A stretch of 64,000 nucleotides of DNA, from contig QPGO01000277.1 in assembly GCA_008632985.1 (NCBI GenBank), positions 1 to 64,000 on the forward strand. Reading direction: 5' to 3'. This document shows, in pieces, positions 1 through 64,000 of this stretch; positions within the stretch are counted from its first letter, which is position 1, and each line of letters opens with the position of its first letter. This DNA comes from Psammoneis japonica (Eukaryota). Made by a program: the position numbers and the translations under genes. The notes under the pieces are model-generated. The model saw only the letters and a list, made by a program, of their open reading frames with translations, ran no database searches and was not told where the DNA came from.

Positions 1-352
1 AGGCCTCCCAACTGGACTCTCCACGTCTCGTGCCTCGAGACCGGGCCTCCCAATTGGATCCTCCACGTCTCGTACCTCAAGACTCGGCCTCCAGATTGGA
101 TCCCTCAAGTCTTGCGCCACGAGACTCGGCCTCCTGATTGGATCCCCCAAGTCTCGCACCTCAAGACTTGGCCTCCTGATTGGATCCCCGAAGACTCGTG
201 TCACAAGACTGGCAAGTCCTTTTGGATTCCAGAAGTCTTGCAGCATGAGACTGGTTGCCCCAATCAGACATCTGCAGTCTTGCACCACAAGATGTCTCGC
301 TCCAATCCGATCCCCAAAGGCTTGCACCTTGAGACTCGTTTCTCCAATTGGA
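1..352. repeat. 42-bp degenerate tandem repeat (minisatellite), about 8 units, truncated by the window start
   Basis: Units such as gagaccgggcctcccaattggatcctccacgtctcgtacctc / aagactcggcctccagattggatccctcaagtcttgcgccac / gagactcggcctcctgattggatcccccaagtctcgcacctc; period 42 (14 codons), decaying rightwards. Confidence 0.85.
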
Positions 353-1599
353 TCAGTCTCTCAGGAGATGCAACTGAGCTTGCAATCGGATTGGGGGAAC
401 ACAAGACCACCGCTTGTGCCTTTGAACTCATGCTTGCTCTGTTCCCCGAGTCGTGCAAACGCCATGCCACCCTGCTCAAGCACTGCTCTGTTTTTCTAGC
501 AGCAGCCCAGTGTGGCAACCGTTCCAAGAACCAACAGACGGCTGTCAGTCTTTACGACCTTCGCTCAGGAAGTGAAGGCGATGTCAACTTGCCTGCATTG
601 TCCTGCGATGTTGCCCCACCGTTCAACATTGTCAACCAGACCAAGCTTTGCTCCTTCCATTGCAAGTGCGGATGTGGAATCCCACAAGATCCCAAGTGTG
701 CCTTGAGCTTTGAAAAGCACAACGGCATCTGCAATTGGGGAGATGCAGCTCATCTCAAGATGACCCACTTGGAGAATGCAGCGTTGCTCCAGGATCTTGA
801 TCCTTTTTTGTCTCCTCATGTTTTGGTGCTTTGACTCCAAAGTTCTTCAGTCAATCCAAAGTCGAATCTGTTTCTGTGACTCTTCAAGCAAACTGGGGAG
901 TGACAGGATTTGAACAGGATTTAGGTGCGCACGAAATGTCGCGCGCTGTTTAGTTTGCCGTGCACAGTTTTGTGTGCTTTAGTTCCGCGCGTTCGCGCGC
1001 GATGCAGTTTGCTTTCGAGCCACAAGGCTCACAAGAACAATGACAGTGGCCCGATCATACCGACTTACACGTCTTTCGGCTCCTGCAACGGTCTCTGAGC
1101 GGAGACTCATCTGCCACTTAGACAGCAGCAAGGAGTCATTGTTTGAATTCTTGCCATTTGCCTTCAATTTCTGTCACTCTTCTGCTCGGAAGAATGCATG
1201 TCCTCCTCGATTTTTGTACACCGGAACATGCAAAAGCATCTGCTGCAGCAACAACGGTTGTGAAGTGGAGTGCTTGAGTCATTTTGCTTGTTTGACAAAC
1301 GAAGCTTCAAGGAAGGCGTTGAGTGTTGATTGCTGCATGCCGGTTCCAGCACCACCGATGTGCAATGTGCAGCCAGAGTTCATTGCTCATCGGCCGGACC
1401 ACACCCACCCGGACCCGGGGAACGGACAAGCTGGCAAAAAATGAGGATGATGTCACTCACAGTGCTCGCAGAGCGAGCTGCTCTCCACTGGCTAGAGAGG
1501 GCCCCACTCTCTAGAGCAGAGAGCAGAGCAGAGAGAGAATGGTGGTGGCCACTCTCTGCTCCCTAGAGAGAGAGACTGCAGCTGCTGCAGTCTCCAGTG

Positions 1600-2900
1600 C
1601 GACAGTGCGCGAACATGTTGTGTTGTCTGCCTGCGGGTTGGGGCGTCGTCAACAAAATGTTTCAACTGTCATTTTCAGCGACAAGTTGTTGGCTGTTGAA
1701 CCCATCTTCACTGGGCTCATTCTCTCCCAGAGTCGAGTGGGTGAAAGGTTGCAAGCAGGGCCAAGTGGCTCTGGTGCCCCTGTGCTTTTCTGCCAAGCAC
1801 TCCTGTCAACACCCATGCTGGTCATTTGGCTGGCCAGCTCCTCCATCAGCACCGTTGCACTGTGTCCATTGTGTGACTCCCCTCCCTTGTTGCCAAGGAT
1901 GTCTCTCTTTGTTGGACAGTGCAGTTGTTGATGGGTTGAAGATTGCTGTGTCCATTGCACGTGGTGGCAACAGCTTGTCCTCTGCCAGACATGAGCACAT
2001 TTGGGAGCACAGCAATTGGTCAGAGTTTGTTGTGGGCTTGATGGACTGGGGTGTGTGCGCTCTGCAAGCAAGAGATGTGTGTCTGTGGTCACACTGGCTT
2101 GTGACTTGTTGTCAACAGACAAGACTGTTTGTTGGCATGGCCCAGCCAGCCTGTGCTTCTGTGTTTCTTATGAGCACCCAGTCAATGGAGAATGAACAGG
2201 GCTGTGCAGCCAAATGCTTGCATTACAAACCATGGCAAAGGCCATTTCTCCAGGGGCTTTGAAAATGTTGTGACAAGTTGGGACAATGCCTCCTCCTCTT
2301 CATGGCTTTTTTCCTGCATTTTGGAAGCATGGTTTCATGGGCTGATGAGTTGTCTGTGGAGCTGCCTGCAAGGAGTCTGAGAGAGACAGAGCCTGCATTC
2401 AAAGAACTGCAGAGAGTGTGCAGAGAACATCCAAGCTGTGGAGCATGCATCAGACTGCTCATTTGCATGAATCTAGCATCCTTTGGTGGTGCCAAGAAGG
2501 AAACAAGCCTGCCAAAAAGTGGGAACTTTCTCATCCGGAAATCTTGGTGGGGCCCATGGGATGACACAACCACAGGCCAAAGTTCACAGACATGATGGCA
2601 TTGAGTCTGAGAAATCTGCTGAGCAACAATGAAGCAGAGCTTGTGGCTGTGTGCAACAAGCTTCAAGAACATCAGGTCAAGGATCACAAGCAGAAGAGCA
2701 TCAATTGCACTCCACTGCCAAGGTCAGCAATTGGGTGGCCATGGTGTGGCCCTGTCTGAAAGAAAGTGTCAATGAGGCCAGAAGTGCCAAAATTCTGGCT
2801 GACCCTCATCCCAGTCCCTTCTGCCATGCTGGCTGTCAGTGCACTGGAGAAGTGTGGTGGGTCAGCATTTGCTGGCTTTTGCAGAAAAAAGTGCAGTGGT
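1600..2900. other. Unclassified TpA-depleted, probably repeat-derived sequence
   Basis: Only 3 TA dinucleotides seen in about 1.3 kb and contiguous with the copia relic; no protein motif recognised. Confidence 0.4.
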
Positions 2901-5900
2901 GCCCATGGACTGGACTTTTTTTGTGTCCTTGTTGTCAGCTTTGAATGCAGTCTGATTGTCAGGCCTGGCCCTCACCAGGGAGAGATGCAGCTGCTTGTGG
3001 TGGTGAAACATGCACAAGCTGGCCCACTTTGTTCTTGCTCAACAATGGCATCAAGGCATCAATGGCAAAACAGGCTTTTTTTGGCAGGGTGTGCTGTGAC
3101 ACCCCTGACATTGCCTGGAACCCAATGGCCAATGGTGCACTGAAGAACACAGCCCTTCTTTGTGAATTTGACCCTGCCATCCCCAGAGAAATCAGTGGTC
3201 ATTTGTGCAGCACTTTGCTCCAACATCCAGTGATGGGCACACTGTTTTCTGCCTGCACTTGTTGTTGAGGGCCATGGCAATGTCCAGTGGCACCCACCAT
3301 TTGATGTGAAATGGTTTCATTTCATCAGCAACATGCCACATTGTGGCACAGTGCTTGCCACATTGATGGTCTTGTTGACCATGCACCAATCATGTGGGTT
3401 CCTTGACTTGAGTCCTGGGTCTCACCTGCACAGGAATGAGGGCAGATTCATCCAGAGGAGAAGAGCTCCTTGGAGGATTCCATGTGTGGTCCCTTTTTCA
3501 GCTCCATGAACAACACAGGTTTTCCCTTCTCTCCATTGCCACACACTTGTGGCACTTCCTTGCATCAACCCAGTGGAGCAACTCAGCCATCTCACCCTTC
3601 AGTCTTGTGTGTGTCAACCAGCCCATGATGTCACTGTGCATGAATGCACCTTGCAAGTTGGTGCTCATTGCTTGGCATTGCTCCTGTGGATCAATTGCAG
3701 AAGACAGAAATGAGGTGTGGGATTGCTTCTGTCAGCGCAGAGATGTTTCCTCTTTGCTTTTGTGTGGTCGTTGTTTCTTCCTGTCAGTGCATCTCCTGCC
3801 CTTGATTGCGCTGTCTTGCCTCTGCTTGAGACACATGAAATGCCTTTGTGTGTTTTTCTTTTGCTCCCTTGTTGTGTCTTTGGCAAACACCAGCTGGACA
3901 ACATTGCAGAAGGATGGCTGCTTCATTTGCTTGACCACAGCATCAGCTCTGGCTCTGCCAAGCCAACATCCACTTGGCAAGGAAAAGTGCCCCCCATCGG
4001 GCCTTCAAAGTGTTGGATGATTGGGCGCAGCAGCCAGCCCAGCTCATGATTGCATCTGTGGCTGCAGCCCTTCTCCTTGCAAGCTTGAAGGTTGCACACC
4101 TGGCTCCTCTTTCCACATCAGCACCTGTGGTCTGCCAGTGCCACCATCATTGTCTTCCTCTTTGTCACAGTCACAACCAGAGTTGGGGCCACACTCCACT
4201 TGGAGGGCAGGTGCTTGGTCATCCCAGTTTGCCCCCATGACTTCAATTTTCATTGCTCATGTCTTTGGTCTGTCCCAACTGAGCTTGTCTGGGAATGAGT
4301 TCCAGCACCTGGTCTGAGTCAGTGCTGCCCACATCCGCTCCTGCATTTTCTGCTGGTTTGGTCTGTCACTCCCCACTCTGGCTTCTTGAGCAGCTTCTTC
4401 CACTCCAGTCATTGCACTGGGGCACAGAGTGTTTTCTGTTGAGGGGTCTTCCACTCTTGCTGTTGGCACCTCTCTCCAGCAAGTCTCCCACTCATGTGGT
4501 TGCCTTGGCTGTGGGTGACACATCTGCTCCACCAGCCAATGCATCAGATCTCCATTGGAAGCCATTGTTGGTGGGTGCACTCCTGTGACCCAAGTGTGTC
4601 TGGACAAGGGTTGGGTCTGAAATCAGCATCATCTGAGGGATCAGATGAGCAGCCACCATTGTCAAGGAGGAGTTGTCAGCAGAGTTGTCATTGTTGGGGT
4701 CACAGCTTGTGCTCTCATTGTGCACAGAGTTGGGGTGGTGGGGAAGTCAATGTCCACATCTGTCAGCAAAGGCAAGGGTTCAGCACATGTCTTGGCTGGC
4801 CCTGAGTTTGTCAACATGGTGAACAACATCAGACAGCATGGGCATGGCTGTCCAGTGGTTTTTGCAAATGACATCATGCTTGTTGCCAGTGGTGAGAAAA
4901 ATGAAATGGTGCCCCCCTTGTCCATTTCCTGCAAGTCTGAGGCAGACAGCACTGGTGGTTGTTGGGTGCACAGTGTTGTTGCACTCTTCATGGACCTGAG
5001 CACAGCTGCCAAACTCAAGGGTTGTGCATGTTTTTGACAGTCAATGTGCTGACCAGTGGTGACACAGCTCCCTGGTTGTGCTGCCAGGGTTCAGGAGCAG
5101 TGCATTGAGCCAGGAAGTGGAGCTGCAGACCAAATGAATGAGGATCATTTGCAAGGTTTGCTTGAAGGGAAGGGAGCTGAAGCCACTGTGCCTCCTGTCC
5201 TTGACTGTTCAGATGCGTTGCTCAACATCTGCCATGTGCACTCATCCTGTGAGTGTGCAGGTTGAATGCTGCATTTGGCATGAGGTCCTCAAGGGCCTGG
5301 AATTCTGGGTCAGCATGAATGGTTGCTGTCAGGGTTTGTCAGTGCCAACACCTGAGGACCATGTGACCTTCTTGAGCATGGCAGCTGCAGCACTGCCCCT
5401 GCTGTGTGGTGGCACATGCACTGAGCTTGCTGCTCTTGTTGCCACCACCACATCCTTTGGGCTTGTTGTGCTGCTCAATGTCCTGCACTTTGTCTGGCTC
5501 CTCTGTTGCACTGGTTGACAGCGACCCTTTCAGTTGTGAAGGCTGGCTCAGTTTTGTCACTGTGAGTGCCACCATTGTGGTGCTCAGGTGGCACACAGTT
5601 GAGGGTGCAGCTGCAGCAGGTTCCTCTGCAGACTTTGGGCCATTGTCCAAACCCCTTGAGCACTTGCTTCAATGTCTGCCACAAGGTTCCCACATCAATT
5701 GTGGTTGCTGTTGAGGAGGGGAAAACACCCCCAACAGATTGACTTTGTCCCCTCACAGATCAGTCACAAAATGGGAATCCCGGACTCAGCATGGGTTCCA
5801 TGTTGTTTGCAGGAAACTCCCCCCCCCCCCAGTGGCCAGAGCTGGCATTGGGCAAAAGATTTAAAAGTTCACTTCAGCTGCAGCATGCTGCATCAATCCT

Positions 5901-6047
5901 CTTGCTGTCTCTCCCACCAGCATTTAATTTGCTGTGTTGTGTTGTTTGCTTCATCATTGACTGTGTCAAGTGTGGGTGGTGATGAGGTTTCTGAGCCAGT
6001 GCTGAAGTGCAAGAGAATCAAAAATGTCTTTGAGCTTGACCCTTGGA

Positions 6048-8370
6048 TCAACCCTGATGCAGGCAAGAGTGTCTTCACTGACAATGAGTTGGACAGTGCA
6101 CTCTCCAAAATTGCACACAATGAGTGGTGTGGTGCATTCCCGCACAAGGAGACAAACTGTTTTGGAGATTCAAGAGGTGGGTGCCAAGGAAACTGAAGAT
6201 TGGACAACAACAAGTGGCACGTTGTCCATTTCAATGTCAAAGCAAGTGCAACTGCCATGTGGAGATTGTTCAAAACCATCCAAACAACAACCAAATTTCC
6301 AAAGGATTGGTGCCTCATGCTGACTGCAATGTGTCTTTCTACAAGAGCCAACTGGCAAAACAAGTCTTGCAAGTCTTTGGCTTGCCATGGCATGCTGAGT
6401 TGCATCTGAGTCAATTGCTTCAAAAGGCCTTGGACAGAATTTGAATCTTGACAAGGGTGCACAGAGGAAAGCCCAGAGGATGCTTTCAAAACAAGCCAAG
6501 CAAGTGTTGAGGTTGTGCCCCACCAACAGAGAGAGTGGAGTGGGGTGGGGATGCATTGTGGATGCCCTTGAGAGATGCAAGCATGACTCCATGAGTCCTG
6601 ACGCATTCAACAAGCACACAACATGGGTGCTTTTGTGGTGACAAGCATTTTTGTGACAGCAACGCAGAGCAACTGCGTTGTGCTTTTTCTGCAGAGAATC
6701 TGCTGCTGAAAAGATGTTGTCAACTTGCGCCAGGGCAGAATTTCTTTGCTGTCAACACATTGCACCCACAAAAAGGCTGGTTTAATGCCAATCAAGGTTG
6801 TCAGTTTTAAACGAGATGGCCACATTGTTGCATGTGGTGTTGCATCAAATGAAGATGAGGAAACATGCAAAATCATCTTTCAGAGCATCAAGAAGGCTGT
6901 GAAAGATGTTGTTGGTAGATGTGTTGCTTGTGGGGATCAGCATGCTTGGGATGCAGTGGAGAGAGCAAAGTGACAGTGGAATTTAAATGCTTGTCAACAC
7001 AATGCAACACAGTGCAATGCAGTGAAATGTGGTGCAACATGCTCTGGCCACCACCAGCTGGTTTACACTCAATTTTGCAATGAAATCATGAGTTGATCAT
7101 TTGATCTTTGCAAATTGATTGTAAAGAAAATGTTGTGCAATGCCATGCAATGCAGCACAACACATGCAATGCAACACAGAAACAGCTCATTGACTTGCAT
7201 TCAATTTTGCACTCCAATCACAAATCTTTCATTTGGGCTTCATGAGTCAATCATCAGGGCTCCTCCATGCTTTGCAGTCTTGGGACAACTGAAAAACTCA
7301 ATGTCATTTCTCAGTGCTTTGCCATGGCACATGAATGGCAGTGCTGTGCATGATGCTGGCAATCTTGCATGTGCCAGACATGAACCTGTGTTGATGCCTC
7401 ATTCCAAAAGCTCTTTTGTTGGCATTGCTTGCAGCCCTTTGTGTGTGAGCATTGTGTGAAGCTCTTTTGTTGTGACTCAAGTCATGTCATCTGATGGTTG
7501 GATCAACCTCACAATGTGGAATGTCTTGATTCAATCCACAGCCATTTCACAACTCATGTCACACTCAGTGATGGCTTTTTCAGGGTTCAGGAGCAGCGTC
7601 TTTGTCTTGTGTTGATGCAGCCATCAATTTGTTGCAAGGCCTTTTTTGCATGCATCAATGTCATCTGCATTGATGCCAAGGGCAACAAGGTCATTCTCAT
7701 GAAATGCTGCCCCCAACAATGTGTGGCCCTTGCAGCAGCAGCCATTCCAAGATGCCCATGGCCCTGTGGATTTGCTTCAAGGGTCACACATTGTTGGGGG
7801 CAGCACTGCATGAATGATCTTGTTGTTGACCTTGGTGTTGATGCAGACCAACCCCAATGCAGGCAAGAGTGTCTTCACTGACAATGAGTTGGGCAATGCA
7901 CTCTCCAAAATTGCACACAATGAGTGGTGGTGTGTTCCTGCACAAGGAGACAAAGTGTTTTGGAAGTTCAAGAGGGGTGGGATCCAAGGAAGCTGAAGGG
8001 TGGACAACAACAAGTGGCGTGTTGTCCATTTCAGTGTCAAAGCAAGAGCAACTGCCACATGGAGATTGTTCAAAACCATCCAAACAAGAATCAAATTTTC
8101 AAAGGATTGATGCCTCATGCTGACCACAATGTGTCTTCTTTCTACAATGGCCAACTGGCAAAACAAGTCTTGCAAGTCTTTGGCTTGCCATGGCATGCTC
8201 AGTTGTTGCATCTGAGTCAATTGTTTCAGAAGGGCCTTGGACAGAATCTGAATCTTGACAAAGGTGCACAGAGAAAAGCCCAGAGGATGCTTTCAAAACA
8301 AGCCAAGCAAGTGTTGAGGTTGCACCTCACCAACAGAGAGAGTGGAGTGGGGTGGGGATGCATTGTGGAC
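6048..8370 (+). repeat. Diverged direct duplication of about 510 bp (~6048-6560 and ~7850-8370)
   Basis: Both copies read atgcaggcaagagtgtcttcactgacaatgagttgg ... gagagtggagtggggtggggatgcattgtgga, with matching translations. Confidence 0.9.
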
Positions 8371-8822
8371 AACAGGAAAACTCAATGTCATTTCTCAGTG
8401 CTTTGCCATGTGGCACATGAATGGCAGTGCCGTGCATGATGCTGGCAATCTTGCATGTGCAAGACAAGAGACCTGTGTTGATGCCTCATTTTCCAACAGC
8501 TCTTCTGTTGGCGCATTGCTTGCAGCCCATTGTGTGCAAGCATTGTGTGAAGCTCTTTTGTTGTGACTCAAGTCATGTCATCTGATGAAGGGATCAGCCT
8601 CACAATGTGGAATGTTTTGATCAAATCCACAGCCATTTCACAACTCATGTTGAACCCAGTGATGGCATTTTTGGGGTTCTGGAGCAGTGTCTTGTGTTGG
8701 TGCAGCCGTCAATTTGTTGCAAGATGTTTTTTGCACACATCAAGAATGTCACCTGCATCAATGCCAAGGTCAACAAGATCATTCATGCAGTGCTGCCCCC
8801 AACAATGTGCGACCCTTGCAGT
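7290..8822 (+). repeat. Second diverged direct duplication (~7290-7738 and ~8375-8822), with an inverted partial third copy at ~7738-7846
   Basis: Shared aaaactcaatgtcatttctcagtgctttgccatg...gtgactcaagtcatgtcatctgatg...tgctgcccccaacaatgtg; 7738-7846 is the reverse complement of ~8750-8860. Confidence 0.85.
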
Positions 8823-9879
8823 GCATCCACAGGGCCACGGGCATCTTGGAATGGCTGCTGAAAAGAAAAAAGCGGCCCTCTTGTCAAATTGATGTGGAGT
8901 GAAATTTCATTGGTGGTTTTGCCAGCTGAAGCAGTTGAAAAAAAACCCAGAAAACAGAGTCCTAAAATGAGGAGTTGGTGCCTGTTGAGGAGGGGCACAC
9001 CCGAGCACTTGTTCTGGATGGTGGTCTCTGCCTTGGCCTGTTCTTTTGCCAATGGGGCATCAGCACCCACATCTGACTCTTGCAGAAAGGCACTGACCTG
9101 CTTGGGGTGCATGCCAATCTGGCCTGTCATGCACTCCATGATGCCCATGAGTTCTCTTGCATTGTCACAGCAATCCGCACTGGACATGTGGAGGGTTTGA
9201 TGGAAGGTGAGTGGCGCATGTTCAGTGTCAATGATCATGTGCATGGGGGGAGGGACTTCTCCTGGTCTGCTTCTGCATCATGCAGTTTTGGATCAGCTCA
9301 AGTCAGCCAATGATGCTGGCATTGCCGTTGACATCTCTCCAGTCGCTCCTTGTGTGCTTCCATCCAGTTTCTGAGAGGTCAGGTGCTGGACAAGTGTTGG
9401 GGTGAAGACTCCACCCAAAACTTGTGATGTGATTGGCCTTGCTGGACGTAGGAACTAGTGCTGTTGATCTCCAAGAGCATCGAAAAATGACCCTCTTTGG
9501 ATGGTTTAGCTGCTAAATATTTGCTCATTCATGACAAAGATGCAATTTGTGTTCAACGATGTGTCTTGTAGACATTATTTTGAAACGAAGCATTGCTATC
9601 AAAACTACGAAGAGCCGTCTGTCTAGAGCACGGAAGAGCTCGTTGGTTTGAGCCGACAGATTCTTTGCTTCCCTCGTCTCCTGAAACGCACTGCAATGAA
9701 TTCTCCGAGACACCCAGTATCGCATGAAAGAGACTAGAGGGTTCCTTTCCATCGTGGTTCTCGTGCGAGCGCCAAGACGATTGATCGTTCACAGTTTCAC
9801 ACAAGACGTTGCAGGTGTCATGATTATCAGTGTGCATGAATGGACGAATATGGTGTTCATCACGATGAAAACATCTGAA

Positions 9880-11196
9880 TCACTCCAGTTCAGGGATGTC
9901 CAAATCAATGCTTCCTTCTCGCATGTCGGCGTTGAGGTACATGACAGCCTCGGAAACCGCAGATCGGCCATGAATCATTTGTTCGCACTTGGCCATGGCC
10001 AAAATATCAATCAATACTTCCTTGTTGGTTCTATGGTGTGATGCTAAATCGAAGGTTGGAGTCTCGTCCTTGGATCGAAGGGCAGTCCCCTGCGTTCTTA
10101 CTTGCTTCATGACTTCCTCCGGCCACTTCTTCTTCATTGTCTTTAGGGTGGATTCGGAGTCCGTTGCGAGATAAATAATGTTACCATTGGAGGCAGTGTA
10201 GACACCCTTTCTTCGTCTAATGCCAAGATACTTTAACGCATAAGGCAGGTAGTCACGCAGTTCGATCTCAGACCTCCCGCCGCTGAGCTCCTTGTCCGTT
10301 GTTCTGACATGCATTGCAAGGCATTGCTGTCCATCGCGCAATGGGTTGGCTTGTTCAACAGCCTCTAAAACCCAAGGTTTGGGATGAAAGTATCGTCGAA
10401 CAACGGTGGCAGCACGCCGTCTCATGGGTCGATACCACTGTTCGAGTGACATGGAATTCCGCTCCTCTTCTGAAATTTCTTTGTAGGGCCATGCCATGAC
10501 ACCCCAATCAATCTGAGAGTGCAAACCTGTAGCAACCTGCTCGATATCAAGCTCATAAAGAGGCTTGCTCTTGTCTTTACAAATCATGTTTCGTGCCGGT
10601 GAAAAGGCCGACACTGGTTCAAAGTAGGATTCCCATACCCCGTTCCCCTCCACAACCTCCTCCTCTAGCATTGCTCTCCGGACTTGTCTGCTTTTAAACA
10701 AGGGCGCAGGTTCGGGATCAAGCGGTACATAATCTTCTCCACTTGGAATTTCTCCCTTTAACGTTTCAAAGGTACGTGTCGGTCCAGTGCCATGAACGTC
10801 AGGGTCGTAGATGCGATGAGACGTGTCATCCAAGTGTATCCACGGCAGGAGGTTGTGTTTTTCTGCATAAAGCAAATGGTTGACCATGTAGATGAAAAAG
10901 ACTGTACCAAATGCAGCTCCCTCATCTCCCGATCGAATACGAAGGACTCCATCGTATCCACGGCAAATATCATCCTCTTTGTTGTCGTACGGCTGCGATG
11001 TTGATTTGTTCTGCGTTCGTCGTGAATTAACGGTAGTGTCAACAACAAACGTGTCTTGTCGTTGTTGTACGGAACGAATGGAGCGCTCCGCCTCCAATAA
11101 AAGTAAACAAGCAATGAGTAGAATCGCTGCAAAGGTCAATTGAAGACGTCTCGAGTGCTGACGTTTCATGTTAGACGGATCGTTGTGGGCGGTCAT
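9880..11196 (-). CDS. Type II membrane glycosyltransferase, fucosyltransferase-like (GT23/NodZ-like motifs)
   Basis: N-terminal TM segment (FAAILLIACLLLL); motifs AMHVRTTDK, IYLATDS and LIDILAMAKCEQMIHGRSAVS; intronless ORF; start codon uncertain. Confidence 0.75.
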   Translation of the reverse strand: MTAHNDPSNMKRQHSRRLQLTFAAILLIACLLLLEAERSIRSVQQRQDTFVVDTTVNSRRTQNKSTSQPYDNKEDDICRGYDGVLRIRSGDEGAAFGTVFFIYMVNHLLYAEKHNLLPWIHLDDTSHRIYDPDVHGTGPTRTFETLKGEIPSGEDYVPLDPEPAPLFKSRQVRRAMLEEEVVEGNGVWESYFEPVSAFSPARNMICKDKSKPLYELDIEQVATGLHSQIDWGVMAWPYKEISEEERNSMSLEQWYRPMRRRAATVVRRYFHPKPWVLEAVEQANPLRDGQQCLAMHVRTTDKELSGGRSEIELRDYLPYALKYLGIRRRKGVYTASNGNIIYLATDSESTLKTMKKKWPEEVMKQVRTQGTALRSKDETPTFDLASHHRTNKEVLIDILAMAKCEQMIHGRSAVSEAVMYLNADMREGSIDLDIPELE

Positions 11197-11431
11197 CGCG
11201 ACGAGCAAACCGAAGGGAGGGCACTGAATGAATTTGGTGCTTGACGCAATTTTTGGAATTTCATGATATCTTCATTCGTATATACCTCATATTTGTATGT
11301 ATTGTTCAAGCATGGATGTTAATTATTTTTATACTGTCTTCTTTTTCTCGCGTCGTACGTACGTCGTGCAACGTGCAAAAAAAAATTTTCTTCGATGCAC
11401 ATAGCATTGCGCAGAGCACGACACCATCACC

Positions 11432-12091
11432 ATGAGCTTATCGTTTGTTTCATCGGCAGTACTGTCGTCTTCGGACGGCATTTCGCACAATGAGGAACGT
11501 CAAATTGAAAGCAAAGAAGTCCAGGCGCTCCGGGGAAAGCAGACAGCCGCGAAGCCTCTCTTTGATCAATTGCGCAAAAACCAAGAGGAAGAAGAAGCAG
11601 AGCGTGAAGAATTTCAGCGCAGCATTATGCGAGGGACCTTGGCGCTGGACGAGGAAGACTGTGCTCATTTAGATAGCTTGCAAAAACAACGTCAAGAACG
11701 AGAAGCCATGGTCAAGGCTGACACAGAACAGGAACTCGCATTATTTCGTGCGGCACGAGCAGATCGAATGGAAAGTCAAGTGGTGCTGCTGTCACAGCAA
11801 GACGAAGAAACAAAGGAGCCTGCCGTTCCCGATAAAAGCCAGCAAGTCAAATCGAAACCAAAGACAATAGCTCCCGTGATTAAAGTCAAGAGACGACTAC
11901 GTCCGCCGTCAGACAAGGATGCGGATGAGAGTAAAGTAGAAAGCAAGACAAAAAAGCAAAAACAGGAAACCAAGGAGACAAGCAATACAACCGGCACTAG
12001 TAAAAGCGACAACGCCGATGAAACAAAGGAGGAAAACGGCCTAGGAGGCTTGTTGGGTGGCTATGGATCCTCAGATGACGAAAGTGATTGA
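11432..12091 (+). CDS. FAM192A/Fyv6 (PSME3IP1/NIP30)-like nuclear protein
   Basis: MSLSFVSS start, KPLFDQLRKNQE, ALDEEDCAHLD, ELALFRAAR, C-terminal LLGGYGSSDDESD. Confidence 0.8.
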   Translation: MSLSFVSSAVLSSSDGISHNEERQIESKEVQALRGKQTAAKPLFDQLRKNQEEEEAEREEFQRSIMRGTLALDEEDCAHLDSLQKQRQEREAMVKADTEQELALFRAARADRMESQVVLLSQQDEETKEPAVPDKSQQVKSKPKTIAPVIKVKRRLRPPSDKDADESKVESKTKKQKQETKETSNTTGTSKSDNADETKEENGLGGLLGGYGSSDDESD

Positions 12092-12741
12092 GAAGATGCT
12101 TTAGCAGAGCGCATCCAAGCGTTGATGCTCCCATACGAACATCACATCGCTGACGGGATATCAAGTACGATAGTCGTTCTAGAACCCTTCACGTAATCTT
12201 GAATCGCACTATTTTGATCTGATGTTGTCTTCCATAGCTACAGCTTCAACTCGTGGCGAGATTGATTGTCAATGGTTTTCGCACATCGCTTCTTCATTGC
12301 TTTAGATGCGAGCTAGCAATTCGTTTCTTCTAAACCCCTTTGCTTTTCCTTACATACTGTGGTGGCGGTGCTCGATTTAACCTTGATGTTCGAGAAGGAG
12401 CGAGCAGGATTTCGATTGGATAGCCCTAGCTAGAGTGAGTGAATGATCCTCCCTATCTATTACTAATAACTGTACTATTATGCGTGTCAAACTTTCCGAG
12501 CTCGCTGTGCAGGAACAAGATTCCAGAACCCGGAAAAACTGCCTGCGCCGGGTTGGTCGTACGAATGACCAACTAACTCGAGAAGTGAAGTTTCAAGTTG
12601 ATGTGCACTTCACTTTGGTTGAATGACATCAGTGTTGATCAGCGTTGAACGTTCGCACAAAAAATCTTCAACCAAATCCCTCACAAAGATACAACAAAAC
12701 GACTCTGAAGTTTTCCTACCGAAAACTACATCTTCACCACC

Positions 12742-14424
12742 ATGAGCACCGAAGAAGAAACGAACCAAACCCCCGAAGAAGTCGCTGAAGCGAAGGAGAA
12801 GGATCTTCAGGCCAAGATGAAGCTCGTCGAAGATGCCATCACGTCGCTTTGCAAAGAAGACTCTGAATTTGCGGATCTTCGAGAAATTGGCGCTGCCCTC
12901 AACGCAGGAGACTCTCTCCAAATCAAAAGCTTGGCCGGTGGCCTCACCAACTACAGCTACAAGGTCTCTCTCGCATCTGGAAAGAAAGATCTTTTTTCCA
13001 AGATTTGTAAGTTGGATCTTTCGGTGTCCTTGTTGCAAAAGGTCTCGCCATTGCTGGAACAATCGAATTGCTCTCGAATCATAAAAAGGGTTCTTATTGT
13101 CGTTTGTGAGTGCGTACAGTGTATGTAGTATTCACTTTTTCTCATGACACTTTTATTGCGTGGCTGTACAGGCTTTGAGTATGCACTTTGGAACCCCGAT
13201 CGAAGCGTCAAGTACGATCTCAGTCGCGTCGAAAACGAGTTCCAGATGATGAAGGACGTCTCAAGCTTTGAACCTTCTCCAGTTGTAGCTCCTTATCATT
13301 GCGTCGACGTCACGGATGACGATGGTAACAAGATGAAGCTTCTTGTTTCTGCTTGGGCGACATGCGACGAACAGATTGTGAATCAGTTTATTGACGGCGA
13401 AGTGGACCCTCGCATCATGAAGAGGCTTGCAACCGTCTTGGGTACCATCACTGCAAAGACAGACCACGACAAGAGCTTCAATGAGGATTGTCGTCCGTGC
13501 TTTCAAAGCTTGCTCCCGGCAATGCCCATGGTCGTGGAGACCTACTTGGCGGAGCCTCCGACGGACAAATTCCGTGAGATGTGCCATGAACTCGGTTTGG
13601 ACCACTTCAAGTTAGTGATGGAAAACTTTGAAAAGAATTATCTGACGCAAGACGTTCTGTGCCACGGCGATCCGAATGTCTTTAACATCCTTGTGGAACC
13701 GAAACCTAGCATTCAGTCTCTTGAACAGTTTGGCCCGGACGGCGACATGGTGCTCTGCGATTGGGAAATGGCCTTTGTTGGACCTCGTGGAAAGGACGCT
13801 GGTTGGTTCCAGGGATTTCCCTTGGCGGCGATCCTTGCCCATGCCGCTCACGGACGTCGAGAGGACGTGGCTGAAAGGATCTTTGAGAACTTGGAGATTT
13901 TTTGGGAAGAGTATGAGAAGACCTTGAGAGAAAACGGAAAAGACGACGAATTTGTCCAACAGACATACGTTGGAACCATTGGTTGGATTGGATGGATATT
14001 GGCGGCCTACAGTCTGATGGGCTTTCATATGAACTACCTACCGGTTGACGATATTCCCGAAGAAGACAAAGCCAAGGTGCTGGCCTCGATCGGATACACC
14101 GGATACAAACTCATGGATCTCGTATTCTCGGAAGGCTGCCCGGCTGAAAAGATGTCCCTTGCCGAGCTCAAAAAGCTTTACAAGGANATGAGTGAAGTTA
14201 AGGAGTTGTCCATGGTTGGAGCGAAGCGTCGTGCACGTCCTCGTCGGGCTTCTGTTTTGCGTACCTCGGGACGTCGTGTCTCGGATGCCGGAGTCTACGA
14301 AACTGTCGCTCGACGTGTGTCTCAGGCAATCGTTGCGGGAAGCTTTACTGGGATTGATCAGTTTATGGATGATGAATTGCATGGTCTTGGAATAGCCTTG
14401 ACTGAGGAAGTAGAAGAGGAGTAG
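12742..14424 (+). CDS. APH/choline kinase/methylthioribose-kinase-like phosphotransferase (2 exons; intron 13007-13171)
   Basis: LAGGLTNYSYKV, LCHGDPNVFNIL and CDWEMAF motifs; GT-AG intron restores the frame; ambiguous base n at 14187. Confidence 0.8.
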
Positions 14425-14613
14425 AAGCTTTCATCCAACAATGCCAGCGAGAACAATGCACATTGCTATTACACGAAAATTCCATCTTGGTGTCGTCTTG
14501 CCACTTCCAATCTAAGCTTTCGCCCAGCAGCGTCTAAGAACATACATTTAGTATTATACCTTTGCCAAGTAATAAGTTAGTTGTTTATGTCTTCAAACCA
14601 TAGCTACAGTATT

Positions 14614-15627
14614 TCACTTTATCAAGCTGACAGTTTTCCCATCCAGCTTGATCTTGTCGGTTCCAATCTGTTGCTTCAGTAGCTTCTTCAACAGCTTCAA
14701 ACTTTCATTTCCTGTTACACCCAACTTGTCACCCACCTCTCGTCGCAACGACTTTACTTTCATGGAGCGACTCGGAGCCTTCTTTAGAACTTTTTTCATG
14801 GCTTTCTTTACAACCTTGGGATTCAAGTCGGATGCATTCATTGTTTCCGTCGATTCTTCGTTCTTTGCTGCATCAATTATTGTTTGTTCCTCTGATTTGT
14901 TTTCTGGTCGTTTCTCTGTCTTTTCTAAAGTTTCTATTGTTTGCTCTTGTTGTTGTGCCCGTTCTTGTTGTTCTTTTTGTTGTTGTTGTCGCTGTTGCGA
15001 CAAGTAGTTCCAAATGTCATCCACGATTGCATTACCCGAATTCCCTCGTAACTTTAACGAGTTGACGGCAAAATTTCGAAATTGTTTCTCTTTACGAGGA
15101 CAATTCTCGAGAGTTGCAAGCTGTTGCATGTAGTGTCGGATATTGGTGGGTGCGTCGTTGGCTGTCGACTGAATCAAATCCATCCATGCTTCTTGTGGGT
15201 TCTTCTTTTTCGAATTTTTTTTGCCCTTGTACATTGTCTTTTCGTAGCGTTCCGCCTCGGATATACAGGATGTGTGACTTCGAAAGTCATCTTACGAAAG
15301 AAAAAAAGTGATAGACAAAAAAAATGAGATGTCTCCAATCTCATTCAGTCTAGACAAAACATACGTAACATTTCAAGCCTTCAGAGTTTAATTAAAACAT
15401 TTTTTGCACTTCCATATGGCATCGATTGCCAATCAAGGCATACAAAAGAAAATAATCACGCGGCGTGCTAAAGCAAAAGAGGTTTCATTATTCCACGTAC
15501 CTCCATAAAACGAAACGGAACAGTCGATGCAACTGACAGAATGACAACGTCGACAACGTTGTGCATGCAAGTTGACTTTGCTTTTCTTTAACATTTCGCC
15601 ACAGCCATCACACGAAAACACCACCAT
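14614..15627 (-). CDS. LYAR: Cell growth-regulating nucleolar protein LYAR homolog (2 exons; intron ~15500-15291)
   Basis: MVVFSCDGCGEMLKKSKV..H...C...VSCIDCSVSF spliced to DFRSHTSCISEAERYE; also PRKEKQFRNF. Confidence 0.9.
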
Positions 15628-16077
15628 TTTGTTGTAGGATTATTCAAATTGTCGTGAGTAACAGTTACGACTACTGGTATGGTATCGCATCACACCGAAG
15701 TTGTTGGCGTCGTTTTTGCTGTTTCTCATGCGAAAAAAAGTTGGGTGGTCGCAAGACGGTGTCGCGAGTCGCTCGCGCGTCGCGCGCATTCTTCCCGCCA
15801 CCAACATGGACAGACGTCCAGACGTCCATCTCTTCTCACGCGCGATCTGTCGCGCGACAGTGAGAACGCCAAAACAAAAAAAATAATCGACTTCGAAAAA
15901 CGCAGCATTCGCAATTTCGCGATGATGACACTCTGAATCTACTTGAGGAATACGATTGAGGGACGGCATTAACTGCATCGATTGGCATTCGTTCTTGTGT
16001 TGCCGTTTGCGCTGAATCTACTTGAGGCATAAGATTGCAGGAAGGCCCTTACTTTGATTTATATTATTGATTACACC

Positions 16078-17244
16078 ATGATGCGCGGAACAGTCTTTTC
16101 TCGCCGGGTGTGAATACAATGCCTTTTCAATGTTCGCTGCATTTCATCCTCGAAACTTACGATTGAACGCACAACAGACACGGAACGTTTCAAGAACCGA
16201 CCAGCCAAGGAGGATCTTACGTTTGGTACCACCCTATCGGATCACATGCTCATGGTGGAATGGGACACGGAGCATGAGTGGGGCGCACCTCGCATTGTCC
16301 CGTACCAAGACTTGCGTCTTAGCCCGGCAGCATCGTCACTTCACTATGGACTGTCAGCCTTTGAAGGGATGAAAGCGTATAAATCTCTCAAAGACGGATC
16401 ATTGCGTCTCTTTCGACCAGAACTCAACATGAAACGTCTCGCTTCATCCATGGAGAGGTTGCATATGCCGGGAAGTGATTTCGATGCGAATGAATTGATT
16501 GCATGCATTGCGGAACTTGTTCGGGTCGATCAAGACTGGATCCCATCCGGAGAGGGATACTCACTCTACATTCGACCGACCGTCATTGCGACTCATCGCT
16601 TTCTTGGATTGTCCGCTCCAGACAGTCTTTTGCTGTACTGCATTACAAGTCCGGTAGGACCGTACTACAAGAGTGGCTTTAATCCCGTTCGATTGACGGC
16701 AGATTCGGATTATGTTCGTGCGTGGCCGGGTGGGACGGGAGGGGCCAAGGTGGGTGGTAATTATGCACCCACCATGAAACCACAAGCACAAGCCGCCAAG
16801 GGTGGGTACAGTCAAGTGTTGTGGTTGTTTGGACCGGACGATTCCATTACCGAAGTGGGTGCGATGAATGTGTTTTTCTTTCTCGTCAACAAGGAAACGC
16901 AACGAAACGAGTTGGTGACGCCTCCGCTGACGCGGGGAGACATTTTGCCCGGTGTCACGAGACGATCCATTCTGGAATTGGCACGTTCGTGGGGCGAGTT
17001 TGATGTTGTGGAGCGATTTCCAACCATGCCGGAGATTCGAGAAGCTTCCGAGGATGGGCGGCTTTTGGAGGCCTTTGGAGCAGGAACTGCCGCGGTTGTG
17101 ACACCCATATCATGCATTCAGTACAAGGGTGTTGATATCGATATTCCTGCCACGGGGGATTTGACGAAACGGATTTGGGACACAATCACTGGGATTCAAT
17201 ACGGCAAGATTGAAGGTCCTGAAGGGTGGAGTGTCAAGATATGA
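16078..17244 (+). CDS. BCAT: Branched-chain amino acid aminotransferase, probably mitochondrial; in-frame TGA at 16111 in the presequence
   Basis: FGTTLSDHML, LHYGLSAFEGMKAY, SLYIRP, KVGGNYAP, TEVGAMNVF, ILPGVTR, EAFGAGTAAVV. Confidence 0.93.
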
Positions 17245-17545
17245 TGAGGTTTTCCACTATGTAAGCATTTAGAGAGTTTTGATTTAGAACGAGTCGTTGT
17301 TTAGCCGCTCGTTCTTATAGTTAACGACTCGTTCTTATAGTTGTGCTTAAGATTCATGCGCATTCCAAGTGACCGACTTCGGCGGTTGAGTTAATAGCAC
17401 TTGTGTCGCGACTGAATCTGTGGATGAGAAACACGGTTGTGACAAAGTTGCACACGAGCGGATCACTCTTGGAAATCCACCCCACCCCCAACGAACAAAT
17501 AATAAATCTTTGTATTCAAATCAAATTGCTAATTGTTCTTAGACT

Positions 17546-19221
17546 TTATTTGGAAGTCTTTTGACGCTTCCGAGAAGCACCTGAAGTTGACGACGACGCA
17601 CTCTCATTGGCCTTGTGGGCGTCATAGGCTTGCTTCATTCTTCCCATGTTGCTTTACTTATGGTCTTGTGGTCTACAATGGGCTCGGGATAGTCTTTCCC
17701 AATGACGACTCCGTACTTTTCTGCACTTCTATCGGTGCCGACCACGGTTCGTAAATGAACTTTTTGGGAAAATCCTTGAACTGTGGCAGCCATTTGCGGA
17801 TGTAATCGCCATTCGGGTCCGTCTTTTTCCAAACGACACGGGACTATAGCATCGAAAGTACTGGTAAAAGTGTGCTGTACAGGAAAGCCACTGCCAGTTA
17901 AAGTTGTTGATTCCCCAATCCGCGTCAATCAATCGTTCCTCAAAGACAGCTGCTCCTTCCTCCCAACTTTGCCACAAGTCACCACGCGTCAAAAAGCAAG
18001 CGACTGCGTGACGAGCAAGATGGTGAATCCAACCGGTTTCCTTCAGTTGGACCATAATGGCATCAATAAAGGGATATCCTGTTTGACTGTCCCGCCACTT
18101 TGCAAGGAGCGTGACATCGTCGTCCCAAGGAATCTGTCGGGCGACAGGATTGCCCTCCATCTTGTCAAAGTTTGGCGTTGTATAGCCCATGAGATAGTTG
18201 TATTCTCGCCACATGAGCTGACCATGAAGCGATACAGGAGGCTTGGACAGCTTGGAGGCTGGAAACTTGTTGTACGTCTTGGTAAGTTCATGAAAAAAAC
18301 GTCTGGGAGACACTACTCCATGCTTGACATCTTCAAGACGATAGAGGAAGGAAGTATGTGAGATCCAATCTCAGAATGCTAGAGAGACCAGAAAACACTT
18401 ACATGGACTTAATCCAGTTGTACCAACGCTCAATGCATTGGGACTAGTTTTTGGCTTTTCAAACGTGCAGACCCATTGAGTACGCTTCATCATTCTGTCC
18501 AGGAGAGCAAGGCCGGCGTCCTCTCCGCCTTTGAAGGGCAATCCTCCCTTGCCTCTGTTCTTTAAATCGTTCTCATCATAGCCAAGTTTCTCTACGCTGG
18601 GAACAGACAGTCGTAGTCAAAGGTATCCTTGAGCTTCTCCACATTGTTCGGGAGAGGGGGCAGCTCTTGACGGCCTCAACCTCCGACGGCACCGGACTCA
18701 TTTTCTGAAACATTTTGGTAAACGATCCATAGGATGACGGTGCCACATTGTCCTTGCAACGAGCAACATAGTGCTCCACAGGATGAAGTGTGTGGGTGTC
18801 GTATCCCTTGATATCGAATTCCTGTTTTTCGTCGAGTCGCTTGCGGATAGCTCCAACACTACCGAATCCGCTTCTCGCACGGCTGTGCCACTTCACGTTC
18901 GTAGTAAAGAGAAGAAGCATTCATTGTGGTTACGATTTCAGGGATAACCTTTTCTGGTTTACCTAGGATGACGACAAGTTTGCTGTTCATGTCTTGAAGT
19001 TTCGAGTCAAGCTCCACAAGACTTTCCAAGACGAAATTGGCACGGATACATCCTGCTCGTCGTCCAGCAGTTTGGGCAAAGGGAGCATCAGGATCTATAA
19101 CATATAATGGCAAAAGTTGGTCGGATTCCGTACAGGCATCCAAAAGGGAGGGATTATCATGAAATCGAAGTCCATTTCGGAACCAATGGATAGCCGTCTT
19201 CTCGTTGCTACCACTGCTCAT
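17546..19221 (-). CDS. CPF1: Cryptochrome/(6-4) photolyase family protein, diatom CPF1-like; one intron (~18402-18331) and several apparent frameshifts
   Basis: AIHWFRNGLRFHDNP, GGEDAGL, FEKPKT, TTGLSPY, SLHGQLMWRE, GYPFIDAIM, WIHHLARHAVACFLTRGDLW, DYPEPIVDH; a longer N-terminus (to ~19386) is possible. Confidence 0.9.
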
Positions 19222-20287
19222 TCTGGATGTCGAACACAATCTTGTTGAAATGTGATTGCAACCGATTTGATGCCTGCTATCGGAGAACAGGTTGGATCGT
19301 CGGAAATTGAAAAGGAGGTTCCGTTGAAAAATCTTGCAAAGTGGCAGTGACAGAGTCAGCCGATGGATGGAGCAAAATAATAACACCAGGATGAAGACCC
19401 TAGTTGAGGCTCTTCCAACAGAAAAGGATGAGGGACTCGTTTTGGATGCAACAATTAATCGCAGGGACGAGCGTCTATTTCTTTGCCTGTGGGTGCTTCG
19501 AGTTGATTATTGGTCTTCACCCTGAACGATCGTCTTCACACGCTGACGCTTCGTCTCGATTGTCGTGTGATCAGGATCAGTGAGAACATCGGGTCTGAGT
19601 GATGAGTGAGTCAGTCATGGATCGGTTAGTCGAAGTGGTCCGAATTGGAGGGACGATGTCGATTTCATACATAACGGAGAGTGTGGAATGAGAAGCTACA
19701 GCATTGAAGAAAAAATATTGAGTCTTTCTACGATACTCCGTCGACCACACAACGTTCAAAGCGATACAGCATAGCATGTGTGTCGTTCCAAATTCGAAAA
19801 TAATTAATAAGATCCAAGATGTCATACTATGTTTCCCGCGTATCTACGAGTACCGGCGAAGATATACGACTATTCGTGTCACCCTTGACATAATAAATTG
19901 ATTTGTCATATTTAACGTCCTTCACCAAATTCCTTTAAGTAATGATGGTTGAGAGGTCTCACATCAAATTTCAGAGAAGAAATCGAAGCGGTTAGCGAGA
20001 CATTCTTGTAGAATTCTACGTCATTGCTGCCAGGACGCGAAGTGTATGGACACGCTACATACGCAGTCATGCCTACTCCAACCGTGCATACTTCGCCACG
20101 TAGGGTCTACAGGATGTATGTACCGTGATTAGTGCTGACCGCCTCTTGTGCCTCAATGTTGTCAATCCCAACCGCGACGGGGCGTGGGGGAGCGATGAGC
20201 ACCAGTGCCGGATGTTCGGACTTATTTTCCACCATGACCGGTGGATTCTTTCGCCACTTTTTCCCATTAATTAGTGGCGATACACCC

Positions 20288-21781
20288 ATGAGTGAGGCGA
20301 CACCGAGCGAGGCGCGGGGTCGTAAGCGCAAGACGTCGGAACCGGAGAGTCCTGTCGGGAGCCGCACTCCCACTCTGCTCTCAGCACGACGCCACGATGG
20401 AGACGATTGCGCCCCGGAGCCACCGGCTAAGCGCCTTAGGGGACGTCATATGGCGGTGGCTATGCCGAATCTGCAATCTAAGGAGGCGACTGGATCGCAG
20501 AAGCAGTCAGACTTTCTCCGGACGGTACCTGAAGAGGTTGTTGGGCATGTTCTATCGTTCTTAGGCGGCGTCGAAGACAGGCATGCACTTCAGACCACAT
20601 GTAAGCAATTCAACCGAATATCGAATACAGACAATATGCTTCAGCATGTCGAGCTTGGGGGCGACCCAGAAACGGGAAAGCTAGGGATCATAAAGGAGGA
20701 AGACACACCCGAGACAGCAGCCACGGCCTTGACGCCGTTCGCACGTGCTGGCAATCTCGAGGCCATTTACATGTAAGTAGAATCTACGTGATTTTTGTAC
20801 GGGGCTTCTGAAAAATGAATTGAGAATTCTCCCTCCAGCCTCTGATGGCTGCGATGGAAGTCACATCGAAGAGTTGCCTTTCTGCGGTTGCGTAAGACTT
20901 AGTTTCTATCACGGGCATCTAAAGTATGGACTGTATTCTTATGGCAGTCCTCATTTGTCGTCGGTTGCTTTTGCGACGTGTTATGTGTTCTCGTATCGCG
21001 GTCTTTTTGCTTTTGATACACTTATTGATGCGTCTCTTCTCGTTTTTTCAGGTTGGGGATGATTAAAAGCTATTGCAACCAAGACGTTGAGAGGGGCATT
21101 TTCCTTTTGAAGCTCGCATCGTCTCGTGGCTACGTAAGGTCGTCCTATGCGTTGGGTTTAATCTTGCGCGACTCTTTGCGAGAACAATCCTGTCACCACT
21201 TGAAGCTGGCGGCTAAGAAGGGCTACTTGCCTGCATTGCAGGAACTTCTTCCTGCAAGGGAGATGAAAGCCAAGTACGGTGAACCGGATGCTGAGGAGTT
21301 GCGTAGGCATCTTGATCCGATTTGCCTGAACAGGTTGTTGGGACGCCATTATTTGCACAGCATGGAGTTGCGTAACGTGAATACGAGTCATTGCTGGAAT
21401 CCTCACTGTGGCCGATGGGCCTTCAAGGCAACCATGACCACCAATGGGGGGACAGTGCGTATGAGGCGTCCTTTTACATTTGCATCGTATAGTGCACAGG
21501 GGGAAGCTGGCGGCCGTCCCGCTCGTCCGTCTTCTACAGCGCGGAGCGTTGTGGCTGGTCCTGCGGCTGACCGTGAACCTGTGGCACAACAGCCTCAGGG
21601 GGATTCGCCAAATGCAAGCACCCCAACGGGGTCGTCGGAAGAGGGGTCGCCAGTGTGTGACCTTCGAGTGTCGAGAATGAAGATGTGCAGTCGTTGTTGT
21701 CGAGCCAAGTACTGTAGCAAGCTATGTCAAGTTTATGACTGGCGCTCAGGAAGGCACAAAATGGAATGCCAATTCCTGTAG
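20288..21781 (+). CDS. F-box + Sel1-like helical region + split MYND zinc-finger protein (intron ~20773-21051)
   Basis: F-box LRTVPEEVVGHVLSFL; AGNLEAIYMLGMI; C-terminal MCSRCCRAKYCSKLCQVYDWRSGRHKMEC. Confidence 0.85.
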
Positions 21782-22022
21782 GACGATATCTCGATTACAT
21801 TTTGCCTGCGAGGACTTGTGGAACTTATTTCAAGAACGGTTTTCACATATGAAAGTTCTCCAGGCAACGGGTTTATGAAAAGCATACTATGTGGATCCAC
21901 GCGTCGACGAGAATAGGGAATATTTCGTTGTCGGCGGCGGTCCAATGTTGTTAAAAGAGAAAAAAAAGAAATAGCAGAAAAACTTCATTGGCTTCTTAGC
22001 GTGACGAGTATTGTCAGACTCT

Positions 22023-22914
22023 CTAGAGGACATCCACTTTGAAACTCGATCGCACTCGTTTAATGTCGGAGTTTTCTTGTTTCCACTGGGTATCGTCCGC
22101 AATAATGGCGAGAACATAGAGCCGGTCCTCTACAATAGTGGACGAGAGAAGAACAATGGTATCATATGGACAGAAACCCAATCCTAGGTTCTTTTGTGAC
22201 TCGCCACAAGTGTCGGGCGCAACCGCCATGTCAAACTCGAAGTATGTTTGGTCACCCTTGTTGTTTTTGCGACCGCTAATCAAGTCTCCTTGTTGTAAAG
22301 CCTTGAGATCGTCCGTAACATCTAATGCTTTGGCGACTCCAGTGGTTGTTGCCTTTTCTAACCGATTCACAGAGCAGGTTCCAGGAGCTTGATAAACAAT
22401 AATCCGATTGCAAGCCTTGCGATTGACGCCTTCGGTCCGATCCAAGTAAAGCTGGTCACCTGCTTCCCATTTTTCCGGTAGTTGGTACGATACTCGAACA
22501 TTCTGATTAGATGAAGAAATTCCTGGATCATTGACGCCGTCAATGTTTACAATTCTTTCGTCTGAAAAAGGCCATGTTGTTTCGATCGTTCTCGATGTTG
22601 CCTCGTCCTTGACTCCCTCCTTGAGTGAACCGTCTGGGTTGAACAGTTGAGACGTTAAATCCTGGGCATCGTCATCATCAGCTGATGCACTGTTTCGTAG
22701 TGAAACCAAGGTGACAGTGCAATTAGCGATAGAATTTCTCGTCTTTTGATTCCGAGGGATCTGTAGAAGCATTCAGCTTGGTTTGCGGTCGCGAAAGTCT
22801 CGTTTCGAAGCCCCGGGGCGACGATGGGGCAAACCCTTGACACAATCGTTGTCGGCTTACCCAGTTCATCGCAACCAAAGGGAGAAGTACATTGCTTACA
22901 AAAACACCCTTCAT
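22023..22914 (-). CDS. Plastid/thylakoid-lumen PsbP-like protein (apparent frameshifts near the N-terminus)
   Basis: Signal peptide ending CQG-FAP, twin-Arg RREILSL, C-terminal YFEFDMAVAP...RLYVLAI...WKQENSDIKRVRSSFKV. Confidence 0.65.
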
Positions 22915-23166
22915 ACGGAATCAACAACCTTTGGTCTTATTAGATATATCGCTGGATGCCACAAGCGCAGCTGAACAAAGATGTGAGGTGAAGGGTGAGG
23001 AGAGCTGGAGGCAGACGGTGAGTCAGCATTTAGTACTACTTCCACGTAGAATCCTACGGGGAAATCGTCTCCGCAGAGGACCAACTTTTGAAGCCTCGCG
23101 GAATCCATCTCTGCGATATCTGTACTTCACATACAATGAAACTAGAGCTTCAAGAAAAGCTGGTCT

Positions 23167-24337
23167 CTAATCAACTTTATATCGGTTCTCTTCTGCTCCA
23201 TAGCTTGTAAAACCCACCGCATCTTTAGTTTCCGCAAAGGGCAGAATCAAGTCTTCTGTCGACTCGCCCGATTTGATTCGTTCGAGAGATTCCTGCATGG
23301 CCTTGATTGATGCGCTCAATAAGGTCAGTGGATAGGCCGCCATTGTGAATCCCATTGCTTTCAGCTCCTTTGGAGGCAGAATGGGCGTAGTGCCATACTC
23401 GAGCATGTTGGCAAGTTTTGGTCCCGACACTTGTTCACAGTATTGTTTCATTTGTTCCACAGTCTCGGGAGCTTCCAAAAAGGTCATGTCACAACCGCCT
23501 CTCTAAAAGCAAGACATCGTTCAATCGCAGCGTCAAAGCCATCTCCAACCAAAGCGTCGGTTCGAGCCAATACGAGTGGACCGGTGCCAGCTCCAAATTG
23601 CGATTCATACTCATCTCTGTTGTGGGAGCAAAACGCAACGGTGAGATTCATGTTTGTTGAACTGCACTGGACAGCAGCACTTTTACTATAAAAGCCAACC
23701 TTGCATCACATGCTGCTTGATCCGTTGAACGGCCTCGTCAAAAGGAATGACGGACTTTCCAGCCACGTGACCACATCGCTTCGGGGCGACTTGGTCTTCC
23801 ACCATGATTCCCGCCATGCCCGCTCGAGCATAGCCAAAGACGGTTCTCTTCACATTGACTGCATTGCCTGTGAAGTAAAGAATGAAGAGAAGAAGTCCTT
23901 TTAGTGCCTTTCTCGCAAACAAAAAAAAGAACTCGCTCGTTTATCCATACCATATCCAGTATCTCCATCGGCTATGCAAGGAATAGGTTCTTGATTCAGT
24001 TCCAGAGCCGCACTCGAGAGTCCTTCTGCGACACTAGCTGCAGCAGTAAACATTTCACCATAGCTTACAAGCTGTGTATCCGGATACCCATTCACTCCCG
24101 AAACCCCAAAGCCAGTCATAAAGGTTGCTTTGAACCCGGCCCTAGCCACAAGACGTGCCGAAAGCCCATCATAGCAACAGGGCAACAAAATGGGCGTGTC
24201 CTTGTTTTCTTCTTCTGATTCAAACAGTCGTTTCAGTCGTTCTGGTGCAGGACAAGCAATGGCATCAACAAAATCATAACGACAAAGCAGCAGCAGAAGT
24301 AGAATCAGAACCTTGAAAGCTCTGCCCTCATCACCAT
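23167..24337 (-). CDS. Isocitrate lyase/PEP mutase family enzyme (methylisocitrate-lyase-like), multi-exon
   Basis: PCCYDGLSARLV, GYPDTQL, IADGDTGYG, EDQVAPKRCGH, LARTDA, FLEAP, LANMLEYGTTP; N-terminal signal-like hydrophobic stretch. Confidence 0.88.
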
Positions 24338-24520
24338 CGTCAAAATCTTGTGCGCAAAGATTTTTTTTGTGATGTGTCGGCCGGATGTGTCGGGTGGACG
24401 GATTGACGTCGGAGCCAATATATTTTACTTTCGGGTACGTAGGAAACTGTTGAATTCAAATCGCACAAATCTCGCGAGCCTCGCGAGCAAGAACACACAC
24501 GCAACACACCGACATTGACC

Positions 24521-26415
24521 ATGGTGCACCCGACGACAACGCTGAGAAACCCACCGACGATGGACCCAAACTACGTTCCTTAACTCCCTTACAGACTGAG
24601 TGTATGGAGTTATTGCGTGCTAAACAGTACAAAAGCTGCGAAATGGTTGCCATGTTGGAGCTCTCTGCTCGTTGCTGGGACGAGAACAATGCCGGGACGC
24701 TGGAGATTCTTGGAGACTGCGCACGAGAACAGCAACAGCACCGACGTGCCATTTCCTTTTACCGTCGTGCGGCACTTCAGCTTCGATTGAGTCGTAGTTT
24801 TGGAACGTCTCTGGAGCCAAAGTCGACGGCAGAAGCAAATTTGCGCTGGAAAGAAGCAAAGTGCCTGGGGTTGCTGGGAAGTGTCGTGGAGGCCTCGTCT
24901 GTACTCGAGCTGGTGCCCAAGCAACTGCGGTCTTTAGGGATATCCATGACGTTGGGTAATCTCTATGTGGCGAGTGGACGGAATCATGACGCAGTTCAGT
25001 GCTTCTTAGATGCCATTTCAAAGAATCCTTATGCTCTGGAGGCGATCGAGTGGTCGGCGTTTTTGGGAGCGGATCATAATCAAGTCAAGGAAGCAGTGCA
25101 AATCGGGCTTGATCATAAGCTGGGTGGCTCACCAGATAGAGAACCGCTTCTACCTGTCATGGAGATGGTGTCTGCTCACTTTTGTATGCATCGACATCAA
25201 CCCGCTGCGGCCTTGACCCATTTCAGGAGGCTCGATGAAAGCTTCCCAGACAATAAGTTTATTCTCATCAAGATCGCTGCCCTTCAGGTACAAACAAGCG
25301 ATGTGTCTGGTGCGGAACAAACGTTGCTCGAGTGAGAAACCTGGACGAAAACAACCTGGAATGCATGGACCAGTATGCACAGCTATTACAGCGTCGGGGA
25401 GCCCTTGCTGAGCTGAATCGATTGGCGTCAGATCTCATGCAGGTGGATGATAGTCGACCTGAACCGTGGGCGTGCTTGGCGCTTCACCATCAAGCTCAAG
25501 ATGAACACGAAAAAGCACTCGGTACGTCAAACTATGCTCCATGTTGAGAAACTTGCAGCCATACCCAATGCTCATCATGTCTCTACCTTTGTAATGATTA
25601 AGCGTTCGTCGAGAAAGCCATTGCACTTGACCAGCGTCACGCATTTGCTCATCGTCTACGAGGCAGCATCCTGCTCAACGATGGCAGGCCGGAACACGCA
25701 GCTGTGTCGTTCTTTCGTGCAAACGAAATTGTGAGAGACGTTGAAAGCTACGAGGGCCTTGTCGATTCGTATTTGGCTGCCGATAAAACCAAGGAAGCTG
25801 TTTCTACCGCCAAGCAAGCCATTTCAACGGCACCTCGTGATCCACGAGCCGTCACTCTGGTTGGTCTAGCCTTGGCACAAGGCCCTGCGCAAGGAGGCAA
25901 AGACAGGGCCAAGCGTGCACTCGGCAAGGCGCTGACACTAGAACCAACTTTTTCGCTTCGACCGCTCATGACGCTTATCGACATTCATGTGCAAGAGCAC
26001 GACTACGAAGCTTGCGTTGAGCTACTTACACAAGCCATTGAGGGGAGTACTTCGTCTAAAACGGCGATTCACAAGCAAGACCAGCTTCAAGCGAAGCTGG
26101 GCGAGATTTACACAATGGATGAGAAATTCACGGAAGCCATGACGTGCTTTCACACAGCGCTGTCTATAAATCCCGACAATAATGGTAAGTTTCGTTTCTT
26201 CCGTGTTGCCTTTTGAATTGCTCCTTCTCCCTCCAGCTTCTTACTCCAATTCTGCTGCAGACGCACAACGAGGTATGCACCGATTGGAAAAATTAATGAA
26301 AGGCGGGGATCCAAACACGCCAGACGAAGTTGCAGAAGGAGATGTACATGAACCAGAAAGCCCAATGAGCCCGGAATACAACAGTGTCTACCGAGGACAC
26401 GATCGGTCGTATTAG
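24521..26415 (+). CDS. ANAPC7: Anaphase-promoting complex subunit 7 (TPR protein); introns ~25522-25602 and ~26184-26260
   Basis: TPR repeats; [64 protein letters not shown]. Confidence 0.8.
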
Positions 26416-26609
26416 AAGAGGATAAAGTACGGTTGCTTGTGTTGATAGAGAGAACTGCGGGTTGTTGATTCTCGTACCGTAGCTAAACAGAGCTCTGGAG
26501 AGATTCACGTTTAAAAAGTAACTATGTAATTTATTGTATTGCACCCACGGCGTCAAAGCTCTGCAAGCACCGGTTGAGATAGAGATGAGGGGAGCAACTA
26601 GCAGAGAAA

Positions 26610-28357
26610 TTATTTTCTACCGCGGCCATTCTTTCCCCGTCCGTTCGATTCTTCCTCTAGTCTAAACATGGCGCTGAGTTCCTTCACAGTCGCTTGCTTT
26701 CCCTCCACAGATTCTGTCTTTCGCAAATGTGCCATAGGTCCGTGCAATAGCTTATTGACAATACCCCTCGACAGCCTCTCCACGGCTTCCAATTCCTTGT
26801 CGCTGAGATTGGCATTGCGCAACTTGCTAGTGCACTTTTTAAGTTCCTGCTCGCGAAAGTTGTTTGCCCGTTCCTGCAACTGATTAATGGTAGGAATGGC
26901 AGATAGCGATTCTCTCCATCCAATGTACGCGTTTGCCTCTTCTCGCAAGAGATTCTCCGCCTCGATCATTTCCTTTTGACGCATGGCGGTGTTCTTGGCC
27001 ACAACGGCTTTTAGGTCATCGACATTGTACGCAGAGACGTTAGGGATCTATGAGTAAGAAAAAGATAAAGAAAGAGTGAGCAATGATGAAAGGAAACTAG
27101 CAAAACACCATGGGAAATGAGGATCAAACCTACCTTCTTGCAATCCTCTGCAACGTTGCGAGGCACCGAGATATCCACCAACATGAGTGGTCTGCCTCCG
27201 GCCAAACCGTTCTCCTCAAGCAACTGCTCATCCACCACATAGTCCACAGAAGACGTTGCCGTGTACACAATATCCGACTTTCCAATGACATCCCACAAGT
27301 CATCCATAAGCTTGACTTCAATGTCAACATCAGGGAATTGCTCCTGAAGCTCTTGTGGCCGTCCAAGAGATCGGTTAACAATTGTGATTCGTTCCAATCC
27401 ACGCGACGCCAAGTGTGTAATCAACAGCCTGGTCATTTTACCGGCACCGACAACCGCAAGCCGTGCTTCCGAAAAGGGAAGCTGCAAGTCCGACATGGAG
27501 AGCATCTCGCTCAACTCCACCGCGGCAGACGAAATCGAGACGGACCCTTTGGAGATGGCCGTCTCGGAACGGACTCGCTTTCCGGCTGCCACGGCATTGT
27601 TCAAGAGTCGACTCAACACCTTACCTCCACATCCGTCCTCTTCAATCGAGTGCAAATGGCACTGACGGACTTGAGACAGAATCTGTCCTTCTCCCACCAC
27701 GAGAGAATCGAGTCCACCCGCCACACGCATAATGTGCCACACGGCGTCGTCTCCACTCAGCATGAACAGATTACGACGAAGCGTCGAAACGGGGAGACCC
27801 GATCGCTTGGAGAGGTAATTGGTGATGCACGCCATGGCCTCGCGAGCGTCCGAAGCGGCGTAGTAGACCTCGAAGCGATTGCACGTGGAAAGCACACCGG
27901 CTTCGGCAACCTGACCCGTGGAGCAAATTTCATTTGACGCTGTGTTCCAGTCGGCTTCAGCAATAGCTAGCTTTTCGCGGACTTCCACATCTGCGTGGTG
28001 AATGGAAAGCCCGACAACGTGCACTTGTAATCCTTTCGATGCGAGTGCTAGACGTTCCTGAAGAAATGAGAAAAAGCAAGAATAAATAATGAATTTGTGA
28101 GCAAAAACAATTATTCTTCCCAGCGAAAGCCTTTTCTGTTTCATTCATAATCATTAACTGACCTTTCTCGATTTACGTTGCTTGGGTGCAACACCATTGA
28201 CGGCACCCTCCACCAACTCGGTTGCCACCATTTGCAAAGCACCGTTGTTGGCACGTTGAGACGAAACCACACCATGTTGTTGAGGTGTTGACGGCGCAAA
28301 CGCAGCCGTCGTCCCCAACACCAACACCGCACTCAATACTGCTGCTCCGAATCTCAT
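26610..28357 (-). CDS. hemA: Glutamyl-tRNA reductase, plastid-targeted (3 exons)
   Basis: Presequence TTAAFAP; VREKLA, LSTCNRFEVY, GLDSLVVGEGQILSQV, GAGKM, DISVPRNV, IVNKLLHGP. Confidence 0.96.
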
Positions 28358-28432
28358 GTTTTATTTGAATTGTATATATTATAGGCAAGTCAAAGGCACT
28401 ACAACGACAAAAAGAGACGATCGGCGAGGTAG

Positions 28433-29503
28433 GTGCCGACAGCAACAACACAAGTTGAACTCGAACGAAAAAAAAAATACCGAAGGAGTGTGCGGTGTGG
28501 CGATGAGATGATGAGATTCACGTTGCGCTCAGTACATTTCCTACGCAGCTTCTACGCAGCATCGCCAGGTCACCCGGCTGTGTTCTGTGCCTGGGTGCGT
28601 CATGACGAAAAGTTCAACTTGCACAAACACGAACCAATTGGTGGCGTTTTGATTCCGTCGACTGAGCTGATTCTGTTGCGAACACCTTCTTTACGTAAAC
28701 ACCGTATGAGATTTACATACGAAGTCAATACCAAGATCCGACGCCACGTGCAAACTAAGTATTGGATGTACATGACCACTGTTGAACCAGATCCAGACAC
28801 AACGCCGAAGTTCGGCCAAGTGGCGCGTGTGGCTGCGCGATGGACGAGTCGTGTCGCCTTTTCTGCTTTGGGATAGAATTCGAGCGCCGCATGGCAGCCT
28901 GCGTTGAAGACAAGAACATGCCCCCCCACTGCTCTGCGATGCACCCTCCCACCAGTTCCTGCAGCCGTGCATGAAGAAGGTGCCTTCCAGGCATCAAAGG
29001 ACAGACAGGAGGAGAGCATTGATGAGCATGGCAGCCAGCAAGCACCAGCGGGGGACTTTTTTGGCGCGCAAAGTTGGCTGTTTTCACAAAACAAAAAGAG
29101 CCCCTCTGTGCCATGCTCTCCCACTGCCCTGCTTTGTGCTGGTTTAAAGAGCAGAAGAAAGGAGAAAGACAAGGCAGCAAGCTTCAGCCATGACACTCTT
29201 GTGGAGCTGCAGCAGTGCCTCGCCTGCACCCTCGTCCACGCTGCCTCTGCAGCAACAAAGCTTTTCTCTTTGCACCACACCACCAGGGGCGCTTTTCTTG
29301 CATTGGCTGTTGTGAACAACTCCTGTGCACTGACAGAAAGCACACCTTGTGGAAAAATCCAAAAAAAACAGCAGCACTTGGTGTGGCTGGCACTGGCAGT
29401 GCTTGGAAAAGAAACGCCCCTTTTCACTTTCCCCAGACATCAGTCTGGAAGGCTCAGGTCCAAAAGGAGAAGAGGTGCAGCAAGAAGTGGGCAACTCAGA
29501 TGA
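28433..29503 (+). pseudogene. Unknown ORF interrupted by one TAG (28874-28876); 3' half is TpA-depleted
   Basis: ORFs 28433-28876 and 28904-29503 are in the same frame; Tyr is present before the stop and absent after it. Confidence 0.4.
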
Positions 29504-29935
29504 TGATGTTGTGCCAGCAGCACGGATGTCAAGCTGCCGCAAAAGCAGCGCCCCTTTCTCTCCAAGAAAAAAAGAAAGCTCTGTGTGGGTGCCCCCCCCT
29601 GCTTGTGCCTGCAAGATGCAAAAATGTTAACCACCGCAGTTGTCCGTGACAACATCAGCAGTTCTTGGATGTTGGATTTTGGAATTTGGAAGCTGTGCTG
29701 CGCAAGAGCACAGGCAAGAGAGCCCGGGGTGAGCGAGATTGGCCATGATGCTCTGTTTCTGCAGAGCTGGTGGACATTTTAATTCAGAGAGTTGCAGTTT
29801 ATGTTGCAGCACAGTTGTTGCATTTTGCGTTTTGCTTCATGTAAATGACTTGCTCAGCTTGAAATTGATCTCCGTTGATGACATTGAATGAACAATGATT
29901 GCATGCATGTGAAAACCAGGTTTCCGTTGGAGTGC
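28880..29935. other. Isolated TpA-depleted domain of about 1 kb, probably repeat-derived
   Basis: Only a handful of TA remain (tttaaa, gttaac, tttaat, tttatg, tgtaaa), against normal TA frequency on both sides. Confidence 0.7.
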
Positions 29936-30250
29936 AACAGACTCTAGAAGTGTAAAAATGATCGCACTACTGTACGCGCAACTTCGGGAGGGCTGCGATT
30001 GACCTGCCCTCATGTCTGAATATCTTTATGAAATGCACCGCTGCTGCCAACGAACAACGAGCAGAGACGACAATGACCGAGTCCGCCGTCCACCGCCGTA
30101 GTTTGCTGCCTGACTACGTCGCCCATTGCACCGATATCAACCTCTCCTTGCTGTAGTCACTCTCTGTAACTTACGACGGGAATCTGAATCAATCGCTCTT
30201 TGATCTTGTCGCAATCAGATCTGTATTCTTTTCTGAATCACGTGAACAAC

Positions 30251-31553
30251 ATGTCATCTCCAAAAACAGCTCAACCGACAGCAGCAGCAGTAGCAGCAGA
30301 AGCAGCCCCATGGTCCACCGATCCGTCGGATTATCATCTAATTCGCAAGATTGGTCGCGGTGCTTTTGCATCTGTATGGAAAGCCATCCTTCCAAAGATG
30401 AAAACAAAGAATGCGCCGTGAAGGTGTTGAATCTCGACAATTGGGATACCAACTTGGCTGAGATTCGACAAGAAGTTCAAGCCATGCGACTGTCGGCTCA
30501 TGAAAACGTGTTGCAGTGTCATACAGCCTTTTGCAACAACACAGACTTGTGGTTGGTGACGCCACTTATGCGCAAGGGTAGTTCGTTGCACTGTCTGTCG
30601 AGTGCGAGACGGATCAAGCCGGAAATCAAGTTGGAACAACATATACTGTACATTATGCACGAGACGCTCTTGGGATTGCAGTATATTCATTCGCAGGGCC
30701 AGCTGCATCGAGACGTAAAAGCTGGCAACGTACTTGTGGATGCCAATGCCGACGTCCGTATTGCTGACTTTGGAGTTTCGGGTTGGTTGGTGGAGGGAGG
30801 TTCCCAACAGGAAAAAGCAAAGACCTTTGTTGGAACGCCCTGTTGGATGGCACCCGAAGTGATGGAACAAGTGCACGGTTATGACTACAAGGCGGATCTG
30901 TGGAGTTTGGGAATCACCGCCTTGGAACTGGCCAAGGGTACGCACCCTACGCAAAGTATCCGCCCATGAAAGTGTTGATTCTGACAATACAAGAAGATCC
31001 GCCGACACTGGATACATACGATGATGACGATGATGACGAGTTTGTAGAAGAAGATTGGTCCAAGACCTTTCGTGCACTCGTGGCAGTCTTGCTTCAAAAG
31101 GATCCAGCCAGACGACCGACTTGTCAAGAGTTGCTGTCGAGCAAGTACTTTGCTGGCCTGAATCGCAACGAGCGACGAAACGCCATCAAGACGGAGGTGT
31201 GTGACATTGTTGAGGATATTGGGAGTGGTGAATCCGAGCGCTTTGCGGCCCCGGACGCCATTGTCACGTGTGAAGACCGACCGGCGGGTACCACGTGGGT
31301 GTTTGCCGATGGATCGCAAGTGTTGGCTTCCGAACAGACCGCCAGCGAAGTGGATGATGTCATTGATGAGTTGGATCAATTTGGAAAACAAACGGGTGGC
31401 GAGAACTATCAACGAGATTTGGAAGAGGAAAACAGAAAAACAGTCAAGCACGCGACAGTGCAGAGGGAAGAAGAAGAGCCGGATGATTTAGAGGAGTTTA
31501 TGGATGAATTTGAAATGACAACCGGCGGAGAAAACTTTAGAAAACCGTCATGA
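30251..31553 (+). CDS. STE20-family Ser/Thr kinase (OSR1/SPAK-like); two apparent frameshifts
   Basis: IGRGAFASVWKA, CAVKVL, HRDVKAGN, IADFGVS, TFVGTPCWMAPEV, GYAPYAKYPPMKVL. Confidence 0.92.
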
Positions 31554-31998
31554 TAGATACTGACAGAAAAAGATATTGATCTGTGTTGGTTCAAGACTAC
31601 AGTAAACTAGAGACATTCCCTCATAAGCAACGCTTACACAAACATGGAGACGGAACAGGCTGTATTCTGCGCAAAGTGCCCCAAAGAAGGTTTGGAACCT
31701 TTCGCAAGTCTCTCCCTCATGTACAATGAAACATTATAAGGCGATCGTAAGCGTGCCTAACCCTACCAGCCACTGAACGTCCCAAACAACAAGCACACTC
31801 ACTTCTACTATATCAACGTAGGTACTTCATTTCGAGCACACCGCAAGGAGTTCTCTATAGACTAGCACCAAAATGAAAAAGTAGAACCGACACAGTTCAT
31901 TAACTGCATCACGGTCCTTTCTATTCTATAGAGAGGATTGTTTTTCAATTGATTATGTTATCTTCTTGATCGGCAAGGTATCTGGACAAACTACAATC

Positions 31999-32430
31999 CT
32001 ATCCGCTCGTTGGATTCTTCTTGCTCTTCTTATGGAGTGGTTGTTCCCGGGTGCTGTTACTGCCGGGTAGCGAATGAATATGATGACGACGACGTCGACG
32101 CCTAGAAGAGTCGCTTACTGCAGCTCCCTGCCCATCATATTGAATGCCGGAATTGATGGGAACCAAAAAGGACCAAACGTGCTTCATGACGGCGAGTGGA
32201 ATGTTGGCGCTCAAAGACAATTTATCCAAGATCATGCGCTGCGTATCCACTAGTTGCATCAGATCGGCAAATTTCCGAAGCACAAGGTAGTAGATCGTTG
32301 GCACAGCACCGCGGCTCAAGTCCAAAGGGGTCTCGTTGTGTTCATTCTTGACCACAAGAGTAAAAGGGTCTGCCTCGATCAGTGCGTCAATGACCTCGAC
32401 TGTATTCGTGAGATCTTGGCCTCCAGAAAA
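31999..32430 (-). pseudogene. 3' portion of an ankyrin-like-repeat gene whose 5' end runs into the transposon cluster
   Basis: VEVIDALIEADPFTLVVKNEHNETPLDLS resembles an ankyrin-type repeat; the upstream in-frame sequence is TpA-depleted and not gene-like. Confidence 0.5.
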
Positions 32431-33414
32431 TGAGCTCCCTGCCCATTGTTGCCATTGCTGTGGTTGTTGCAGAACAGAGTGCGTCTTTTGAAAGAGAGAA
32501 AAACAGGAGCTCTTCCTCTGAGCAGGGAGAGGCCAAAAGGAAGAAGAAAAAACCAAGAGGACAGTGGAGCACGCGGGACCCCGTTTTCCGTCACCGTGCT
32601 TTTTGTGTGACAAAAAAATCTCATCCGAGCTCGTGCTTTCCCCCAATTTTTCGCATCTTCTTTCATCAGATCTGCTCATTTTCATGGACCGGCTGCCTTC
32701 TTTGTTCATTGAGGGTGTGGACAAAAAGAGAAAGCTCTTTCAGAGTCAATTTTTTGGTCTAAAAATGACAGGAAACCGTGCGCGGCAGTTTTCCGAACGA
32801 CTTTGAGTCACTGTTTCTCTGCTTCTTTCATCCGATTTGACTGTTTTGAAAGGATGTCCACATTCTCTGTTGTGCAAAGAGCTCACAGCAAAAAAAGAAT
32901 GGCACTCTAACTCCATTTTTTGCATGTGAAAAATCGGGGGAACTGACTTCACACGCACCCTGATTGTCACAGAAAATCTGTGTCGATTTGAAAATTGGGG
33001 GTTGCATGAAAAATCAAAATTTTCATTTTCCCCTGTTTTTCACGTGTTTTCAAACATTTTGACTGAAGAAAAGTCGTCGTGTCGAGAAAGGGGGGCACAA
33101 CCAATGTCGGTCGTCCATCATCTCGAGCATGCACTGGATGGCACCACGTGAGTGCGAGTCAGAGAGGGGGCAGCCAAATGTCGCCTTGTGACGTGCGCAT
33201 CAGAAGCTCACTGCTCGTGCCCCTGGCTTGAAGACGTCAGTGCTCTCGTCTCAATCGGTCTCGCTCATCATTCGACCCACCAACGAGCTGACGTGCTGGG
33301 TGGGAGACATCATTGTTGTCATCACGTCTGGCGATTCAGCAGCAGCCTCAGTCATTGTAACTTTTGATGCTGAGACCAAGCTGCTGCACAAAGTTTTGCT
33401 GTTTTACTTGTGCA

Positions 33415-34460
33415 TCACGAAACCCAACGAAAATTTGTTTCAGACAAGACAAACCGGCTCTCTTGCAGCCACGACTGAAGAAATGTCACAACAAATGTTG
33501 CAAAATGTCCCAACTTCTCAATGGGTTCCCATTCATCCAAGCACTCTGCTTCAAAGGGTGTGCATCCCATCACAATGGAAAGCTGTGTGATGTTCGCCAC
33601 TGTTTGGAAGACAAGGTGATGCGTTGATCGATCATGACGATGTGCTCTTGTCATCATTTGGAAGCGCTTGAACCAACCGTTGACAGCTTCGTGGCGGGCA
33701 CGAGCGGTGGTCTTCATGCATTGGTCGGCATTGCGCAGGCCGGTCGGGGCCACACAGTGCTGGTGTCCGTCACTGTGTGCCCCATCAGCTGAGCAAAACT
33801 CTCCATCTTGAAGTTCACAATTGATCGCCTCTCGTGCTGTGCTCAAATCAGGAATGCCAGCTGGGTGGGGGGCATTCACCCAAACTGTCCAACCTGTCAA
33901 AATGCGTGTGGCGATTTCGCACCCAAGCCCTGCGCCATTGAATTTGTGCGAATGCCAGATGGGGTCGAACGGCGATGGTTCATTGATGCGACAGTCAGTG
34001 CCGTCCACCGTCACCTTGCATGCGCTGCCATTGTCATCCACAAACCTGTTCTCCCAATCAATCTGTGATGAAATTGTGGTGAATCAAATGTCAGTGCATT
34101 GATTTTCAAAGAGAAATTGGAGTCATGGTGCGCACCAAGTTCAAATTCGCAATTGGCGCCATCCCAACCCACACCCATTTTCTCAACACATCCTCGTGCA
34201 TGCCACCGCAGATTCTGGCCATTGTGGTTTCAGCGTCACACAGTTTCAGAAAACAAAGTGTGTGCAACAAATGAGTGGGCAGAAATCCGCGTGGGATGCA
34301 GCCATCATCTTCAAGAAGGCCCCACAACTCACACACTGCGTCTCGCGGAGAGCAGAAGTGTGAGGCAAATCTGCGGTTCCAAATCCGTTGTGACCTCATC
34401 GGCCTCTGGATGACTGTCCCCACAAGACAATCTGCTGTGGCTTTGGGCAGGCGCATTTGC
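33415..34460 (-). pseudogene. Harbinger DDE transposase (intron 34135-34063); frame open but Tyr-free
   Basis: HLLHTLCFLKLCD, RKWVW, IDWENRF, VTVDGTDCRINEP, WHSHKFNG, VWVNAPHPAG, ADGAHSD, RARHEAVNGWFKRF, VANITQL. Confidence 0.9.
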
Positions 34461-35353
34461 ATGGTGAGCAACACAGACGTGTGTTGCGCGCACGATGTTC
34501 CATGTTGTGTGCTAAAAAGATTGCTGCTGCGCCAGTTCCGTGCAGCAGTGTTTTTGTTGCCGCAGGTGGATTGATGGCCGGGTGGGGTTCTCATTCATTT
34601 CCAACGTCTGACAACAAGGTTTTGATGTCAGGCCTTTTAGTGAGACTCCCTTCGAGAACGCTTTTGGTGCGGTCCCGGAACGGTGGAAACACGGGAATGA
34701 TGAATGCCTGTTTCGTCGAATGGCATTTCCGTGTTGGAGCTGTTGGCGGTTGCTGCAGATGTGGTTTAGCGCCAAACAATGCTGGCAGTTACAATGAACC
34801 CTCACAGCTCAACTCACAGCCACTGTAAATCAAAATCATTGAGACTTCCAACAGTCGTTCTTTTTCTTAGAGAAAATGGAAACCTGTTTTGATGGGTGTG
34901 CCTTTTTGCAACAAATCCATCTAATCTGCCAAACTTTTACACTGTTGTGCCATGCTCAAATGGTTCTGACAATGGCGCACTGGCTGCAATGCATCACATG
35001 TCTCATCGGCAGATTGAGAGGCTCCAAAGTTTGATTTCTGCGCGAATCAGTGCAATCGAGAACATTCTCGGAACGGTTTTGGAACACTTTTGGAACGGCA
35101 CGCAAGGGAATCTTGAGCTCCAATGCTTCACAACAGTCCCCCCCGACAGGCCTTTTTTTGGTTTTGGCGGTTGCAGTGGTTTCAAATTTGCCGGGACTTG
35201 CATGTGTGGGGTTGACCATCCCACACAAAGAGAGAGTTGAGACGGTCATGAACAACTCAAATTGGAGTTCGGGATTCGATGCGAACCTTGCCACAGTGTG
35301 GCAAGCAACACGGCATTCAGAGGATTTGCAGCTTGCCTCGTCATAAAATTGAG

Positions 35354-36420
35354 AATGGTGACCAACACACACACTGTGGTGCAAATGAACACAAGGAGCA
35401 AGTCAGTGCTTGGCACTGACTTGAAGCCGCCTCCCGCCTTTTGAAAAAACTTGCCCGACTGGACACTGCTCAGGGATCTCCTGTTGCAAAAAAGGGTCAA
35501 TCCTGGAGCGTCACCAAAGGAGGTTCAGTCCATGCGTGCAGAGTTTTTGAAGCATCCTCTTGCCAAATTTGCACTCAGCTGTGCAAGCTGAGGAAAGAAA
35601 CTGGTTTCAACCTGTGTCAACGAAGCGCTGATGACAGCACTGCACCACCGGCAGATGACGGCACTGGTGGAAGTGAGTGTCGCCACATGCTGCACTTTGT
35701 CAAATGAAACAGAATGCACTCTCATGTTGCTCTTTTTTTCTCTTGACTGTTGTCCACTGTTTCAAAAGGGGAAGACCTCAACATGGACAAGGACAAGCTC
35801 TCAGCCGACATCGGCCTGTCGTCAGCCAAGGAAACCGGCAGTTTTGCAGCTGTCGCCCCCACTGCTTTGGACCCCCCAGCATTTGAGGACGACCAGACAT
35901 TCAAGCCCATGGTTTTGCAGGCGACCTGCAAGGATTCTGTCAACAAGACAGACCATGTGGTGCTGGTGATTGTAGCTCCCTCAGGAGCATGCACTGAGGA
36001 CCTTTCTAGCTTCAAGCTCACGGTGACGGGTGGCGGTTGGTTTTTACAGTGCACCTCCGAGTGGCCGGGTCACAGCATGGACATGGACTCACTCCATGCT
36101 GTGCTGGTGGAGGAGGCACAATCCAAGGAGACCAAGAGCTCAGGGATGTGTGCAAGCGCCTGAGGCACTTTCGGATCAGTTGTCCTCCATGAGGTTGTCA
36201 GACAGCGATGTTTTGGCATCAACAGCCACTGTTTCCTTTGCCCATCAAAGTGTCGAAAAAGATTGACAAGGTTCATCTTTTGGGGGGTGAGGATGGTTCA
36301 AGAATTGTGTGTGTTGACCTCAAAGCTGAGGACTCAACATGCCGCTCTGTGGAGAGCCCCAAGGTCATGTTGATTGATGGCACCACTTGCATGGAGAAGC
36401 AGGGTGCGCGGCGTTTCTTT
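35354..36420 (+). pseudogene. Harbinger accessory (second) ORF, degenerate
   Basis: Lies within the TIRs, divergent from the transposase; MNTRSK...LRDLL...PKEVQSMRAEFLKHPLAKF, then a probable intron from gtgagt (~35673) and DHVVLVIVAPSG; contains stops and frameshifts. Confidence 0.55.
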
Positions 36421-37935
36421 TCATTTTACACTGTTTTGGTTTTCACAGCAGCAACAAGGACAAGTGTGGCGGCTGTCATTGGAAATGCCAGCAGTTTAGA
36501 ACATCAGTTTAATTGCATCATTCTTACTTCTTAGCACAGCAGTGTCTTTACGTCTTAGTTTCAATCCACAAAACATCGTTGACAACAACACCGCGTAGCC
36601 TCCGCTGTTGGCTACATCGATGCGAGCACGGGCTGCCACCTCGGCACCGCAGTCGGCAGCATCGGCTATCGGCATGCGTGCTGTTCGCACGATCCTGAAA
36701 ATGCGAGAAAAACAGGGGAAAATGAAAATTTCGATTTTTCACGCAACTCCCTGTGAGATTGTTTTGGGGTCCGAACAAATTCTGCGAAGTCATTGCAACG
36801 GAAAATCTGGAATCTGGACCCCACACAAATGCATGCAGGGTGTGTGCAGACCATGCCGGGCCCACTTTTACCATGCCGGGCCAACAGAAGGGTTCTTCAA
36901 AGACGCACTGGTTTGGCCAATTTTGGCAAAAACCAACCCCAGTTTTAGCCGAACACAATTGAAAATCTGTGCTTTTCAAAAATCTGCAACTGTTTCTGTG
37001 GACCCCTTGAAAATCTGCAAGAAATCTGAGCCCCAAATCTGTGCCACAGATTTTCCATGACAATCACGGTGCATTTTTTGCGTGATCCGCTGTTTCAAAG
37101 ATCAGCTGATTTGTCGACCTGTGTGGGAGTCTTGAGTCAGTCACATGCCAGCAGCAAAATTTCAGCATCAAAGTTGGGTGAATGTGGAGCAATTGAGTCA
37201 TTTGACGAGCAGAAGCAGAGGCAACAATGAAATGTTGACAGCACTTCAATGCCCAATTGACTGGCCCCACCTCAGAATGAAGCAAAATGGCTGCAAAACA
37301 CAGATGTCACTAAAAGCGTTGTTCTGTTTTGCAACATCGCAGCTGCCAGATTCGTCCAGTGGCTTCTCAACCCCCATGCACCCTCACAACTGAGTGCAGA
37401 ATCATTCTTTTGTTGGCGCCAATGTTTGATGCTTGTGTGCGACCCAAAAGCACAGTCCATGCCAACACTCAAAGTGCACTCAACCCATCATAAAAAGCAC
37501 ACTGACACACCACAATGACGTGTGATGTTGCTTGCATCAAGCATCAATTCAACAGAGCCTTGCATTTTGAACAACACTGCACTGCAATCTGAGGATGAGC
37601 AAAAGAGGCATCAAAAATGTCGTGAGACGAAAGGCTGTCCAGAAGACACAACAAACGGCAAACATCAAAATTTCAGCCACATCATTGCATTGAGCTTAGT
37701 CTCATTGACCCATTTTGCCATTCTTGTCTTCTTTGACATTGCGGATGTTGGTGTGAGGATGGTTGAGTTCATGGCGGTGGCATGGGGCCATTTTTGATGT
37801 GCACAATTTGTGGATGAGACATGAAAAAAAGACAGCATCGCACGGGAGCTCAAAAATTGCACGCGACTGTGGTGCAAAAAGTGCGTGCCACAGAGAAATG
37901 CACAGAAAACCTCGCGCATTGTCCCCGAGTGACCC

Positions 37936-40184
37936 CAGGGACACAAATGTCCAGTCAGATGGGATGTGACACGTGGCACAAAAAAATGGGCCCTTTGCGT
38001 TGATTTTAAGGTTTGTCCACATGTTCGTGCACAAACAAAATTTCAATGTTCAAAATTGACATGGGCAATCCCTTTGATGGGCCAAAAGTGAGGGAAACTG
38101 AGTCTCAACGCACACGCACAGCTCACACTGACATGATGCCACATTGCCATCATTCTGCTGTTTTCTCCTTCGTGATTCCACTGTTGCTCTCCCTTGTGGT
38201 CACATGCCGATGCACTCACTTCTCCATTGGCTTGTCATGAGCAAATGCATTTTGCAAATGCCATTGTGCTCCTCTTGCTCTTCCATTTTGTTGCTTCTTG
38301 TGGTGTGTGAGCATTTTCTGAATGCCTCTCATGTTGCTGCATTGCATTGCATTGGATGCATCAAATTTTGCCATGCCCCTCATTGCATGTGTGCGTCTTC
38401 CTTTTTCTCTTTTCAGCTGCTCATTGAAACTTGTGCACAAGAAACTCATGTGAAAGCGACCAAATCGACAACGCAACTCGGTTCCTCCAGAAATGCCACA
38501 TCATGAAAAAGCAAATCCGAGCGACTTTCAGCATCCATCGCAGGAGTGGCGTGCATGACATGCACCAGCACTGAAGCAAGAGGGTGCACATCTGGTGTCT
38601 CTTTCATTTGTTGCTGCACCCCACAATGCGCCCCCAATTTTTTGGCTCTGTTTCTTCTCCTCAGGCTTGGTTTCCTGCATCTGTGGCAAACAGCAGTTCC
38701 CGTCTGCTGGCACTTAGATTGGCGGGGTTCTTGACATGTTTTGCATCTGGCATCTCTTTGTTGCAGTGCCCCATCCAATGCAATTCTAAATTTTAATTCC
38801 GTTTCTTCACCTTGGGTTTTGCATCCACGGCCTTCACCTTTTCCTTCAGCTCTTGCCAAAAAGCTGTCAAGCTTTCTTTCTTGCCTCCATGCTGGAAGTT
38901 GAGGGATCGATGCCGCTTGAGAGCAAAGGCAACACAAGCATGAAATGTCTTCAGCACTGCCTCTTTCAGCAGTGGAGTGGCGACACTGTCATCATTTTGT
39001 TTGGCAAGTGTTTGAAATGCAGCCAGCCAGTTTGGCATTTTCGACAGAGCACATTCTTGTGCAATCTTTGCTGCTTCATTTCCTTTTTCTGATGTTTTCT
39101 TTTCATCAACATTCACGGCAACTTCATGGACAATCTCACGTGCAAGCACAACACAAGAGTTGGGTGCATCAAAGCAAGTCACCCTTTGTTGAAGAAGTGA
39201 TCTTCCACTCAGCAGCATCTTTCCAAATGCACACAGTTGCTCACAATGTCTGCTTCCATTGCGCTCATCATGCAATTCAGCATCCTCCACCTTTCCTTGT
39301 CATGAGCACAGGCAGCATTGTCCTTGTCATCATCAGAGAGCTTTGACATTGAGCTGAACAGAGCCCCTCCCACAAAGCGGCAGCTGGGTGTTTGGCGGCA
39401 GTGGCACAACGGAGCTCTCAAATTCTGGAGAAGAGAGCCTCGACATCAGACTGATTGGGGTGCAGTGCTGGCATGAACTTGGGTCCATTGTGAAGATTCA
39501 AAACTGCTCTTGCGTGGGAAAAGAACAAAGTGCAATTCCAACATTGCAGGCTCTGCCATTTCATGTCATTCTTGCTGCACTGGAGGTTGTTTCAAGCTGC
39601 TTTGCACTCGTGAGCTGAGCAGCTCCACACTGGGTTGGGCACACTTTCCTCATCACCATTGTCTTTGTCATCCCGCAGCTTCTTGGAATCAGCTGCTGGT
39701 GCAGAGCACTTTTGGCTGAACGTTCAGCAGCCCACCCAGGTGCACTTTGTTTGTGTCTTCTCTGGAATCAATGCCATCCGCTTCTCCCACCAACACAAGG
39801 GGAGTTTGTGCATCACACTTTCTGTCCAAATTTTGCCTTGCTCTTCAAGGACGCTCTTGAACAGACTTGGCAGTTCTCCGCAGATGCAGGTTAAATGATC
39901 AGACACCATGGTTGATGCAGTTGGTCGGGCAAGAAGTGAGCTTGTCTTTTCTCTTGCACGATGTCCACTTGTGTTGGTGCTGTGTCAAAGCGTGTTGTTT
40001 GATTTTTTGTTTTCCCTCACTTTTGGCCTGTCAAAGGGATTGCCTGTGTCAATTTTTAACACTTGATTTTTGTTTGTGTGCCCATGTTGGACAAACCCTG
40101 AAATCAATGAGAAAGGCACAAGACCCCCCTGCAGCCGCCACGTGGGCATGTCACATCCCATCTGACTGGACATTTGTGTCCCTG
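37936..40184 (-). mobile_element. DNA transposon with ~165-bp imperfect TIRs and an 8-bp TSD (P-element- or hAT-like), degenerate
   Basis: Termini cagggacacaaatgtccagtcagatgggatgtgaca / tgtcacatcccatctgactggacatttgtgtccctg; flanks agtgaccc (37928-37935) and agtgagcc (40185-40192); internal minus-strand motif NQSDVEALFSRI* (~39460-39418). Confidence 0.85.
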
Positions 40185-40913
40185 AGTGAGCCACCTGGGT
40201 TGAAAACACATCCAAAACCTGTGCGCAAAACAAAAAGTTCCTTCTTCCCCATGGTGGCACACACACACGAAAAAAGATTGAAGAAAAAGTCATTTTTGCA
40301 TTTTTGCAGCCAATCTCTGGTCTTTTTGAGCCACTGGACACAAGTCAAGCTGTTGTTTGCTGTCCCTTTTACCAAGTTGGTCAGGCTTTGGCTTTGGGGG
40401 TTTCCATCCTCCATTGGCAGGGGGGGGGAACTGCCGAGGCAGCAACGCGAAGCTTCTCAACACACACCCGCAGAAGCGCGCTGCCCACAATGACAGCCAG
40501 AAGGTTCAACCCCTTTCAAAAACACACAGAAGTGGCTCTCACATTGTCGCTTTTGCTTGTCTAAACCTGCACCGGAATGAGGTGCTATCTTGGCTGTCAT
40601 TTTGCTCGTCGTGCAAAATCTTCTTTGGACTCTCGACTTGTTTGAGTTTCGAGGGAAAACTGTTAAAAATCCATGTTTTTGTCTTTCTTCTTTTTTCAAT
40701 GTATTTCGTGAAAATGAAAAGGAACACGCTACTCCCATTTTTTGAGACATCGATTCCTCTTTCAGAGCATTGTCACGTGTCAATTATGAAGAAACATCAA
40801 ACTTGAAGGAATCTCTCTTTTATTTCTTTTTTGCGGTGTGCGTGTGCCGATGAAACGTGCAACAACCGACGGGTCTGGCAGAACACACCAACAACACAAA
40901 ATCGTTCAACACC

Positions 40914-42601
40914 ATGACGACGGAAGCAGCCGAAACAGCCATACTCAAACACCTATCGTCCTCCCGGAGGCCACGATTGAGGATACCTTTGTATGGTCCG
41001 GAGGAAACAAGCTCGATCATATTGTCGTGGTGGGAGCCGTCAAGAGTCTCATGGCCGACGAATACGTCGCGGCCAGCAATCTGGAAATGAGCTTTTACAC
41101 GCTTTCCAAGGAAGCTCAAGATATTATCGAGAATGGTTCTCAAGAAATGATCGTACTAAAGGCTGTATCCGAAGCGGGTAAAATAAGCATGAAGGATTTA
41201 CAGAGCAAGGTAGGAAAAAACGTTGCGAAAATTGGAATGGGAAACTGCATGAAGTCCAAGTGGATCAAGAAGGAGGGAGCCGATCTGGTTCCAATCAAGC
41301 AAGCTGATGAAGTTGAAGATGAAGTTCAAGCAGCCTTGAAGGGATTGTCGAACGCAGATGGGAACCCTGACGCCATTGACGACAAGGTGAGTTTTTCGGG
41401 CCGCAACAGGTCCCTTCTGTAAAACAACGGTATTTTGACTAATCATATTGTTGAATTTCCGCAGGTTCTCGCGGGTCTCAAGCGTAGAAAGCTTATCAGT
41501 CTCGTCACTAGAAAGTCATATCACATCTCTCGAGGCCCCTCGTATGCCATAGAACGGGTGAAAAAGGCTGCAGATCTTACAAAGGAAATGTTAGATTTGG
41601 GTTCTTGGGAGACGACTCCCTTCAAACCGTACAACTTTGCGACTCTTGGCGAAAAGGTGGGAGGAGGCTACTTGCATCCGCTCTTGAAGGTTCGAGCCGA
41701 GTTTCGAAAGATTCTCATGGAGATGGGATTCCACGAAATGCCCACAAACAAGTGGGTCGAGTCGTCCTTTTGGAACTTTGACAGTCTCTTTCAGCCGCAG
41801 TCTCACCCCGCCCGTGATGCGCACGACACCTTTTTCATCAAGGAACCCGCCAGCACCTTGTCTGTACCAGAAGAGTACTATGAGCGAGTCAAGGACATGC
41901 ATGAACGCGGTGGATCTGGATCTATCGGATATCGTTATGACTTCAAGAGAGAAGGTGAGTTTTAGAGTTTGGTAAGGAGCGTGTTTGCAGTCGTTGTTGC
42001 AGTGTGAATCTAAATAGCTTCGCCTCTGCGTATCATTAATCGTTACACAGAGGCTATGAAGAACTTGTTGCGAACACACACTACGGCAATTTCTTCGCAG
42101 ATGCTCTACAAGCTTGCCAACCAAGAGGGTGGCTTTACCCCGCAACGGTACTTTTCGATTGACCGCGTCTTTCGCAATGAGACCATGGACGCAACTCACT
42201 TGTGCGAGTTTCACCAAGTCGAGGGCTTGGTTGCCGACTATGACTTGTCGTTGGGAGATTTGATTGGAACCATTGAAACCTTTTTCAAAAAGATTGGAAT
42301 CACACAGCTTCGCTTCAAGCCAGCCTTCAACCCGTACACGGAACCGTCCATGGAGATTTTTGGTTACCACCCAGACTTGAAAAAGTGGACAGAGATTGGA
42401 AACTCGGGAATGTTTCGGCCGGAAATGTTGGCGCCCATGGGCCTCCCAGAAAATGTGCGAGTGATTGCTTGGGGTCTCTCGTTGGAACGTCCCACCATGA
42501 TCAAGTACCGAATCAAGAACATTCGTGATTTATTCGGACACAAGGTGGACATGGCGAGAACGCGTACCGCACCCATTTGCAGGTTCGAGGCGGCTGAGTA
42601 G
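40914..42601 (+). CDS. FARSA: Phenylalanyl-tRNA synthetase alpha subunit, cytosolic (3 exons)
   Basis: [69 protein letters not shown]. Confidence 0.97.
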
Positions 42602-42735
42602 ACTGGGAGGACGTCTGTTGATGTGCAATGATTGCGAAATGCTGTATTTTGTTTCCGGACAATATTGTGTTTTACTAGCAAGTACTTGTTACTTCTTTTG
42701 TCATTCTTCGTCTGCACAATTAATTATGGCACTCC

Positions 42736-45700
42736 TTATCTAAGAACTCTAACAGTAACAATCTTATGTGCAGGCACTCTGAGGTGGTAGCTATCACCGT
42801 CAAGCGTCAACTTTTCTAGAACCTTTTCGTTTAGGTCCACAAGTTGGACGAATCGAACATCGTGACCAAGCTTGAAACGAAGCGCGTTCGCTCCACCAGC
42901 AACCTCGTGTAGTCGAACGAGGAAGCCGTCTTCAGTGCGACTTGGCATGACCCAACTGGGTGCGACACTACCAAGGCCCTCAAACATAATTGGCGCTTTG
43001 GCGGGACTGGCATTGCGAAGGATCACGGCTGGGGTGAATAGCTCGTCTGCTTTGCAGGCCGTACTCATTCGATTACAGCCGCCACTTTCATCTCTATGTG
43101 GTGCCAACGCGAATCGGATACTGTGACAGCCCTTGTCGGCGACAGGGTCGGGCATTGTGGGGCTTCGCAGCAAAGAGACGCCGATGCACCCGTCCTTGAC
43201 GCGAAACCCGTACTTGGCTTCCGTGATCACTGACAAACCCCGATTTCGTCCATCAAGTACGGAAGCCCAACGGCTGCCGGGAACCTCCCATTGAGCCTCT
43301 TCCGATGCGCCTCGTTCAGTCTGAATGCGGTCAATCGACCCAAAGGGAGCACCGAACCGAGCGAACTCACCACGACATGCAGTCTGCAGCTCATAACGGA
43401 GTGTTTTGTTTGTTTCTTGCCAATCCACATCACACTCGACCTTCAGAACTTCGCTGTTGGCTTCAAGAATATAACGAACTACCATTGTACTCTTTTCACC
43501 CACACTACAGCTCCCTTCCAGGACACCCATGACAGGACCCGATGTTTTCACAGCCAAGTTTAGCGGCTTACCCATAGTCTTCATCCAAACGACATGATGA
43601 TCCATATCCCAGGCGTCATAGGCTGCAGGGTTGTCATCATGCAACACAAAAGAACCGCTTCTTTCGATCTTCAGGTCCTCCCCATCGACCTTCATTGAGG
43701 TGAGGCAACCTTCTGCATTAAAATCAGCTCGAAGCACGCCATTGTCCAGGCTGCTTGGTGTGGCTGTAACAACTGTCATGCGAAGGTCGTCGTCAATCGA
43801 CTCGTCCTTCAAAGTAAATGGTTCAGCGCAAATACCTGGCAACAACACCATTGAGAGCACTTTGTCTTGGACGACTTGTGTTGGACATGATTTGCCGTCG
43901 TGATCAGTAATGCCATTTACAGAACTCGGTAGCTCCACGACGGCACGACGATCCCAGGCAAGTGGGTTGGCAATGACAAATCCTGCATCGCCACAAGTCC
44001 ATTCCTCGATAGCAGCTTTCATGTTTGTACTGGCAATGTTTTCCAGCTCTGGGTTTAGTTCCTTGTAGACGGTGTTGATGGAGCTTCCAGGCGTTGCGTC
44101 GTGAAAGTGAGCAAATAGGTAGCGAAGCCAAGCATCCGGTGGGAGGGGTCCTGCACCGTTCAGAACACGAAATGCCTCCCGCGTCTGTAGAGCTCTTTCA
44201 CATGCACGTAGCAGTGCTTTAAAGCTGGACTGGGTGGTGTGCACGCCACGATGATACTCTAAGAAGAGTTCACCTCGGTACATGGGCAACTCGTCACGAA
44301 CGGTGTTGAGACGAGAAAAGAAATCTTCTACCGTAGTCCAGTTGGACCGTGGCGCGCCAGACAAGTTTCGAAGCCTCTTGGCTCGCTCACAATGATCCTC
44401 CGTTAGACCTCCACCTCCGTCACCAAAACCAGAGGCACAAAGTAGTTCATTGTGAACGTCAGCCTGCCTGTAGCTACGCTGAGCTTCTACGGCTTCGGTT
44501 AGTCTGACGTGACAATTGTACCCTGCAACGGCCAAATGTGTCAAGATTTCCGACCCATCGGGGCTTTTCCAAAGGAAGGAGTTATGCGGAAATCGCGTGA
44601 TTGTCGACCAGAGGATCTTGGTGGTGAAGAAATTCTTGATACCAGCCAAAGAAAAGAGCTGAGGGAGACATTGGCTATATCCAAAGACGTCTGGGATCCA
44701 GACGGTGGTCGATGGCTCTCCACGGACTGCTTGAATTCGCTCCTGTCCATACACGAGAGACCGGGCCAGCCCTTCACCAACAGGGATCTGTGTATCAGCC
44801 TCCACCTCGAGCCCCCCGGTGAATTCGAACTGACCGCTCACAATGCGGCTGCGGATTTCGGATGCTTGTTCAGGTTCGTGGGCGTCAACATGATAGAAAA
44901 GAGGTGGCTGGCTCATGGTGAAAGTCATTTCGGGATATCGCTCCATGAGCCGCAACATGGTAGAGTAAGTGTGTATTGCCTTTTGATATGTAACGCGTTC
45001 TGGCCAGAGCCAGACAAGGTCCATATGCGCATGTCCCACGTAGCTCACAGTCATGGCCGTAGGATCAGCGGGGAAGTCGTCGTAAATAGCCTTTAGTGCT
45101 GGGGCCAATTGAGATAGTCCATGGAGGTCAAACAAGTCACAAGCGTCTGACAGTCTCTTCAACATTCGACGCAGCCGAGGGTCAACGGTATCTAGTGGCT
45201 GGTAGTATCCATTCTCCGTCTTGAGTGGTATCTCTTCTTTCTGATACTCATGCTCTACCCACTCAATCAGCATGTTCAAGTCATGTAGCACTTGGAAAGC
45301 TCTTTCATCTCGAACTTCAAGGTCGCATTTGAAGAACCGAAAACCATGTTCATCAGGAGGATCCAATCCAAACCAAAATCCAGTTTGCCACTGCCCACCG
45401 TCAATCCACAAGGTGAATGGTTCTTTGCAGGCTGGAAGGTAACATCTAGGATGACATGGGTCAATTCCACACCACGGTTTCCCGTTCCAGTAGACAGTAA
45501 ATTCACCATGAGCAACAAAATGCAGGAAAAAATCGTTTCCACATTCGGGAAGCTCTACTCTAAACCAACGATGCGTCCAAGGAAATTCTTGGTGCGGTCC
45601 AGCTGTGGCTGGGCTGAAGCAATCTCCAGGAGAAATCCTTTTAAAAGAAGATTCTTGTTGCTCAGCCAGACGAATCGGAATGTGTACTGAATGGCATGGT

Positions 45701-45819
45701 CCAATCGAAACTGGAAGTGGTCCCTTGCTTTCATATACTAGCTTTGCGACACGCTTCCGGAGATGGATTACTCGCGGATAAATGAGCTGGGGGAGCGGCG
45801 TCGATGTTTGTCGCGTCAT
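42736..45819 (-). CDS. Glycoside hydrolase family 38 alpha-mannosidase (cytosolic/bacterial type), intronless, 1027 aa
   Basis: GHAHMDLVWLW, WIPDVFGYS, FGDGGGG, GELFLEYHRG, FHDATPGSSI, SLLRSPTMPDPVADKG; no signal peptide. Confidence 0.95.
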   Translation of the reverse strand: MTRQTSTPLPQLIYPRVIHLRKRVAKLVYESKGPLPVSIGPCHSVHIPIRLAEQQESSFKRISPGDCFSPATAGPHQEFPWTHRWFRVELPECGNDFFLHFVAHGEFTVYWNGKPWCGIDPCHPRCYLPACKEPFTLWIDGGQWQTGFWFGLDPPDEHGFRFFKCDLEVRDERAFQVLHDLNMLIEWVEHEYQKEEIPLKTENGYYQPLDTVDPRLRRMLKRLSDACDLFDLHGLSQLAPALKAIYDDFPADPTAMTVSYVGHAHMDLVWLWPERVTYQKAIHTYSTMLRLMERYPEMTFTMSQPPLFYHVDAHEPEQASEIRSRIVSGQFEFTGGLEVEADTQIPVGEGLARSLVYGQERIQAVRGEPSTTVWIPDVFGYSQCLPQLFSLAGIKNFFTTKILWSTITRFPHNSFLWKSPDGSEILTHLAVAGYNCHVRLTEAVEAQRSYRQADVHNELLCASGFGDGGGGLTEDHCERAKRLRNLSGAPRSNWTTVEDFFSRLNTVRDELPMYRGELFLEYHRGVHTTQSSFKALLRACERALQTREAFRVLNGAGPLPPDAWLRYLFAHFHDATPGSSINTVYKELNPELENIASTNMKAAIEEWTCGDAGFVIANPLAWDRRAVVELPSSVNGITDHDGKSCPTQVVQDKVLSMVLLPGICAEPFTLKDESIDDDLRMTVVTATPSSLDNGVLRADFNAEGCLTSMKVDGEDLKIERSGSFVLHDDNPAAYDAWDMDHHVVWMKTMGKPLNLAVKTSGPVMGVLEGSCSVGEKSTMVVRYILEANSEVLKVECDVDWQETNKTLRYELQTACRGEFARFGAPFGSIDRIQTERGASEEAQWEVPGSRWASVLDGRNRGLSVITEAKYGFRVKDGCIGVSLLRSPTMPDPVADKGCHSIRFALAPHRDESGGCNRMSTACKADELFTPAVILRNASPAKAPIMFEGLGSVAPSWVMPSRTEDGFLVRLHEVAGGANALRFKLGHDVRFVQLVDLNEKVLEKLTLDGDSYHLRVPAHKIVTVRVLR

Positions 45820-46133
45820 GGTATATCTTTGCCTGCCATCATCAGCCTAATCATCAGCTGCTCTATCTATCAGTTCATCAGCTGCAACACTCGTGACTGA
45901 TTGACACACGACTCACTCTCGCCTACCGCCGCCAACAACCGACAATAACCGACTTCGAGACTTTGAGACTTTGACCATCAGAAAATAAAAGATGACGACA
46001 TGCAACGATGATGATAGGTCCAGCCGTAGTTGTTGAGCGTAATAGTCGAGCGACATATTAGAGATAGAACGATCATTTCCTATTTTCTTTGCTGATCTGC
46101 TGCCTGCTCTCGGTACAGCAAGTTTTGTAGAAA

Positions 46134-47794
46134 ATGTTGCTGCGCCATTCGGTGATGATGGCCCAGGTCACAAAGATGGTTGCAGTTGTGCCAGGATTGT
46201 GCTGGGCTCTTTCATGTGGGCCCAAGAGCTCCATGAGACCGTCTCTTTTTTGGACTACTCGCTCCTTGGAATTTCCAAGAAGCGCACAACTACGGATGGG
46301 GAGAATGACGACGTCAACAGAATTCGTGGAAGAAAATCTTGCAGATTCTGTTTCGGTCGAAGGTCGTTTTCTTATTCACTGGAAGTAAGTTTTTGGGAAG
46401 GGAGATGCTTTGTCACAAATACTAGTGTGTATCTAATGTCTATAAATCTGCAAACATTTTGTTTTGTAAAGAGGCGAAGATGTGGAGGGTTACAGCATGC
46501 AGTTTCGACACATTGAATTCTGTGGTGCATTGTCTGCCGTGTTGCAGAATCCGCCGAAGAGTCGATTGCCGGTTGAATTTAGCAACGCCTTGAGTTATAG
46601 TGGAGGGGAGTTATGACAGACTTGAAAGTTACATGTTTCAATGAAGCAATGCAATACGTCGATATGCCAAACCTGTCAAAGGACGCCTTGATGGAAGCTG
46701 CGAAACGTTGCTCCTTGATTCACGCCGTGTACCAAATTGTGGCAGATGGAAAGGATTACTCTGAATTTGCACCACTCGTCAGGAAAATGGGAGCTTTGAT
46801 GACATGATGATGGGCGGCAACCATGAAAAATATACTTGGTGTGTCCGCGTCAGACGCTACGGTGAAATCACTGGTGATCCCAAGGAAAAGAGATACGGTG
46901 CAAGAGCCAGATCGATGAAGCTGGAAAGAAAAGCGTTGAAGGCATTGAAACCGCTCCTACTTAAATTCGGAGGAAAAGTTCACCTCGAAAATCCAGACTG
47001 TAAAATTTACGTGTTTGATGGCTTGAAAGGGGGAAAGAAGGTTCTTGCGAGGAGAATAGTCTCTGGTCCGAGGGTAAGCAACCGCATAGAGAGTGTTTCG
47101 TTTCTTTGCGCTTACTTTCGCTCACTTCTTCGATGTTCGATTTTGTATCTAGACATCTATCATTGCTCCAAAGACGAGAATATGCGAAACAAACACTCCG
47201 CTTTGTCCCATTGCCGCCTTTTCGTTGTGTAATGTTGCCGAACTACGAAATGAACACGCCGTGCTTGACCCTTTTGCAGGATCGTGCGCAACCCTGCTTG
47301 CTGCTGTCATGATTGCACCTGGATCCAAGACTGTTGGGATTGAAATTGCTCACAACGGCTTGGTCAATAGAGACGATATCCGCAAGGACTTTTCCACACG
47401 GGGATTGACCCTCCCTGTGGATCTTATTCACGGTGACTCCAGCAGCCAAGTCGTCCGTGACAAGGCAAGGCGTGCAATCGGGAACCGACCATTTGACGCA
47501 ATCGTGACTGATCCACCTTATGGGATCCGTGAGAGTAAGAATTCCAACACGGAATCTCCACTCGTGGAATTGTTTCGTGGAATTGCTTTTGACCGTCAAC
47601 AGGGTAAGCCACTGTTGCGAGTAGGGGGGAAACTGGTAACGTTCGTACCGTGCCAGCATGAGGAAGAAGAGCTGAGCGAGTGCATGCCAACGAAGGAACA
47701 AACTAGAGAAGCTGGACTTCGATTGGATGAAATGCGGGAGCAACCTCTTAATGACAAACTCAGTCGGTGGCTTGTAGTGTACACCTGTGTCTAG
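46134..47794 (+). CDS. SAM-dependent RNA methyltransferase, TRM11/TrmG10-like (multi-exon, frameshifts)
   Basis: SIIAPKTRICETNTPLCP, VLDPFAGSCATL, FDAIVTDPPYGIRE; start uncertain. Confidence 0.78.
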
Positions 47795-48265
47795 AGAGTA
47801 GCGTAGTGTTTGACCTCTATTCCTGTGCTGCCCACTGGAAGATAATCATTCTTTTTCTTACGGAGACTTTGTTCAACAGAGGCAAAGTAGGATGCGTGTG
47901 CGAGTGGTCTACCTTGAGCAGACCTTTCCATCTTCTCTATTAGTCCTACAATAAAATAGGAATTTATTAGCCCTCTTTTATTTAGTCTGAACGTCAAGCC
48001 GTCGCGCGTGAGAGCTCTTTGGCTTTGATGGTATCTACGTAGCCTTTGGTATTAGTTCTACGTACGCAAGACTTCGGGTCGGTGAAAAATGCCGGTGAAG
48101 TGACTCCGTAGGAGTTGGTATCATCTTTACGTAGAATTGGATGCGCGACGATACAACGCACTGTGGCGGAGCCAACAACACACCGGTCACTGCACACGCG
48201 CACAGAGAGGACGGCAAACACCCAAAGGTTGCTGCCGCCACTACCGTTCTTTAGCAACCTCTACA

Positions 48266-49500
48266 ATGTCATCTGATACCTCTGACCTTGATGGACAAAT
48301 CGAGAGGCTTCGAGACGGACATACATTAACGGAAAATGAAGTCAAAGCGCTCTGCGATAAGGTTCGTATCGGTGTTCCGCGTATTCACTCGGTTCAATCG
48401 GAACTCCGGATTCCCTGTAGAATCGTGTACCAAGTTCAACGTACAACTCACCTTTTTCCCTCTCACGTGTTGTTTTGCAGGCAAAAGAAATCTTACAGGA
48501 AGAGTCAAATGTTCAGCCTGTGCAGGCACCCGTAACGGTATGTGGGGACATTCATGGGCAGTTTTACGACCTGGCAGAGCTGTTTCGAATTGGGGGAGCT
48601 TGCCCAGAGACGAACTATTGTTTTATGGGAGATTACGTCGACCGTGGCTTTTATTCTTTGGAGACTGTGACTCTGCTCGTTGCGCTTAAAGTTCGATACA
48701 GGAATCGCATTACAATTCTTCGTGGGAACCATGAAAGTCGTCAGATTACTCAAGTGTAAGTAAATGCCAGGTATGTGGCTATTTTCTGAGGCGAATCGCG
48801 AGTCTCATTTTTCTTCTTTCCGTCTTTCTCGTGCAGGTATGGGTTTTATGACGAATGTCTACGTAAATACGGAAATGCTAATGTATGGAAGAGCTTCACG
48901 GACACATTCGATTATTTACCAATGACGGCTGTCGTCGCCGATCGTATATTCTGTCTGCACGGTGGACTCTCGCCTTCGATTGATACGCTTGATCACGCTA
49001 GAGATCTTGATAGAGTTCAGGAAGTGCCGCACGAGGGTCCCATGTGCGACCTTGTCTGGTCAGACCCCGACGACAGGTTGGGGTGGGGTATTTCACCACG
49101 GGGTGCCGGTTACACGTTTGGAAAGGATATCACAGAGCAGTTCACACACATCAATGGTCTGTTCTTCCTCGCTCGTGCACACCAACTTGTTATGGAGGGC
49201 TACCAGTGGCAGCACAATAGAGGTGTAGTTACCATCTTTTCTGCGCCAAACTACTGTTACCGCTGTGGCAACCAAGCCGCAATCATGGAGGTTGACGACA
49301 CTGCGGCATCCTGCAGCAAAGACGAAATCCACGATCATTGCAAGTTGTGAGTCAGCGCGTTTCGATCTCGTTATTGCCTACCTTATGCATGTGTTACTCA
49401 CGCATACTTTTTTCTGTCTTTCAACAGCTCGCAATTTGACCCTGCACCGAGAGACGAAAACTGGCACAAGAGCCCAAGAACTCCGGACTACTTCCTCTAA
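48266..49500 (+). CDS. PP2A-C: Ser/Thr protein phosphatase 2A catalytic subunit (4 exons)
   Basis: [44 protein letters not shown]-terminal RTPDYFL. Confidence 0.95.
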
Positions 49501-49802
49501 GTCACGTCCTATCAATTGGTGTGACTTTGTTTCCTGTCGCTTGTTTGGTGGACACGCAACAGCATGTGGCGGATACGAGAAAACATGTGGTCACGCGATA
49601 TATGCTAAGGTTAACGATTCTCTAGTATTGTCCTTTTTGTCCCCTGTACTAGGCTGCATTGTTTTAGCTTTTGCCTTTTCTATGCTGTGGGTGTGCCGCG
49701 GCACCTTGCCTTCTCTCAAACCCCTCTCGATGACATAGGAAGCAGAGTATCTTTTTAGGAGGATGCAGGGCAAGTCGAAGAATCAAACACATCACAACGC
49801 AA

Positions 49803-49985
49803 ACTAGTAGCTTTCCTTCTAACACAATCTGAAATCAACAACGACAAAACCACATGATCACAAGCCTCTCTCTAGTAGAGAGCTAGACCTAGTTGAGGGG
49901 CTCTATAGCTTTAGAGCCTCTCTCTACTCTACTAGCTCTCTACTCTAGAGTAGTAGAGAGTAGGGCCTAAGAGTAGGGCTACAGG
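49803..49985. repeat. CTAG/TAGAG-rich low-complexity tract upstream of RPL4
   Basis: ctctctagtagagagctagacctag...ctactagctctctctactctagagtagtagagagtaggg. Confidence 0.75.
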
Positions 49986-50143
49986 TAAGGGTCTAACAAA
50001 CAACATCGTTCTCTCGCGGACGTCCGTCCTGCTCCCGCGGATAATCTGACGCGCGTGCTTGTGCGTTTTGGTTTGGTTGCGTGCTGGTGGCAACTCGCGC
50101 GGACTGCCGCACAACTTTTCTCTTGTTTGCAACTTCTCGAAAG

Positions 50144-50457
50144 GTATGTTTCGATTTTGACGATGGTATACACCTAGAATTGCGACGTTGAATTGTGTTC
50201 GCACAAACTTTTGTTTGATATATTGAGCCGATTATACCGTTTTGGTTGGTTGCACCTCAGGATTTGTCTTTTGTTGTCGATGGGACGACAAAGGCGTTGC
50301 TCCATGGCGTGAGATTTTCAGTCTTGATGCGTCGTAGACAGCCTGTACATTTTGTACTGCGAATTTTTTCGATTCTAGTATGCGGTAACTGACCCGCCGA
50401 CCGCCACATTTTTTCGCTCACCAGTCTTTTTTTGTTGTTGGACCTCTAACCCCTCAG
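50144..50457 (+). other. Probable 5'-UTR intron of RPL4
   Basis: Donor aag|gtatgt after a pyrimidine-rich leader; branch-like ctaac and acceptor cag at 50457, 60 nt before the ATG. Confidence 0.6.
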
Positions 50458-50517
50458 TGGTAAACAACCCAGCCGGACCGCATCTGAGGATCGCAGATAC
50501 CCCACGTTTTTGACACC

Positions 50518-51666
50518 ATGGCCGCCCGCCCGCTTGTTAGCGTGTTCTCCCTCTCGGGAGACAAGTCGGGAGAGACGACTCTCCCCGCCGTCATGACGGC
50601 TCCCCTTCGTTCTGACATTGTTCAGTTTGTGCACACCAACATGAACAAGAACAAGCGTCAGGCATACGCTGTTTCCATCTACGCCGGTAAGACGCCTTCT
50701 GCCTCTTCCTGGGGTACTGGACGTGCTGTCGCCCGTATCCCTCGTGTTGGTGGTGGAGGTACCTCCCGTTCTGGACAGGGTGCTTTCGGTAACATGTGCC
50801 GTGGAGGTCGCATGTTTGCTCCCACCAAGACCTGGCGCAAGTGGCACCGCAAGATTAACACTACCCAGAAGCGTTATGCGGTTGCTTCTGCTCTTGCCGC
50901 CACCGCTGTCCCTGCTCTTGTCATGGCTCGTGGACACGTTATCGACAATGTTCCTGAAATTCCTCTTGTCGTTGACAACGGCGTCGAATCCACCAAGAAG
51001 ACTTCCCAGGCCAAGGACATTCTTGCCGCTGTGGGTGCCCTCGATGATGTCGAAAAAGCTGCCAGCTCCAAGCAGGTTCGTGCTGGTAAGGGTAAGATGC
51101 GTAACCGTCGTTACACGCTCCGTCGCGGACCGCTTGTTATCTACGCCAAGAATGATGGCGTCGAACAGGCCTTCCGTAACTTGCCTGGTGTGGAACTATG
51201 CTGCGTGGAACGCTTGAACCTTTTGCAGCTTGCCCCCGGTGGACACATGGGACGCTTCTGCGTTTGGTCCCAGGCTGCCCTCGACGCACTTGACACCATT
51301 TACGGAGAAGGCGGAAAGCGTATTCCTACGGCTGCCATGACAAACGCCGACCTTGCCCGTATCATCAATTCGGACGAAATCCAGAGCGTGCTCAACCCTG
51401 CCAAACCTGGCCAGACCGTCTACGCTCCCAAGGCCAACCCTCTCCGCAACACGGAAGCTCTCGAGAAGCTTGATGCGTACGCCGCTGCGGCCCGTCGCAC
51501 AGAGACTCTTGCCATGAAAGCCCGCTCCGAGAAGAAAGCAGAGATTCTTGCCAAGAAGCGTGGCATTCGCAAGGAGAGGAAGCAATACAAGGCTCAGGGT
51601 AAGGCTTTCTACGAACAGGCTTCCAAGCAAGGAAGTGTTTGTGAGGATGGTTTCGATATGGCGTAG
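50518..51666 (+). CDS. RPL4: 60S ribosomal protein L4 (uL4)
   Basis: [49 protein letters not shown]. Confidence 0.98.
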
Positions 51667-51781
51667 GCTTTTTTCTCAAGTGTAATAAAAGCAGTTATCT
51701 TCCTACAAAACGTTTCCTCTAGAGTGTAGCTTAGGGCCCTGTGTGTTTCTCTAGGGTTAGGTGGCGGCTTCCATGTCTGAA

Positions 51782-53374
51782 TCAAGAGAATTGCATTCTG
51801 AAAGAGTTTCTAAAGTCGCGCTGGTGGAGGAAGAGGTTGGCTGTGAATTTTGTGCCTCTCGTTACAGGAAGAACCTCGTGATGCAACTTATTCTCTGCTT
51901 CATTGGGATCATTGTCCAAAACGTTTGCCCAAAGCACCGCCTTTCCTTTCTTTGGAGTAATTTTCTTTTTGTGGAGTACCCCAAAATGAGTTTCCCCGCC
52001 TTGAAAATCATCGTTGAGAAAGAACGTGAACGTCAAAATACGAACTCCACAGGGTCGCACCTTGTGAATCACGTTGTAGTCGTGGTGAACACCATGTCGC
52101 TGACCCCTTTGATATCGGGATAGCTGAAGCGGCTCTGCGTGTTCTTTCGGCACACCCGTCAAATTCGCAACACGATCAAGTAACCGTTGAATCACGGGGT
52201 CTTCTTCACAAGTATAGTCACACCAGCTACGGAATGGGGTGTTGTAGGAAGAAGCCCTGAACGAATAGGTTCCACCCACTTTGACTTCAATCGTCACTTC
52301 TTCAGATCGTCCATAGACGCGTCGCTCACCATGATACAGCATTCGTTCAATTTCGTCGTCGGAAAGAAAGTTGTCAAACGTAAGAAACCACGGTCCAGGA
52401 TTCGATGTTGTTCCCTCTTTGTAGGGACGATAAAGAATTGATGGAGAGTACCCAGCGAAATCATCTCTCTCGATCATTGTCTCAAACAAATCAGTCAAGT
52501 CTCCCTTCTTCTTGAGAACATCAATTGCATTATTCGAATCCATTTCACATTGTTTTGCTACATCAACCACATTGCAACTGTGGCAGGCAGGGGCGCACAA
52601 AGGATTGTATTGCCGGGTTTCTGCAGTGACCTTGTGCCGCCCATATTGAACACATTTCATTTCCATTACGACAAAGTTCTCGTGCCGCGGCGCTTCTTGG
52701 ATCAGCCATTACCTGGCGCATATAATGTATGCTTTGATGAATTACAGCGGCCACCAACGTGTTGTTCTCGTCTTGTTTCTGTCGAACGCCAAAGTCGACC
52801 CTATTGTTTGAAGCAGAAAAGGAGTGAGCGCAGCCCAGAAACCCAATAAGCAATTCAGAAGATATTCATTAAGCTCACGTTTGACTAGTGCTGGACTTGC
52901 AGGCTTTACATGCTTTGGGACAGTTCGACAGCATGAAATAGGGGTTCCTTGCGCATTGATTCTGTCTTTCCCATGTTGCGCACTGAGCATGATTGTCAAC
53001 GCAAGGCTCGGTAGAAACTGGTTCATTCCTACTCATTAACGAACGAAACAGTACCTTAGATGGAATATTGATCGGTGACTCCAACATGAGACACGTATTA
53101 CTTACGTTCTACATACAAAACAGCTTCTTGGGCATTTCTTGCTCATGAAATCAATGTTTACAACGCATTCTCCCTGATGCTCCCAAGCCGTACAACGGTC
53201 GTCCAAGTCTTTACACTCATCGGTGGTTCTCGAGGCGTCGGTAGAACTTGTGGAGCTCGACGGTTCATGCTCATCATGATGCAAGCATTTTCCGTCAATC
53301 GACACGCAATCGCCGAGAACTTGTGACGACAATGACGAAAAAACCAAAGGCACAAGAATCTGTTGGACCTTCAT
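51782..53374 (-). CDS. Secreted ShK-domain prolyl 4-hydroxylase-like protein (multi-exon)
   Basis: Signal peptide; ShK repeats (CKDLDDRCTAWEHQGEC..CPRSC, CVDNHAQCATW); catalytic motifs HHDY, RILTFTFFLND, GGETHF, LHHEVLPVTRGTKF. Confidence 0.88.
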
Positions 53375-53785
53375 CGCTGCTTCCAGTTTCGTCGCCCTTT
53401 AATATCTGCTGCACTTTACTCTGCAGTGCGTGAAGGACAGAAATTCTGCTCGACTACAGCATCAACCGTCATTGCGTGTGTTGCTGAAGGAAGGCAGAAA
53501 TCGGAAATCTTTCGGCGGATTTGACGTTACACAAATATTCAGAACTGAGGTTTTTGATACGATTTTAAAAAAATTCAATGATGGACTTGTTCGACTCGCT
53601 GGGACAAACTGACGTCAGTGATGGCAAAAAAATCCATCGAAACAAATCCGACATCGACGACCCATCGCATCGATCAAATCCATCATCGCCATCTATCTTC
53701 CACCAACCAACTCCATAATTCTACGTTGCTGACTTGTCGCAGGTTGCAGAATACATCATAGTTTTAAGCCACCATCAGACCAACC

Positions 53786-54082
53786 ATGAAGTCCTTTATC
53801 ATTTCCGCTTTTCTTTTGTCGCAGGCAGCCGCCTTTACCTTTGTTTCTAGTCCCAGGGTTATTGAAACGAGGCTATTCGAGAAGGGAAAGATCAACGACA
53901 AGATTGACCTCGACAGCCCAAAGGTTGCTACCATGGAAACCCTTACTGGCAAGACCAAGAAGGTGTACTGCCGCTGCTGGGAGTCTGGAACCTTTCCGCT
54001 GTGTGATGGCTCGCACATGAAGCACAATGAAGCCACTGGTGATAACGTTGGGCCTCTTATCGTCACCGTCAAGGAGGAGTAG
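53786..54082 (+). CDS. Plastid-targeted CDGSH iron-sulfur (NEET) protein
   Basis: Signal peptide ending AAA-F; YCRCWESGTFPLCDGSHMKHN..TGDNVGPL. Confidence 0.95.
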   Translation: MKSFIISAFLLSQAAAFTFVSSPRVIETRLFEKGKINDKIDLDSPKVATMETLTGKTKKVYCRCWESGTFPLCDGSHMKHNEATGDNVGPLIVTVKEE

Positions 54083-54719
54083 ATCTTCAAAGCTACGAAG
54101 ATATTGTCGCTGAATGAGTCATTACTCAAGAATCAAAGACATGTTTTGCTTTTTATCTGAAGGAATTTCGACGAACTAGAGAGCACTACCTAAATGCATA
54201 CCCATTGAATCTTAAAGTTGTGTCTACAATGGATTCTATCAATGAAATCTAGAATGTTTCGTGAAAGAGTCACCCACGCTCCTTCCATACCGTTGACTCG
54301 TTCACAGCTGATCGTACATTGCATGGCATGATAGAGGAATGAGACCCTCAGAGTAGATTTGTGCGGATCTATTGCTTTTCAGTTTTTTGAATTGATTTCG
54401 TTTTGGCTCGACCGAGAACTTTTTATATCGTCAAACGAACGATCTTCGATCACACAATCACGACTGATTTAGTGTTTGTCTGACTGAGAACTCCCAAGCA
54501 AGCAATGCATTATCCTGTTTTAAACAAGCAGCGTGAATGAACGCTCTCATTAAGTTTCGGCCTCGTTTGCAGATGTCGCAGGAACCCCTACTGTATCTCC
54601 AGTAGTAGTGAAACGGCAAGGAAATATTGGCTGGCAATGTTGTTGAGCTCCATCTTTATGCACGCCGCGACACACCATAGACTACGAAACGAGCAAACTT
54701 AAACAAGATTGGAACGAAG

Positions 54720-54962
54720 AACTAGTAGAACACATCTAGCTAGGACAAACACCAACTAGTAGTACCGGTAGTTGCTGGATACCATTTTACCTCACATTAG
54801 AAGCCCTACAAGAGAGTAGAAAAACTATATGAAACAAAGTACAGTGGGCTAGCTAGAATACAAGGATCACTAGAGACAATGTAGGGCCTACAAGTGAATT
54901 GCGCATGATTCTACTAGAGCTACTAGTCTAGAGGTAGCCTCTCATCTCTAGCTAGAGTAGAG
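54720..54962. repeat. CTAG/ACTAGT-rich low-complexity intergenic tract
   Basis: actagtag, tctagctagg, actagtagtac, gctagctag, ctactagagctactagtctagagg, tctagctagagtag. Confidence 0.7.
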
Positions 54963-55131
54963 ACCATCCTGAATCCGTGACTCCCATTCATGATGTGCTT
55001 CTTTTTGCCAAAACTGAGTCGTGATTAGCCATCTTCACGACTTAAAAATCTCTCATTTCAAGCGATTCACGACCAAAGTTTTGTTCGAAATCGTTCCAAA
55101 ATCGGAAATTCGCTAAATCGTGATCGATAAT

Positions 55132-55143
55132 TGCCACGTGGCA
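55132..55143. promoter_or_regulatory. Perfect 12-bp palindromic G-box (TGCCACGTGGCA)
   Basis: CACGTG core with symmetric flanks, about 110 bp upstream of the ATG at 55253. Confidence 0.5.
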
Positions 55144-55252
55144 GTCCCGTTTTCCCAAGTCCCACTTCTGTCTGACACTCTCTCTTTTTGTCATTTCGTT
55201 CTGTTCTCACAATTCAAGTCACAAGACGCAAAACAGAATACAGCAGCCTATC

Positions 55253-55564
55253 ATGTCTAAGGGAATCGCAAAAGCCATCGCTGAGACCGTTTGGGGAAAA
55301 CCGGCGTTCAAACCGAAGGAGTTCATCGTGGTTGGAGTGGATCAAGAAGATGATGTTAACCGCTGGAACGACGACGAAAAGCCGACTGCAGAAGAGCAAT
55401 GGTATGGAGTCTCAAGCACAACCCAGCCCGAGGCAGTAAAACATGGCGAACGGGTCAATGCGGTCAAGGAGTTTACTGTCGTCTCTTCGAATTTTCAACC
55501 AACTGAAACCTGGGAAGAAGAAGTTCGCACTCCCAGCGAGTTATGGTACGGAGACTACAATTGA
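55253..55564 (+). CDS. Small hypothetical protein (103 aa) with an internal repeat (KEF.VV ... WYG)
   Basis: Good ATG context (atcATGtct); KEFIVVG/KEFTVVS and EQWYG/ELWYG each occur twice; ETVWG near the N-terminus. Confidence 0.7.
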   Translation: MSKGIAKAIAETVWGKPAFKPKEFIVVGVDQEDDVNRWNDDEKPTAEEQWYGVSSTTQPEAVKHGERVNAVKEFTVVSSNFQPTETWEEEVRTPSELWYGDYN

Positions 55565-55745
55565 TTTGTGGCTTGAACTCAAGTAGATTGCGGTGGCATG
55601 CAATAGCCACCTTACACGCTAATGGAAAAATAAATAAAAGCTTTCTCAATCTTCTTTGTTTCTCATAGTAAGTAGTCTTACAAGGCTTTGGTGGTCTCAG
55701 CGCACGGTGCTGCAAAGCGAACCGCCGCAATGACTTAGATCTGGT

Positions 55746-58362
55746 CTAAATCGATGGACCGAGCATCAACCCCACAGCGCTCTCTTGTTCCAATCGACTG
55801 AATCTCCCAAGCTGCGTCGAACGGATAGCTCCCACCGGTGTTTGAACCTCAGTAGGGCGGTCCAATTTCTTCCGCTCTGAATTTTCCCTGACAAATGCCC
55901 TTGTCAACCCTTTGCACAAGGCTTCTCTGTCGGGATCTTGTTCAGCCTCTTCCGTAATTCCCCATTCTCATCGAATAACTTTCCAGTCATAATATCACCC
56001 TGCGTAAAACGTGACATGACAACATGGATTCCGTCCACATCAAAGGACGAATGGAACCTTTCGAACGAATCTCCGTTTTGATGTCGGTCTTCATCTCGAT
56101 GAAGAATCTGGATTGCCAGTTTCAGCAAGTCGTTGTACATGCACGGGTGTGCTAACGGAGCCACAACATCGCTGTCGTCTTCGTCGGCGGTTTCTTCCAA
56201 ACACGCCACAATGTTGCGTGCCATTGCTTCATCACTTTTCTCTTCAAAAAAAGCGTGGGCCACATCAAAGACGTGGATGAGCAACTTGACTTCTGGAATG
56301 CGCTTGGCAAACGATGAGTTGTCATCTTCACGAATGGATTCTACCATTTCTTTGGCAGCATCGTAGTCCCGGCCCATAGCCTCGGATACTTCCGTTTTCA
56401 CCAAGCTCTTCAGGAGCGCTTGGGATGCCGTGACCAGGTACGTCGTCAAGAACCCCCCACAGACTCCTGAACTTAGGACACGCTGCCAAGCACTCATGCT
56501 ATCTCCCTCGTTGCTGGCGTAGACATACTTTTCAAACTCAATACCTTGCAACAGCCAATGAACTGCGCCACCCGGTCGCTTGGCCTTGACATGATGACGG
56601 TATCGGGACAAGACCATACCAACACACCCGTCGAGTACATGAACACACTTGCGCTCCACCAGCTTTCGGCAATGATTCAACAAGCTTTTTGTTTCAACGT
56701 CCGTTTGTGGGGCGTACCGTTCCAATGTCTCTCCGAGGGTGGCCATGATTCGAACATCGCCACGGGGCGTTGCGTAGGGCAAAAGGATGCGGGTTGACAG
56801 AAGGATGGCCAAGTCAGCATAAGCAGGGTTGAGAGAGGACAAAATCGCTTCTGACGCAGACAGCAAGAGGTCCGTTTGGATGTTGGAAGAAGTATCGTCC
56901 GGAGGAGGCATGATGTTTGCTTCATTGAGCAGACTGGAGAGCAGCGCCGTCTGAAAAAGAAATGAGTAGTAGTGGCTGGGTGGTAAGCACGATGAAACTT
57001 CAATGTAGAATCAAGATAGAACAATGATGCAGAGTATCTTCTCACCAATGTTTCTGGCAAGGCGGCTCCACTACCGCCTCCATAGGTATGAAGAGCTTGA
57101 ATAACCTGACCGGCATTTCGTTGCATTACGTTCAGAACCAGGTTGTCAAAATCTTCCGCGGTATCTTCTCCGAATCCTAGGCTCCTGATGCGAGATGCCC
57201 GGACATGCATATCCTCGGGTCGGAGAGTGGGACGCAGGTACAGCAGTTCTGAACAGAGAGCTTCTCCCCAACATGAAAAGTCAGCATTGTCAAACTCGCC
57301 ACGCAAAATTTCGAGAATAGGCTGCAACTGCGGAACGCGTCTTGTCAATGCCGCAAGAGCTCTCGAACCAATCAGGTAACGATGCCACGTACTATGAGCC
57401 TCCTTGGCAGCATGTGGATTGTAGCTGAGCGGCAAGTCGTCAACCGAACTGGAACTGTTGTTTTCCCACAGCTTGTACGCCGAAGGCGGCAATCCGTCCA
57501 GCACGGTTTCGTTTGATGATTCGTCCTCCACATCGCTGTTAAAACCTGTATCATTCTGATCACTTCGTCCTCCGGGGAGAGGGGCCGACTGCAAAATTGC
57601 TTGCAGTTCTCTGAAGCTTTCCCGGTCTTGTGCCAGTGTAGCTGCGTGATATTCATCCAAAACATCACTACCAGCCATTGAAAAGGACCGTCGACAAAGT
57701 GAGTGGCGACTCAACAGGGACCAGGCGTCCTCGACACATCCGCGAAGAACAAGTATCTTGATCATGTCCCAGTATAAATCGAACTGTTCTGGCTGTGGCG
57801 ATTGTAAGATCTCCTCCATGGCAGACTCATTGGTATTTGCCGCCTTGAACGCATCCTCCATATGATGGAGACGCAGATAGCGTACCGTGTCGGCTGTTAG
57901 AGATCCTTGCATGGACATCATGTCTTCGAATTCTTCAGACGGCGGCGTTAGCAGATATACATCGGACACGTGCACAACAGCATAGGCGACCTTGAGGAGC
58001 TCCAAACTAGTCGGTCTGCCGTTTTCTTCGCCGTTGTTGGGTGCGTCGTCGGTAGAATCATCTTCTTCCCATCCACTCAGACAGTCGGATATGATTTTTC
58101 GATAAGATTTACAGAGCTCTTTGATATTCTTCCATTGTCCTCGAGGCTTGGTTGCATAATAAGCTTCGTGTGCCTCCGCCAGCAGCATCAGAGCTCTCTG
58201 TTCATGCTTGTTGCATCCAGCACCATCGTCGGCGAGAAACGTGTCGAATTGTAACTCGCCACCACCCTCAGCGTTTATCACCAACAAGAGAGACGAGGGA
58301 GATTGAGGATCCCAAATCACGGGCCGCTGTGGTTGCGATCCAGATGAAGACGACGACGCCAT
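55746..58362 (-). CDS. NUP85: Nucleoporin Nup85-like protein (intron ~57046-56952; frameshift near the 3' end)
   Basis: YWDMIKILVLRGCVEDAWSLL, LEILRG, WGEALCSELLYLRP, GGAVHWLL; helical protein of about 830 aa. Confidence 0.72.
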
Positions 58363-58547
58363 GGTGCACCTCTCTGTGGAAGGCGGCGGCAGAGCGCAAA
58401 AGATCTGCGTAGAAATCGTACTGAAGCTTTACGTAGGAAAGCAAAGCAATCGATCGTAGGCTCGCGCGCTCGTGAGACTCCATCGAAGGACGCAGGACGC
58501 GGCAGCACAACTAACAAAGCTCAAAGCCAAAGCGGAAAGCGGCGAGG

Positions 58548-59165
58548 ATGGCATCGATGTCGAAATGCGAAATTGAAAATGCATCCAATACGATCTCAAT
58601 CGGAATGGCCACTCCCATCAACGAGTCTATGAGTTCATCGGAAATCACCTCCGTCAGCTTGGCTGTCAAAGCCACCAGCAGTCGTGCTGGAGACTTGACA
58701 ATGCACCCGGAGGCGTTGGATTCCACTTCGCGATGCTCTTTTTTGCAGCCGCAGTCGCCGCTAACTTCGGAGCAGGAGCATTCCGTCACCTCCACTACGA
58801 GCAACGATTTAACTTCGTTGTTATCCGGTGAGGATTACTTCAAAGTCTCTCCTGCTTTTGTCGCGACGGAAACCCACAAAATGCTTTTGGACTGTGTTCG
58901 AAAGGGTAACAAGTGGCAGGAGGATTTGGAAATTGTTCAGGGTCTTACCGAGGCTGAATCCTGCGAGTGCTTCAGTGTTGCCGGAAAATATTTGCATTCC
59001 AATGTCTTTCCCGAGGGTGCTACGATCACAAAGCTCTTTCGTCACGCCAAAGCAGGGTGGGAACACCTTAGAAAGGTGGATGAACTCGCAAAGAAGTATC
59101 CGCAGGCGTTTGTCGACATAAATCGCCAAGCACTTGCGGAGGGAAAGCGAATGGGGGACTTTTAG
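58548..59165 (+). CDS. Hypothetical protein
   Basis: 205-aa ATG-initiated ORF divergent from Nup85; S/T-rich N-terminus and globular-looking C-terminus. Confidence 0.6.
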   Translation: MASMSKCEIENASNTISIGMATPINESMSSSEITSVSLAVKATSSRAGDLTMHPEALDSTSRCSFLQPQSPLTSEQEHSVTSTTSNDLTSLLSGEDYFKVSPAFVATETHKMLLDCVRKGNKWQEDLEIVQGLTEAESCECFSVAGKYLHSNVFPEGATITKLFRHAKAGWEHLRKVDELAKKYPQAFVDINRQALAEGKRMGDF

Positions 59166-59281
59166 TACGTGTACCAGGTATAAATTCGTGCTCTCACCGA
59201 GAAAACTGAGCGCACGGAAAAATAGGGGAGAATATTATCGAGTCTGTTGACAAATTGTAAACGTTCAAAGGATTATGCTGT

Positions 59282-61090
59282 CTATTTTGACGCGGTTTCC
59301 GAAATGGCAAACTTTAGCTCCGCAAGAAGCGCGCCAGATGCACCTAAAAACACACCAGAGAATGATTCGACGTTTGTCGCGTTACCTGCCGGTGTTGCAG
59401 CATCTTGAATATCATCTTCAATCGACATTTCCACTTCTTCTGCAAGGTCCATGACTCCTAACCGGTTGCTCAGCTCTTGCAACAGATTTGCTTGGTCCCG
59501 CTCGTTGGCAGCTGATGACTCTGCAAAGCTGTAGTCAATCTCTGCCGCTCTGGCCGGCGCCTGCGACTTGGAACCTTTACCCGAAAACACAGCAGTTTTG
59601 TTTTTCAGAGTGTCAGAAGGCTGGAGTGGAATCGGTACATTCGATACTTGGTCATGACCCAAGTCTTCATACTGCGTCGGACAAACTTCCTTAGATACGT
59701 TGACCTCAGCCCTTGATTCTCTCTTGTTGCCTTTCCGCTTTTCGGTATCGATGCCGTCACTGTTAAACTTGGCAAGAACATCATCTCTTGCCAGCTGATG
59801 GATATCCATTGCATTTCCAACATGTTGACCAACTCGGCCGAACCACTCATGCATGTCGCCGGATTCTTCGTTTTTATCAGTATTACAAGCATCCTGAAAT
59901 GCCCACAATGCAACGCGAGCTGCTTCTAGCTCCAAATGCATATTCTCCAAGTACTTGAAAACAATTCTAGATTCCAATGTTTGCGGTTTCTTGGGTGCAG
60001 GTGAAAGGACGCTTTCAACATGCAGTTTCGTCTCTGCTGCCATCCACGCGGACTCTTCAAGTGCGGCTTCCAGAGTTGACACTATAGTCAAGCCATGCAA
60101 TCCGATCGGGGAACCCAATATTGAAAGAACTTTGGACAGCACATCTTGAAGCTGTTTTCGAGATGAATTCAGCATGGATAGCGTGATTGTCGTTGGCTGT
60201 TTCTCATTTGAAATCGAGTCGTCAATGCTCTCGTCCAATCGTACCAGCAGCGATTCAAGAGATGAACGTTGCTCCACCATGGCGCGCCAAATCAAGGTTC
60301 TTGCGCGTTGAAACGTTACCGAGACCCTGACGGTAGCTTTTCCGTGGGTATCCTTGGTTCTGTGCTGGCGTCCCAGCGCTGCTCGTTCAACACGAGCAAC
60401 GCAACGAGACGATGGTCCTAAACCAAGCTGTATTCCCGTTCCGACTCGAACAGTTTCCGCGGCGCGATCAAATGCGAGCAAGAGTTTTACGTGCGCCTGG
60501 GTGAACCCTATCACCCTCTCAGATTGTTCTTTTAAAGTGTTTTCATTGCATTGTTGCGACGTGAACGAGCTTCCGATATAATTTGAAGTAGTTTCGAGCA
60601 GAGTGGCTGACAGGGGAGGAGCTCCGACAGATCCCAATAAAGCAGACATTTGCGTCCGACATTGATGACTTTGCTTGCACAACATGTTTCGATAATCCGA
60701 AGAAATAGCAGCGTCCTTGCGTTTCGTTTTCGAATCGAAATACTTCCATACAAATAGTACAGCCAGACACACGGCCGCATATCGGATCCATCCATGCGGT
60801 TGGTAGCAAGAGGCATTTTCCAGTCTCTCGTAGTTTGAACAAAACCTTCCAATGATAAAACCTATCAAACATCCTGAAATCACAAGCACGTACATATTCA
60901 AAGTCGGCCGATTCCCAAACAACGCGTCCGTCGAGACAAGCGCTTTTTTGTCCTTCGGTTCTTTTTTTTGTGTGGTGGTACTAGCCACATGATGTTGTGT
61001 CTGGACACTAGTTTTGTGCAAAAAATCATGTCGTTCGTCACCATGATCGTAAAGGTGTTGCTCCAACTGAGGATTCAAACCTAACATCAC
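59282..61090 (-). CDS. Two-TM protein, possibly vezatin-like
   Basis: 602-aa ORF with two hydrophobic segments followed by a helical region (RVGTGIQLGLGPSSRCVARVE) loosely resembling the vezatin domain; start uncertain. Confidence 0.55.
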   Translation of the reverse strand: MMLGLNPQLEQHLYDHGDERHDFLHKTSVQTQHHVASTTTQKKEPKDKKALVSTDALFGNRPTLNMYVLVISGCLIGFIIGRFCSNYERLENASCYQPHGWIRYAAVCLAVLFVWKYFDSKTKRKDAAISSDYRNMLCKQSHQCRTQMSALLGSVGAPPLSATLLETTSNYIGSSFTSQQCNENTLKEQSERVIGFTQAHVKLLLAFDRAAETVRVGTGIQLGLGPSSRCVARVERAALGRQHRTKDTHGKATVRVSVTFQRARTLIWRAMVEQRSSLESLLVRLDESIDDSISNEKQPTTITLSMLNSSRKQLQDVLSKVLSILGSPIGLHGLTIVSTLEAALEESAWMAAETKLHVESVLSPAPKKPQTLESRIVFKYLENMHLELEAARVALWAFQDACNTDKNEESGDMHEWFGRVGQHVGNAMDIHQLARDDVLAKFNSDGIDTEKRKGNKRESRAEVNVSKEVCPTQYEDLGHDQVSNVPIPLQPSDTLKNKTAVFSGKGSKSQAPARAAEIDYSFAESSAANERDQANLLQELSNRLGVMDLAEEVEMSIEDDIQDAATPAGNATNVESFSGVFLGASGALLAELKFAISETASK

Positions 61091-61327
61091 CCGAAGCTCA
61101 ATAACACGGCCTCTGTTACCTCATGGTGATCATACCATAGAGGCAAACTGAGCGATGAGCGATGAAAGCAAAACGGAATAAAAAATGGAAAACGGCATCA
61201 TTTTCGCGATTTCCCGGTCGACACACGGTCGGCGGGATTATGCGCGCGCGCGCGAGATTGACGACTCACTCGAGCTGGACAGAGCAGTCGAAGAAGTCGT
61301 CATGAAGATCTGACGAAAAAATCTTGG

Positions 61328-61475
61328 CAGCGTCCTCATTTTCAATTTGCCTTTCCACCATGGGCAATCCGCTCCGCGGCCTGCGAGTGTTGGATCTTTC
61401 CCAGCGTCCTCATTTTCAATTTGCCTTTCCACCATGGGCACTCCGCTCCGCGGCCTGCGAGTGTTGGATCTCTCC
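61328..61475 (+). repeat. 74-bp tandem duplication spanning the CoA-transferase start codon
   Basis: 61328-61401 and 61402-61475 differ at only 2 positions. Confidence 0.95.
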
Positions 61476-62692
61476 CGTGTATTAGCAGGACCATGGTGCA
61501 CCATGCTCCTTGGAGACGCTGGTGCTGACGTTATCAAGCTTGAACGAACCAAAACTGGAGATGAAACGAGAAATTGGGGACCACCGTTTGTCAACGGCGA
61601 CGTTTCAACGTACTTTTTAAGTGTCAATCGAAACAAGAGTTCAATCGCGGTAGACATTAAAACAACGGAAGGATTGGATCTATGCCGTCGTCTTGCAACA
61701 GAGTGGGCGGATGTACTTGTCGAGAATTTCAAGGTTGGAACAATGGAGCGACTGGGTCTCAGCTATGAAACATTGAGGCAGGAGAATCCAGGTCTCGTTT
61801 ATTGCAGTATTACTGGGTTCGGAAGCACGGGACCACTGAGCAGTCGACCAGGATACGATGTCATCATCAGTGGGATGTACGGTCTCATGTCAATCACAGG
61901 AGAAGAGCATGGAGATCCCGCCAAGGTGGGAGTTGCCATTACAGACGTGGTGGCGGGTACTCTGGCGCACGGAGGTATTCTTGCAGCCTTATATCAACGA
62001 AACCGGACCGGACGCGGTCAACAAGTGGAAACATCACTCATGGAGACGCAACTCGCCTCCTTGGTCAACATTGCCTCCAGCTCACTCAATAGTCCAGAGG
62101 GAACGCCGCCTCCACAACGATGGGGTACCGCACACGAGTCCATTGTGCCTTACCAAACTTTTCCATGCAAGCACGACGACGGTGAGGAAAAGCAATACGT
62201 GGTTGTTGGAGCTGGAAATGATTTACAGTTTAAAAAATTGTGCAACGCCATGGGCATGGATGAGGTGGCAAGTAGCGATCGATTTAGAACAAACGCGGAT
62301 AGGGTGAAAAATCGCAACGAGCTTGTTGCTGTGCTAGAAAAGAGATTTCTTCAAAAGACACGAAATGAATGGGTAGACTTGTTGAGTGACAAGGGTTTCC
62401 CGATTGGACCCGTTCGATCCGTTCCTGAGGCGTTTGAATGCGAACAGGCCATTCATCGTGGCATAGTGACAGAGATGAACCATGTTGTTGCGGGAAGATC
62501 AAGTTGCCAAGGACTCCCATTTTGTACGTGGGCGAGTCAACAGACAATTTGGATAAACCAAAACCACCTCCCATGCTTGGAGAACATACCGAGGAGATCC
62601 TCACCAACGTTCTAGATATGACTCCTGGGGAGGTTCGAGCATTAGAACGAGCCGGGGTGATCGAGTGTTGGCGGCAACAAGAGCCAAAGTAG
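61434..62692 (+). CDS. CoA-transferase family III (CaiB/BaiF; succinate-hydroxymethylglutarate CoA-transferase-like); frameshift ~62495
   Basis: PLRGLRVLDLSRVLAGP, GDETRNWGPPF, NRNKSSI, DVLVENF, SITGFG, RPGYD, PPMLGEHTEEIL. Confidence 0.95.
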
Positions 62693-63042
62693 CATGTTCA
62701 ATGTGCGTGCCACCATGTTATTCTAAGCGGTTTGATCCTTTTGAAGAATGCGAAATTGATGTTGTACACAAGGCAAACGGGGGGCGCCCTTTGTTCCACG
62801 CCCCGTATAATCATTTCTCGCGTTGGAGTTGTCGTATCTTTGTGCATCCGGACAAGCAGAGTCGACTAGACCCAAGGGTAGTATAGTCTGATGTGAAAAA
62901 ATATGTTGTTTGTGCAATATCCGAGAATCTTGACAAGGAAACACGCGTCACGTCGCTAGATGCCGGATCTCCAACATCGTTGCTCATTACAAAGCAAGAA
63001 AACGGACAAGTGCACGCAGAGACGCGTGCCTAACTCGAACTA

Positions 63043-64000
63043 TTGCAGCATGACGAAGTACTCTTGAAACAAGGAAGACGAAGCTCGCAGCTAGTAAAGA
63101 AAGTTTTATCACTTCGCACGCAGAAACAGGGTGCAGAGAATCCCATTGACGCCGACAGGAACCGACGGCGTCATAAAAAACACAGGTCTACATCTCGGCA
63201 CAATCGAAATTTCAATACAACACCATTCGACCGAGAACCATCTCATCATGATTTGCTGGATAATTCAGACGACGACGGCGAAGACATTCCACCTAGCGGA
63301 CACATGGCTGGTCCATGTAGCACTTTGATCCAAGAGCGTATTTCGACAGAACCAACGGCGCCGCACTCCTTCAGCGAATTACACCATCTGATACCTGCGA
63401 CACGTTGGAAGAATACATTCTCCTTTCATCTGCCCATGCAATTCCGCTCTATAAGCGATTGTGCCTTGGCTCTTAATGCAAACCTTGCCAAAAATTTCAT
63501 CCAGCTCAACGTCAATGCCGGTGGAAGCAACCGAATGAACATTTGCGATCGTCGTAACTACACTTAGAGCTTCTTGCAAATGCCAAGACTGGTAAACTGC
63601 CCAACTCACTCTTATATGCAACATGACTTAGGTTGGCAGTCGGTTACTGTGAACCAATCTCATGGCGCCACCAATGCGAATGGAAACAATCAGTACTCAG
63701 TTCGATCTCGTCGATACCTTCTTGGGGCGACGAAGATTTTTTATGTAATACAATCATGGAGCATCTCGTTGCACTACCCAATGTCGAGGAAATGCTATCA
63801 AGGTCACCATCCCAATCCATGGAAACATGGAAAGAACAGGGTTAAACTCAAGAAACTCCTCGTGTGGTGAGCAAAGGGATCTCTGCTCCAACATGCATCA
63901 AGAGTATTCTTGCGGCCAGGTGTGTGCTCTTTCTCAAATTTTACAGCTTCCTTGTTGGCCTAGTCATTGAAGAGACTCTCATCTTTGCCTGCATCGTCTT
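63043..64000 (+). CDS. Hypothetical protein, fragmented, possibly continuing beyond the window
   Basis: Consecutive plus-strand ORFs (63043-63567, 63574-63870, 63633-63845) with coding-like composition; no family recognised. Confidence 0.4.

Follow-up and report, generated by a model that had tools for sequence, protein, structure and literature searches.

Three domains of the 64,000-nucleotide window (the whole stretch of DNA that was analysed) are almost devoid of the dinucleotide TA. They are probably relics of transposons or other foreign DNA that the host has hypermutated at the DNA level, through A:T to G:C transitions at TpA together with a slower decay of CpG. The domains, none of which is assigned a strand, are:

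1..9449: TA-depleted domain 1, a mosaic of degenerate elements, TA observed/expected (o/e) 0.05
28875..29944: TA-depleted domain 2, a 1-kb island with 5 TA against 38 expected
32404..40561: TA-depleted domain 3, highly repeated elements, TA o/e 0.07

Domains 1, 2, and 3 contain 27, 5, and 38 TA, respectively, against 341.6, 38.2, and 294.8 expected from the TA density of the flanks (0.036 per base). In 500-bp bins, TA o/e is 0.00-0.17 across 1-9500, 0.04 in the bin 29001-29500, and 0.00-0.30 across 32501-40500; flanking bins mostly lie at 0.3-1.1, and the flanking host DNA is overall moderately TA-poor itself (TA o/e 0.54). Whole-domain values of 0.03-0.08 amount to near saturation. Every 500-bp bin across 2501-5500 is free of TA, and the longest run without it, 2474-5862 (3,388 bp), has a probability of about exp(-122) at the flank rate. 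A preliminary description of this DNA, made by eye, had placed three sharply bounded TA-poor domains at about 1-9445, 28880-29935, and 32410-40560, with no TA from about 2475 to about 5860; exact counts confirm both statements, with edges close to those coordinates. The edges are sharp to tens of bases, and closely spaced TA border the domains (9449; 28874 and 29945; 32403 and 40562). TA loss stops at element edges and leaves neighbouring genes alone; domain 2, for instance, is flanked by genes for a glutamyl-tRNA reductase and a kinase.

The dinucleotide balance shows where the lost steps went. Relative to the flanks, only TA and CG are lost in the domains and only TG and CA are gained (CA and TG o/e 1.5-2.0), while in domains 1 and 3 the remaining 12 dinucleotides hardly depart from their flank values. 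Taken together, TA, CG, CA, and TG make up 24.0% of flank steps, 24.6% of those in 2000-9000, and 24.1% of those in domain 3, and a constant pyrimidine-purine sum is what conversion within those steps predicts. G+C is about 50% in the domains and 48% in the flanks. AA shows no depletion (o/e 1.20 and 1.33 in the domains, 1.15 in the flanks), AG shows no clear enrichment (1.10 and 0.94 against 0.96), the TC values (0.99 and 1.04 against 1.15) are not counted as depletion, and CC steps show none. CpG loss, which the preliminary description had understated, is nearly complete in 2000-9000 (o/e 0.06, 26 copies) and partial in domains 2 (0.36) and 3 (0.54); for domain 1 as a whole, o/e is 0.18 for CG, 1.90 for CA, and 1.76 for TG. 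Since domain 3 keeps half of its CpG and has almost no TA left, TA loss is a process of its own and the faster of the two.

Both strands are hit, without long single-strand tracts. TG and CA number 1158 and 1002 in domain 1 and 812 and 851 in domain 3; on the plus strand of domain 1 TG is in slight excess over CA (p 8e-4), and along the domains TG and CA follow one another at random (z -0.7 to +0.4). Survival of TA in the domains relative to the flanks depends on context, being 0.01-0.02 in ATA/TAT, 0.04-0.08 in GTA/TAC, 0.05-0.16 in CTA/TAG, and 0.14-0.30 in TTA/TAA. Because TpA is palindromic, A>G and T>C chemistry are inseparable from sequence alone.

The domains contain the following recognizable elements and duplications:

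2379..5238, minus strand: copia-like polyprotein remnant (integrase, reverse transcriptase, part of RNase H), located by tblastn
6773..6994, plus strand: possible MULE transposase fragment containing VACGV and EETCK, with a weak match to PF10551
6046-6562 with 7846-8369, no strand: internal duplication in the 87-90% identity range with 5 adjacent TG<->CA double differences
7283-7735 with 8367-8821, no strand: internal duplication in the 87-90% identity range with 5 adjacent TG<->CA double differences
7736-7846 with 8753-8860, no strand: inverted duplicate pair in the 87-90% identity range with 2 adjacent TG<->CA double differences
33532..34041, minus strand: PIF/Harbinger transposase DDE domain without Tyr (Pfam PF13359 in its homologues)

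The copia-like remnant is frame-shifted, contains in-frame TGA stops, and has no Tyr at all. Three copia-like segments at 28.6-30.5% identity were found by tblastn with query P0002, and a full HMMER search with the copia-like query P0001 returned 277 proteins at E<=0.001; word matching with the copia-like fragment retrieved 1 protein only, so that the full search was needed for the rest. The Harbinger DDE domain has 46 homologues, the best at 64% identity. The MULE-like fragment matches PF10551 weakly (E 0.044; 14.6 bits, under the cut-off of 27.6). All six peptide motifs that the preliminary description had quoted as carrying Cys or His in place of Tyr are present (4903-5013, minus strand; 6827-6871, plus strand; 33940-34258, minus strand), and its statement that unrelated elements are affected holds for the copia-like retrotransposon and the Harbinger DNA transposon, with the weak MULE-like fragment in addition. 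Elements that transpose through RNA and elements that do not thus both carry the signature. A Pfam search of 81 stop-to-stop open reading frames (ORFs) of the domains found no transposon family; matches to LLC1 and D27-like_C were at chance level and were rejected.

Comparison with relatives gives the direction of the change. None of 13 conserved Tyr columns is kept in the copia-like and Harbinger copies, which read His in 7, Cys in 4, and Phe in 2. For the copia-like element this is 0 of 10 columns (6 His, all CAY; 2 Cys, both TGY; 2 Phe), against 131 of 222 conserved non-Tyr columns kept (232 columns in total; Fisher p 2e-4). For Harbinger it is 0 of 3 (2 Cys, 1 His), and two Ile columns carry ACA. 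The nearest Harbinger relative at the DNA level (L001) has 20 TA in its aligned part, and at these steps the window has 10 CA, 6 TG, 3 TC, and 1 TT. In codon-threaded DNA of the six closest Harbinger loci, which share window positions so that the counts are not independent, 64 of 98 TA read TG or CA in the window and 0 are kept; about 12% of other, non-YR steps became TG or CA in the same comparison. Nor is the family natively TA-free, as the TA o/e of 80 metagenomic relatives has a median of 0.66 (range 0.12-0.99). Tyr makes up 3.0% of the copia-like homologues and 0% of the window copy. Together, the Tyr columns, L001, and the dinucleotide balance agree with the proposal that TA loss is mutational, TpA-specific, and directed from TA to TG/CA. 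The associated claim of a Cys/His excess derived from Tyr stands for the conserved Tyr columns, whereas part of the excess of Cys, His, Trp, and Gln traces to CpG loss in Arg CGN codons instead.

Adjacent TG<->CA swaps between duplicates, 16 across four pairs in domains 1 and 3, are best read as independent resolutions of one ancestral palindromic step. Some relatives may carry the same footprint: 9 of 149 copia-like homologues have under 1% Tyr, L044, a relative from other public data, has 0 Tyr in 168 aligned residues, and at two near-invariant Tyr columns among metagenomic relatives, 16 of 18 exceptions are His or Cys. These His/Cys exceptions suggest that the footprint could be common in environmental algae.

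Contigs assembled from a sequencing run on one sample, possibly the assembly's own source, provide depth for domains 2 and 3. Domain 2 lies at a depth of 35-44, which is single-copy, and repetition may therefore not be the trigger. In domain 3, depth is 255-2295 in most bins and 105-113 in two bins, with flanks at about 56; it rises at 32.3-32.7 kb and falls at 40.2-40.6 kb, coinciding with the TA edges. Aligned contigs differ from the window by transitions in 755 of 968 places, all sequence contexts pooled.

Under the proposed mechanism, A:T pairs in TpA would be converted to G:C, giving TpG or CpA randomly on either strand until TA is nearly exhausted, while ordinary decay of CpG to TpG/CpA would proceed more slowly on the same DNA. 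The process would end at element edges and spare neighbouring genes. Tyr codons and the codons ATA, TTA, CTA, and GTA would be removed, TAA and TAG stops would become TGA or sense codons, and TATA-like and AATAAA-like signals would necessarily be destroyed as well. As to the agent, the chances are about even or slightly below that the process is enzymatic, most likely the work of a TadA/ADAT-like deaminase with a preference for a 5' T, which would convert adenines in DNA to hypoxanthine. The hypermutation may serve genome defence.

A different chemistry would start from thymine in TpA of silenced DNA: its modification or damage (for example oxidation to 5-hydroxymethyluracil by a TET/JBP-type enzyme, or a UV-induced thymine-adenine photoadduct) would, through mispairing or error-prone repair in compact chromatin, yield T>C. 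All counts are equally compatible with A>G and T>C, the accompanying loss of CpG hints at silenced chromatin that bears chemical modifications, and the 5-hydroxymethyluracil of dinoflagellates is said to stand in for thymine with a preference for TpA and TpC. This route is nevertheless unlikely, as TC shows no depletion in the domains, 5-hydroxymethyluracil pairs well with adenine, and the window's sole 2OG-Fe(II) oxygenase ORF has its match in PF13640 and not in a TET/JBP family. Error-prone repair by a Y-family polymerase of the eta type, recruited to methylated repeats, was raised in the preliminary description. Polymerase eta makes T:A>C:G errors at WA motifs, and the domains look methylated, given their CpG decay. 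It is a poor fit and very improbable: WA includes AA, which is undepleted, and AG is not clearly enriched, so that the expected A>G at both TA and AA is not seen, and near-total loss of a single dinucleotide exceeds known polymerase bias. APOBEC-type C>T change at TC was rejected outright, since TC and CC steps are undepleted.

A-to-I editing of double-stranded transposon RNA by an ADAR- or ADAT-like enzyme, fixed by reverse transcription, has in its favour that domain 1 contains a retrotransposon, and a 5' U preference is described as typical of RNA adenosine deaminases (10.64898/2026.01.13.699255). Yet the Harbinger DNA transposon, the weak MULE-like fragment, non-coding parts, and the 1-kb domain 2 share the signature, strand outcomes are randomly interleaved without strand-coordinated tracts, and duplicates diverged by TG<->CA swaps once in place at the locus, which leaves RNA editing with very little probability. 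The chance is smaller still that sequencing or assembly misread TpA steps of silenced DNA because of a base modification. The run contigs do represent one sample, possibly the assembly source, and the platform is not on record; however, independently assembled contigs of 1,422 bp (28678-30099), 671 bp (38797-39467), and 940 bp (31966-32905) show 0 differences from the window. Strand-specific misreading would yield all-TG and all-CA versions instead of a single mixture that is both fixed and random. Frameshifts, in-frame stops, and numerous further substitutions are also present in the elements, and other public data sets contain Tyr-free, Cys/His-rich relatives (for example L044 and the 9 low-Tyr sequences among 149 copia-like homologues). 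Native avoidance of TA by the element families or a foreign donor has in its favour only the moderately low TA of the flanking DNA, and it is scarcely credible, because relatives combine a median TA o/e of 0.66 with normal Tyr (3.0% and 3.8%), conserved Tyr is replaced by its one-step products His and Cys, and the copies are broken.

The proposed host-driven hypermutation at TpA resembles several known systems without coinciding with them. In ascomycetes, RIP, which depends on duplication and on RID/Dim-2, converts CpA/TpG to TpA, renders DNA AT-rich, and creates many stop codons. The likeness lies in a dinucleotide-specific, transition-only process that is confined to repeats, has sharp ends, and inactivates transposons. 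The direction, however, is opposite: in the window TpA becomes CpA/TpG, G+C is slightly raised, and TAA/TAG are removed, so that the C:G>T:A change with TpA enrichment that marks RIP is replaced by low TA (o/e 0.03-0.08) and high CA/TG (o/e 1.5-2.0). Deamination of 5-methylcytosine at CpG, as in methylated transposons, would account for the CpG>TpG/CpA change in the same domains (CG o/e 0.06-0.54), and diatom methylation has been reported mainly at CpG (PMC5124317). It cannot remove TpA, however, and CpG is not the only step lost: TA is lost too, far more completely in domain 3. The view of the preliminary description that neither RIP nor CpG decay alone suffices is therefore upheld. The likeness to ADAR hyper-editing and APOBEC3 hypermutation of retroelements and viruses in animals is that a deaminase, here a putative one, causes dense transitions in selfish nucleic acids and favours certain neighbouring bases. 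The substrate of ADAR is RNA and that of APOBEC is cytosine, whereas in the window a DNA transposon is affected, TC and CC are undepleted, and the coordinated A>G tracts in RNA-intermediate elements expected of ADAR are absent, no run structure being found.

The closest counterpart is in Bigelowiella natans, in which TpA>TpG/CpA hypermutation of integrated NCLDV and virophage DNA has been described (Mettrop et al., 10.64898/2026.01.13.699255). Across two integrated viral regions, mutation-accumulation lines yielded 231 single-nucleotide mutations, of which 230 were A>G or T>C and all of these lay at TpA, with a de novo rate of about 6e-7 per site per generation and a Rho of 0.45 in the NCLDV region; 124 TpA-poor, CpA+TpG-rich clusters were reported, and in a first screen, low-TpA coding sequences were enriched in reverse-transcriptase and DDE-endonuclease domains (10.64898/2026.01.13.699255). 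As far as the available preprint text goes, both cases share TpA>TpG/CpA change on both strands, restriction to selfish or foreign DNA, local boundaries, and a TpA-poor footprint. In the window, TpA-directed A:T>G:C change likewise affects both strands and is confined to the domains, whose contents are copia-like, Harbinger, and possibly MULE. By the same text, the B. natans process was measured de novo with TpA only partly depleted, whereas the window holds a historical footprint near saturation, and the targets are viruses in B. natans and transposons here. TA loss in the window is also coupled with CpG decay, and that text makes no mention of CpG, diatoms, or stramenopiles; the host seems to be of a different lineage. 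A plastid signal resembling ASAFAP and long ORFs without introns are present in the window, features that we take to point to a diatom-like host lineage; a search with the ORF at 59282-61120, meant to place the host, returned no match. By analogy, we infer that the process in the window may be the one that arises de novo in B. natans. The preliminary description knew of no account of such a process in diatoms, and full-text literature searches likewise found none of TpA hypermutation for diatoms; the same signature was, however, described in 2026 in B. natans, as far as the available text of that preprint shows (10.64898/2026.01.13.699255).

The domains lose TAA and TAG stops and consequently fill with long spurious ORFs, 59 of at least 80 aa overlapping the first 10 kb; with no real Pfam match in any of the 81 ORFs searched, repeat and gene annotation of such genomes is liable to be misled. 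To our knowledge, before the 2026 preprint no natural process was known that removes TpA from DNA by A:T>G:C transitions. This kind of process has thus already been described in one chlorarachniophyte, and the window adds what looks like a diatom-type alga, with transposons as targets. In these transposons the same signature has reached its end state, and the process may be a widespread means by which invading DNA is inactivated. More speculatively, and with the balance against it, TpA-directed DNA adenine deamination could be an old and widespread eukaryotic defence, present at least in Rhizaria (Bigelowiella) and in stramenopile algae such as diatoms. Together with cytosine methylation it would erase integrated viruses and transposons, and its enzyme would be a naturally occurring DNA adenine deaminase whose sequence preference extends beyond the TpA step. 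Such a deaminase would interest base-editing work. As diatoms are ecologically dominant and genetically tractable, the enzyme, its target recognition, and its link to cytosine methylation become testable.

Three blocks of the window are almost free of TA: domain 1 (1-9449), domain 2 (28875-29944), and domain 3 (32404-40561) contain 27, 5, and 38 TA, respectively, against 342, 38, and 295 expected at the flank rate. By 500-bp bin, the TA observed/expected ratio (o/e) is 0.00-0.17 over 1-9500, 0.04 in 29001-29500, and 0.00-0.30 over 32501-40500, as compared to mostly 0.3-1.1 in the flanking bins. Every bin of 2501-5500 has a TA count of 0, and the longest run without TA (2474-5862, 3,388 bp) would arise with a probability of about exp(-122) if TA occurred as often as in the flanks (0.036 per base). 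Closely spaced TA ends or restarts at 9449, 28874, 29945, 32403, and 40562, so that each domain edge is defined to within tens of bases. The preliminary description had claimed three such sharply bounded blocks, which these counts confirm, and all six peptide motifs that it cited were found in the window. The sequence is complete except for one N at 14187.

Among the 16 dinucleotides, depletion in the domains relative to the flanks is limited to TA and CG, and enrichment is limited to CA and TG. The o/e values for TA, CG, CA, and TG are 0.54, 1.01, 1.17, and 1.15 in the flanks, 0.03, 0.06, 2.02, and 1.83 over 2000-9000, and 0.07, 0.54, 1.71, and 1.57 in domain 3. Taken together, the four pyrimidine-purine steps account for 24.0% of all steps in the flanks, as compared to 24.6% over 2000-9000 and 24.1% for domain 3, and this constant total is the mass balance predicted if TA and CG are converted to TG/CA through transitions. 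Since half of the CpG is left in domain 3 while TA is almost gone, the loss of TA is a process distinct from, and faster than, CpG decay.

The domain sequences are badly degraded, and no transposon family was found by Pfam among their 81 ORFs. The following elements were recognized in them:

2379-3941, minus strand: copia-like read-through P0001, with X placed at nine TGA stops
5238-3068, minus strand: alignment to the copia-like polyprotein P0002 (1,667 aa) in three frames, 28.6-30.5% identity
33415-34083, minus strand: PIF/Harbinger transposase ORF with 46 homologues (best 64% identical), many with PF13359 (DDE domain)
domain 1: MULE fragment of the preliminary description, a weak match to PF10551 (E 0.044, 14.6 bits) below the cut-off

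With P0001 as query, a full HMMER search gives 277 proteins at E≤0.001. The depth of public-run contigs is 255-2295 in most bins of domain 3 vs. about 56 on unique flanks, its rise and fall coinciding with the TA edges; on domain 2 it is 35-44, i.e., single-copy. At the start of the window, within domain 1, an approximately 84-bp tandem repeat (2-348; 86-348 vs. 2-264 at 71%) codes for a reiterated 28-residue unit, and 184 bp at 7664-7847 match their own reverse complement (73%) at the junction of the domain 1 internal duplications.

The direction of change can be read from relatives of these elements. Copia-like homologues (n = 151) contain 3.0% Tyr, 1.6% Cys, and 2.7% His, as opposed to 0, 5.6, and 6.7% in the window copy. 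Where window codons align to at least 5 homologues, at least 60% of which agree, none of the 10 conserved Tyr columns is kept (six are His, all CAY; two Cys, TGY; two Phe). In contrast, 131 of 222 conserved non-Tyr columns are retained (Fisher p 2e-4), for instance Lys in 13/15, Trp in 5/6, and His in 5/6. The Harbinger copy likewise keeps 0/3 Tyr columns (Cys 2, His 1) and has ACA at two Ile columns; at the two columns with Tyr in at least 90% of 25 aligned sequences, it has Cys and His. Among 80 metagenomic Harbinger relatives, located via conserved peptides in a selection that favors intact copies, TA o/e has a median of 0.66 (range 0.12-0.99). Active or consensus copies equally free of TA and Tyr, which the preliminary description had named as the contrary case, are thus not what the relatives present, and a native composition of the elements is an unlikely explanation of the domains. 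At the closest locus, L001, the 20 TA correspond in the window to CA (10), TG (6), TC (3), and TT (1) when codons are threaded on the protein alignment. Over the six closest loci, which were compared at overlapping window positions and so do not count as independent, 64/98 TA have TG/CA as their window counterpart and 0 are kept; the other steps of these loci are 24-49% identical, with about 12% being TG/CA. The conserved Tyr columns and the TA of L001 support the proposed TpA to TpG/CpA direction.

Both strands are affected, long single-strand tracts are absent from the domains, and the order of TG and CA along them is random (z -0.7 to +0.4), with a slight excess of TG over CA on the plus strand of domain 1 (1158 vs. 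1002, p 8e-4). Duplicated segments are 87-90% identical in domain 1 and about 76% identical in the domain 3 pair. Across four duplicate pairs, 16 of 41 adjacent double differences are of the TG-vs.-CA type. Such swaps are what is expected when a palindromic step of the ancestor (TA or CG) is resolved on one strand in one copy and on the opposite strand in the other, and they place part of the mutation after the copies were in position. The surviving TA (n = 70) are biased in context: counting either strand, T lies 5' of TA in 67/140 vs. 701/3,252 in the flanks, and A in 6/140 vs. 848/3,252 (both p ~1e-11). Survival in the domains relative to the flanks is 0.01-0.02 for ATA/TAT, 0.04-0.08 for GTA/TAC, 0.05-0.16 for CTA/TAG, and 0.14-0.30 for TTA/TAA. 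This bias reflects either a preference of the mutator or new TA favoring T-rich contexts.

A modified base misread during sequencing or assembly is unlikely to have produced the domains. Independently assembled contigs show 0 differences to the window over 28678-30099, which takes in the whole of domain 2, over 38797-39467, and over 31966-32905, the last spanning the left edge of domain 3, although these contigs come from one sample, possibly the assembly's own source, with the platform unrecorded, so that their independence is weak. Strand-specific misreading predicts separate all-TG and all-CA read populations, whereas the domains are a single fixed random mixture. In addition, the elements bear frameshifts, in-frame stops, and many substitutions of other kinds. 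The footprint of TA loss also recurs in other public data sets. Locus L044 has a TA o/e of 0.12 and 0 Tyr in 168 aligned residues, and L057 has 2 Tyr, 11 Cys, and 9 His. Two columns are almost always Tyr in the Harbinger relatives; the residues that depart from this are His 5, Cys 4, and Trp 1 among 80 in one column, and His 6, Cys 1, and one stop among 78 in the other. Tyr is below 1% in 1/46 Harbinger homologues and in 9/149 copia-like homologues 100 aa or longer, where Cys and His are raised (one is 572 aa long); Tyr is absent from the proteins P0003 (572 aa) and P0168 (123 aa). Between 30100 and 31800, where the DNA is unique, 14-23 positions per 1.5-2.4 kb are different in the run contigs, a level (about 0.6-1.5%) suggestive of variation between alleles or strains; over 30100-30220, the contigs fall into two coexisting versions with similar depth.

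The process acts on DNA, is TpA-specific and transition-only, and is restricted to transposon or foreign DNA. Both strands are hit, part of the change postdates insertion, and the affected elements include some that move through an RNA intermediate and some that do not. The direction and specificity of a TpA-directed hypermutation of selfish DNA are supported, and RNA editing followed by retrotransposition is unlikely. AA, TC, and CC are not depleted in the domains: the first counts against the WA bias of polymerase eta, which had been suggested as a cause and is unlikely, and the other two against APOBEC-type C>T change. As has been proposed for Bigelowiella natans, a deaminase favoring a 5' T may convert adenine to hypoxanthine, which would be read as G; this reading has close to an even chance of being correct. 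Candidate enzymes would be ADAT2/3 paralogues and two groups of stramenopile deaminases described in PMC3239186, the deaminase-SAM-Tudor and the Rossmann-fused clades. The main rival of adenine deamination, in which the thymine of TpA is altered chemically and then mispairs or is wrongly repaired, is rather improbable. TpA is palindromic, and sequence cannot separate adenine from thymine chemistry.

Genes in the flanks, among them glutamyl-tRNA reductase, photolyase, ribosomal protein L4, GH38 mannosidase, and Nup85, come from a photosynthetic eukaryote, and the longest uninterrupted ORFs in the window reach 1,036 aa. One of these genes bears on the identity of the host:

27011-28498, minus strand: glutamyl-tRNA reductase gene; exon 1 encodes MRFGAAVLSAVLVLGTTAAFAPS, followed by a stop-containing intron and the catalytic exon

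The start of this protein, MRFGAAVLSAVLVLGTTAAFAPS, is presumably an ASAFAP-type plastid signal. Signals of this type serve red-alga-derived plastids, as in diatoms and related algae; a chlorarachniophyte, with its intron-rich genes, would not be expected to have one. The host is therefore probably diatom-like and different from B. natans. Elsewhere, a CoA-transferase family III ORF opens with two tandem 75-bp units (61328-61476) that are 97% identical.

The loss of TpA has consequences that follow from the genetic code, as it removes Tyr codons along with ATA, TTA, CTA, and GTA, and turns TAA and TAG into TGA or sense codons. With TAA and TAG gone, ORFs overlap one another across all six frames of the domains (of those with 80 aa or more, 59 reach into 1-10000 and 73 into 28500-41000), and gene callers would list them as spurious proteins. 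TATA-like and AATAAA-like signals must disappear as well.

Full-text literature searches, as far as the retrieved text of the papers extends and with diatom epigenome papers included, found no TpA hypermutation in diatoms. The available text of a preprint on B. natans reports that, in mutation-accumulation lines, two integrated viral regions mutate about 1000-fold above the rest of the genome, with 230/231 single-nucleotide mutations being A>G or T>C, all of these at TpA (Mettrop et al., bioRxiv 10.64898/2026.01.13.699255). It further describes 124 genomic clusters poor in TpA and rich in CpA and TpG, an enrichment of reverse-transcriptase and DDE-endonuclease domains among low-TpA coding sequences in a first screen, and a proposal of ADAT2-like adenine deamination as a defense (Mettrop et al., bioRxiv 10.64898/2026.01.13.699255). 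The words "diatom," "stramenopile," and "CpG" do not occur in that available text (10.64898/2026.01.13.699255), whereas in the domains TA loss is saturated and accompanied by CpG decay. Their signature apparently belongs to a kind first described in 2026, and apparently extends it to another algal lineage that is distant from the first and much easier to work with.

Follow-up and report, generated by a model that had tools for sequence, protein, structure and literature searches.

Two long stretches of nuclear DNA from the diatom Psammoneis japonica are nearly free of TpA dinucleotides, and the cause was most probably a targeted, DNA-level hypermutation of TpA in blocks of dead transposons, whichever enzyme performed it. 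Both stretches lie in the window, by which we mean the whole 64,000-nucleotide piece of DNA that was analyzed, and a smaller TA-poor block lies between them. The three blocks are best explained as dead, multi-copy transposon DNA of the diatom nuclear genome. Their parts and contents are as follows, with strand given where one was assigned.

1..1599: head of block A, with less complete TA loss (symmetrised rho values: TA 0.15, CG 0.60, CA/TG 1.41; 13 TA, 3 of them RTAY)
2-209: tandem repeat of 42/84 bp, inside the head of block A
1600..9445: block A, degenerate repeat DNA with TA and CpG erased (14 TA in 7846 bp)
6046-6562 with 7846-8369, plus strand: internal duplication in block A, 90.5% identity
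7283-7735 with 8367-8821, plus strand: internal duplication in block A, 87.3% identity
28875..29780: block C, small and TA-poor, flanked by a gene on each side (its only two TA are both TTAA)
32410..40560: block B, the block originally flagged, TA-erased repeat DNA occupying an entire intergenic spacer (38 TA in 8151 bp)
33415..34083, minus strand: Tyr-free relic of a PIF/Harbinger DDE transposase (DDE_Tnp_4 kind) in block B, with 46 homologues, the best at 64% identity
37936-38097 and 40011-40184: diverged inverted repeat pair in block B, 75.6% identity over 176 bp

Only 52 TA are left across 1600-9445 and 32410-40560 (15,997 bp), a density of 3.3/kb versus 36/kb in the remaining window. Most are CTAA/TTAG (16), GTAA/TTAC (14), or TTAA (10), followed by CTAC/GTAG (6), ATAA/TTAT (3), CTAG (2), and CTAT/ATAG (1); GTAC, ATAT, GTAT, and ATAC do not occur. 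By class, 28 are YTAR, 24 are mixed, and none is RTAY, with block B contributing 21 YTAR and 17 mixed sites. No TA at all is found at 3001-5000 in block A. These counts bear out the initial annotation, which had described RTAY as gone and YTAR as persisting, had seen none of the four RTAY tetramers in either stretch, and had noted a few ATAA/TTAT and GTAG/CTAC sites. Its list of common survivors stood for TTAA, CTAA/TTAG, and GTAA/TTAC but not for CTAG, which accounts for just 2 of the 52.

The rest of the window, taken as genic background (45,343 bp, 1638 TA), holds 867 mixed, 478 RTAY, and 293 YTAR sites, and comparison of NTAN tetramers between depleted and genic DNA gave a clear class skew (three-class chi-square 49.9, p 1.4e-11). 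With the ancestral NTAN mix borrowed from genic or non-ORF background, from which the elements' own mix may differ, the ratio of RTAY to YTAR in the blocks departed from that of the rest of the window (Fisher 3.9e-12) and from that of non-ORF background alone (439 TA, with 103 RTAY and 108 YTAR; Fisher 4.3e-8). The first-order composition of the blocks themselves predicted 10.3 RTAY (chi-square p 6e-5). A Poisson model of uniform depletion across NTAN contexts was rejected (p 3.7e-13, deviance 78.2, 9 df). When the head of block A (1-1599) and the small block (∼28880-29940) were added, the wider set of 18,657 bp contained 70 TA, of which 39 were YTAR and 3 were RTAY (at 73, 1058, and 1217; Fisher 4.8e-13).

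The order of survival was identical in both blocks (TAA/TTA > CTA/TAG > GTA/TAC > ATA/TAT), in agreement with the strand-symmetric flanking-base preference originally suggested. An additive model that considers one flank fits the counts (p 0.17, deviance 9.0, 6 df), with per-strand rates of 3.2, 1.7, 1.0, and 0.3 when the base 3' of the A is T, C, G, and A, respectively. RTAY would be hot on both strands and is therefore lost first, and YTAR, cold on both strands, lasts longest. In asymmetric contexts, the changed A is the one with a 3' pyrimidine (TAY to TGY, or RTA to RCA on the other strand): the product excess in the window was 378 for RCAR/YTGY versus 183 for YCAY/RTGR, and the predicted product was found at 19 of 23 polarized sites (p 0.0013). 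At two conserved Tyr columns in six partly depleted relics, all four Tyr codons that follow a pyrimidine were intact and seven of eight that follow a purine were changed. This contrast exceeds the prediction of the additive model, and the base 5' of the T may count too, on what is a small sample. A dimeric enzyme recognizing palindromic RTAY is not needed given the fit of the one-flank model, and the Tyr columns leave some room for it.

TA and CG are the sole depleted dinucleotides in the blocks, and CA/TG is the sole enriched one, with TG and CA raised to a similar degree (rho TA 0.03, CG 0.09, and CA/TG 1.92 in block A; TA 0.07 and CG 0.54 in block B; and TA 0.08, CG 0.36, and CA/TG 1.65 at 28880-29940, around block C). 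AA, AT, AC, AG, and GA are unchanged from background (AA rho, 1.15-1.32 versus 1.17), and GC content is 0.49 in the blocks and 0.48 in the background. Since only TA and CG fall, only CA/TG rises, and GC is flat, GC-biased gene conversion is excluded, in line with what the initial annotation had suggested. Elsewhere, TA is mildly underrepresented, with rho ∼0.5 in genic DNA and 0.69 in non-ORF DNA. At 33001-34000, rho TA is 0.03 while rho CG is 0.79, and because TA can be lost without CG, we treat the two losses as separate: TA loss is confined to TA, and CpG loss is a separate, slower process alongside it. Among CG contexts, TCGA is the most depleted and GCGC is the least. We also considered one enzyme for the loss of both TA and TCG, by analogy with the activity of amphioxus ADAT2 on TCG, and rejected it on the erasure of TA without CG loss. 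Given the CpG loss, the blocks are probably methylated.

The transposase relic and its relatives indicate which way the change ran. Many of the 46 homologues carry PF13359, and the relic has Cys or His at positions where these relatives conserve Tyr. It contains no TA in the 510 bp examined, and TG or CA stands at 14 of the 16 TA sites of its non-depleted relative L001. When the depleted copy L012 was compared with its non-depleted relative L016, TG or CA was found at 28 of 39 such sites. Of the best 150 representatives of the transposase family, 7 are Tyr-poor, and in these 7 the four Tyr columns examined hold His 12, Cys 11, Phe 3, and no Tyr; the same columns in the remaining 143 hold Tyr 421, Cys 5, and His 4. 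As judged from these alignments, the replacement of Tyr by Cys or His and the TG or CA at the TA sites of relatives point firmly to a change from TA to TG or CA on both strands. The duplicates in block A contain many double differences of TG versus CA with identical flanks, as would be expected if each copy, once duplicated, lost ancestral TA or CG sites independently of the other, and TA/CG decay is complete in them though the copies are still 87-90% identical. Such double differences are also present in the inverted repeat pair of block B.

The blocks are sharply bounded. TA density returns to normal within 100 bp outside block B on both sides, and across the 64-kb window, genes lie within 100 bp of the ends of the blocks, in which the Harbinger relic and multi-copy DNA are found. 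We compared the sequence with contigs from three sequencing runs of one sample in one study, one of which (X3) placed no contig on it. Summed contig depth was 100-2300 in block B versus ∼56 in unique flanks, as for multi-copy DNA, and many diverged copies of the block in the k-mer contigs differed almost solely by transitions. The k-mer contigs of a DNA run matched TA-free sequence at 38797-39467 over 671 bp with zero differences. The TA-free zone also reaches the edges represented by single-copy contigs (32410-32626 and 40156-40560). Pfam searches with 135 block ORFs found no significant family, the top match being MULE in block A (E 0.03), and those with 46 background ORFs recovered housekeeping genes of ordinary kinds and no intact transposon that could serve for comparison.

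The same signature recurs in eight TA-poor segments on six metagenome contigs, where none of 36 TA is RTAY and CpG is normal (CG class ratios, 0.92-1.15). In these CpG-intact segments, RCAR/YTGY is in excess by 121 versus 21 for YCAY/RTGR, in mass balance with the TA deficits. The atlas assigns the contigs to eukaryotes, with Bacillariophyta the commonest taxon in one of three top clusters. A search for homologues of the P-type ATPase encoded on L012 returned no named relatives, and the clusters of eight Tyr-poor relic proteins carried no names either.

Under the process that we propose, hypermutation targeted to particular regions would turn TpA in DNA into TpG or CpA (A:T to G:C transitions), would work on both strands, and would stop sharply at adjacent genes; its agent would be an enzyme that is directed to silenced or foreign DNA. 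We infer an enzymatic cause, as did the initial annotation, from how narrow the motif is and how sharply the affected regions end, from the loss of these sites at a rate far exceeding that elsewhere (as read from end states and not from de novo events), and from the TpA-only hypermutation described in the chlorarachniophyte Bigelowiella natans (Mettrop et al., bioRxiv 10.64898/2026.01.13.699255). For the chemistry, the likeliest kind, to which we give about an even chance, is a nucleic-acid adenine deaminase with a T-A-Y preference, which would turn A into inosine, read as G.

According to that preprint, mutation-accumulation lines of B. natans acquired 302 new mutations, 231 of them inside two regions of integrated viral DNA; with one exception, these were A-to-G or T-to-C changes, and the transitions were all on TpA. 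The de novo rate, measured directly, was orders of magnitude above background and episodic among lines. As in the window, the preprint describes TpA alone being hit in integrated NCLDV/virophage DNA, giving TpG or CpA on both strands, with restriction to particular regions of foreign origin and a long-term trace of TpA-poor, CpA+TpG-rich clusters; in a further likeness, CDS of such composition are enriched for DDE endonuclease and reverse transcriptase domains. The process in the window would thus be of the same kind as the live one in B. natans. The host here, however, is a diatom (Stramenopila) rather than a rhizarian, the targets are multi-copy transposon relics rather than single-copy viral inserts, and erasure is nearly saturated (rho TA 0.03-0.07, versus 0.45 given for the B. 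natans NCLDV region). Mutation was seen live in B. natans, whereas only end states are seen here. The flanking rule resolved here (TAY hot, YTAR last) has no counterpart in the main text of the preprint, supplementary tables aside, and that text makes no mention of diatoms.

Because A to G on one strand is T to C on the other, the data are fitted equally well by RTA to RCA, and the altered base could be thymine if a TET/JBP-type dioxygenase or similar enzyme modified T in 5'-RTA-3' of silenced DNA (e.g., to hydroxymethyl- or formyl-uracil) so that it mispaired with G. Base J and dinoflagellate hydroxymethyluracil do occur preferentially at T before A. We nonetheless consider thymine modification unlikely: hydroxymethyluracil pairs well with A and is a weak mutagen, a search of the literature on 5-hydroxymethyluracil with diatoms turned up dinoflagellate reports only, and the window shows no sign of such an enzyme, its sole 2OG-Fe(II) oxygenase match being of the general PF13640 kind. 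The loss of CpG from the blocks, and hence their probable methylation, would suit error-prone repair in heterochromatin, in which 5mC or the products of its deamination are repeatedly excised and the patch is filled by a polymerase-eta-like enzyme, with G misinserted opposite T at WA. Polymerase eta does cause A to G at WA, but WA covers AA, which is not depleted, and TA is nearly absent where CpG is untouched, both in the metagenome segments and at 33001-34000. The 3' pyrimidine rule, moreover, has no known link to polymerase eta, and such repair is a quite improbable source of the pattern.

RNA A-to-I editing of element transcripts by ADAR- or ADAT-type enzymes, fixed in the genome by reverse transcription, is highly improbable. 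ADAR favors U or A as the 5' neighbor and G on the 3' side and disfavors 3' U, the reverse of the order here, where AA is untouched and TAG outlasts TAC and TAT. RNA editors favor U before the edited A, as the Discussion of the B. natans preprint states (10.64898/2026.01.13.699255), but the recognizable affected element is a DNA transposon, ADAR is described as metazoan specific (PMC3239186), and the two strands are affected to about the same degree (a single ORF has Tyr changed to Cys as well as to His; His 12 versus Cys 11; TG similar to CA). The change also runs continuously over heterogeneous relics into the single-copy edges at both ends of block B. The mild scarcity of TA everywhere might suggest that unconstrained DNA was shaped over a long period by a neutral mutation bias of the whole genome or by GC-biased gene conversion. 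There is very little chance that an untargeted process of this kind is responsible, as non-ORF background retains a rho TA of 0.69 with a normal share of RTAY, GC does not rise, AT, AA, AC, and AG are flat, a context model is needed, the edges are sharp, and decay is full in duplicates that are still 87-90% identical. Long-read base callers err at modified motifs, and methylation of these regions is probable. Almost certainly, however, the pattern is no artifact of sequencing, base calling, or polishing: the DNA-run k-mer contigs (depth, ∼56) agree with the sequence, although that run may be of the source sample, independent metagenome assemblies show the same signature, and a deterministic miscall would not give TG in one paralogue and CA in another with identical flanks.

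Targeted TpA hypermutation resembles ascomycete RIP in that repeats and transposons are inactivated by mutation on both strands, in a dinucleotide context, in sharp blocks, and with broken reading frames. It runs in the opposite direction: RIP changes CpA to TpA, enriching TA and lowering GC (PMC3318451), whereas here TA is destroyed and GC is flat, and we rejected fungal RIP as the cause. On duplication dependence, a trait of RIP, block B is multi-copy by depth, yet its TA-free zone includes single-copy edges. Diatom DNMT4 is related to fungal RID, and no RIP is reported in PMC9998398. The CpG decay of methylated transposons through 5mC deamination shares the TG/CA products and the same blocks but hits another dinucleotide; it was rejected as the cause of the TA loss, which exceeds CG loss and occurs at normal CpG.

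TadA/ADAT2-type deaminases would supply the step from A to inosine, read as G. In their natural tRNA substrate, the target A is preceded by U (U-A-C-G in the case of TadA), which resembles T-A-Y. Engineered adenine base editors and amphioxus ADAT2/3 are of this type, but in Escherichia coli DNA the amphioxus ADAT2, the sole natural form assayed on DNA, favored TCG and, for adenine, GAA rather than TAY (PMC10354150). We found no documented counterpart in the literature for the order T > C > G > A after A and no report of TpA loss in diatom transposons. Tentatively, and with some doubt, we suggest that an adenine-based counterpart of RIP is common to diatoms and chlorarachniophytes: a natural DNA adenine deaminase, recruited to silenced mobile or viral DNA, would convert 5'-TAY-3' to TGY on either strand until no TpA was left. 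It would be a form of genome defense that may be widespread in SAR, and a possible natural adenine editor for duplex or chromatin DNA.

So far, TpA-only hypermutation has been described only from one unrelated alga, in the one preprint on a rhizarian. If our reading is true, this just-described defense by mutation would extend to diatoms, a major and genetically tractable group of phytoplankton, and from viral inserts to ordinary transposons. Any enzyme put forward as the agent has to match the specificity given by the flanking rule (A with a pyrimidine after it; T > C > G > A). The same rule speaks against editing of the ADAR kind, repair of the polymerase-eta kind, and gene conversion. A natural converter of adenine in nuclear DNA would interest the base-editing field. 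In TA-free DNA, TGA is the only stop, so gene callers emit long spurious ORFs, and Tyr-free "proteins" have already entered public protein sets, among them 7 of the 150 best representatives of the Harbinger transposase family.

The window comes from the nuclear genome of a raphid pennate diatom. The best named relatives of its 463-aa ORF at 9880-11271(-) are in Nitzschia (52-57% identity), and the background ORFs have Pfam matches to ordinary eukaryotic housekeeping proteins (photolyase, glutamyl-tRNA reductase, PheRS alpha, alpha-mannosidase, and RPL4). A 1-kb scan of the window revealed three outlying stretches:

Block A, 1-9445, most extreme from 1600 onward, with zero TA in 3001-5000
Block C, about 28875-29780
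Block B, 32410-40560, the stretch flagged in the initial annotation

The TA odds ratio (rho) was 0.0-0.2 in the blocks versus about 0.5 elsewhere in the window, and the TG and CA odds ratios reached 1.5-2.3. Once counts were symmetrised, depletion was confined to TA and CG and clear enrichment to CA/TG; the GC dinucleotide was slightly up (1.21 versus 1.01), and AA, AC, AG, AT, and GA were the same in the blocks as outside. These five dinucleotides and the unchanged GC content (0.49 versus 0.48 outside) rule out GC-biased gene conversion, over which the initial annotation had preferred an enzymatic signature. The TA-poor head of block A opens with a 42/84-bp tandem repeat (2-209; 4.7 copies, 83% matches).

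The initial annotation also held that RTAY is gone from surviving TA sites and YTAR persists, and this observation is confirmed. Across 1600-9445 and 32410-40560, the 52 surviving sites comprised 0 RTAY, 28 YTAR, and 24 mixed contexts, whereas the 1638 sites in the remaining window comprised 478, 293, and 867, respectively (Fisher, 3.9e-12; ten-context chi-square, p 1.4e-13). CTAG, listed there as a common survivor, accounted for 2 of the 52. The skew persisted against the blocks' own first-order composition (10.3 RTAY expected, 0 observed; p 6e-5), against non-ORF background only (Fisher, 4.3e-8), and with the head and block C included (3 RTAY and 39 YTAR among 70 TA; Fisher, 4.8e-13). Uniform depletion was rejected (deviance 78.2, 9 df, p 3.7e-13), and a model giving each strand a single flank term fit the data (deviance 9.0, 6 df, p 0.17), with per-strand loss terms for the base 3' of A of 0.30 for A, 1.04 for G, 1.70 for C, and 3.17 for T.

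A Pfam search of 135 ORFs of the blocks returned no significant match. The ORF at 33415-34083(-) had 46 homologues (best identity, 64%), many of which carry PF13359 (DDE_Tnp_4), which identifies this ORF as a PIF/Harbinger transposase relic. On the unique flanks, contigs from a DNA run that may be the source sample (library type unrecorded) had a depth of about 56; block B had a summed contig depth of 100-2300, from 951 contig pieces at 85-100% identity. These pieces differed from the window almost entirely by transitions (A>G, 115; G>A, 119; C>T, 140; T>C, 91), with only 6-15 differences per transversion type. Based on the high depth and the diverged, transition-rich pieces, block B is made of repeat-family members. 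Run contigs also reproduced the TA-free sequence (e.g., 38797-39467; 671 bp, zero differences), which argues against an assembly, sequencing, or base-calling artefact. In the PheRS gene region (41294-41353), run contigs differed from the window at two neighbouring bases in each of two places (41294/41295 and 41329/41330), differences that are probably allelic or strain level.

The transposase relic lacks Tyr and has Cys or His where twelve homologues keep a nearly invariant Tyr, indicating that TAY became TGY or CAY. At the 16 TA sites of L001, a non-depleted relative from a metagenome contig, the depleted window relic has CA at 8, TG at 6, another dinucleotide at 2, and TA at none. Similarly, at the 39 TA sites of L016, also non-depleted, the depleted copy L012 has TG at 18, CA at 10, TA at 3, and another dinucleotide at 8. 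TG and CA of the non-depleted reference were mostly unchanged in the depleted copy. Among the best 150 family representatives in a library of 1.84 billion proteins, 7 contained ≤1% Tyr (median, 3.5%). At four Tyr columns, these 7 had His 12 times, Cys 11, Phe 3, and Tyr 0, compared with Tyr 421, Cys 5, and His 4 in the other 143. The nearly equal shares of Cys and His indicate that both DNA strands were affected. Local CA/TG asymmetries (CA 2.33 versus TG 1.64 in 4001-5000, 2.10 versus 1.50 in 39001-40000, and 2.2-2.4 versus 1.4 in metagenome locus L048 at 11001-11949; about equal elsewhere) may reflect a dependence of the process on orientation. P0061, a protein of public collections, is one more Tyr-free relic; it and the other Tyr-free or Tyr-poor "proteins" there (P0107, P0118, P0148, P0131, P0185, P0221, and P0235) were called on TA-erased transposon relics. 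TA-free DNA keeps TGA as its sole stop and thus contains long spurious ORFs in many frames.

Survivors alone do not reveal whether the base after A or the base before T matters, but the products separate the two readings: a hot A before a pyrimidine predicts RTAR/YTAY -> RCAR/YTGY, and the opposite reading predicts RTGR/YCAY. The product excess over background in the window was 378 for RCAR/YTGY versus 183 for YCAY/RTGR; if CpG decay is assumed to have fed both classes equally, nearly all TA-derived product belongs to the RCAR/YTGY class. In metagenome segments with intact CpG, the excess was +121 versus +21, and TA lost and product gained balanced by class (165/142, 96/83, and 57/68). In polarised alignments, YTAY became TG 15 times and CA 2 times, and RTAR became CA 4 times and TG 2 times, so that 19 of 23 sites matched the prediction (p 0.0013). 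All three results point to the rule 5'-TAY -> TGY (equivalently, 5'-RTA -> RCA), which makes RTAY hot on both strands and YTAR cold on both, matching the survivor pattern of the initial annotation. Six partly depleted relics, compared at two conserved Tyr columns, gave a small sample in which pyrimidine-preceded codons were intact in 4 of 4 cases and purine-preceded codons were changed in 7 of 8. The base before T may add to the flank effect.

The pattern was replicated in metagenome contigs, among which a transposase-alignment scan recovered 80 loci. Eight TA-poor segments (6475 bp in total) occurred on six contigs (L012, L013, L042, L048, L072, and L073; L070 was left out as a duplicate of L073). 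Their 36 TA sites included 0 RTAY, 19 YTAR, and 17 mixed contexts, compared with 3598 RTAY and 2837 YTAR among 13,240 TA in the remainder of the loci (Fisher, 1.8e-7). These contigs are eukaryotic and likely of diatom origin. Unlike the window blocks, which have sharp edges beside genes, the metagenome domains fade gradually at their edges (rho TA 0.3 -> 0.1 -> 0.3 in L012 at 1-2000 and in L072 at 3501-7000 and 8001-9000).

A genome-wide bias fails as an explanation, as the window's non-ORF DNA outside the blocks shows a rho TA of 0.69, a rho CG of 1.08, and a normal RTAY share (103/439). Block B fills the spacer that separates the PheRS gene from a minus-strand ORF whose end is at about 32410, and less than 100 bp beyond either edge of the block TA is back at a normal density of about 37 per kb. 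The TA-free zone also spans 32410-32626 and 40156-40560, carried by single-copy contigs; these edges reflect either spread of the process past repeats or older relics. Duplicated parts of block A, 87-90% identical, contain many TG-versus-CA double differences in identical flanks, suggesting that one ancestral TA or CG decayed independently in each copy and that TA was lost far faster than by ordinary substitution. Loss of TA and loss of CpG can be told apart: rho TA is 0.03 and rho CG 0.79 in 33001-34000, and CG is normal in the metagenome TA-poor segments. CpG was lost from TCGA first and GCGC last, with survival in 1600-9445 and 32410-40560 of 0.02 (A) and 0.39 (B) for TCGA and 0.41 (A) and 1.24 (B) for GCGC.

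The data show that TpA was converted to TpG/CpA at the DNA level, on both strands and within limited regions, following a 3'-pyrimidine rule. The flank rule on both strands supports the enzymatic interpretation offered initially, with a putative enzyme that would be recruited to silenced mobile DNA. ADAR-like RNA editing and polymerase-eta-like repair each failed specific tests. TadA/ADAT tRNA substrates present a U-A context, like the A -> G change after T here, and we favor adenine deamination as the chemistry, with about an even chance of being correct; a thymine-modifying route is an alternative that fits the same data.

The closest known case is the TpA hypermutation of Bigelowiella natans, for which adenine deamination was also proposed (bioRxiv 10.64898/2026.01.13.699255). 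Of the 302 new single-nucleotide mutations in its mutation-accumulation lines, 231 lay in two regions of integrated viral DNA; with a single exception these were A -> G or T -> C, and every such transition was at TpA, at about 1000x the background rate and in some lines only (bioRxiv 10.64898/2026.01.13.699255). TpA-poor, CpA+TpG-rich sequences there were enriched in DDE and reverse-transcriptase domains, and the preprint's text contains neither a flanking-base analysis nor a mention of diatoms (bioRxiv 10.64898/2026.01.13.699255). The signature is the same, but here it occurs in a different supergroup branch, targets transposons, is near saturation, and has a resolved motif. Fungal RIP follows a similar logic in the opposite direction. 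Our literature search found no report of TpA erasure in diatoms; the diatom case joins this very recently described hypermutation and adds a new, testable specificity rule.

Elsewhere in the window, ORFs at 47153-47791(+) and 51785-52708(-) carry an RMKL-like methyltransferase domain (PF01170; also a weak, below-cutoff match to PF01555, N6_N4 DNA methylase) and a 2OG-Fe(II) oxygenase domain (PF13640), respectively, both probably ordinary housekeeping enzymes. Position 14187 is a lone N, and a 74-bp tandem duplication (61328-61476; 97% identical) sits at the 5' end of the ORF at 61314-62612(+), which has a CoA-transferase family III domain.

What the first reader, a model, noticed from the sequence alone, without database searches (positions are those of the whole stretch)
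33415..34460. Harbinger transposase with intact frame, TIRs and intron but no tyrosine: inactivation by recoding
The two exons have no premature stop and CpG is abundant, yet there is no Tyr, and family Tyr positions read His/Cys (WHSHKF, GLGCEIA, ADGAHSD, FEAECL). The intron donor is GTGCGC, plausibly from GTACGT, and the ORF seems to run past its expected end, consistent with loss of a TAA/TAG stop. Inference: unlike RIP, the process would disable elements by missense load and stop-codon loss.
Basis: partly seen in the sequence, partly recalled or inferred. Interest (0 to 1): 0.8.

Follow-up and report, generated by a model that had tools for sequence, protein, structure and literature searches.

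The report
TpA-erased transposon relic in a diatom
A transposon gene in a diatom genome has had every T-A step rewritten to T-G or C-A, turning all its tyrosines into histidine or cysteine and reading through its stop codon, which matches a mutation process so far reported only in one unrelated alga.

Summary
On the minus strand lies a two-exon, 324-codon gene: ATG 34462, 73-nt intron 34135-34063, TGA 33415. It has no tyrosine and no TpA in 1048 bp, where 33.6 are expected. Its closest relatives (54-64% identical) carry Tyr. At the 8 columns where at least 3 of the 5 closest have Tyr, the window reads Cys 4 times and His 4 times. All five relatives end exactly where the window reads TGG.

The gene is one case of a regional process. 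Three sharply bounded blocks (1-9448, 28875-29779, 32404-40561) have TpA observed/expected 0.04-0.07, against 0.54 in the background. CpG is also lowered and TpG/CpA raised; no other dinucleotide changes by more than about 20%. The 32-40 kb block coincides with multi-copy DNA in read-derived contigs. Other copies there keep TA or CG where this copy has TG/CA.

RPL4 places the window in a diatom. The same TpA-to-TpG/CpA signature was shown experimentally in Bigelowiella natans in a 2026 preprint, so the kind of process is known. Seeing it in a diatom, on DNA transposons and almost to completion, appears to be new. The enzyme and the targeting are inferred.

The parts
33415..34462 (-). Transposase relic of the DDE_Tnp_4 (PIF/Harbinger-type) family: 324 codons, 0 Tyr, 0 TpA. 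Exon 1 is 34462-34136 and exon 2 is 34062-33415, with the TGA stop at 33415-33417.
   Evidence: model. (1821 relatives at E<=1e-3; best 64% identical; 25 of 46 listed relatives carry PF13359). (Tyr columns read His/Cys).
34063..34135 (-). 73-nt intron, donor GTGCGC, acceptor CAG, at a position conserved in the family.
   Evidence: 31 of 34 loci have a gap of 25-151 nt at the same place, mostly with GTAAG/GTACG donors; at 34065 other copies read A, which gives a TAG acceptor in them.
33601..33603 (-). Trp codon TGG (residue 287), aligned with the stop codon of the five closest relatives. It is a candidate former TAG. The frame then runs 37 more codons to the TGA.
   Evidence: codon list; residue 287 = TGG; P0283-P0287 all end one column before this W. 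The coordinates were computed by me from the model.
32955..33052 (.). Left inverted-repeat region of the roughly 4.1-kb element.
   Evidence: (pairs I2 and I5, 89% complementary). In one search one read-derived contig of run X1 joins 32954 to 37069, skipping 4114 nt.
36696..37072 (.). Right inverted-repeat region (arms 36696-36751 and 37045-37072, with about 290 nt between them).
32404..40561 (.). TpA-erased block that holds the element: 38 TA in 8158 bp (observed/expected 0.07), CG 0.54, TG 1.57, CA 1.70.
   Evidence: In one search, X1 depth is about 57 in the flanks and 100-2570 inside, so the block is multi-copy DNA.
37936..40184 (.). Second element in the same block: 2.25 kb, with inverted terminal repeats (TIRs) of about 165 nt starting CAGGG, a possible 8-bp target-site duplication, and TA observed/expected about 0.04.
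1..9448 (.). Another erased block: TA observed/expected 0.05 and CG 0.18, with internal paralogous segments.
28875..29779 (.). Small erased block: TA observed/expected 0.04, CG 0.34.

Best explanation
This is one copy of a multi-copy DNA transposon of the DDE_Tnp_4 (PIF/Harbinger-type) transposase family in a diatom nuclear genome. After insertion, it and the repeats around it underwent a mutational process that converts TpA to TpG or CpA, that is A-to-G on either strand. Ordinary CpG-to-TpG/CpA decay ran alongside.

Tyr codons (TAY) all contain TpA, so they became CAY (His) or TGY (Cys). ATA became ACA and GTA became GCA. The TAG stop became TGG. The process cannot create a stop codon, so the frame stays open while the protein accumulates missense changes.

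Shown: the TpA-specific signature, its direction, its confinement to repeat blocks, and its recurrence in other copies and other data sets.

Inferred: that an enzyme does it (most likely adenine deamination at TpA in silenced DNA, as proposed for Bigelowiella natans), that it is targeted as a genome defence, and that the transposase is inactive.
For: 1. Specificity. In the three blocks only TA (0.11 times background) and CG (0.34 times) fall, and only CA (1.53 times) and TG (1.45 times) rise. The other 12 dinucleotides stay within 0.83-1.20 times.

2. Sharp edges. 32000-32403 has 14 TA (13.5 expected) and 32404-32626 has 0 (7.7 expected). 40185-40561 has 1 (13 expected) and 40562-41000 has 11 (19 expected).

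3. Coincidence with repeats. X1 depth is about 57 in the flanks and 100-2570 over 32.6-40.4 kb.

4. Direction at the DNA level. Of the 40 best-supported differences to other copies, the other copies have TA (11) or CG (12) where this copy has TG/CA, against 3 in the reverse direction. Four more are CA/TG double differences (from table 3, which left 511 further rows unshown). Places differing from other copies are A>G 112, T>C 89, C>T 137 and G>A 117, against 90 transversion places.

5. Independent resolution after duplication. In 4 paralogous pairs inside the window, 15 of 35 adjacent double mismatches are CA versus TG.

6. Protein level. Tyr columns read His/Cys while close relatives keep Tyr. 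Ile-to-Thr (ACA) occurs twice and Val-to-Ala (GCA) once. The stop position reads TGG.

7. Recurrence elsewhere. Of the 150 best relatives, 16 have under 2% Tyr. At the 5 Tyr columns these show C 21, H 15, F 11, Y 7, against Y 435, C 5, H 1 in the other 134. Across 80 metagenomic loci, TA observed/expected in the coding match tracks the Tyr fraction (Spearman 0.53, P=4e-7). L069 and L040 show a TA-poor patch only over the transposase relic.

8. Not an assembly artefact. Read-derived contigs at single-copy depth match TA-free stretches with 0 differences, for example 38797-39467 at depth 70.6.

9. Precedent. A mutation-accumulation experiment in B. natans found 230 of 231 hypermutable-region mutations to be A>G or T>C, with the GC-biased ones all on TpA. 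DDE endonuclease and reverse-transcriptase domains were enriched among TpA-depleted genes (bioRxiv 10.64898/2026.01.13.699255; abstract, Results and Discussion read).
Against: - No whole genome is held, so 'repeat-targeted' rests on one window, one set of runs from a single sample, and short metagenomic contigs.
- The runs' library type is not on record and they may be the assembly's own data, so they are not independent of it.
- TA loss extends 220-380 bp into flanks covered by single-copy contigs. That is either spreading or old unrecognised repeat.
- A 284-bp segment inside the element (36366-36649) has background TA (9 against 10.2 expected), so the process is not uniform or not continuous.
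- Residual TAs are context-biased, which could reflect enzyme preference or regeneration by other mutations.
- No deaminase or other enzyme was examined.
- The conserved Asp/Asp/Glu columns are intact, so loss of activity is not shown.
- The precedent organism is not a diatom, and its hypermutated regions were viral and single-copy, not transposons.
Confidence: 0.82

Rival explanations
1. Sequencing or assembly artefact: modified bases in silenced repeats are systematically miscalled (A read as G at TpA, C read as T at CpG) in a long-read assembly, so the TA-free state is not in the DNA.
For: The pattern is confined to repeat blocks, which are the likely sites of heavy base modification. The library type of the supporting runs is not on record, and they come from one sample that may be the assembly's source.
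Against: Read-derived contigs at about 57-70 times depth match the TA-free sequence with 0 differences (records 1 and 7). The same Tyr-to-His/Cys recoding appears in proteins predicted from unrelated ENA, JGI and Logan assemblies and in metagenome contigs. Copies differ by CA-versus-TG doublets, which a deterministic miscall would not give. In B. natans the same changes were called from Illumina data.
Confidence: 0.04
2. The TpA loss is a passive by-product of heterochromatin chemistry and not a dedicated defence. For example, a base modification placed on silenced DNA (on A or on T of TpA) could mispair at replication, in the way 5-methylcytosine decay removes CpG. There would be no regulated mutator and no recognition of foreign DNA.
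For: CpG decay co-occurs in every block and is strongest where TA loss is complete (block 1: CG 0.18, TA 0.05). The loss spreads a few hundred bp into single-copy flanks, as chromatin marks do. TG and CA rise about equally, so there is no strand bias of the kind a transcription-coupled process would leave.
Against: TA loss is far more complete than CpG loss in the 32-40 kb block (0.07 against 0.54), so the two are not simply coupled. In B. natans the process was on in only 11 of 15 lines, which the authors read as regulated. Nothing here separates this rival from the enzyme-defence version; both predict the same sequence signature.
Confidence: 0.3
3. Selection rather than mutation: the element family evolved to avoid TpA, for instance to escape TA-targeting insertions or nucleases or for mRNA stability. 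On this reading the Tyr-free protein is a functional variant.
For: The frame is open, the conserved Asp, Asp and Glu columns are kept, and another recoded copy (P0298) shares 6 of 6 His/Cys outcomes with the window. That would fit propagation of an already recoded element.
Against: Intron, flanks and neighbouring unrelated elements are equally TA-free. Near-invariant family Tyr (96-98% in two columns) are replaced. The stop codon is read through. Other genomic copies retain TA at the same sites. The window frames no longer reach any Pfam threshold, although 25 of 46 relatives do.
Confidence: 0.03

Closest known systems
TpA-specific hypermutation of integrated viral DNA in Bigelowiella natans (Mettrop et al., bioRxiv 10.64898/2026.01.13.699255, dated 2026-04-14; abstract, Results and Discussion read)
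   Same: [quoted passage not shown] DDE-superfamily endonuclease genes are enriched among TpA-depleted genes there.
   Different: That host is a chlorarachniophyte (Rhizaria); the window is from a diatom. There the hypermutating regions were a single-copy giant-virus insert and a virophage insert that still hold many TpA (3.3% and 9.2% of dinucleotides). Here multi-copy DNA transposons are erased almost completely (0-0.07 observed/expected). The word CpG occurs nowhere in that main text, whereas CpG decay accompanies the loss here. No flanking-base preference came up in the sections I read or in the word search, whereas residual TAs here favour TTA/TAA. That work measured live mutations; this report sees only the end state.
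Repeat-induced point mutation (RIP) of fungi (recalled; also mentioned in abstracts listed)
   Same: Transition mutations confined to repeated DNA, sharp blocks, possible leakage into flanks, and permanent disabling of transposons.
   Different: RIP is C-to-T, mostly at CpA. It creates TpA and many stop codons and makes DNA AT-rich. Here TpA is destroyed, no stop can be created, stops are lost, and GC content stays about the same (0.49-0.53 against 0.48). No RID-type methyltransferase or any other enzyme was examined.
ADAR-type A-to-I editing of repeat-derived double-stranded RNA (recalled; discussed in the preprint)
   Same: A-to-G outcome with a preference for a 5' U/T neighbour; repeats are the targets.
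   Different: ADAR acts on RNA, so changes are not inherited for a DNA transposon. Here the changes are in genomic DNA, on both strands, and at essentially every TpA.
PIF/Harbinger DNA transposons (Pfam DDE_Tnp_4, PF13359)
   Same: The gene is homologous (E down to 5e-67) to proteins carrying PF13359. The conserved Asp, Asp and Glu columns are present, and inverted repeats flank the gene.
   Different: The family is short (about 300-330 aa). No Myb-like second ORF and no 3-bp target-site duplication were found, and the window copy itself is below every Pfam threshold.

Membership tests
PIF/Harbinger superfamily (DDE_Tnp_4 transposase) | Transposase with the DDE_Tnp_4 domain (PF13359) | tested here: inconclusive
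   The window frames hit no Pfam family, even at E<=10. They are homologous to relatives that do: 25 of 46 relatives at E<=1e-10 carry precomputed PF13359, and 4 of 13 scanned relatives pass its cut-off, with a fifth below it. Best relative: E=4.6e-67, 64% identity.
PIF/Harbinger superfamily (DDE_Tnp_4 transposase) | Catalytic Asp-Asp-Glu residues | tested here: met
   Invariant columns D27, D100 and E132 of the 222-aa frame are shared by all 20 aligned sequences. Calling them the catalytic triad is by recall of the family, not a test.
PIF/Harbinger superfamily (DDE_Tnp_4 transposase) | Second ORF encoding a Myb/SANT-like DNA-binding protein | tested here: not met
   None of the 139 frames of at least 70 aa in the three blocks, including 34.5-37.1 kb, reached a Pfam threshold. 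Mutational decay could hide such an ORF.
PIF/Harbinger superfamily (DDE_Tnp_4 transposase) | Terminal inverted repeats and a 3-bp (TWA) target-site duplication | tested here: inconclusive
   Inverted repeats lie at 32955-33052 and at 36696-36751 plus 37045-37072. A contig joint 32954 to 37069 supports those outer ends. No matching 3-bp duplication was seen, and a TWA duplication would itself have been mutated.
TpA-to-TpG/CpA hypermutation (as in Bigelowiella natans) | Changes are A>G/T>C and fall on TpA | tested here: met
   Only TA and CG are depleted and only TG and CA enriched. Other copies keep TA where this copy has TG/CA (11 of 40 listed sites). Tyr TAY became CAY/TGY.
TpA-to-TpG/CpA hypermutation (as in Bigelowiella natans) | Confined to bounded regions of foreign or mobile DNA | tested here: met
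   Three blocks with sharp edges. The 32-40 kb block coincides with multi-copy DNA and holds two elements with inverted terminal repeats (TIRs). This rests on one window only.
TpA-to-TpG/CpA hypermutation (as in Bigelowiella natans) | Elevated de novo mutation rate measured in living lines | not testable with these tools
   This needs mutation-accumulation lines or resequencing of strains of this diatom.
Fungal RIP | C-to-T at CpA, giving TpA gain and AT enrichment | tested here: not met
   TpA is lost, not gained. GC is 0.49-0.53 in the blocks against 0.48 in the background.

The most novel reading that the evidence does not exclude
Diatoms have a heritable, repeat-directed DNA mutator that erases TpA, with a preference for TA not flanked by 5' T or 3' A. 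It works beside CpG decay and disables transposons by missense load and stop loss rather than by nonsense mutation. Because the same signature occurs in a chlorarachniophyte, this would be an ancient or repeatedly acquired genome-defence system across the Stramenopile-Alveolate-Rhizaria (SAR) lineages. It would be a mirror image of fungal RIP, and it sits in a group with genetically tractable species where the enzyme could be found.
Probability: 0.4. Interest if true: 0.8.

Novelty: new member of a known kind. Interest (0 to 1): 0.62.

Why it matters
If this is real and general, it extends a just-described kind of targeted hypermutation (TpA to TpG/CpA) from one chlorarachniophyte to diatoms, a major and experimentally tractable phytoplankton group. 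It also extends it from viral inserts to ordinary DNA transposons.

There are practical consequences:
- Erased elements keep long open frames but fall below domain-model thresholds (no significant Pfam match among 139 frames here). Repeat and gene annotation in such genomes will therefore both miss transposons and call false genes.
- The near-complete erasure and the sharp edges give a simple genome-wide marker of silenced DNA.
- The flanking-base bias of surviving TAs gives a testable clue to the enzyme's specificity.

Tried and rejected
- Whole-genome search: no genome is held for this window.
- Pfam on the two frames at E<=0.01 and E<=10 gave nothing. Pfam on 139 frames of the three blocks gave only two sub-threshold chance hits, so the other repeats stay unidentified and no second Harbinger ORF was found.
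- Cluster look-ups of 20 relatives gave no organism names.
- The DNA of the 16 low-Tyr proteins is not among the 80 fetched loci (best matches 38-71% identical).
- RNA: no RNA holder was listed. Run X2 is patchy over the region and shows joints 34462 to 34545 (GT..AG on the + strand) and 34127 to 34301, but its kind is only guessed as DNA, so I draw nothing from it on expression.
- Target-site duplication and exact termini of the 4.1-kb element were not resolved by inspection.
- In-window self-comparison found only 7 repeat pairs, so a family consensus could not be built from the window.
- Literature: six searches for the process in diatoms or elsewhere, plus the first search and one on B. natans, returned only the B. 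natans preprint as relevant. bioRxiv supplements are closed, so its Tables S2 and S6-S11 (mutation contexts, lists of TpA-depleted genes) were not seen and might report flanking-base context.
- Rejected ideas: GC-biased gene conversion, because AT, AA and TT are unchanged; RIP, because the direction is wrong; and the window being B. natans itself, because its RPL4 is 78-90% identical to the 120 listed relatives, whose named members are all diatoms, and background TpA here is about 3.6% of dinucleotides against 6.0% reported there.

Full report
**What is there.** Joining them across a 73-nt intron gives a 324-codon gene that starts at ATG 34462 and ends at TGA 33415-33417. The intron runs 34135-34063, with donor GTGCGC and acceptor CAG. 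The protein has no tyrosine, 16 His and 16 Cys. The 150 best relatives have a median of 3.5% Tyr, 3.8% His and 2.8% Cys.

The 1048-bp gene, intron included, has no TpA at all. At the window's own background 33.6 are expected, P=2.5e-15. It keeps 48 CpG, observed/expected 0.70.

The open frame is not an accident of composition. The coding frame has only its terminal TGA, the other two sense frames have 14 and 18, and 0 of 5000 Markov-chain simulations stayed open.

**What family it belongs to.** Neither frame reaches any Pfam model, even at E<=10. An exhaustive phmmer search nonetheless found 1821 relatives at E<=1e-3, and a word-indexed search found closer ones, up to 64% identity at E=4.6e-67. 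Of the 46 listed, 25 carry precomputed PF13359 (DDE_Tnp_4), and some are named 'DDE superfamily endonuclease' by their source. Full-length relatives are about 300-330 aa.

The alignment keeps the invariant Asp, Asp and Glu columns in the window copy. The intron position is conserved: 31 of 34 metagenomic loci in which both exons were found have a 25-151-nt gap at the same place. By my reading of the printed strings, 27 have a GTAAG/GTACG donor and 4 have GTGAGT.

Inverted repeats flank the gene at 32955-33052 versus 36696-36751 and 37045-37072. One read-derived contig joins 32954 to 37069, which fits an element of about 4.1 kb. I found no Myb-like second ORF and no target-site duplication. 'PIF/Harbinger-type' is therefore a homology statement and not a full membership.

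**The tyrosine test.**
- Among 113 alignment columns with at least 50% consensus in 134 ordinary relatives, the window keeps 81 of 108 non-Tyr columns and 0 of 5 Tyr columns (Fisher P=0.0014).
- The five Tyr columns read TGT, CAT, TGC, CAC and TGC, each one transition from TAY.
- Against the five closest relatives (P0283-P0287, 54-64% identical, all Tyr-bearing), the 8 columns with Tyr in at least 3 of 5 read Cys 4 times and His 4 times.
- Other changes fit the same rule: Ile to Thr with codon ACA twice, and Val to Ala with codon GCA. One Arg to Trp (TGG) fits CpG decay.
- All five closest relatives end exactly one residue before a Trp codon TGG in the window. The frame then runs on, ending 41 residues after the last Tyr column, against a median of 7 in 100 relatives. 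This is what TAG to TGG would give.

**It is regional, not a property of the gene.** The window has three blocks with almost no TpA:

| Block | TA observed/expected | CG observed/expected |
|---|---|---|
| 1-9448 | 0.05 | 0.18 |
| 28875-29779 | 0.04 | 0.34 |
| 32404-40561 | 0.07 | 0.54 |
| Rest of the window | 0.54 | 1.01 |

Only TA and CG fall and only CA and TG rise; the other twelve dinucleotides stay within 0.83-1.20 of background.

The edges are sharp. 32000-32403 has 14 TA and the next 223 bp have none. 40185-40561 has 1 TA, and 40562-41000 has 11.

Contigs built from the reads of a public run (X1, depth about 57 in the flanks) pile up to 100-2570 between about 32.6 and 40.4 kb, so the block is multi-copy DNA. 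It also holds a second element, 37936-40184, with TIRs of about 165 nt.

**Direction and timing.**
- In X1, places that differ between this copy and other copies are mostly transitions: A>G 112, T>C 89, C>T 137 and G>A 117, against 90 transversion places.
- Of the 40 best-supported differences shown (511 more were not shown), other copies have TA at 11 sites and CG at 12 sites where this copy has TG or CA. Only 3 go the other way, and 4 form CA/TG doublets.
- At five such sites, 19-48% of the family depth keeps TA. This is my arithmetic from the depths in table 3, so less-mutated copies exist.
- Inside the window, four paralogous pairs show 79 transitions in 115 mismatches, and 15 of their 35 adjacent double mismatches are CA opposite TG. 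That is expected if an ancestral TA or CG was resolved independently, on either strand, after duplication.
- TG and CA rise about equally, and Tyr went to Cys and to His equally often, so there is no strand bias.

**Is the sequence real?** Contigs at single-copy depth match TA-free stretches exactly, for example 38797-39467 with 0 differences at depth 70.6. The runs come from one sample, their library type is not on record, and they may be the assembly's own data, so this is not independent. Independent data do show the same recoding:
- Of the 150 best relatives, from ENA, JGI and Logan assemblies, 16 have under 2% Tyr. At the five Tyr columns they read C 21, H 15, F 11, Y 7. The other 134 read Y 435, C 5, H 1.
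- Across 80 metagenomic loci, TA observed/expected in the coding match tracks Tyr content (Spearman 0.53, P=4e-7).
- L069 (TA 0.03, no Tyr) and L040 have a TA-poor patch only over the transposase relic, within otherwise ordinary contigs.

**Organism and precedent.** The window's RPL4 is 78-90% identical to the 120 relatives listed, and every one that carries an organism name is from a diatom (Nitzschia, Cyclotella, Conticribra, Ditylum, Cylindrotheca and others). The best, unnamed hits reach 89-90%. Neighbouring genes are long, nearly intron-free eukaryotic frames: a GH38 mannosidase, Nup85, glutamyl-tRNA reductase and RPL4.

A literature search found one close precedent, the bioRxiv preprint 10.64898/2026.01.13.699255 (abstract, Results and Discussion read). 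In mutation-accumulation lines of the chlorarachniophyte Bigelowiella natans, 231 of 302 nuclear point mutations fell in two integrated viral regions. All but one were A>G or T>C, and the authors report that all of these GC-biased mutations fall on TpA. TpA-depleted genes there were enriched for DDE endonuclease and reverse-transcriptase domains, 124 clusters of TpA-poor windows were found, and an ADAT2-like deaminase was proposed.

Diatoms and CpG are not mentioned in its main text. Six searches for the process in diatoms or elsewhere and one on B. natans found nothing further. Its supplements could not be read.

**How it most likely works.** Shown: a TpA-specific transition process has acted on repeat blocks after the copies duplicated, on both strands, almost to completion. 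Partial to complete CpG decay accompanies it.

Established logic: such a process turns Tyr into His or Cys, removes TAA and TAG, and cannot create a stop. Frames therefore stay open while the protein degrades and drops out of domain-model searches.

Inferred: an enzyme, most simply an adenine deaminase acting at TpA in silenced DNA, directed at mobile DNA as a defence. A passive by-product of a heterochromatin base modification fits the sequence equally well. Loss of transposase activity is likely, since two Tyr that are 96-98% conserved are gone, but it is not shown.

**New details worth testing.**
- The TAs that survive in the blocks are mostly TTA or TAA: 51 of 67 against 637 of 1641 in the background, P=2e-9. 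ATAT, GTAT and ATAG are absent. This suggests a flanking-base preference, or regeneration by other mutations.
- TA loss reaches 220-380 bp into flanks that are covered by single-copy contigs.
- A 284-bp segment (36366-36649) that some other copies lack (joint 36365 to 36650) has background TA (9 against 10.2 expected). It may have arrived after the erasure, or it may escape it.
- Another recoded relative (P0298) shares 6 of 6 His/Cys outcomes with the window. This hints that already recoded copies were duplicated.

**Verdict.** The kind of process is already known from one recent preprint in another lineage. Seeing it in a diatom, on DNA transposons, and nearly to completion is a new member of that kind.

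Noticed in passing
window 1-9448: The largest erased block. Both TpA (observed/expected 0.05) and CpG (0.18) are almost gone, and 2500-5500 has 0 TA. It has internal paralogous segments (6046-6562 with 7846-8369 at 90%; 7283-7735 with 8367-8821 at 87%). None of its 68 frames of at least 70 aa hit Pfam, so its element type is unknown.
   Followed up: partly
window 37936-40184: A 2.25-kb element with TIRs of about 165 nt starting CAGGGACACAAATG (the first 36 nt are perfectly complementary). It has a possible 8-bp target-site duplication (AGTGACCC / AGTGAGCC), which would suggest a hAT-like non-autonomous element. TA observed/expected is about 0.04.
   Followed up: partly
window blocks 1-9448, 28875-29779, 32404-40561: Surviving TpA are biased to TTA/TAA contexts (51 of 67 against 637 of 1641 in the background), and YTAR makes up 38 of 67 against 294 of 1641. 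ATAT, GTAT and ATAG have none left. This may be a flanking-base preference of the mutator.
   Followed up: partly
window 32404-32626 and 40185-40561: TpA loss (0 and 1 TA against 7.7 and 13 expected) and lowered CpG extend into stretches that read-derived contigs cover at single-copy depth. This is either spreading beyond the repeats or old repeats that are no longer recognisable.
   Followed up: partly
window 36366-36649 and 34578-35069: Two segments inside the element that some other copies lack (contig joints 36365 to 36650 and 34577 to 35070) hold most of the element's remaining TpA (9 and 7). The first is at background level. They may be later insertions that escaped erasure.
   Followed up: partly
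window 34462-34545 and 34127-34301: Run X2, patchy over the region and of guessed kind, has contigs that skip 34463-34544 (GT..AG on the + strand, antisense to the transposase, depth 541) and 34128-34300. These are either deletion variants in other copies or splicing; undecided.
   Followed up: no
window, all non-block sequence: Background TpA observed/expected is only 0.54 while CpG is 1.01. That seems to me rather low for TpA, and it might reflect a low genome-wide level of the same process or ordinary TpA avoidance.
   Followed up: no
window 61328-61476: A 75-nt tandem duplication (97% identical) at the start of the frame that carries the CoA-transferase family III domain.
   Followed up: no
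L069 751-1250; L040 4751-5500: Environmental contigs in which only the transposase relic is TpA-poor (0.06-0.29) while the rest of the contig is ordinary. The erasure is therefore seen in other samples too.
   Followed up: partly
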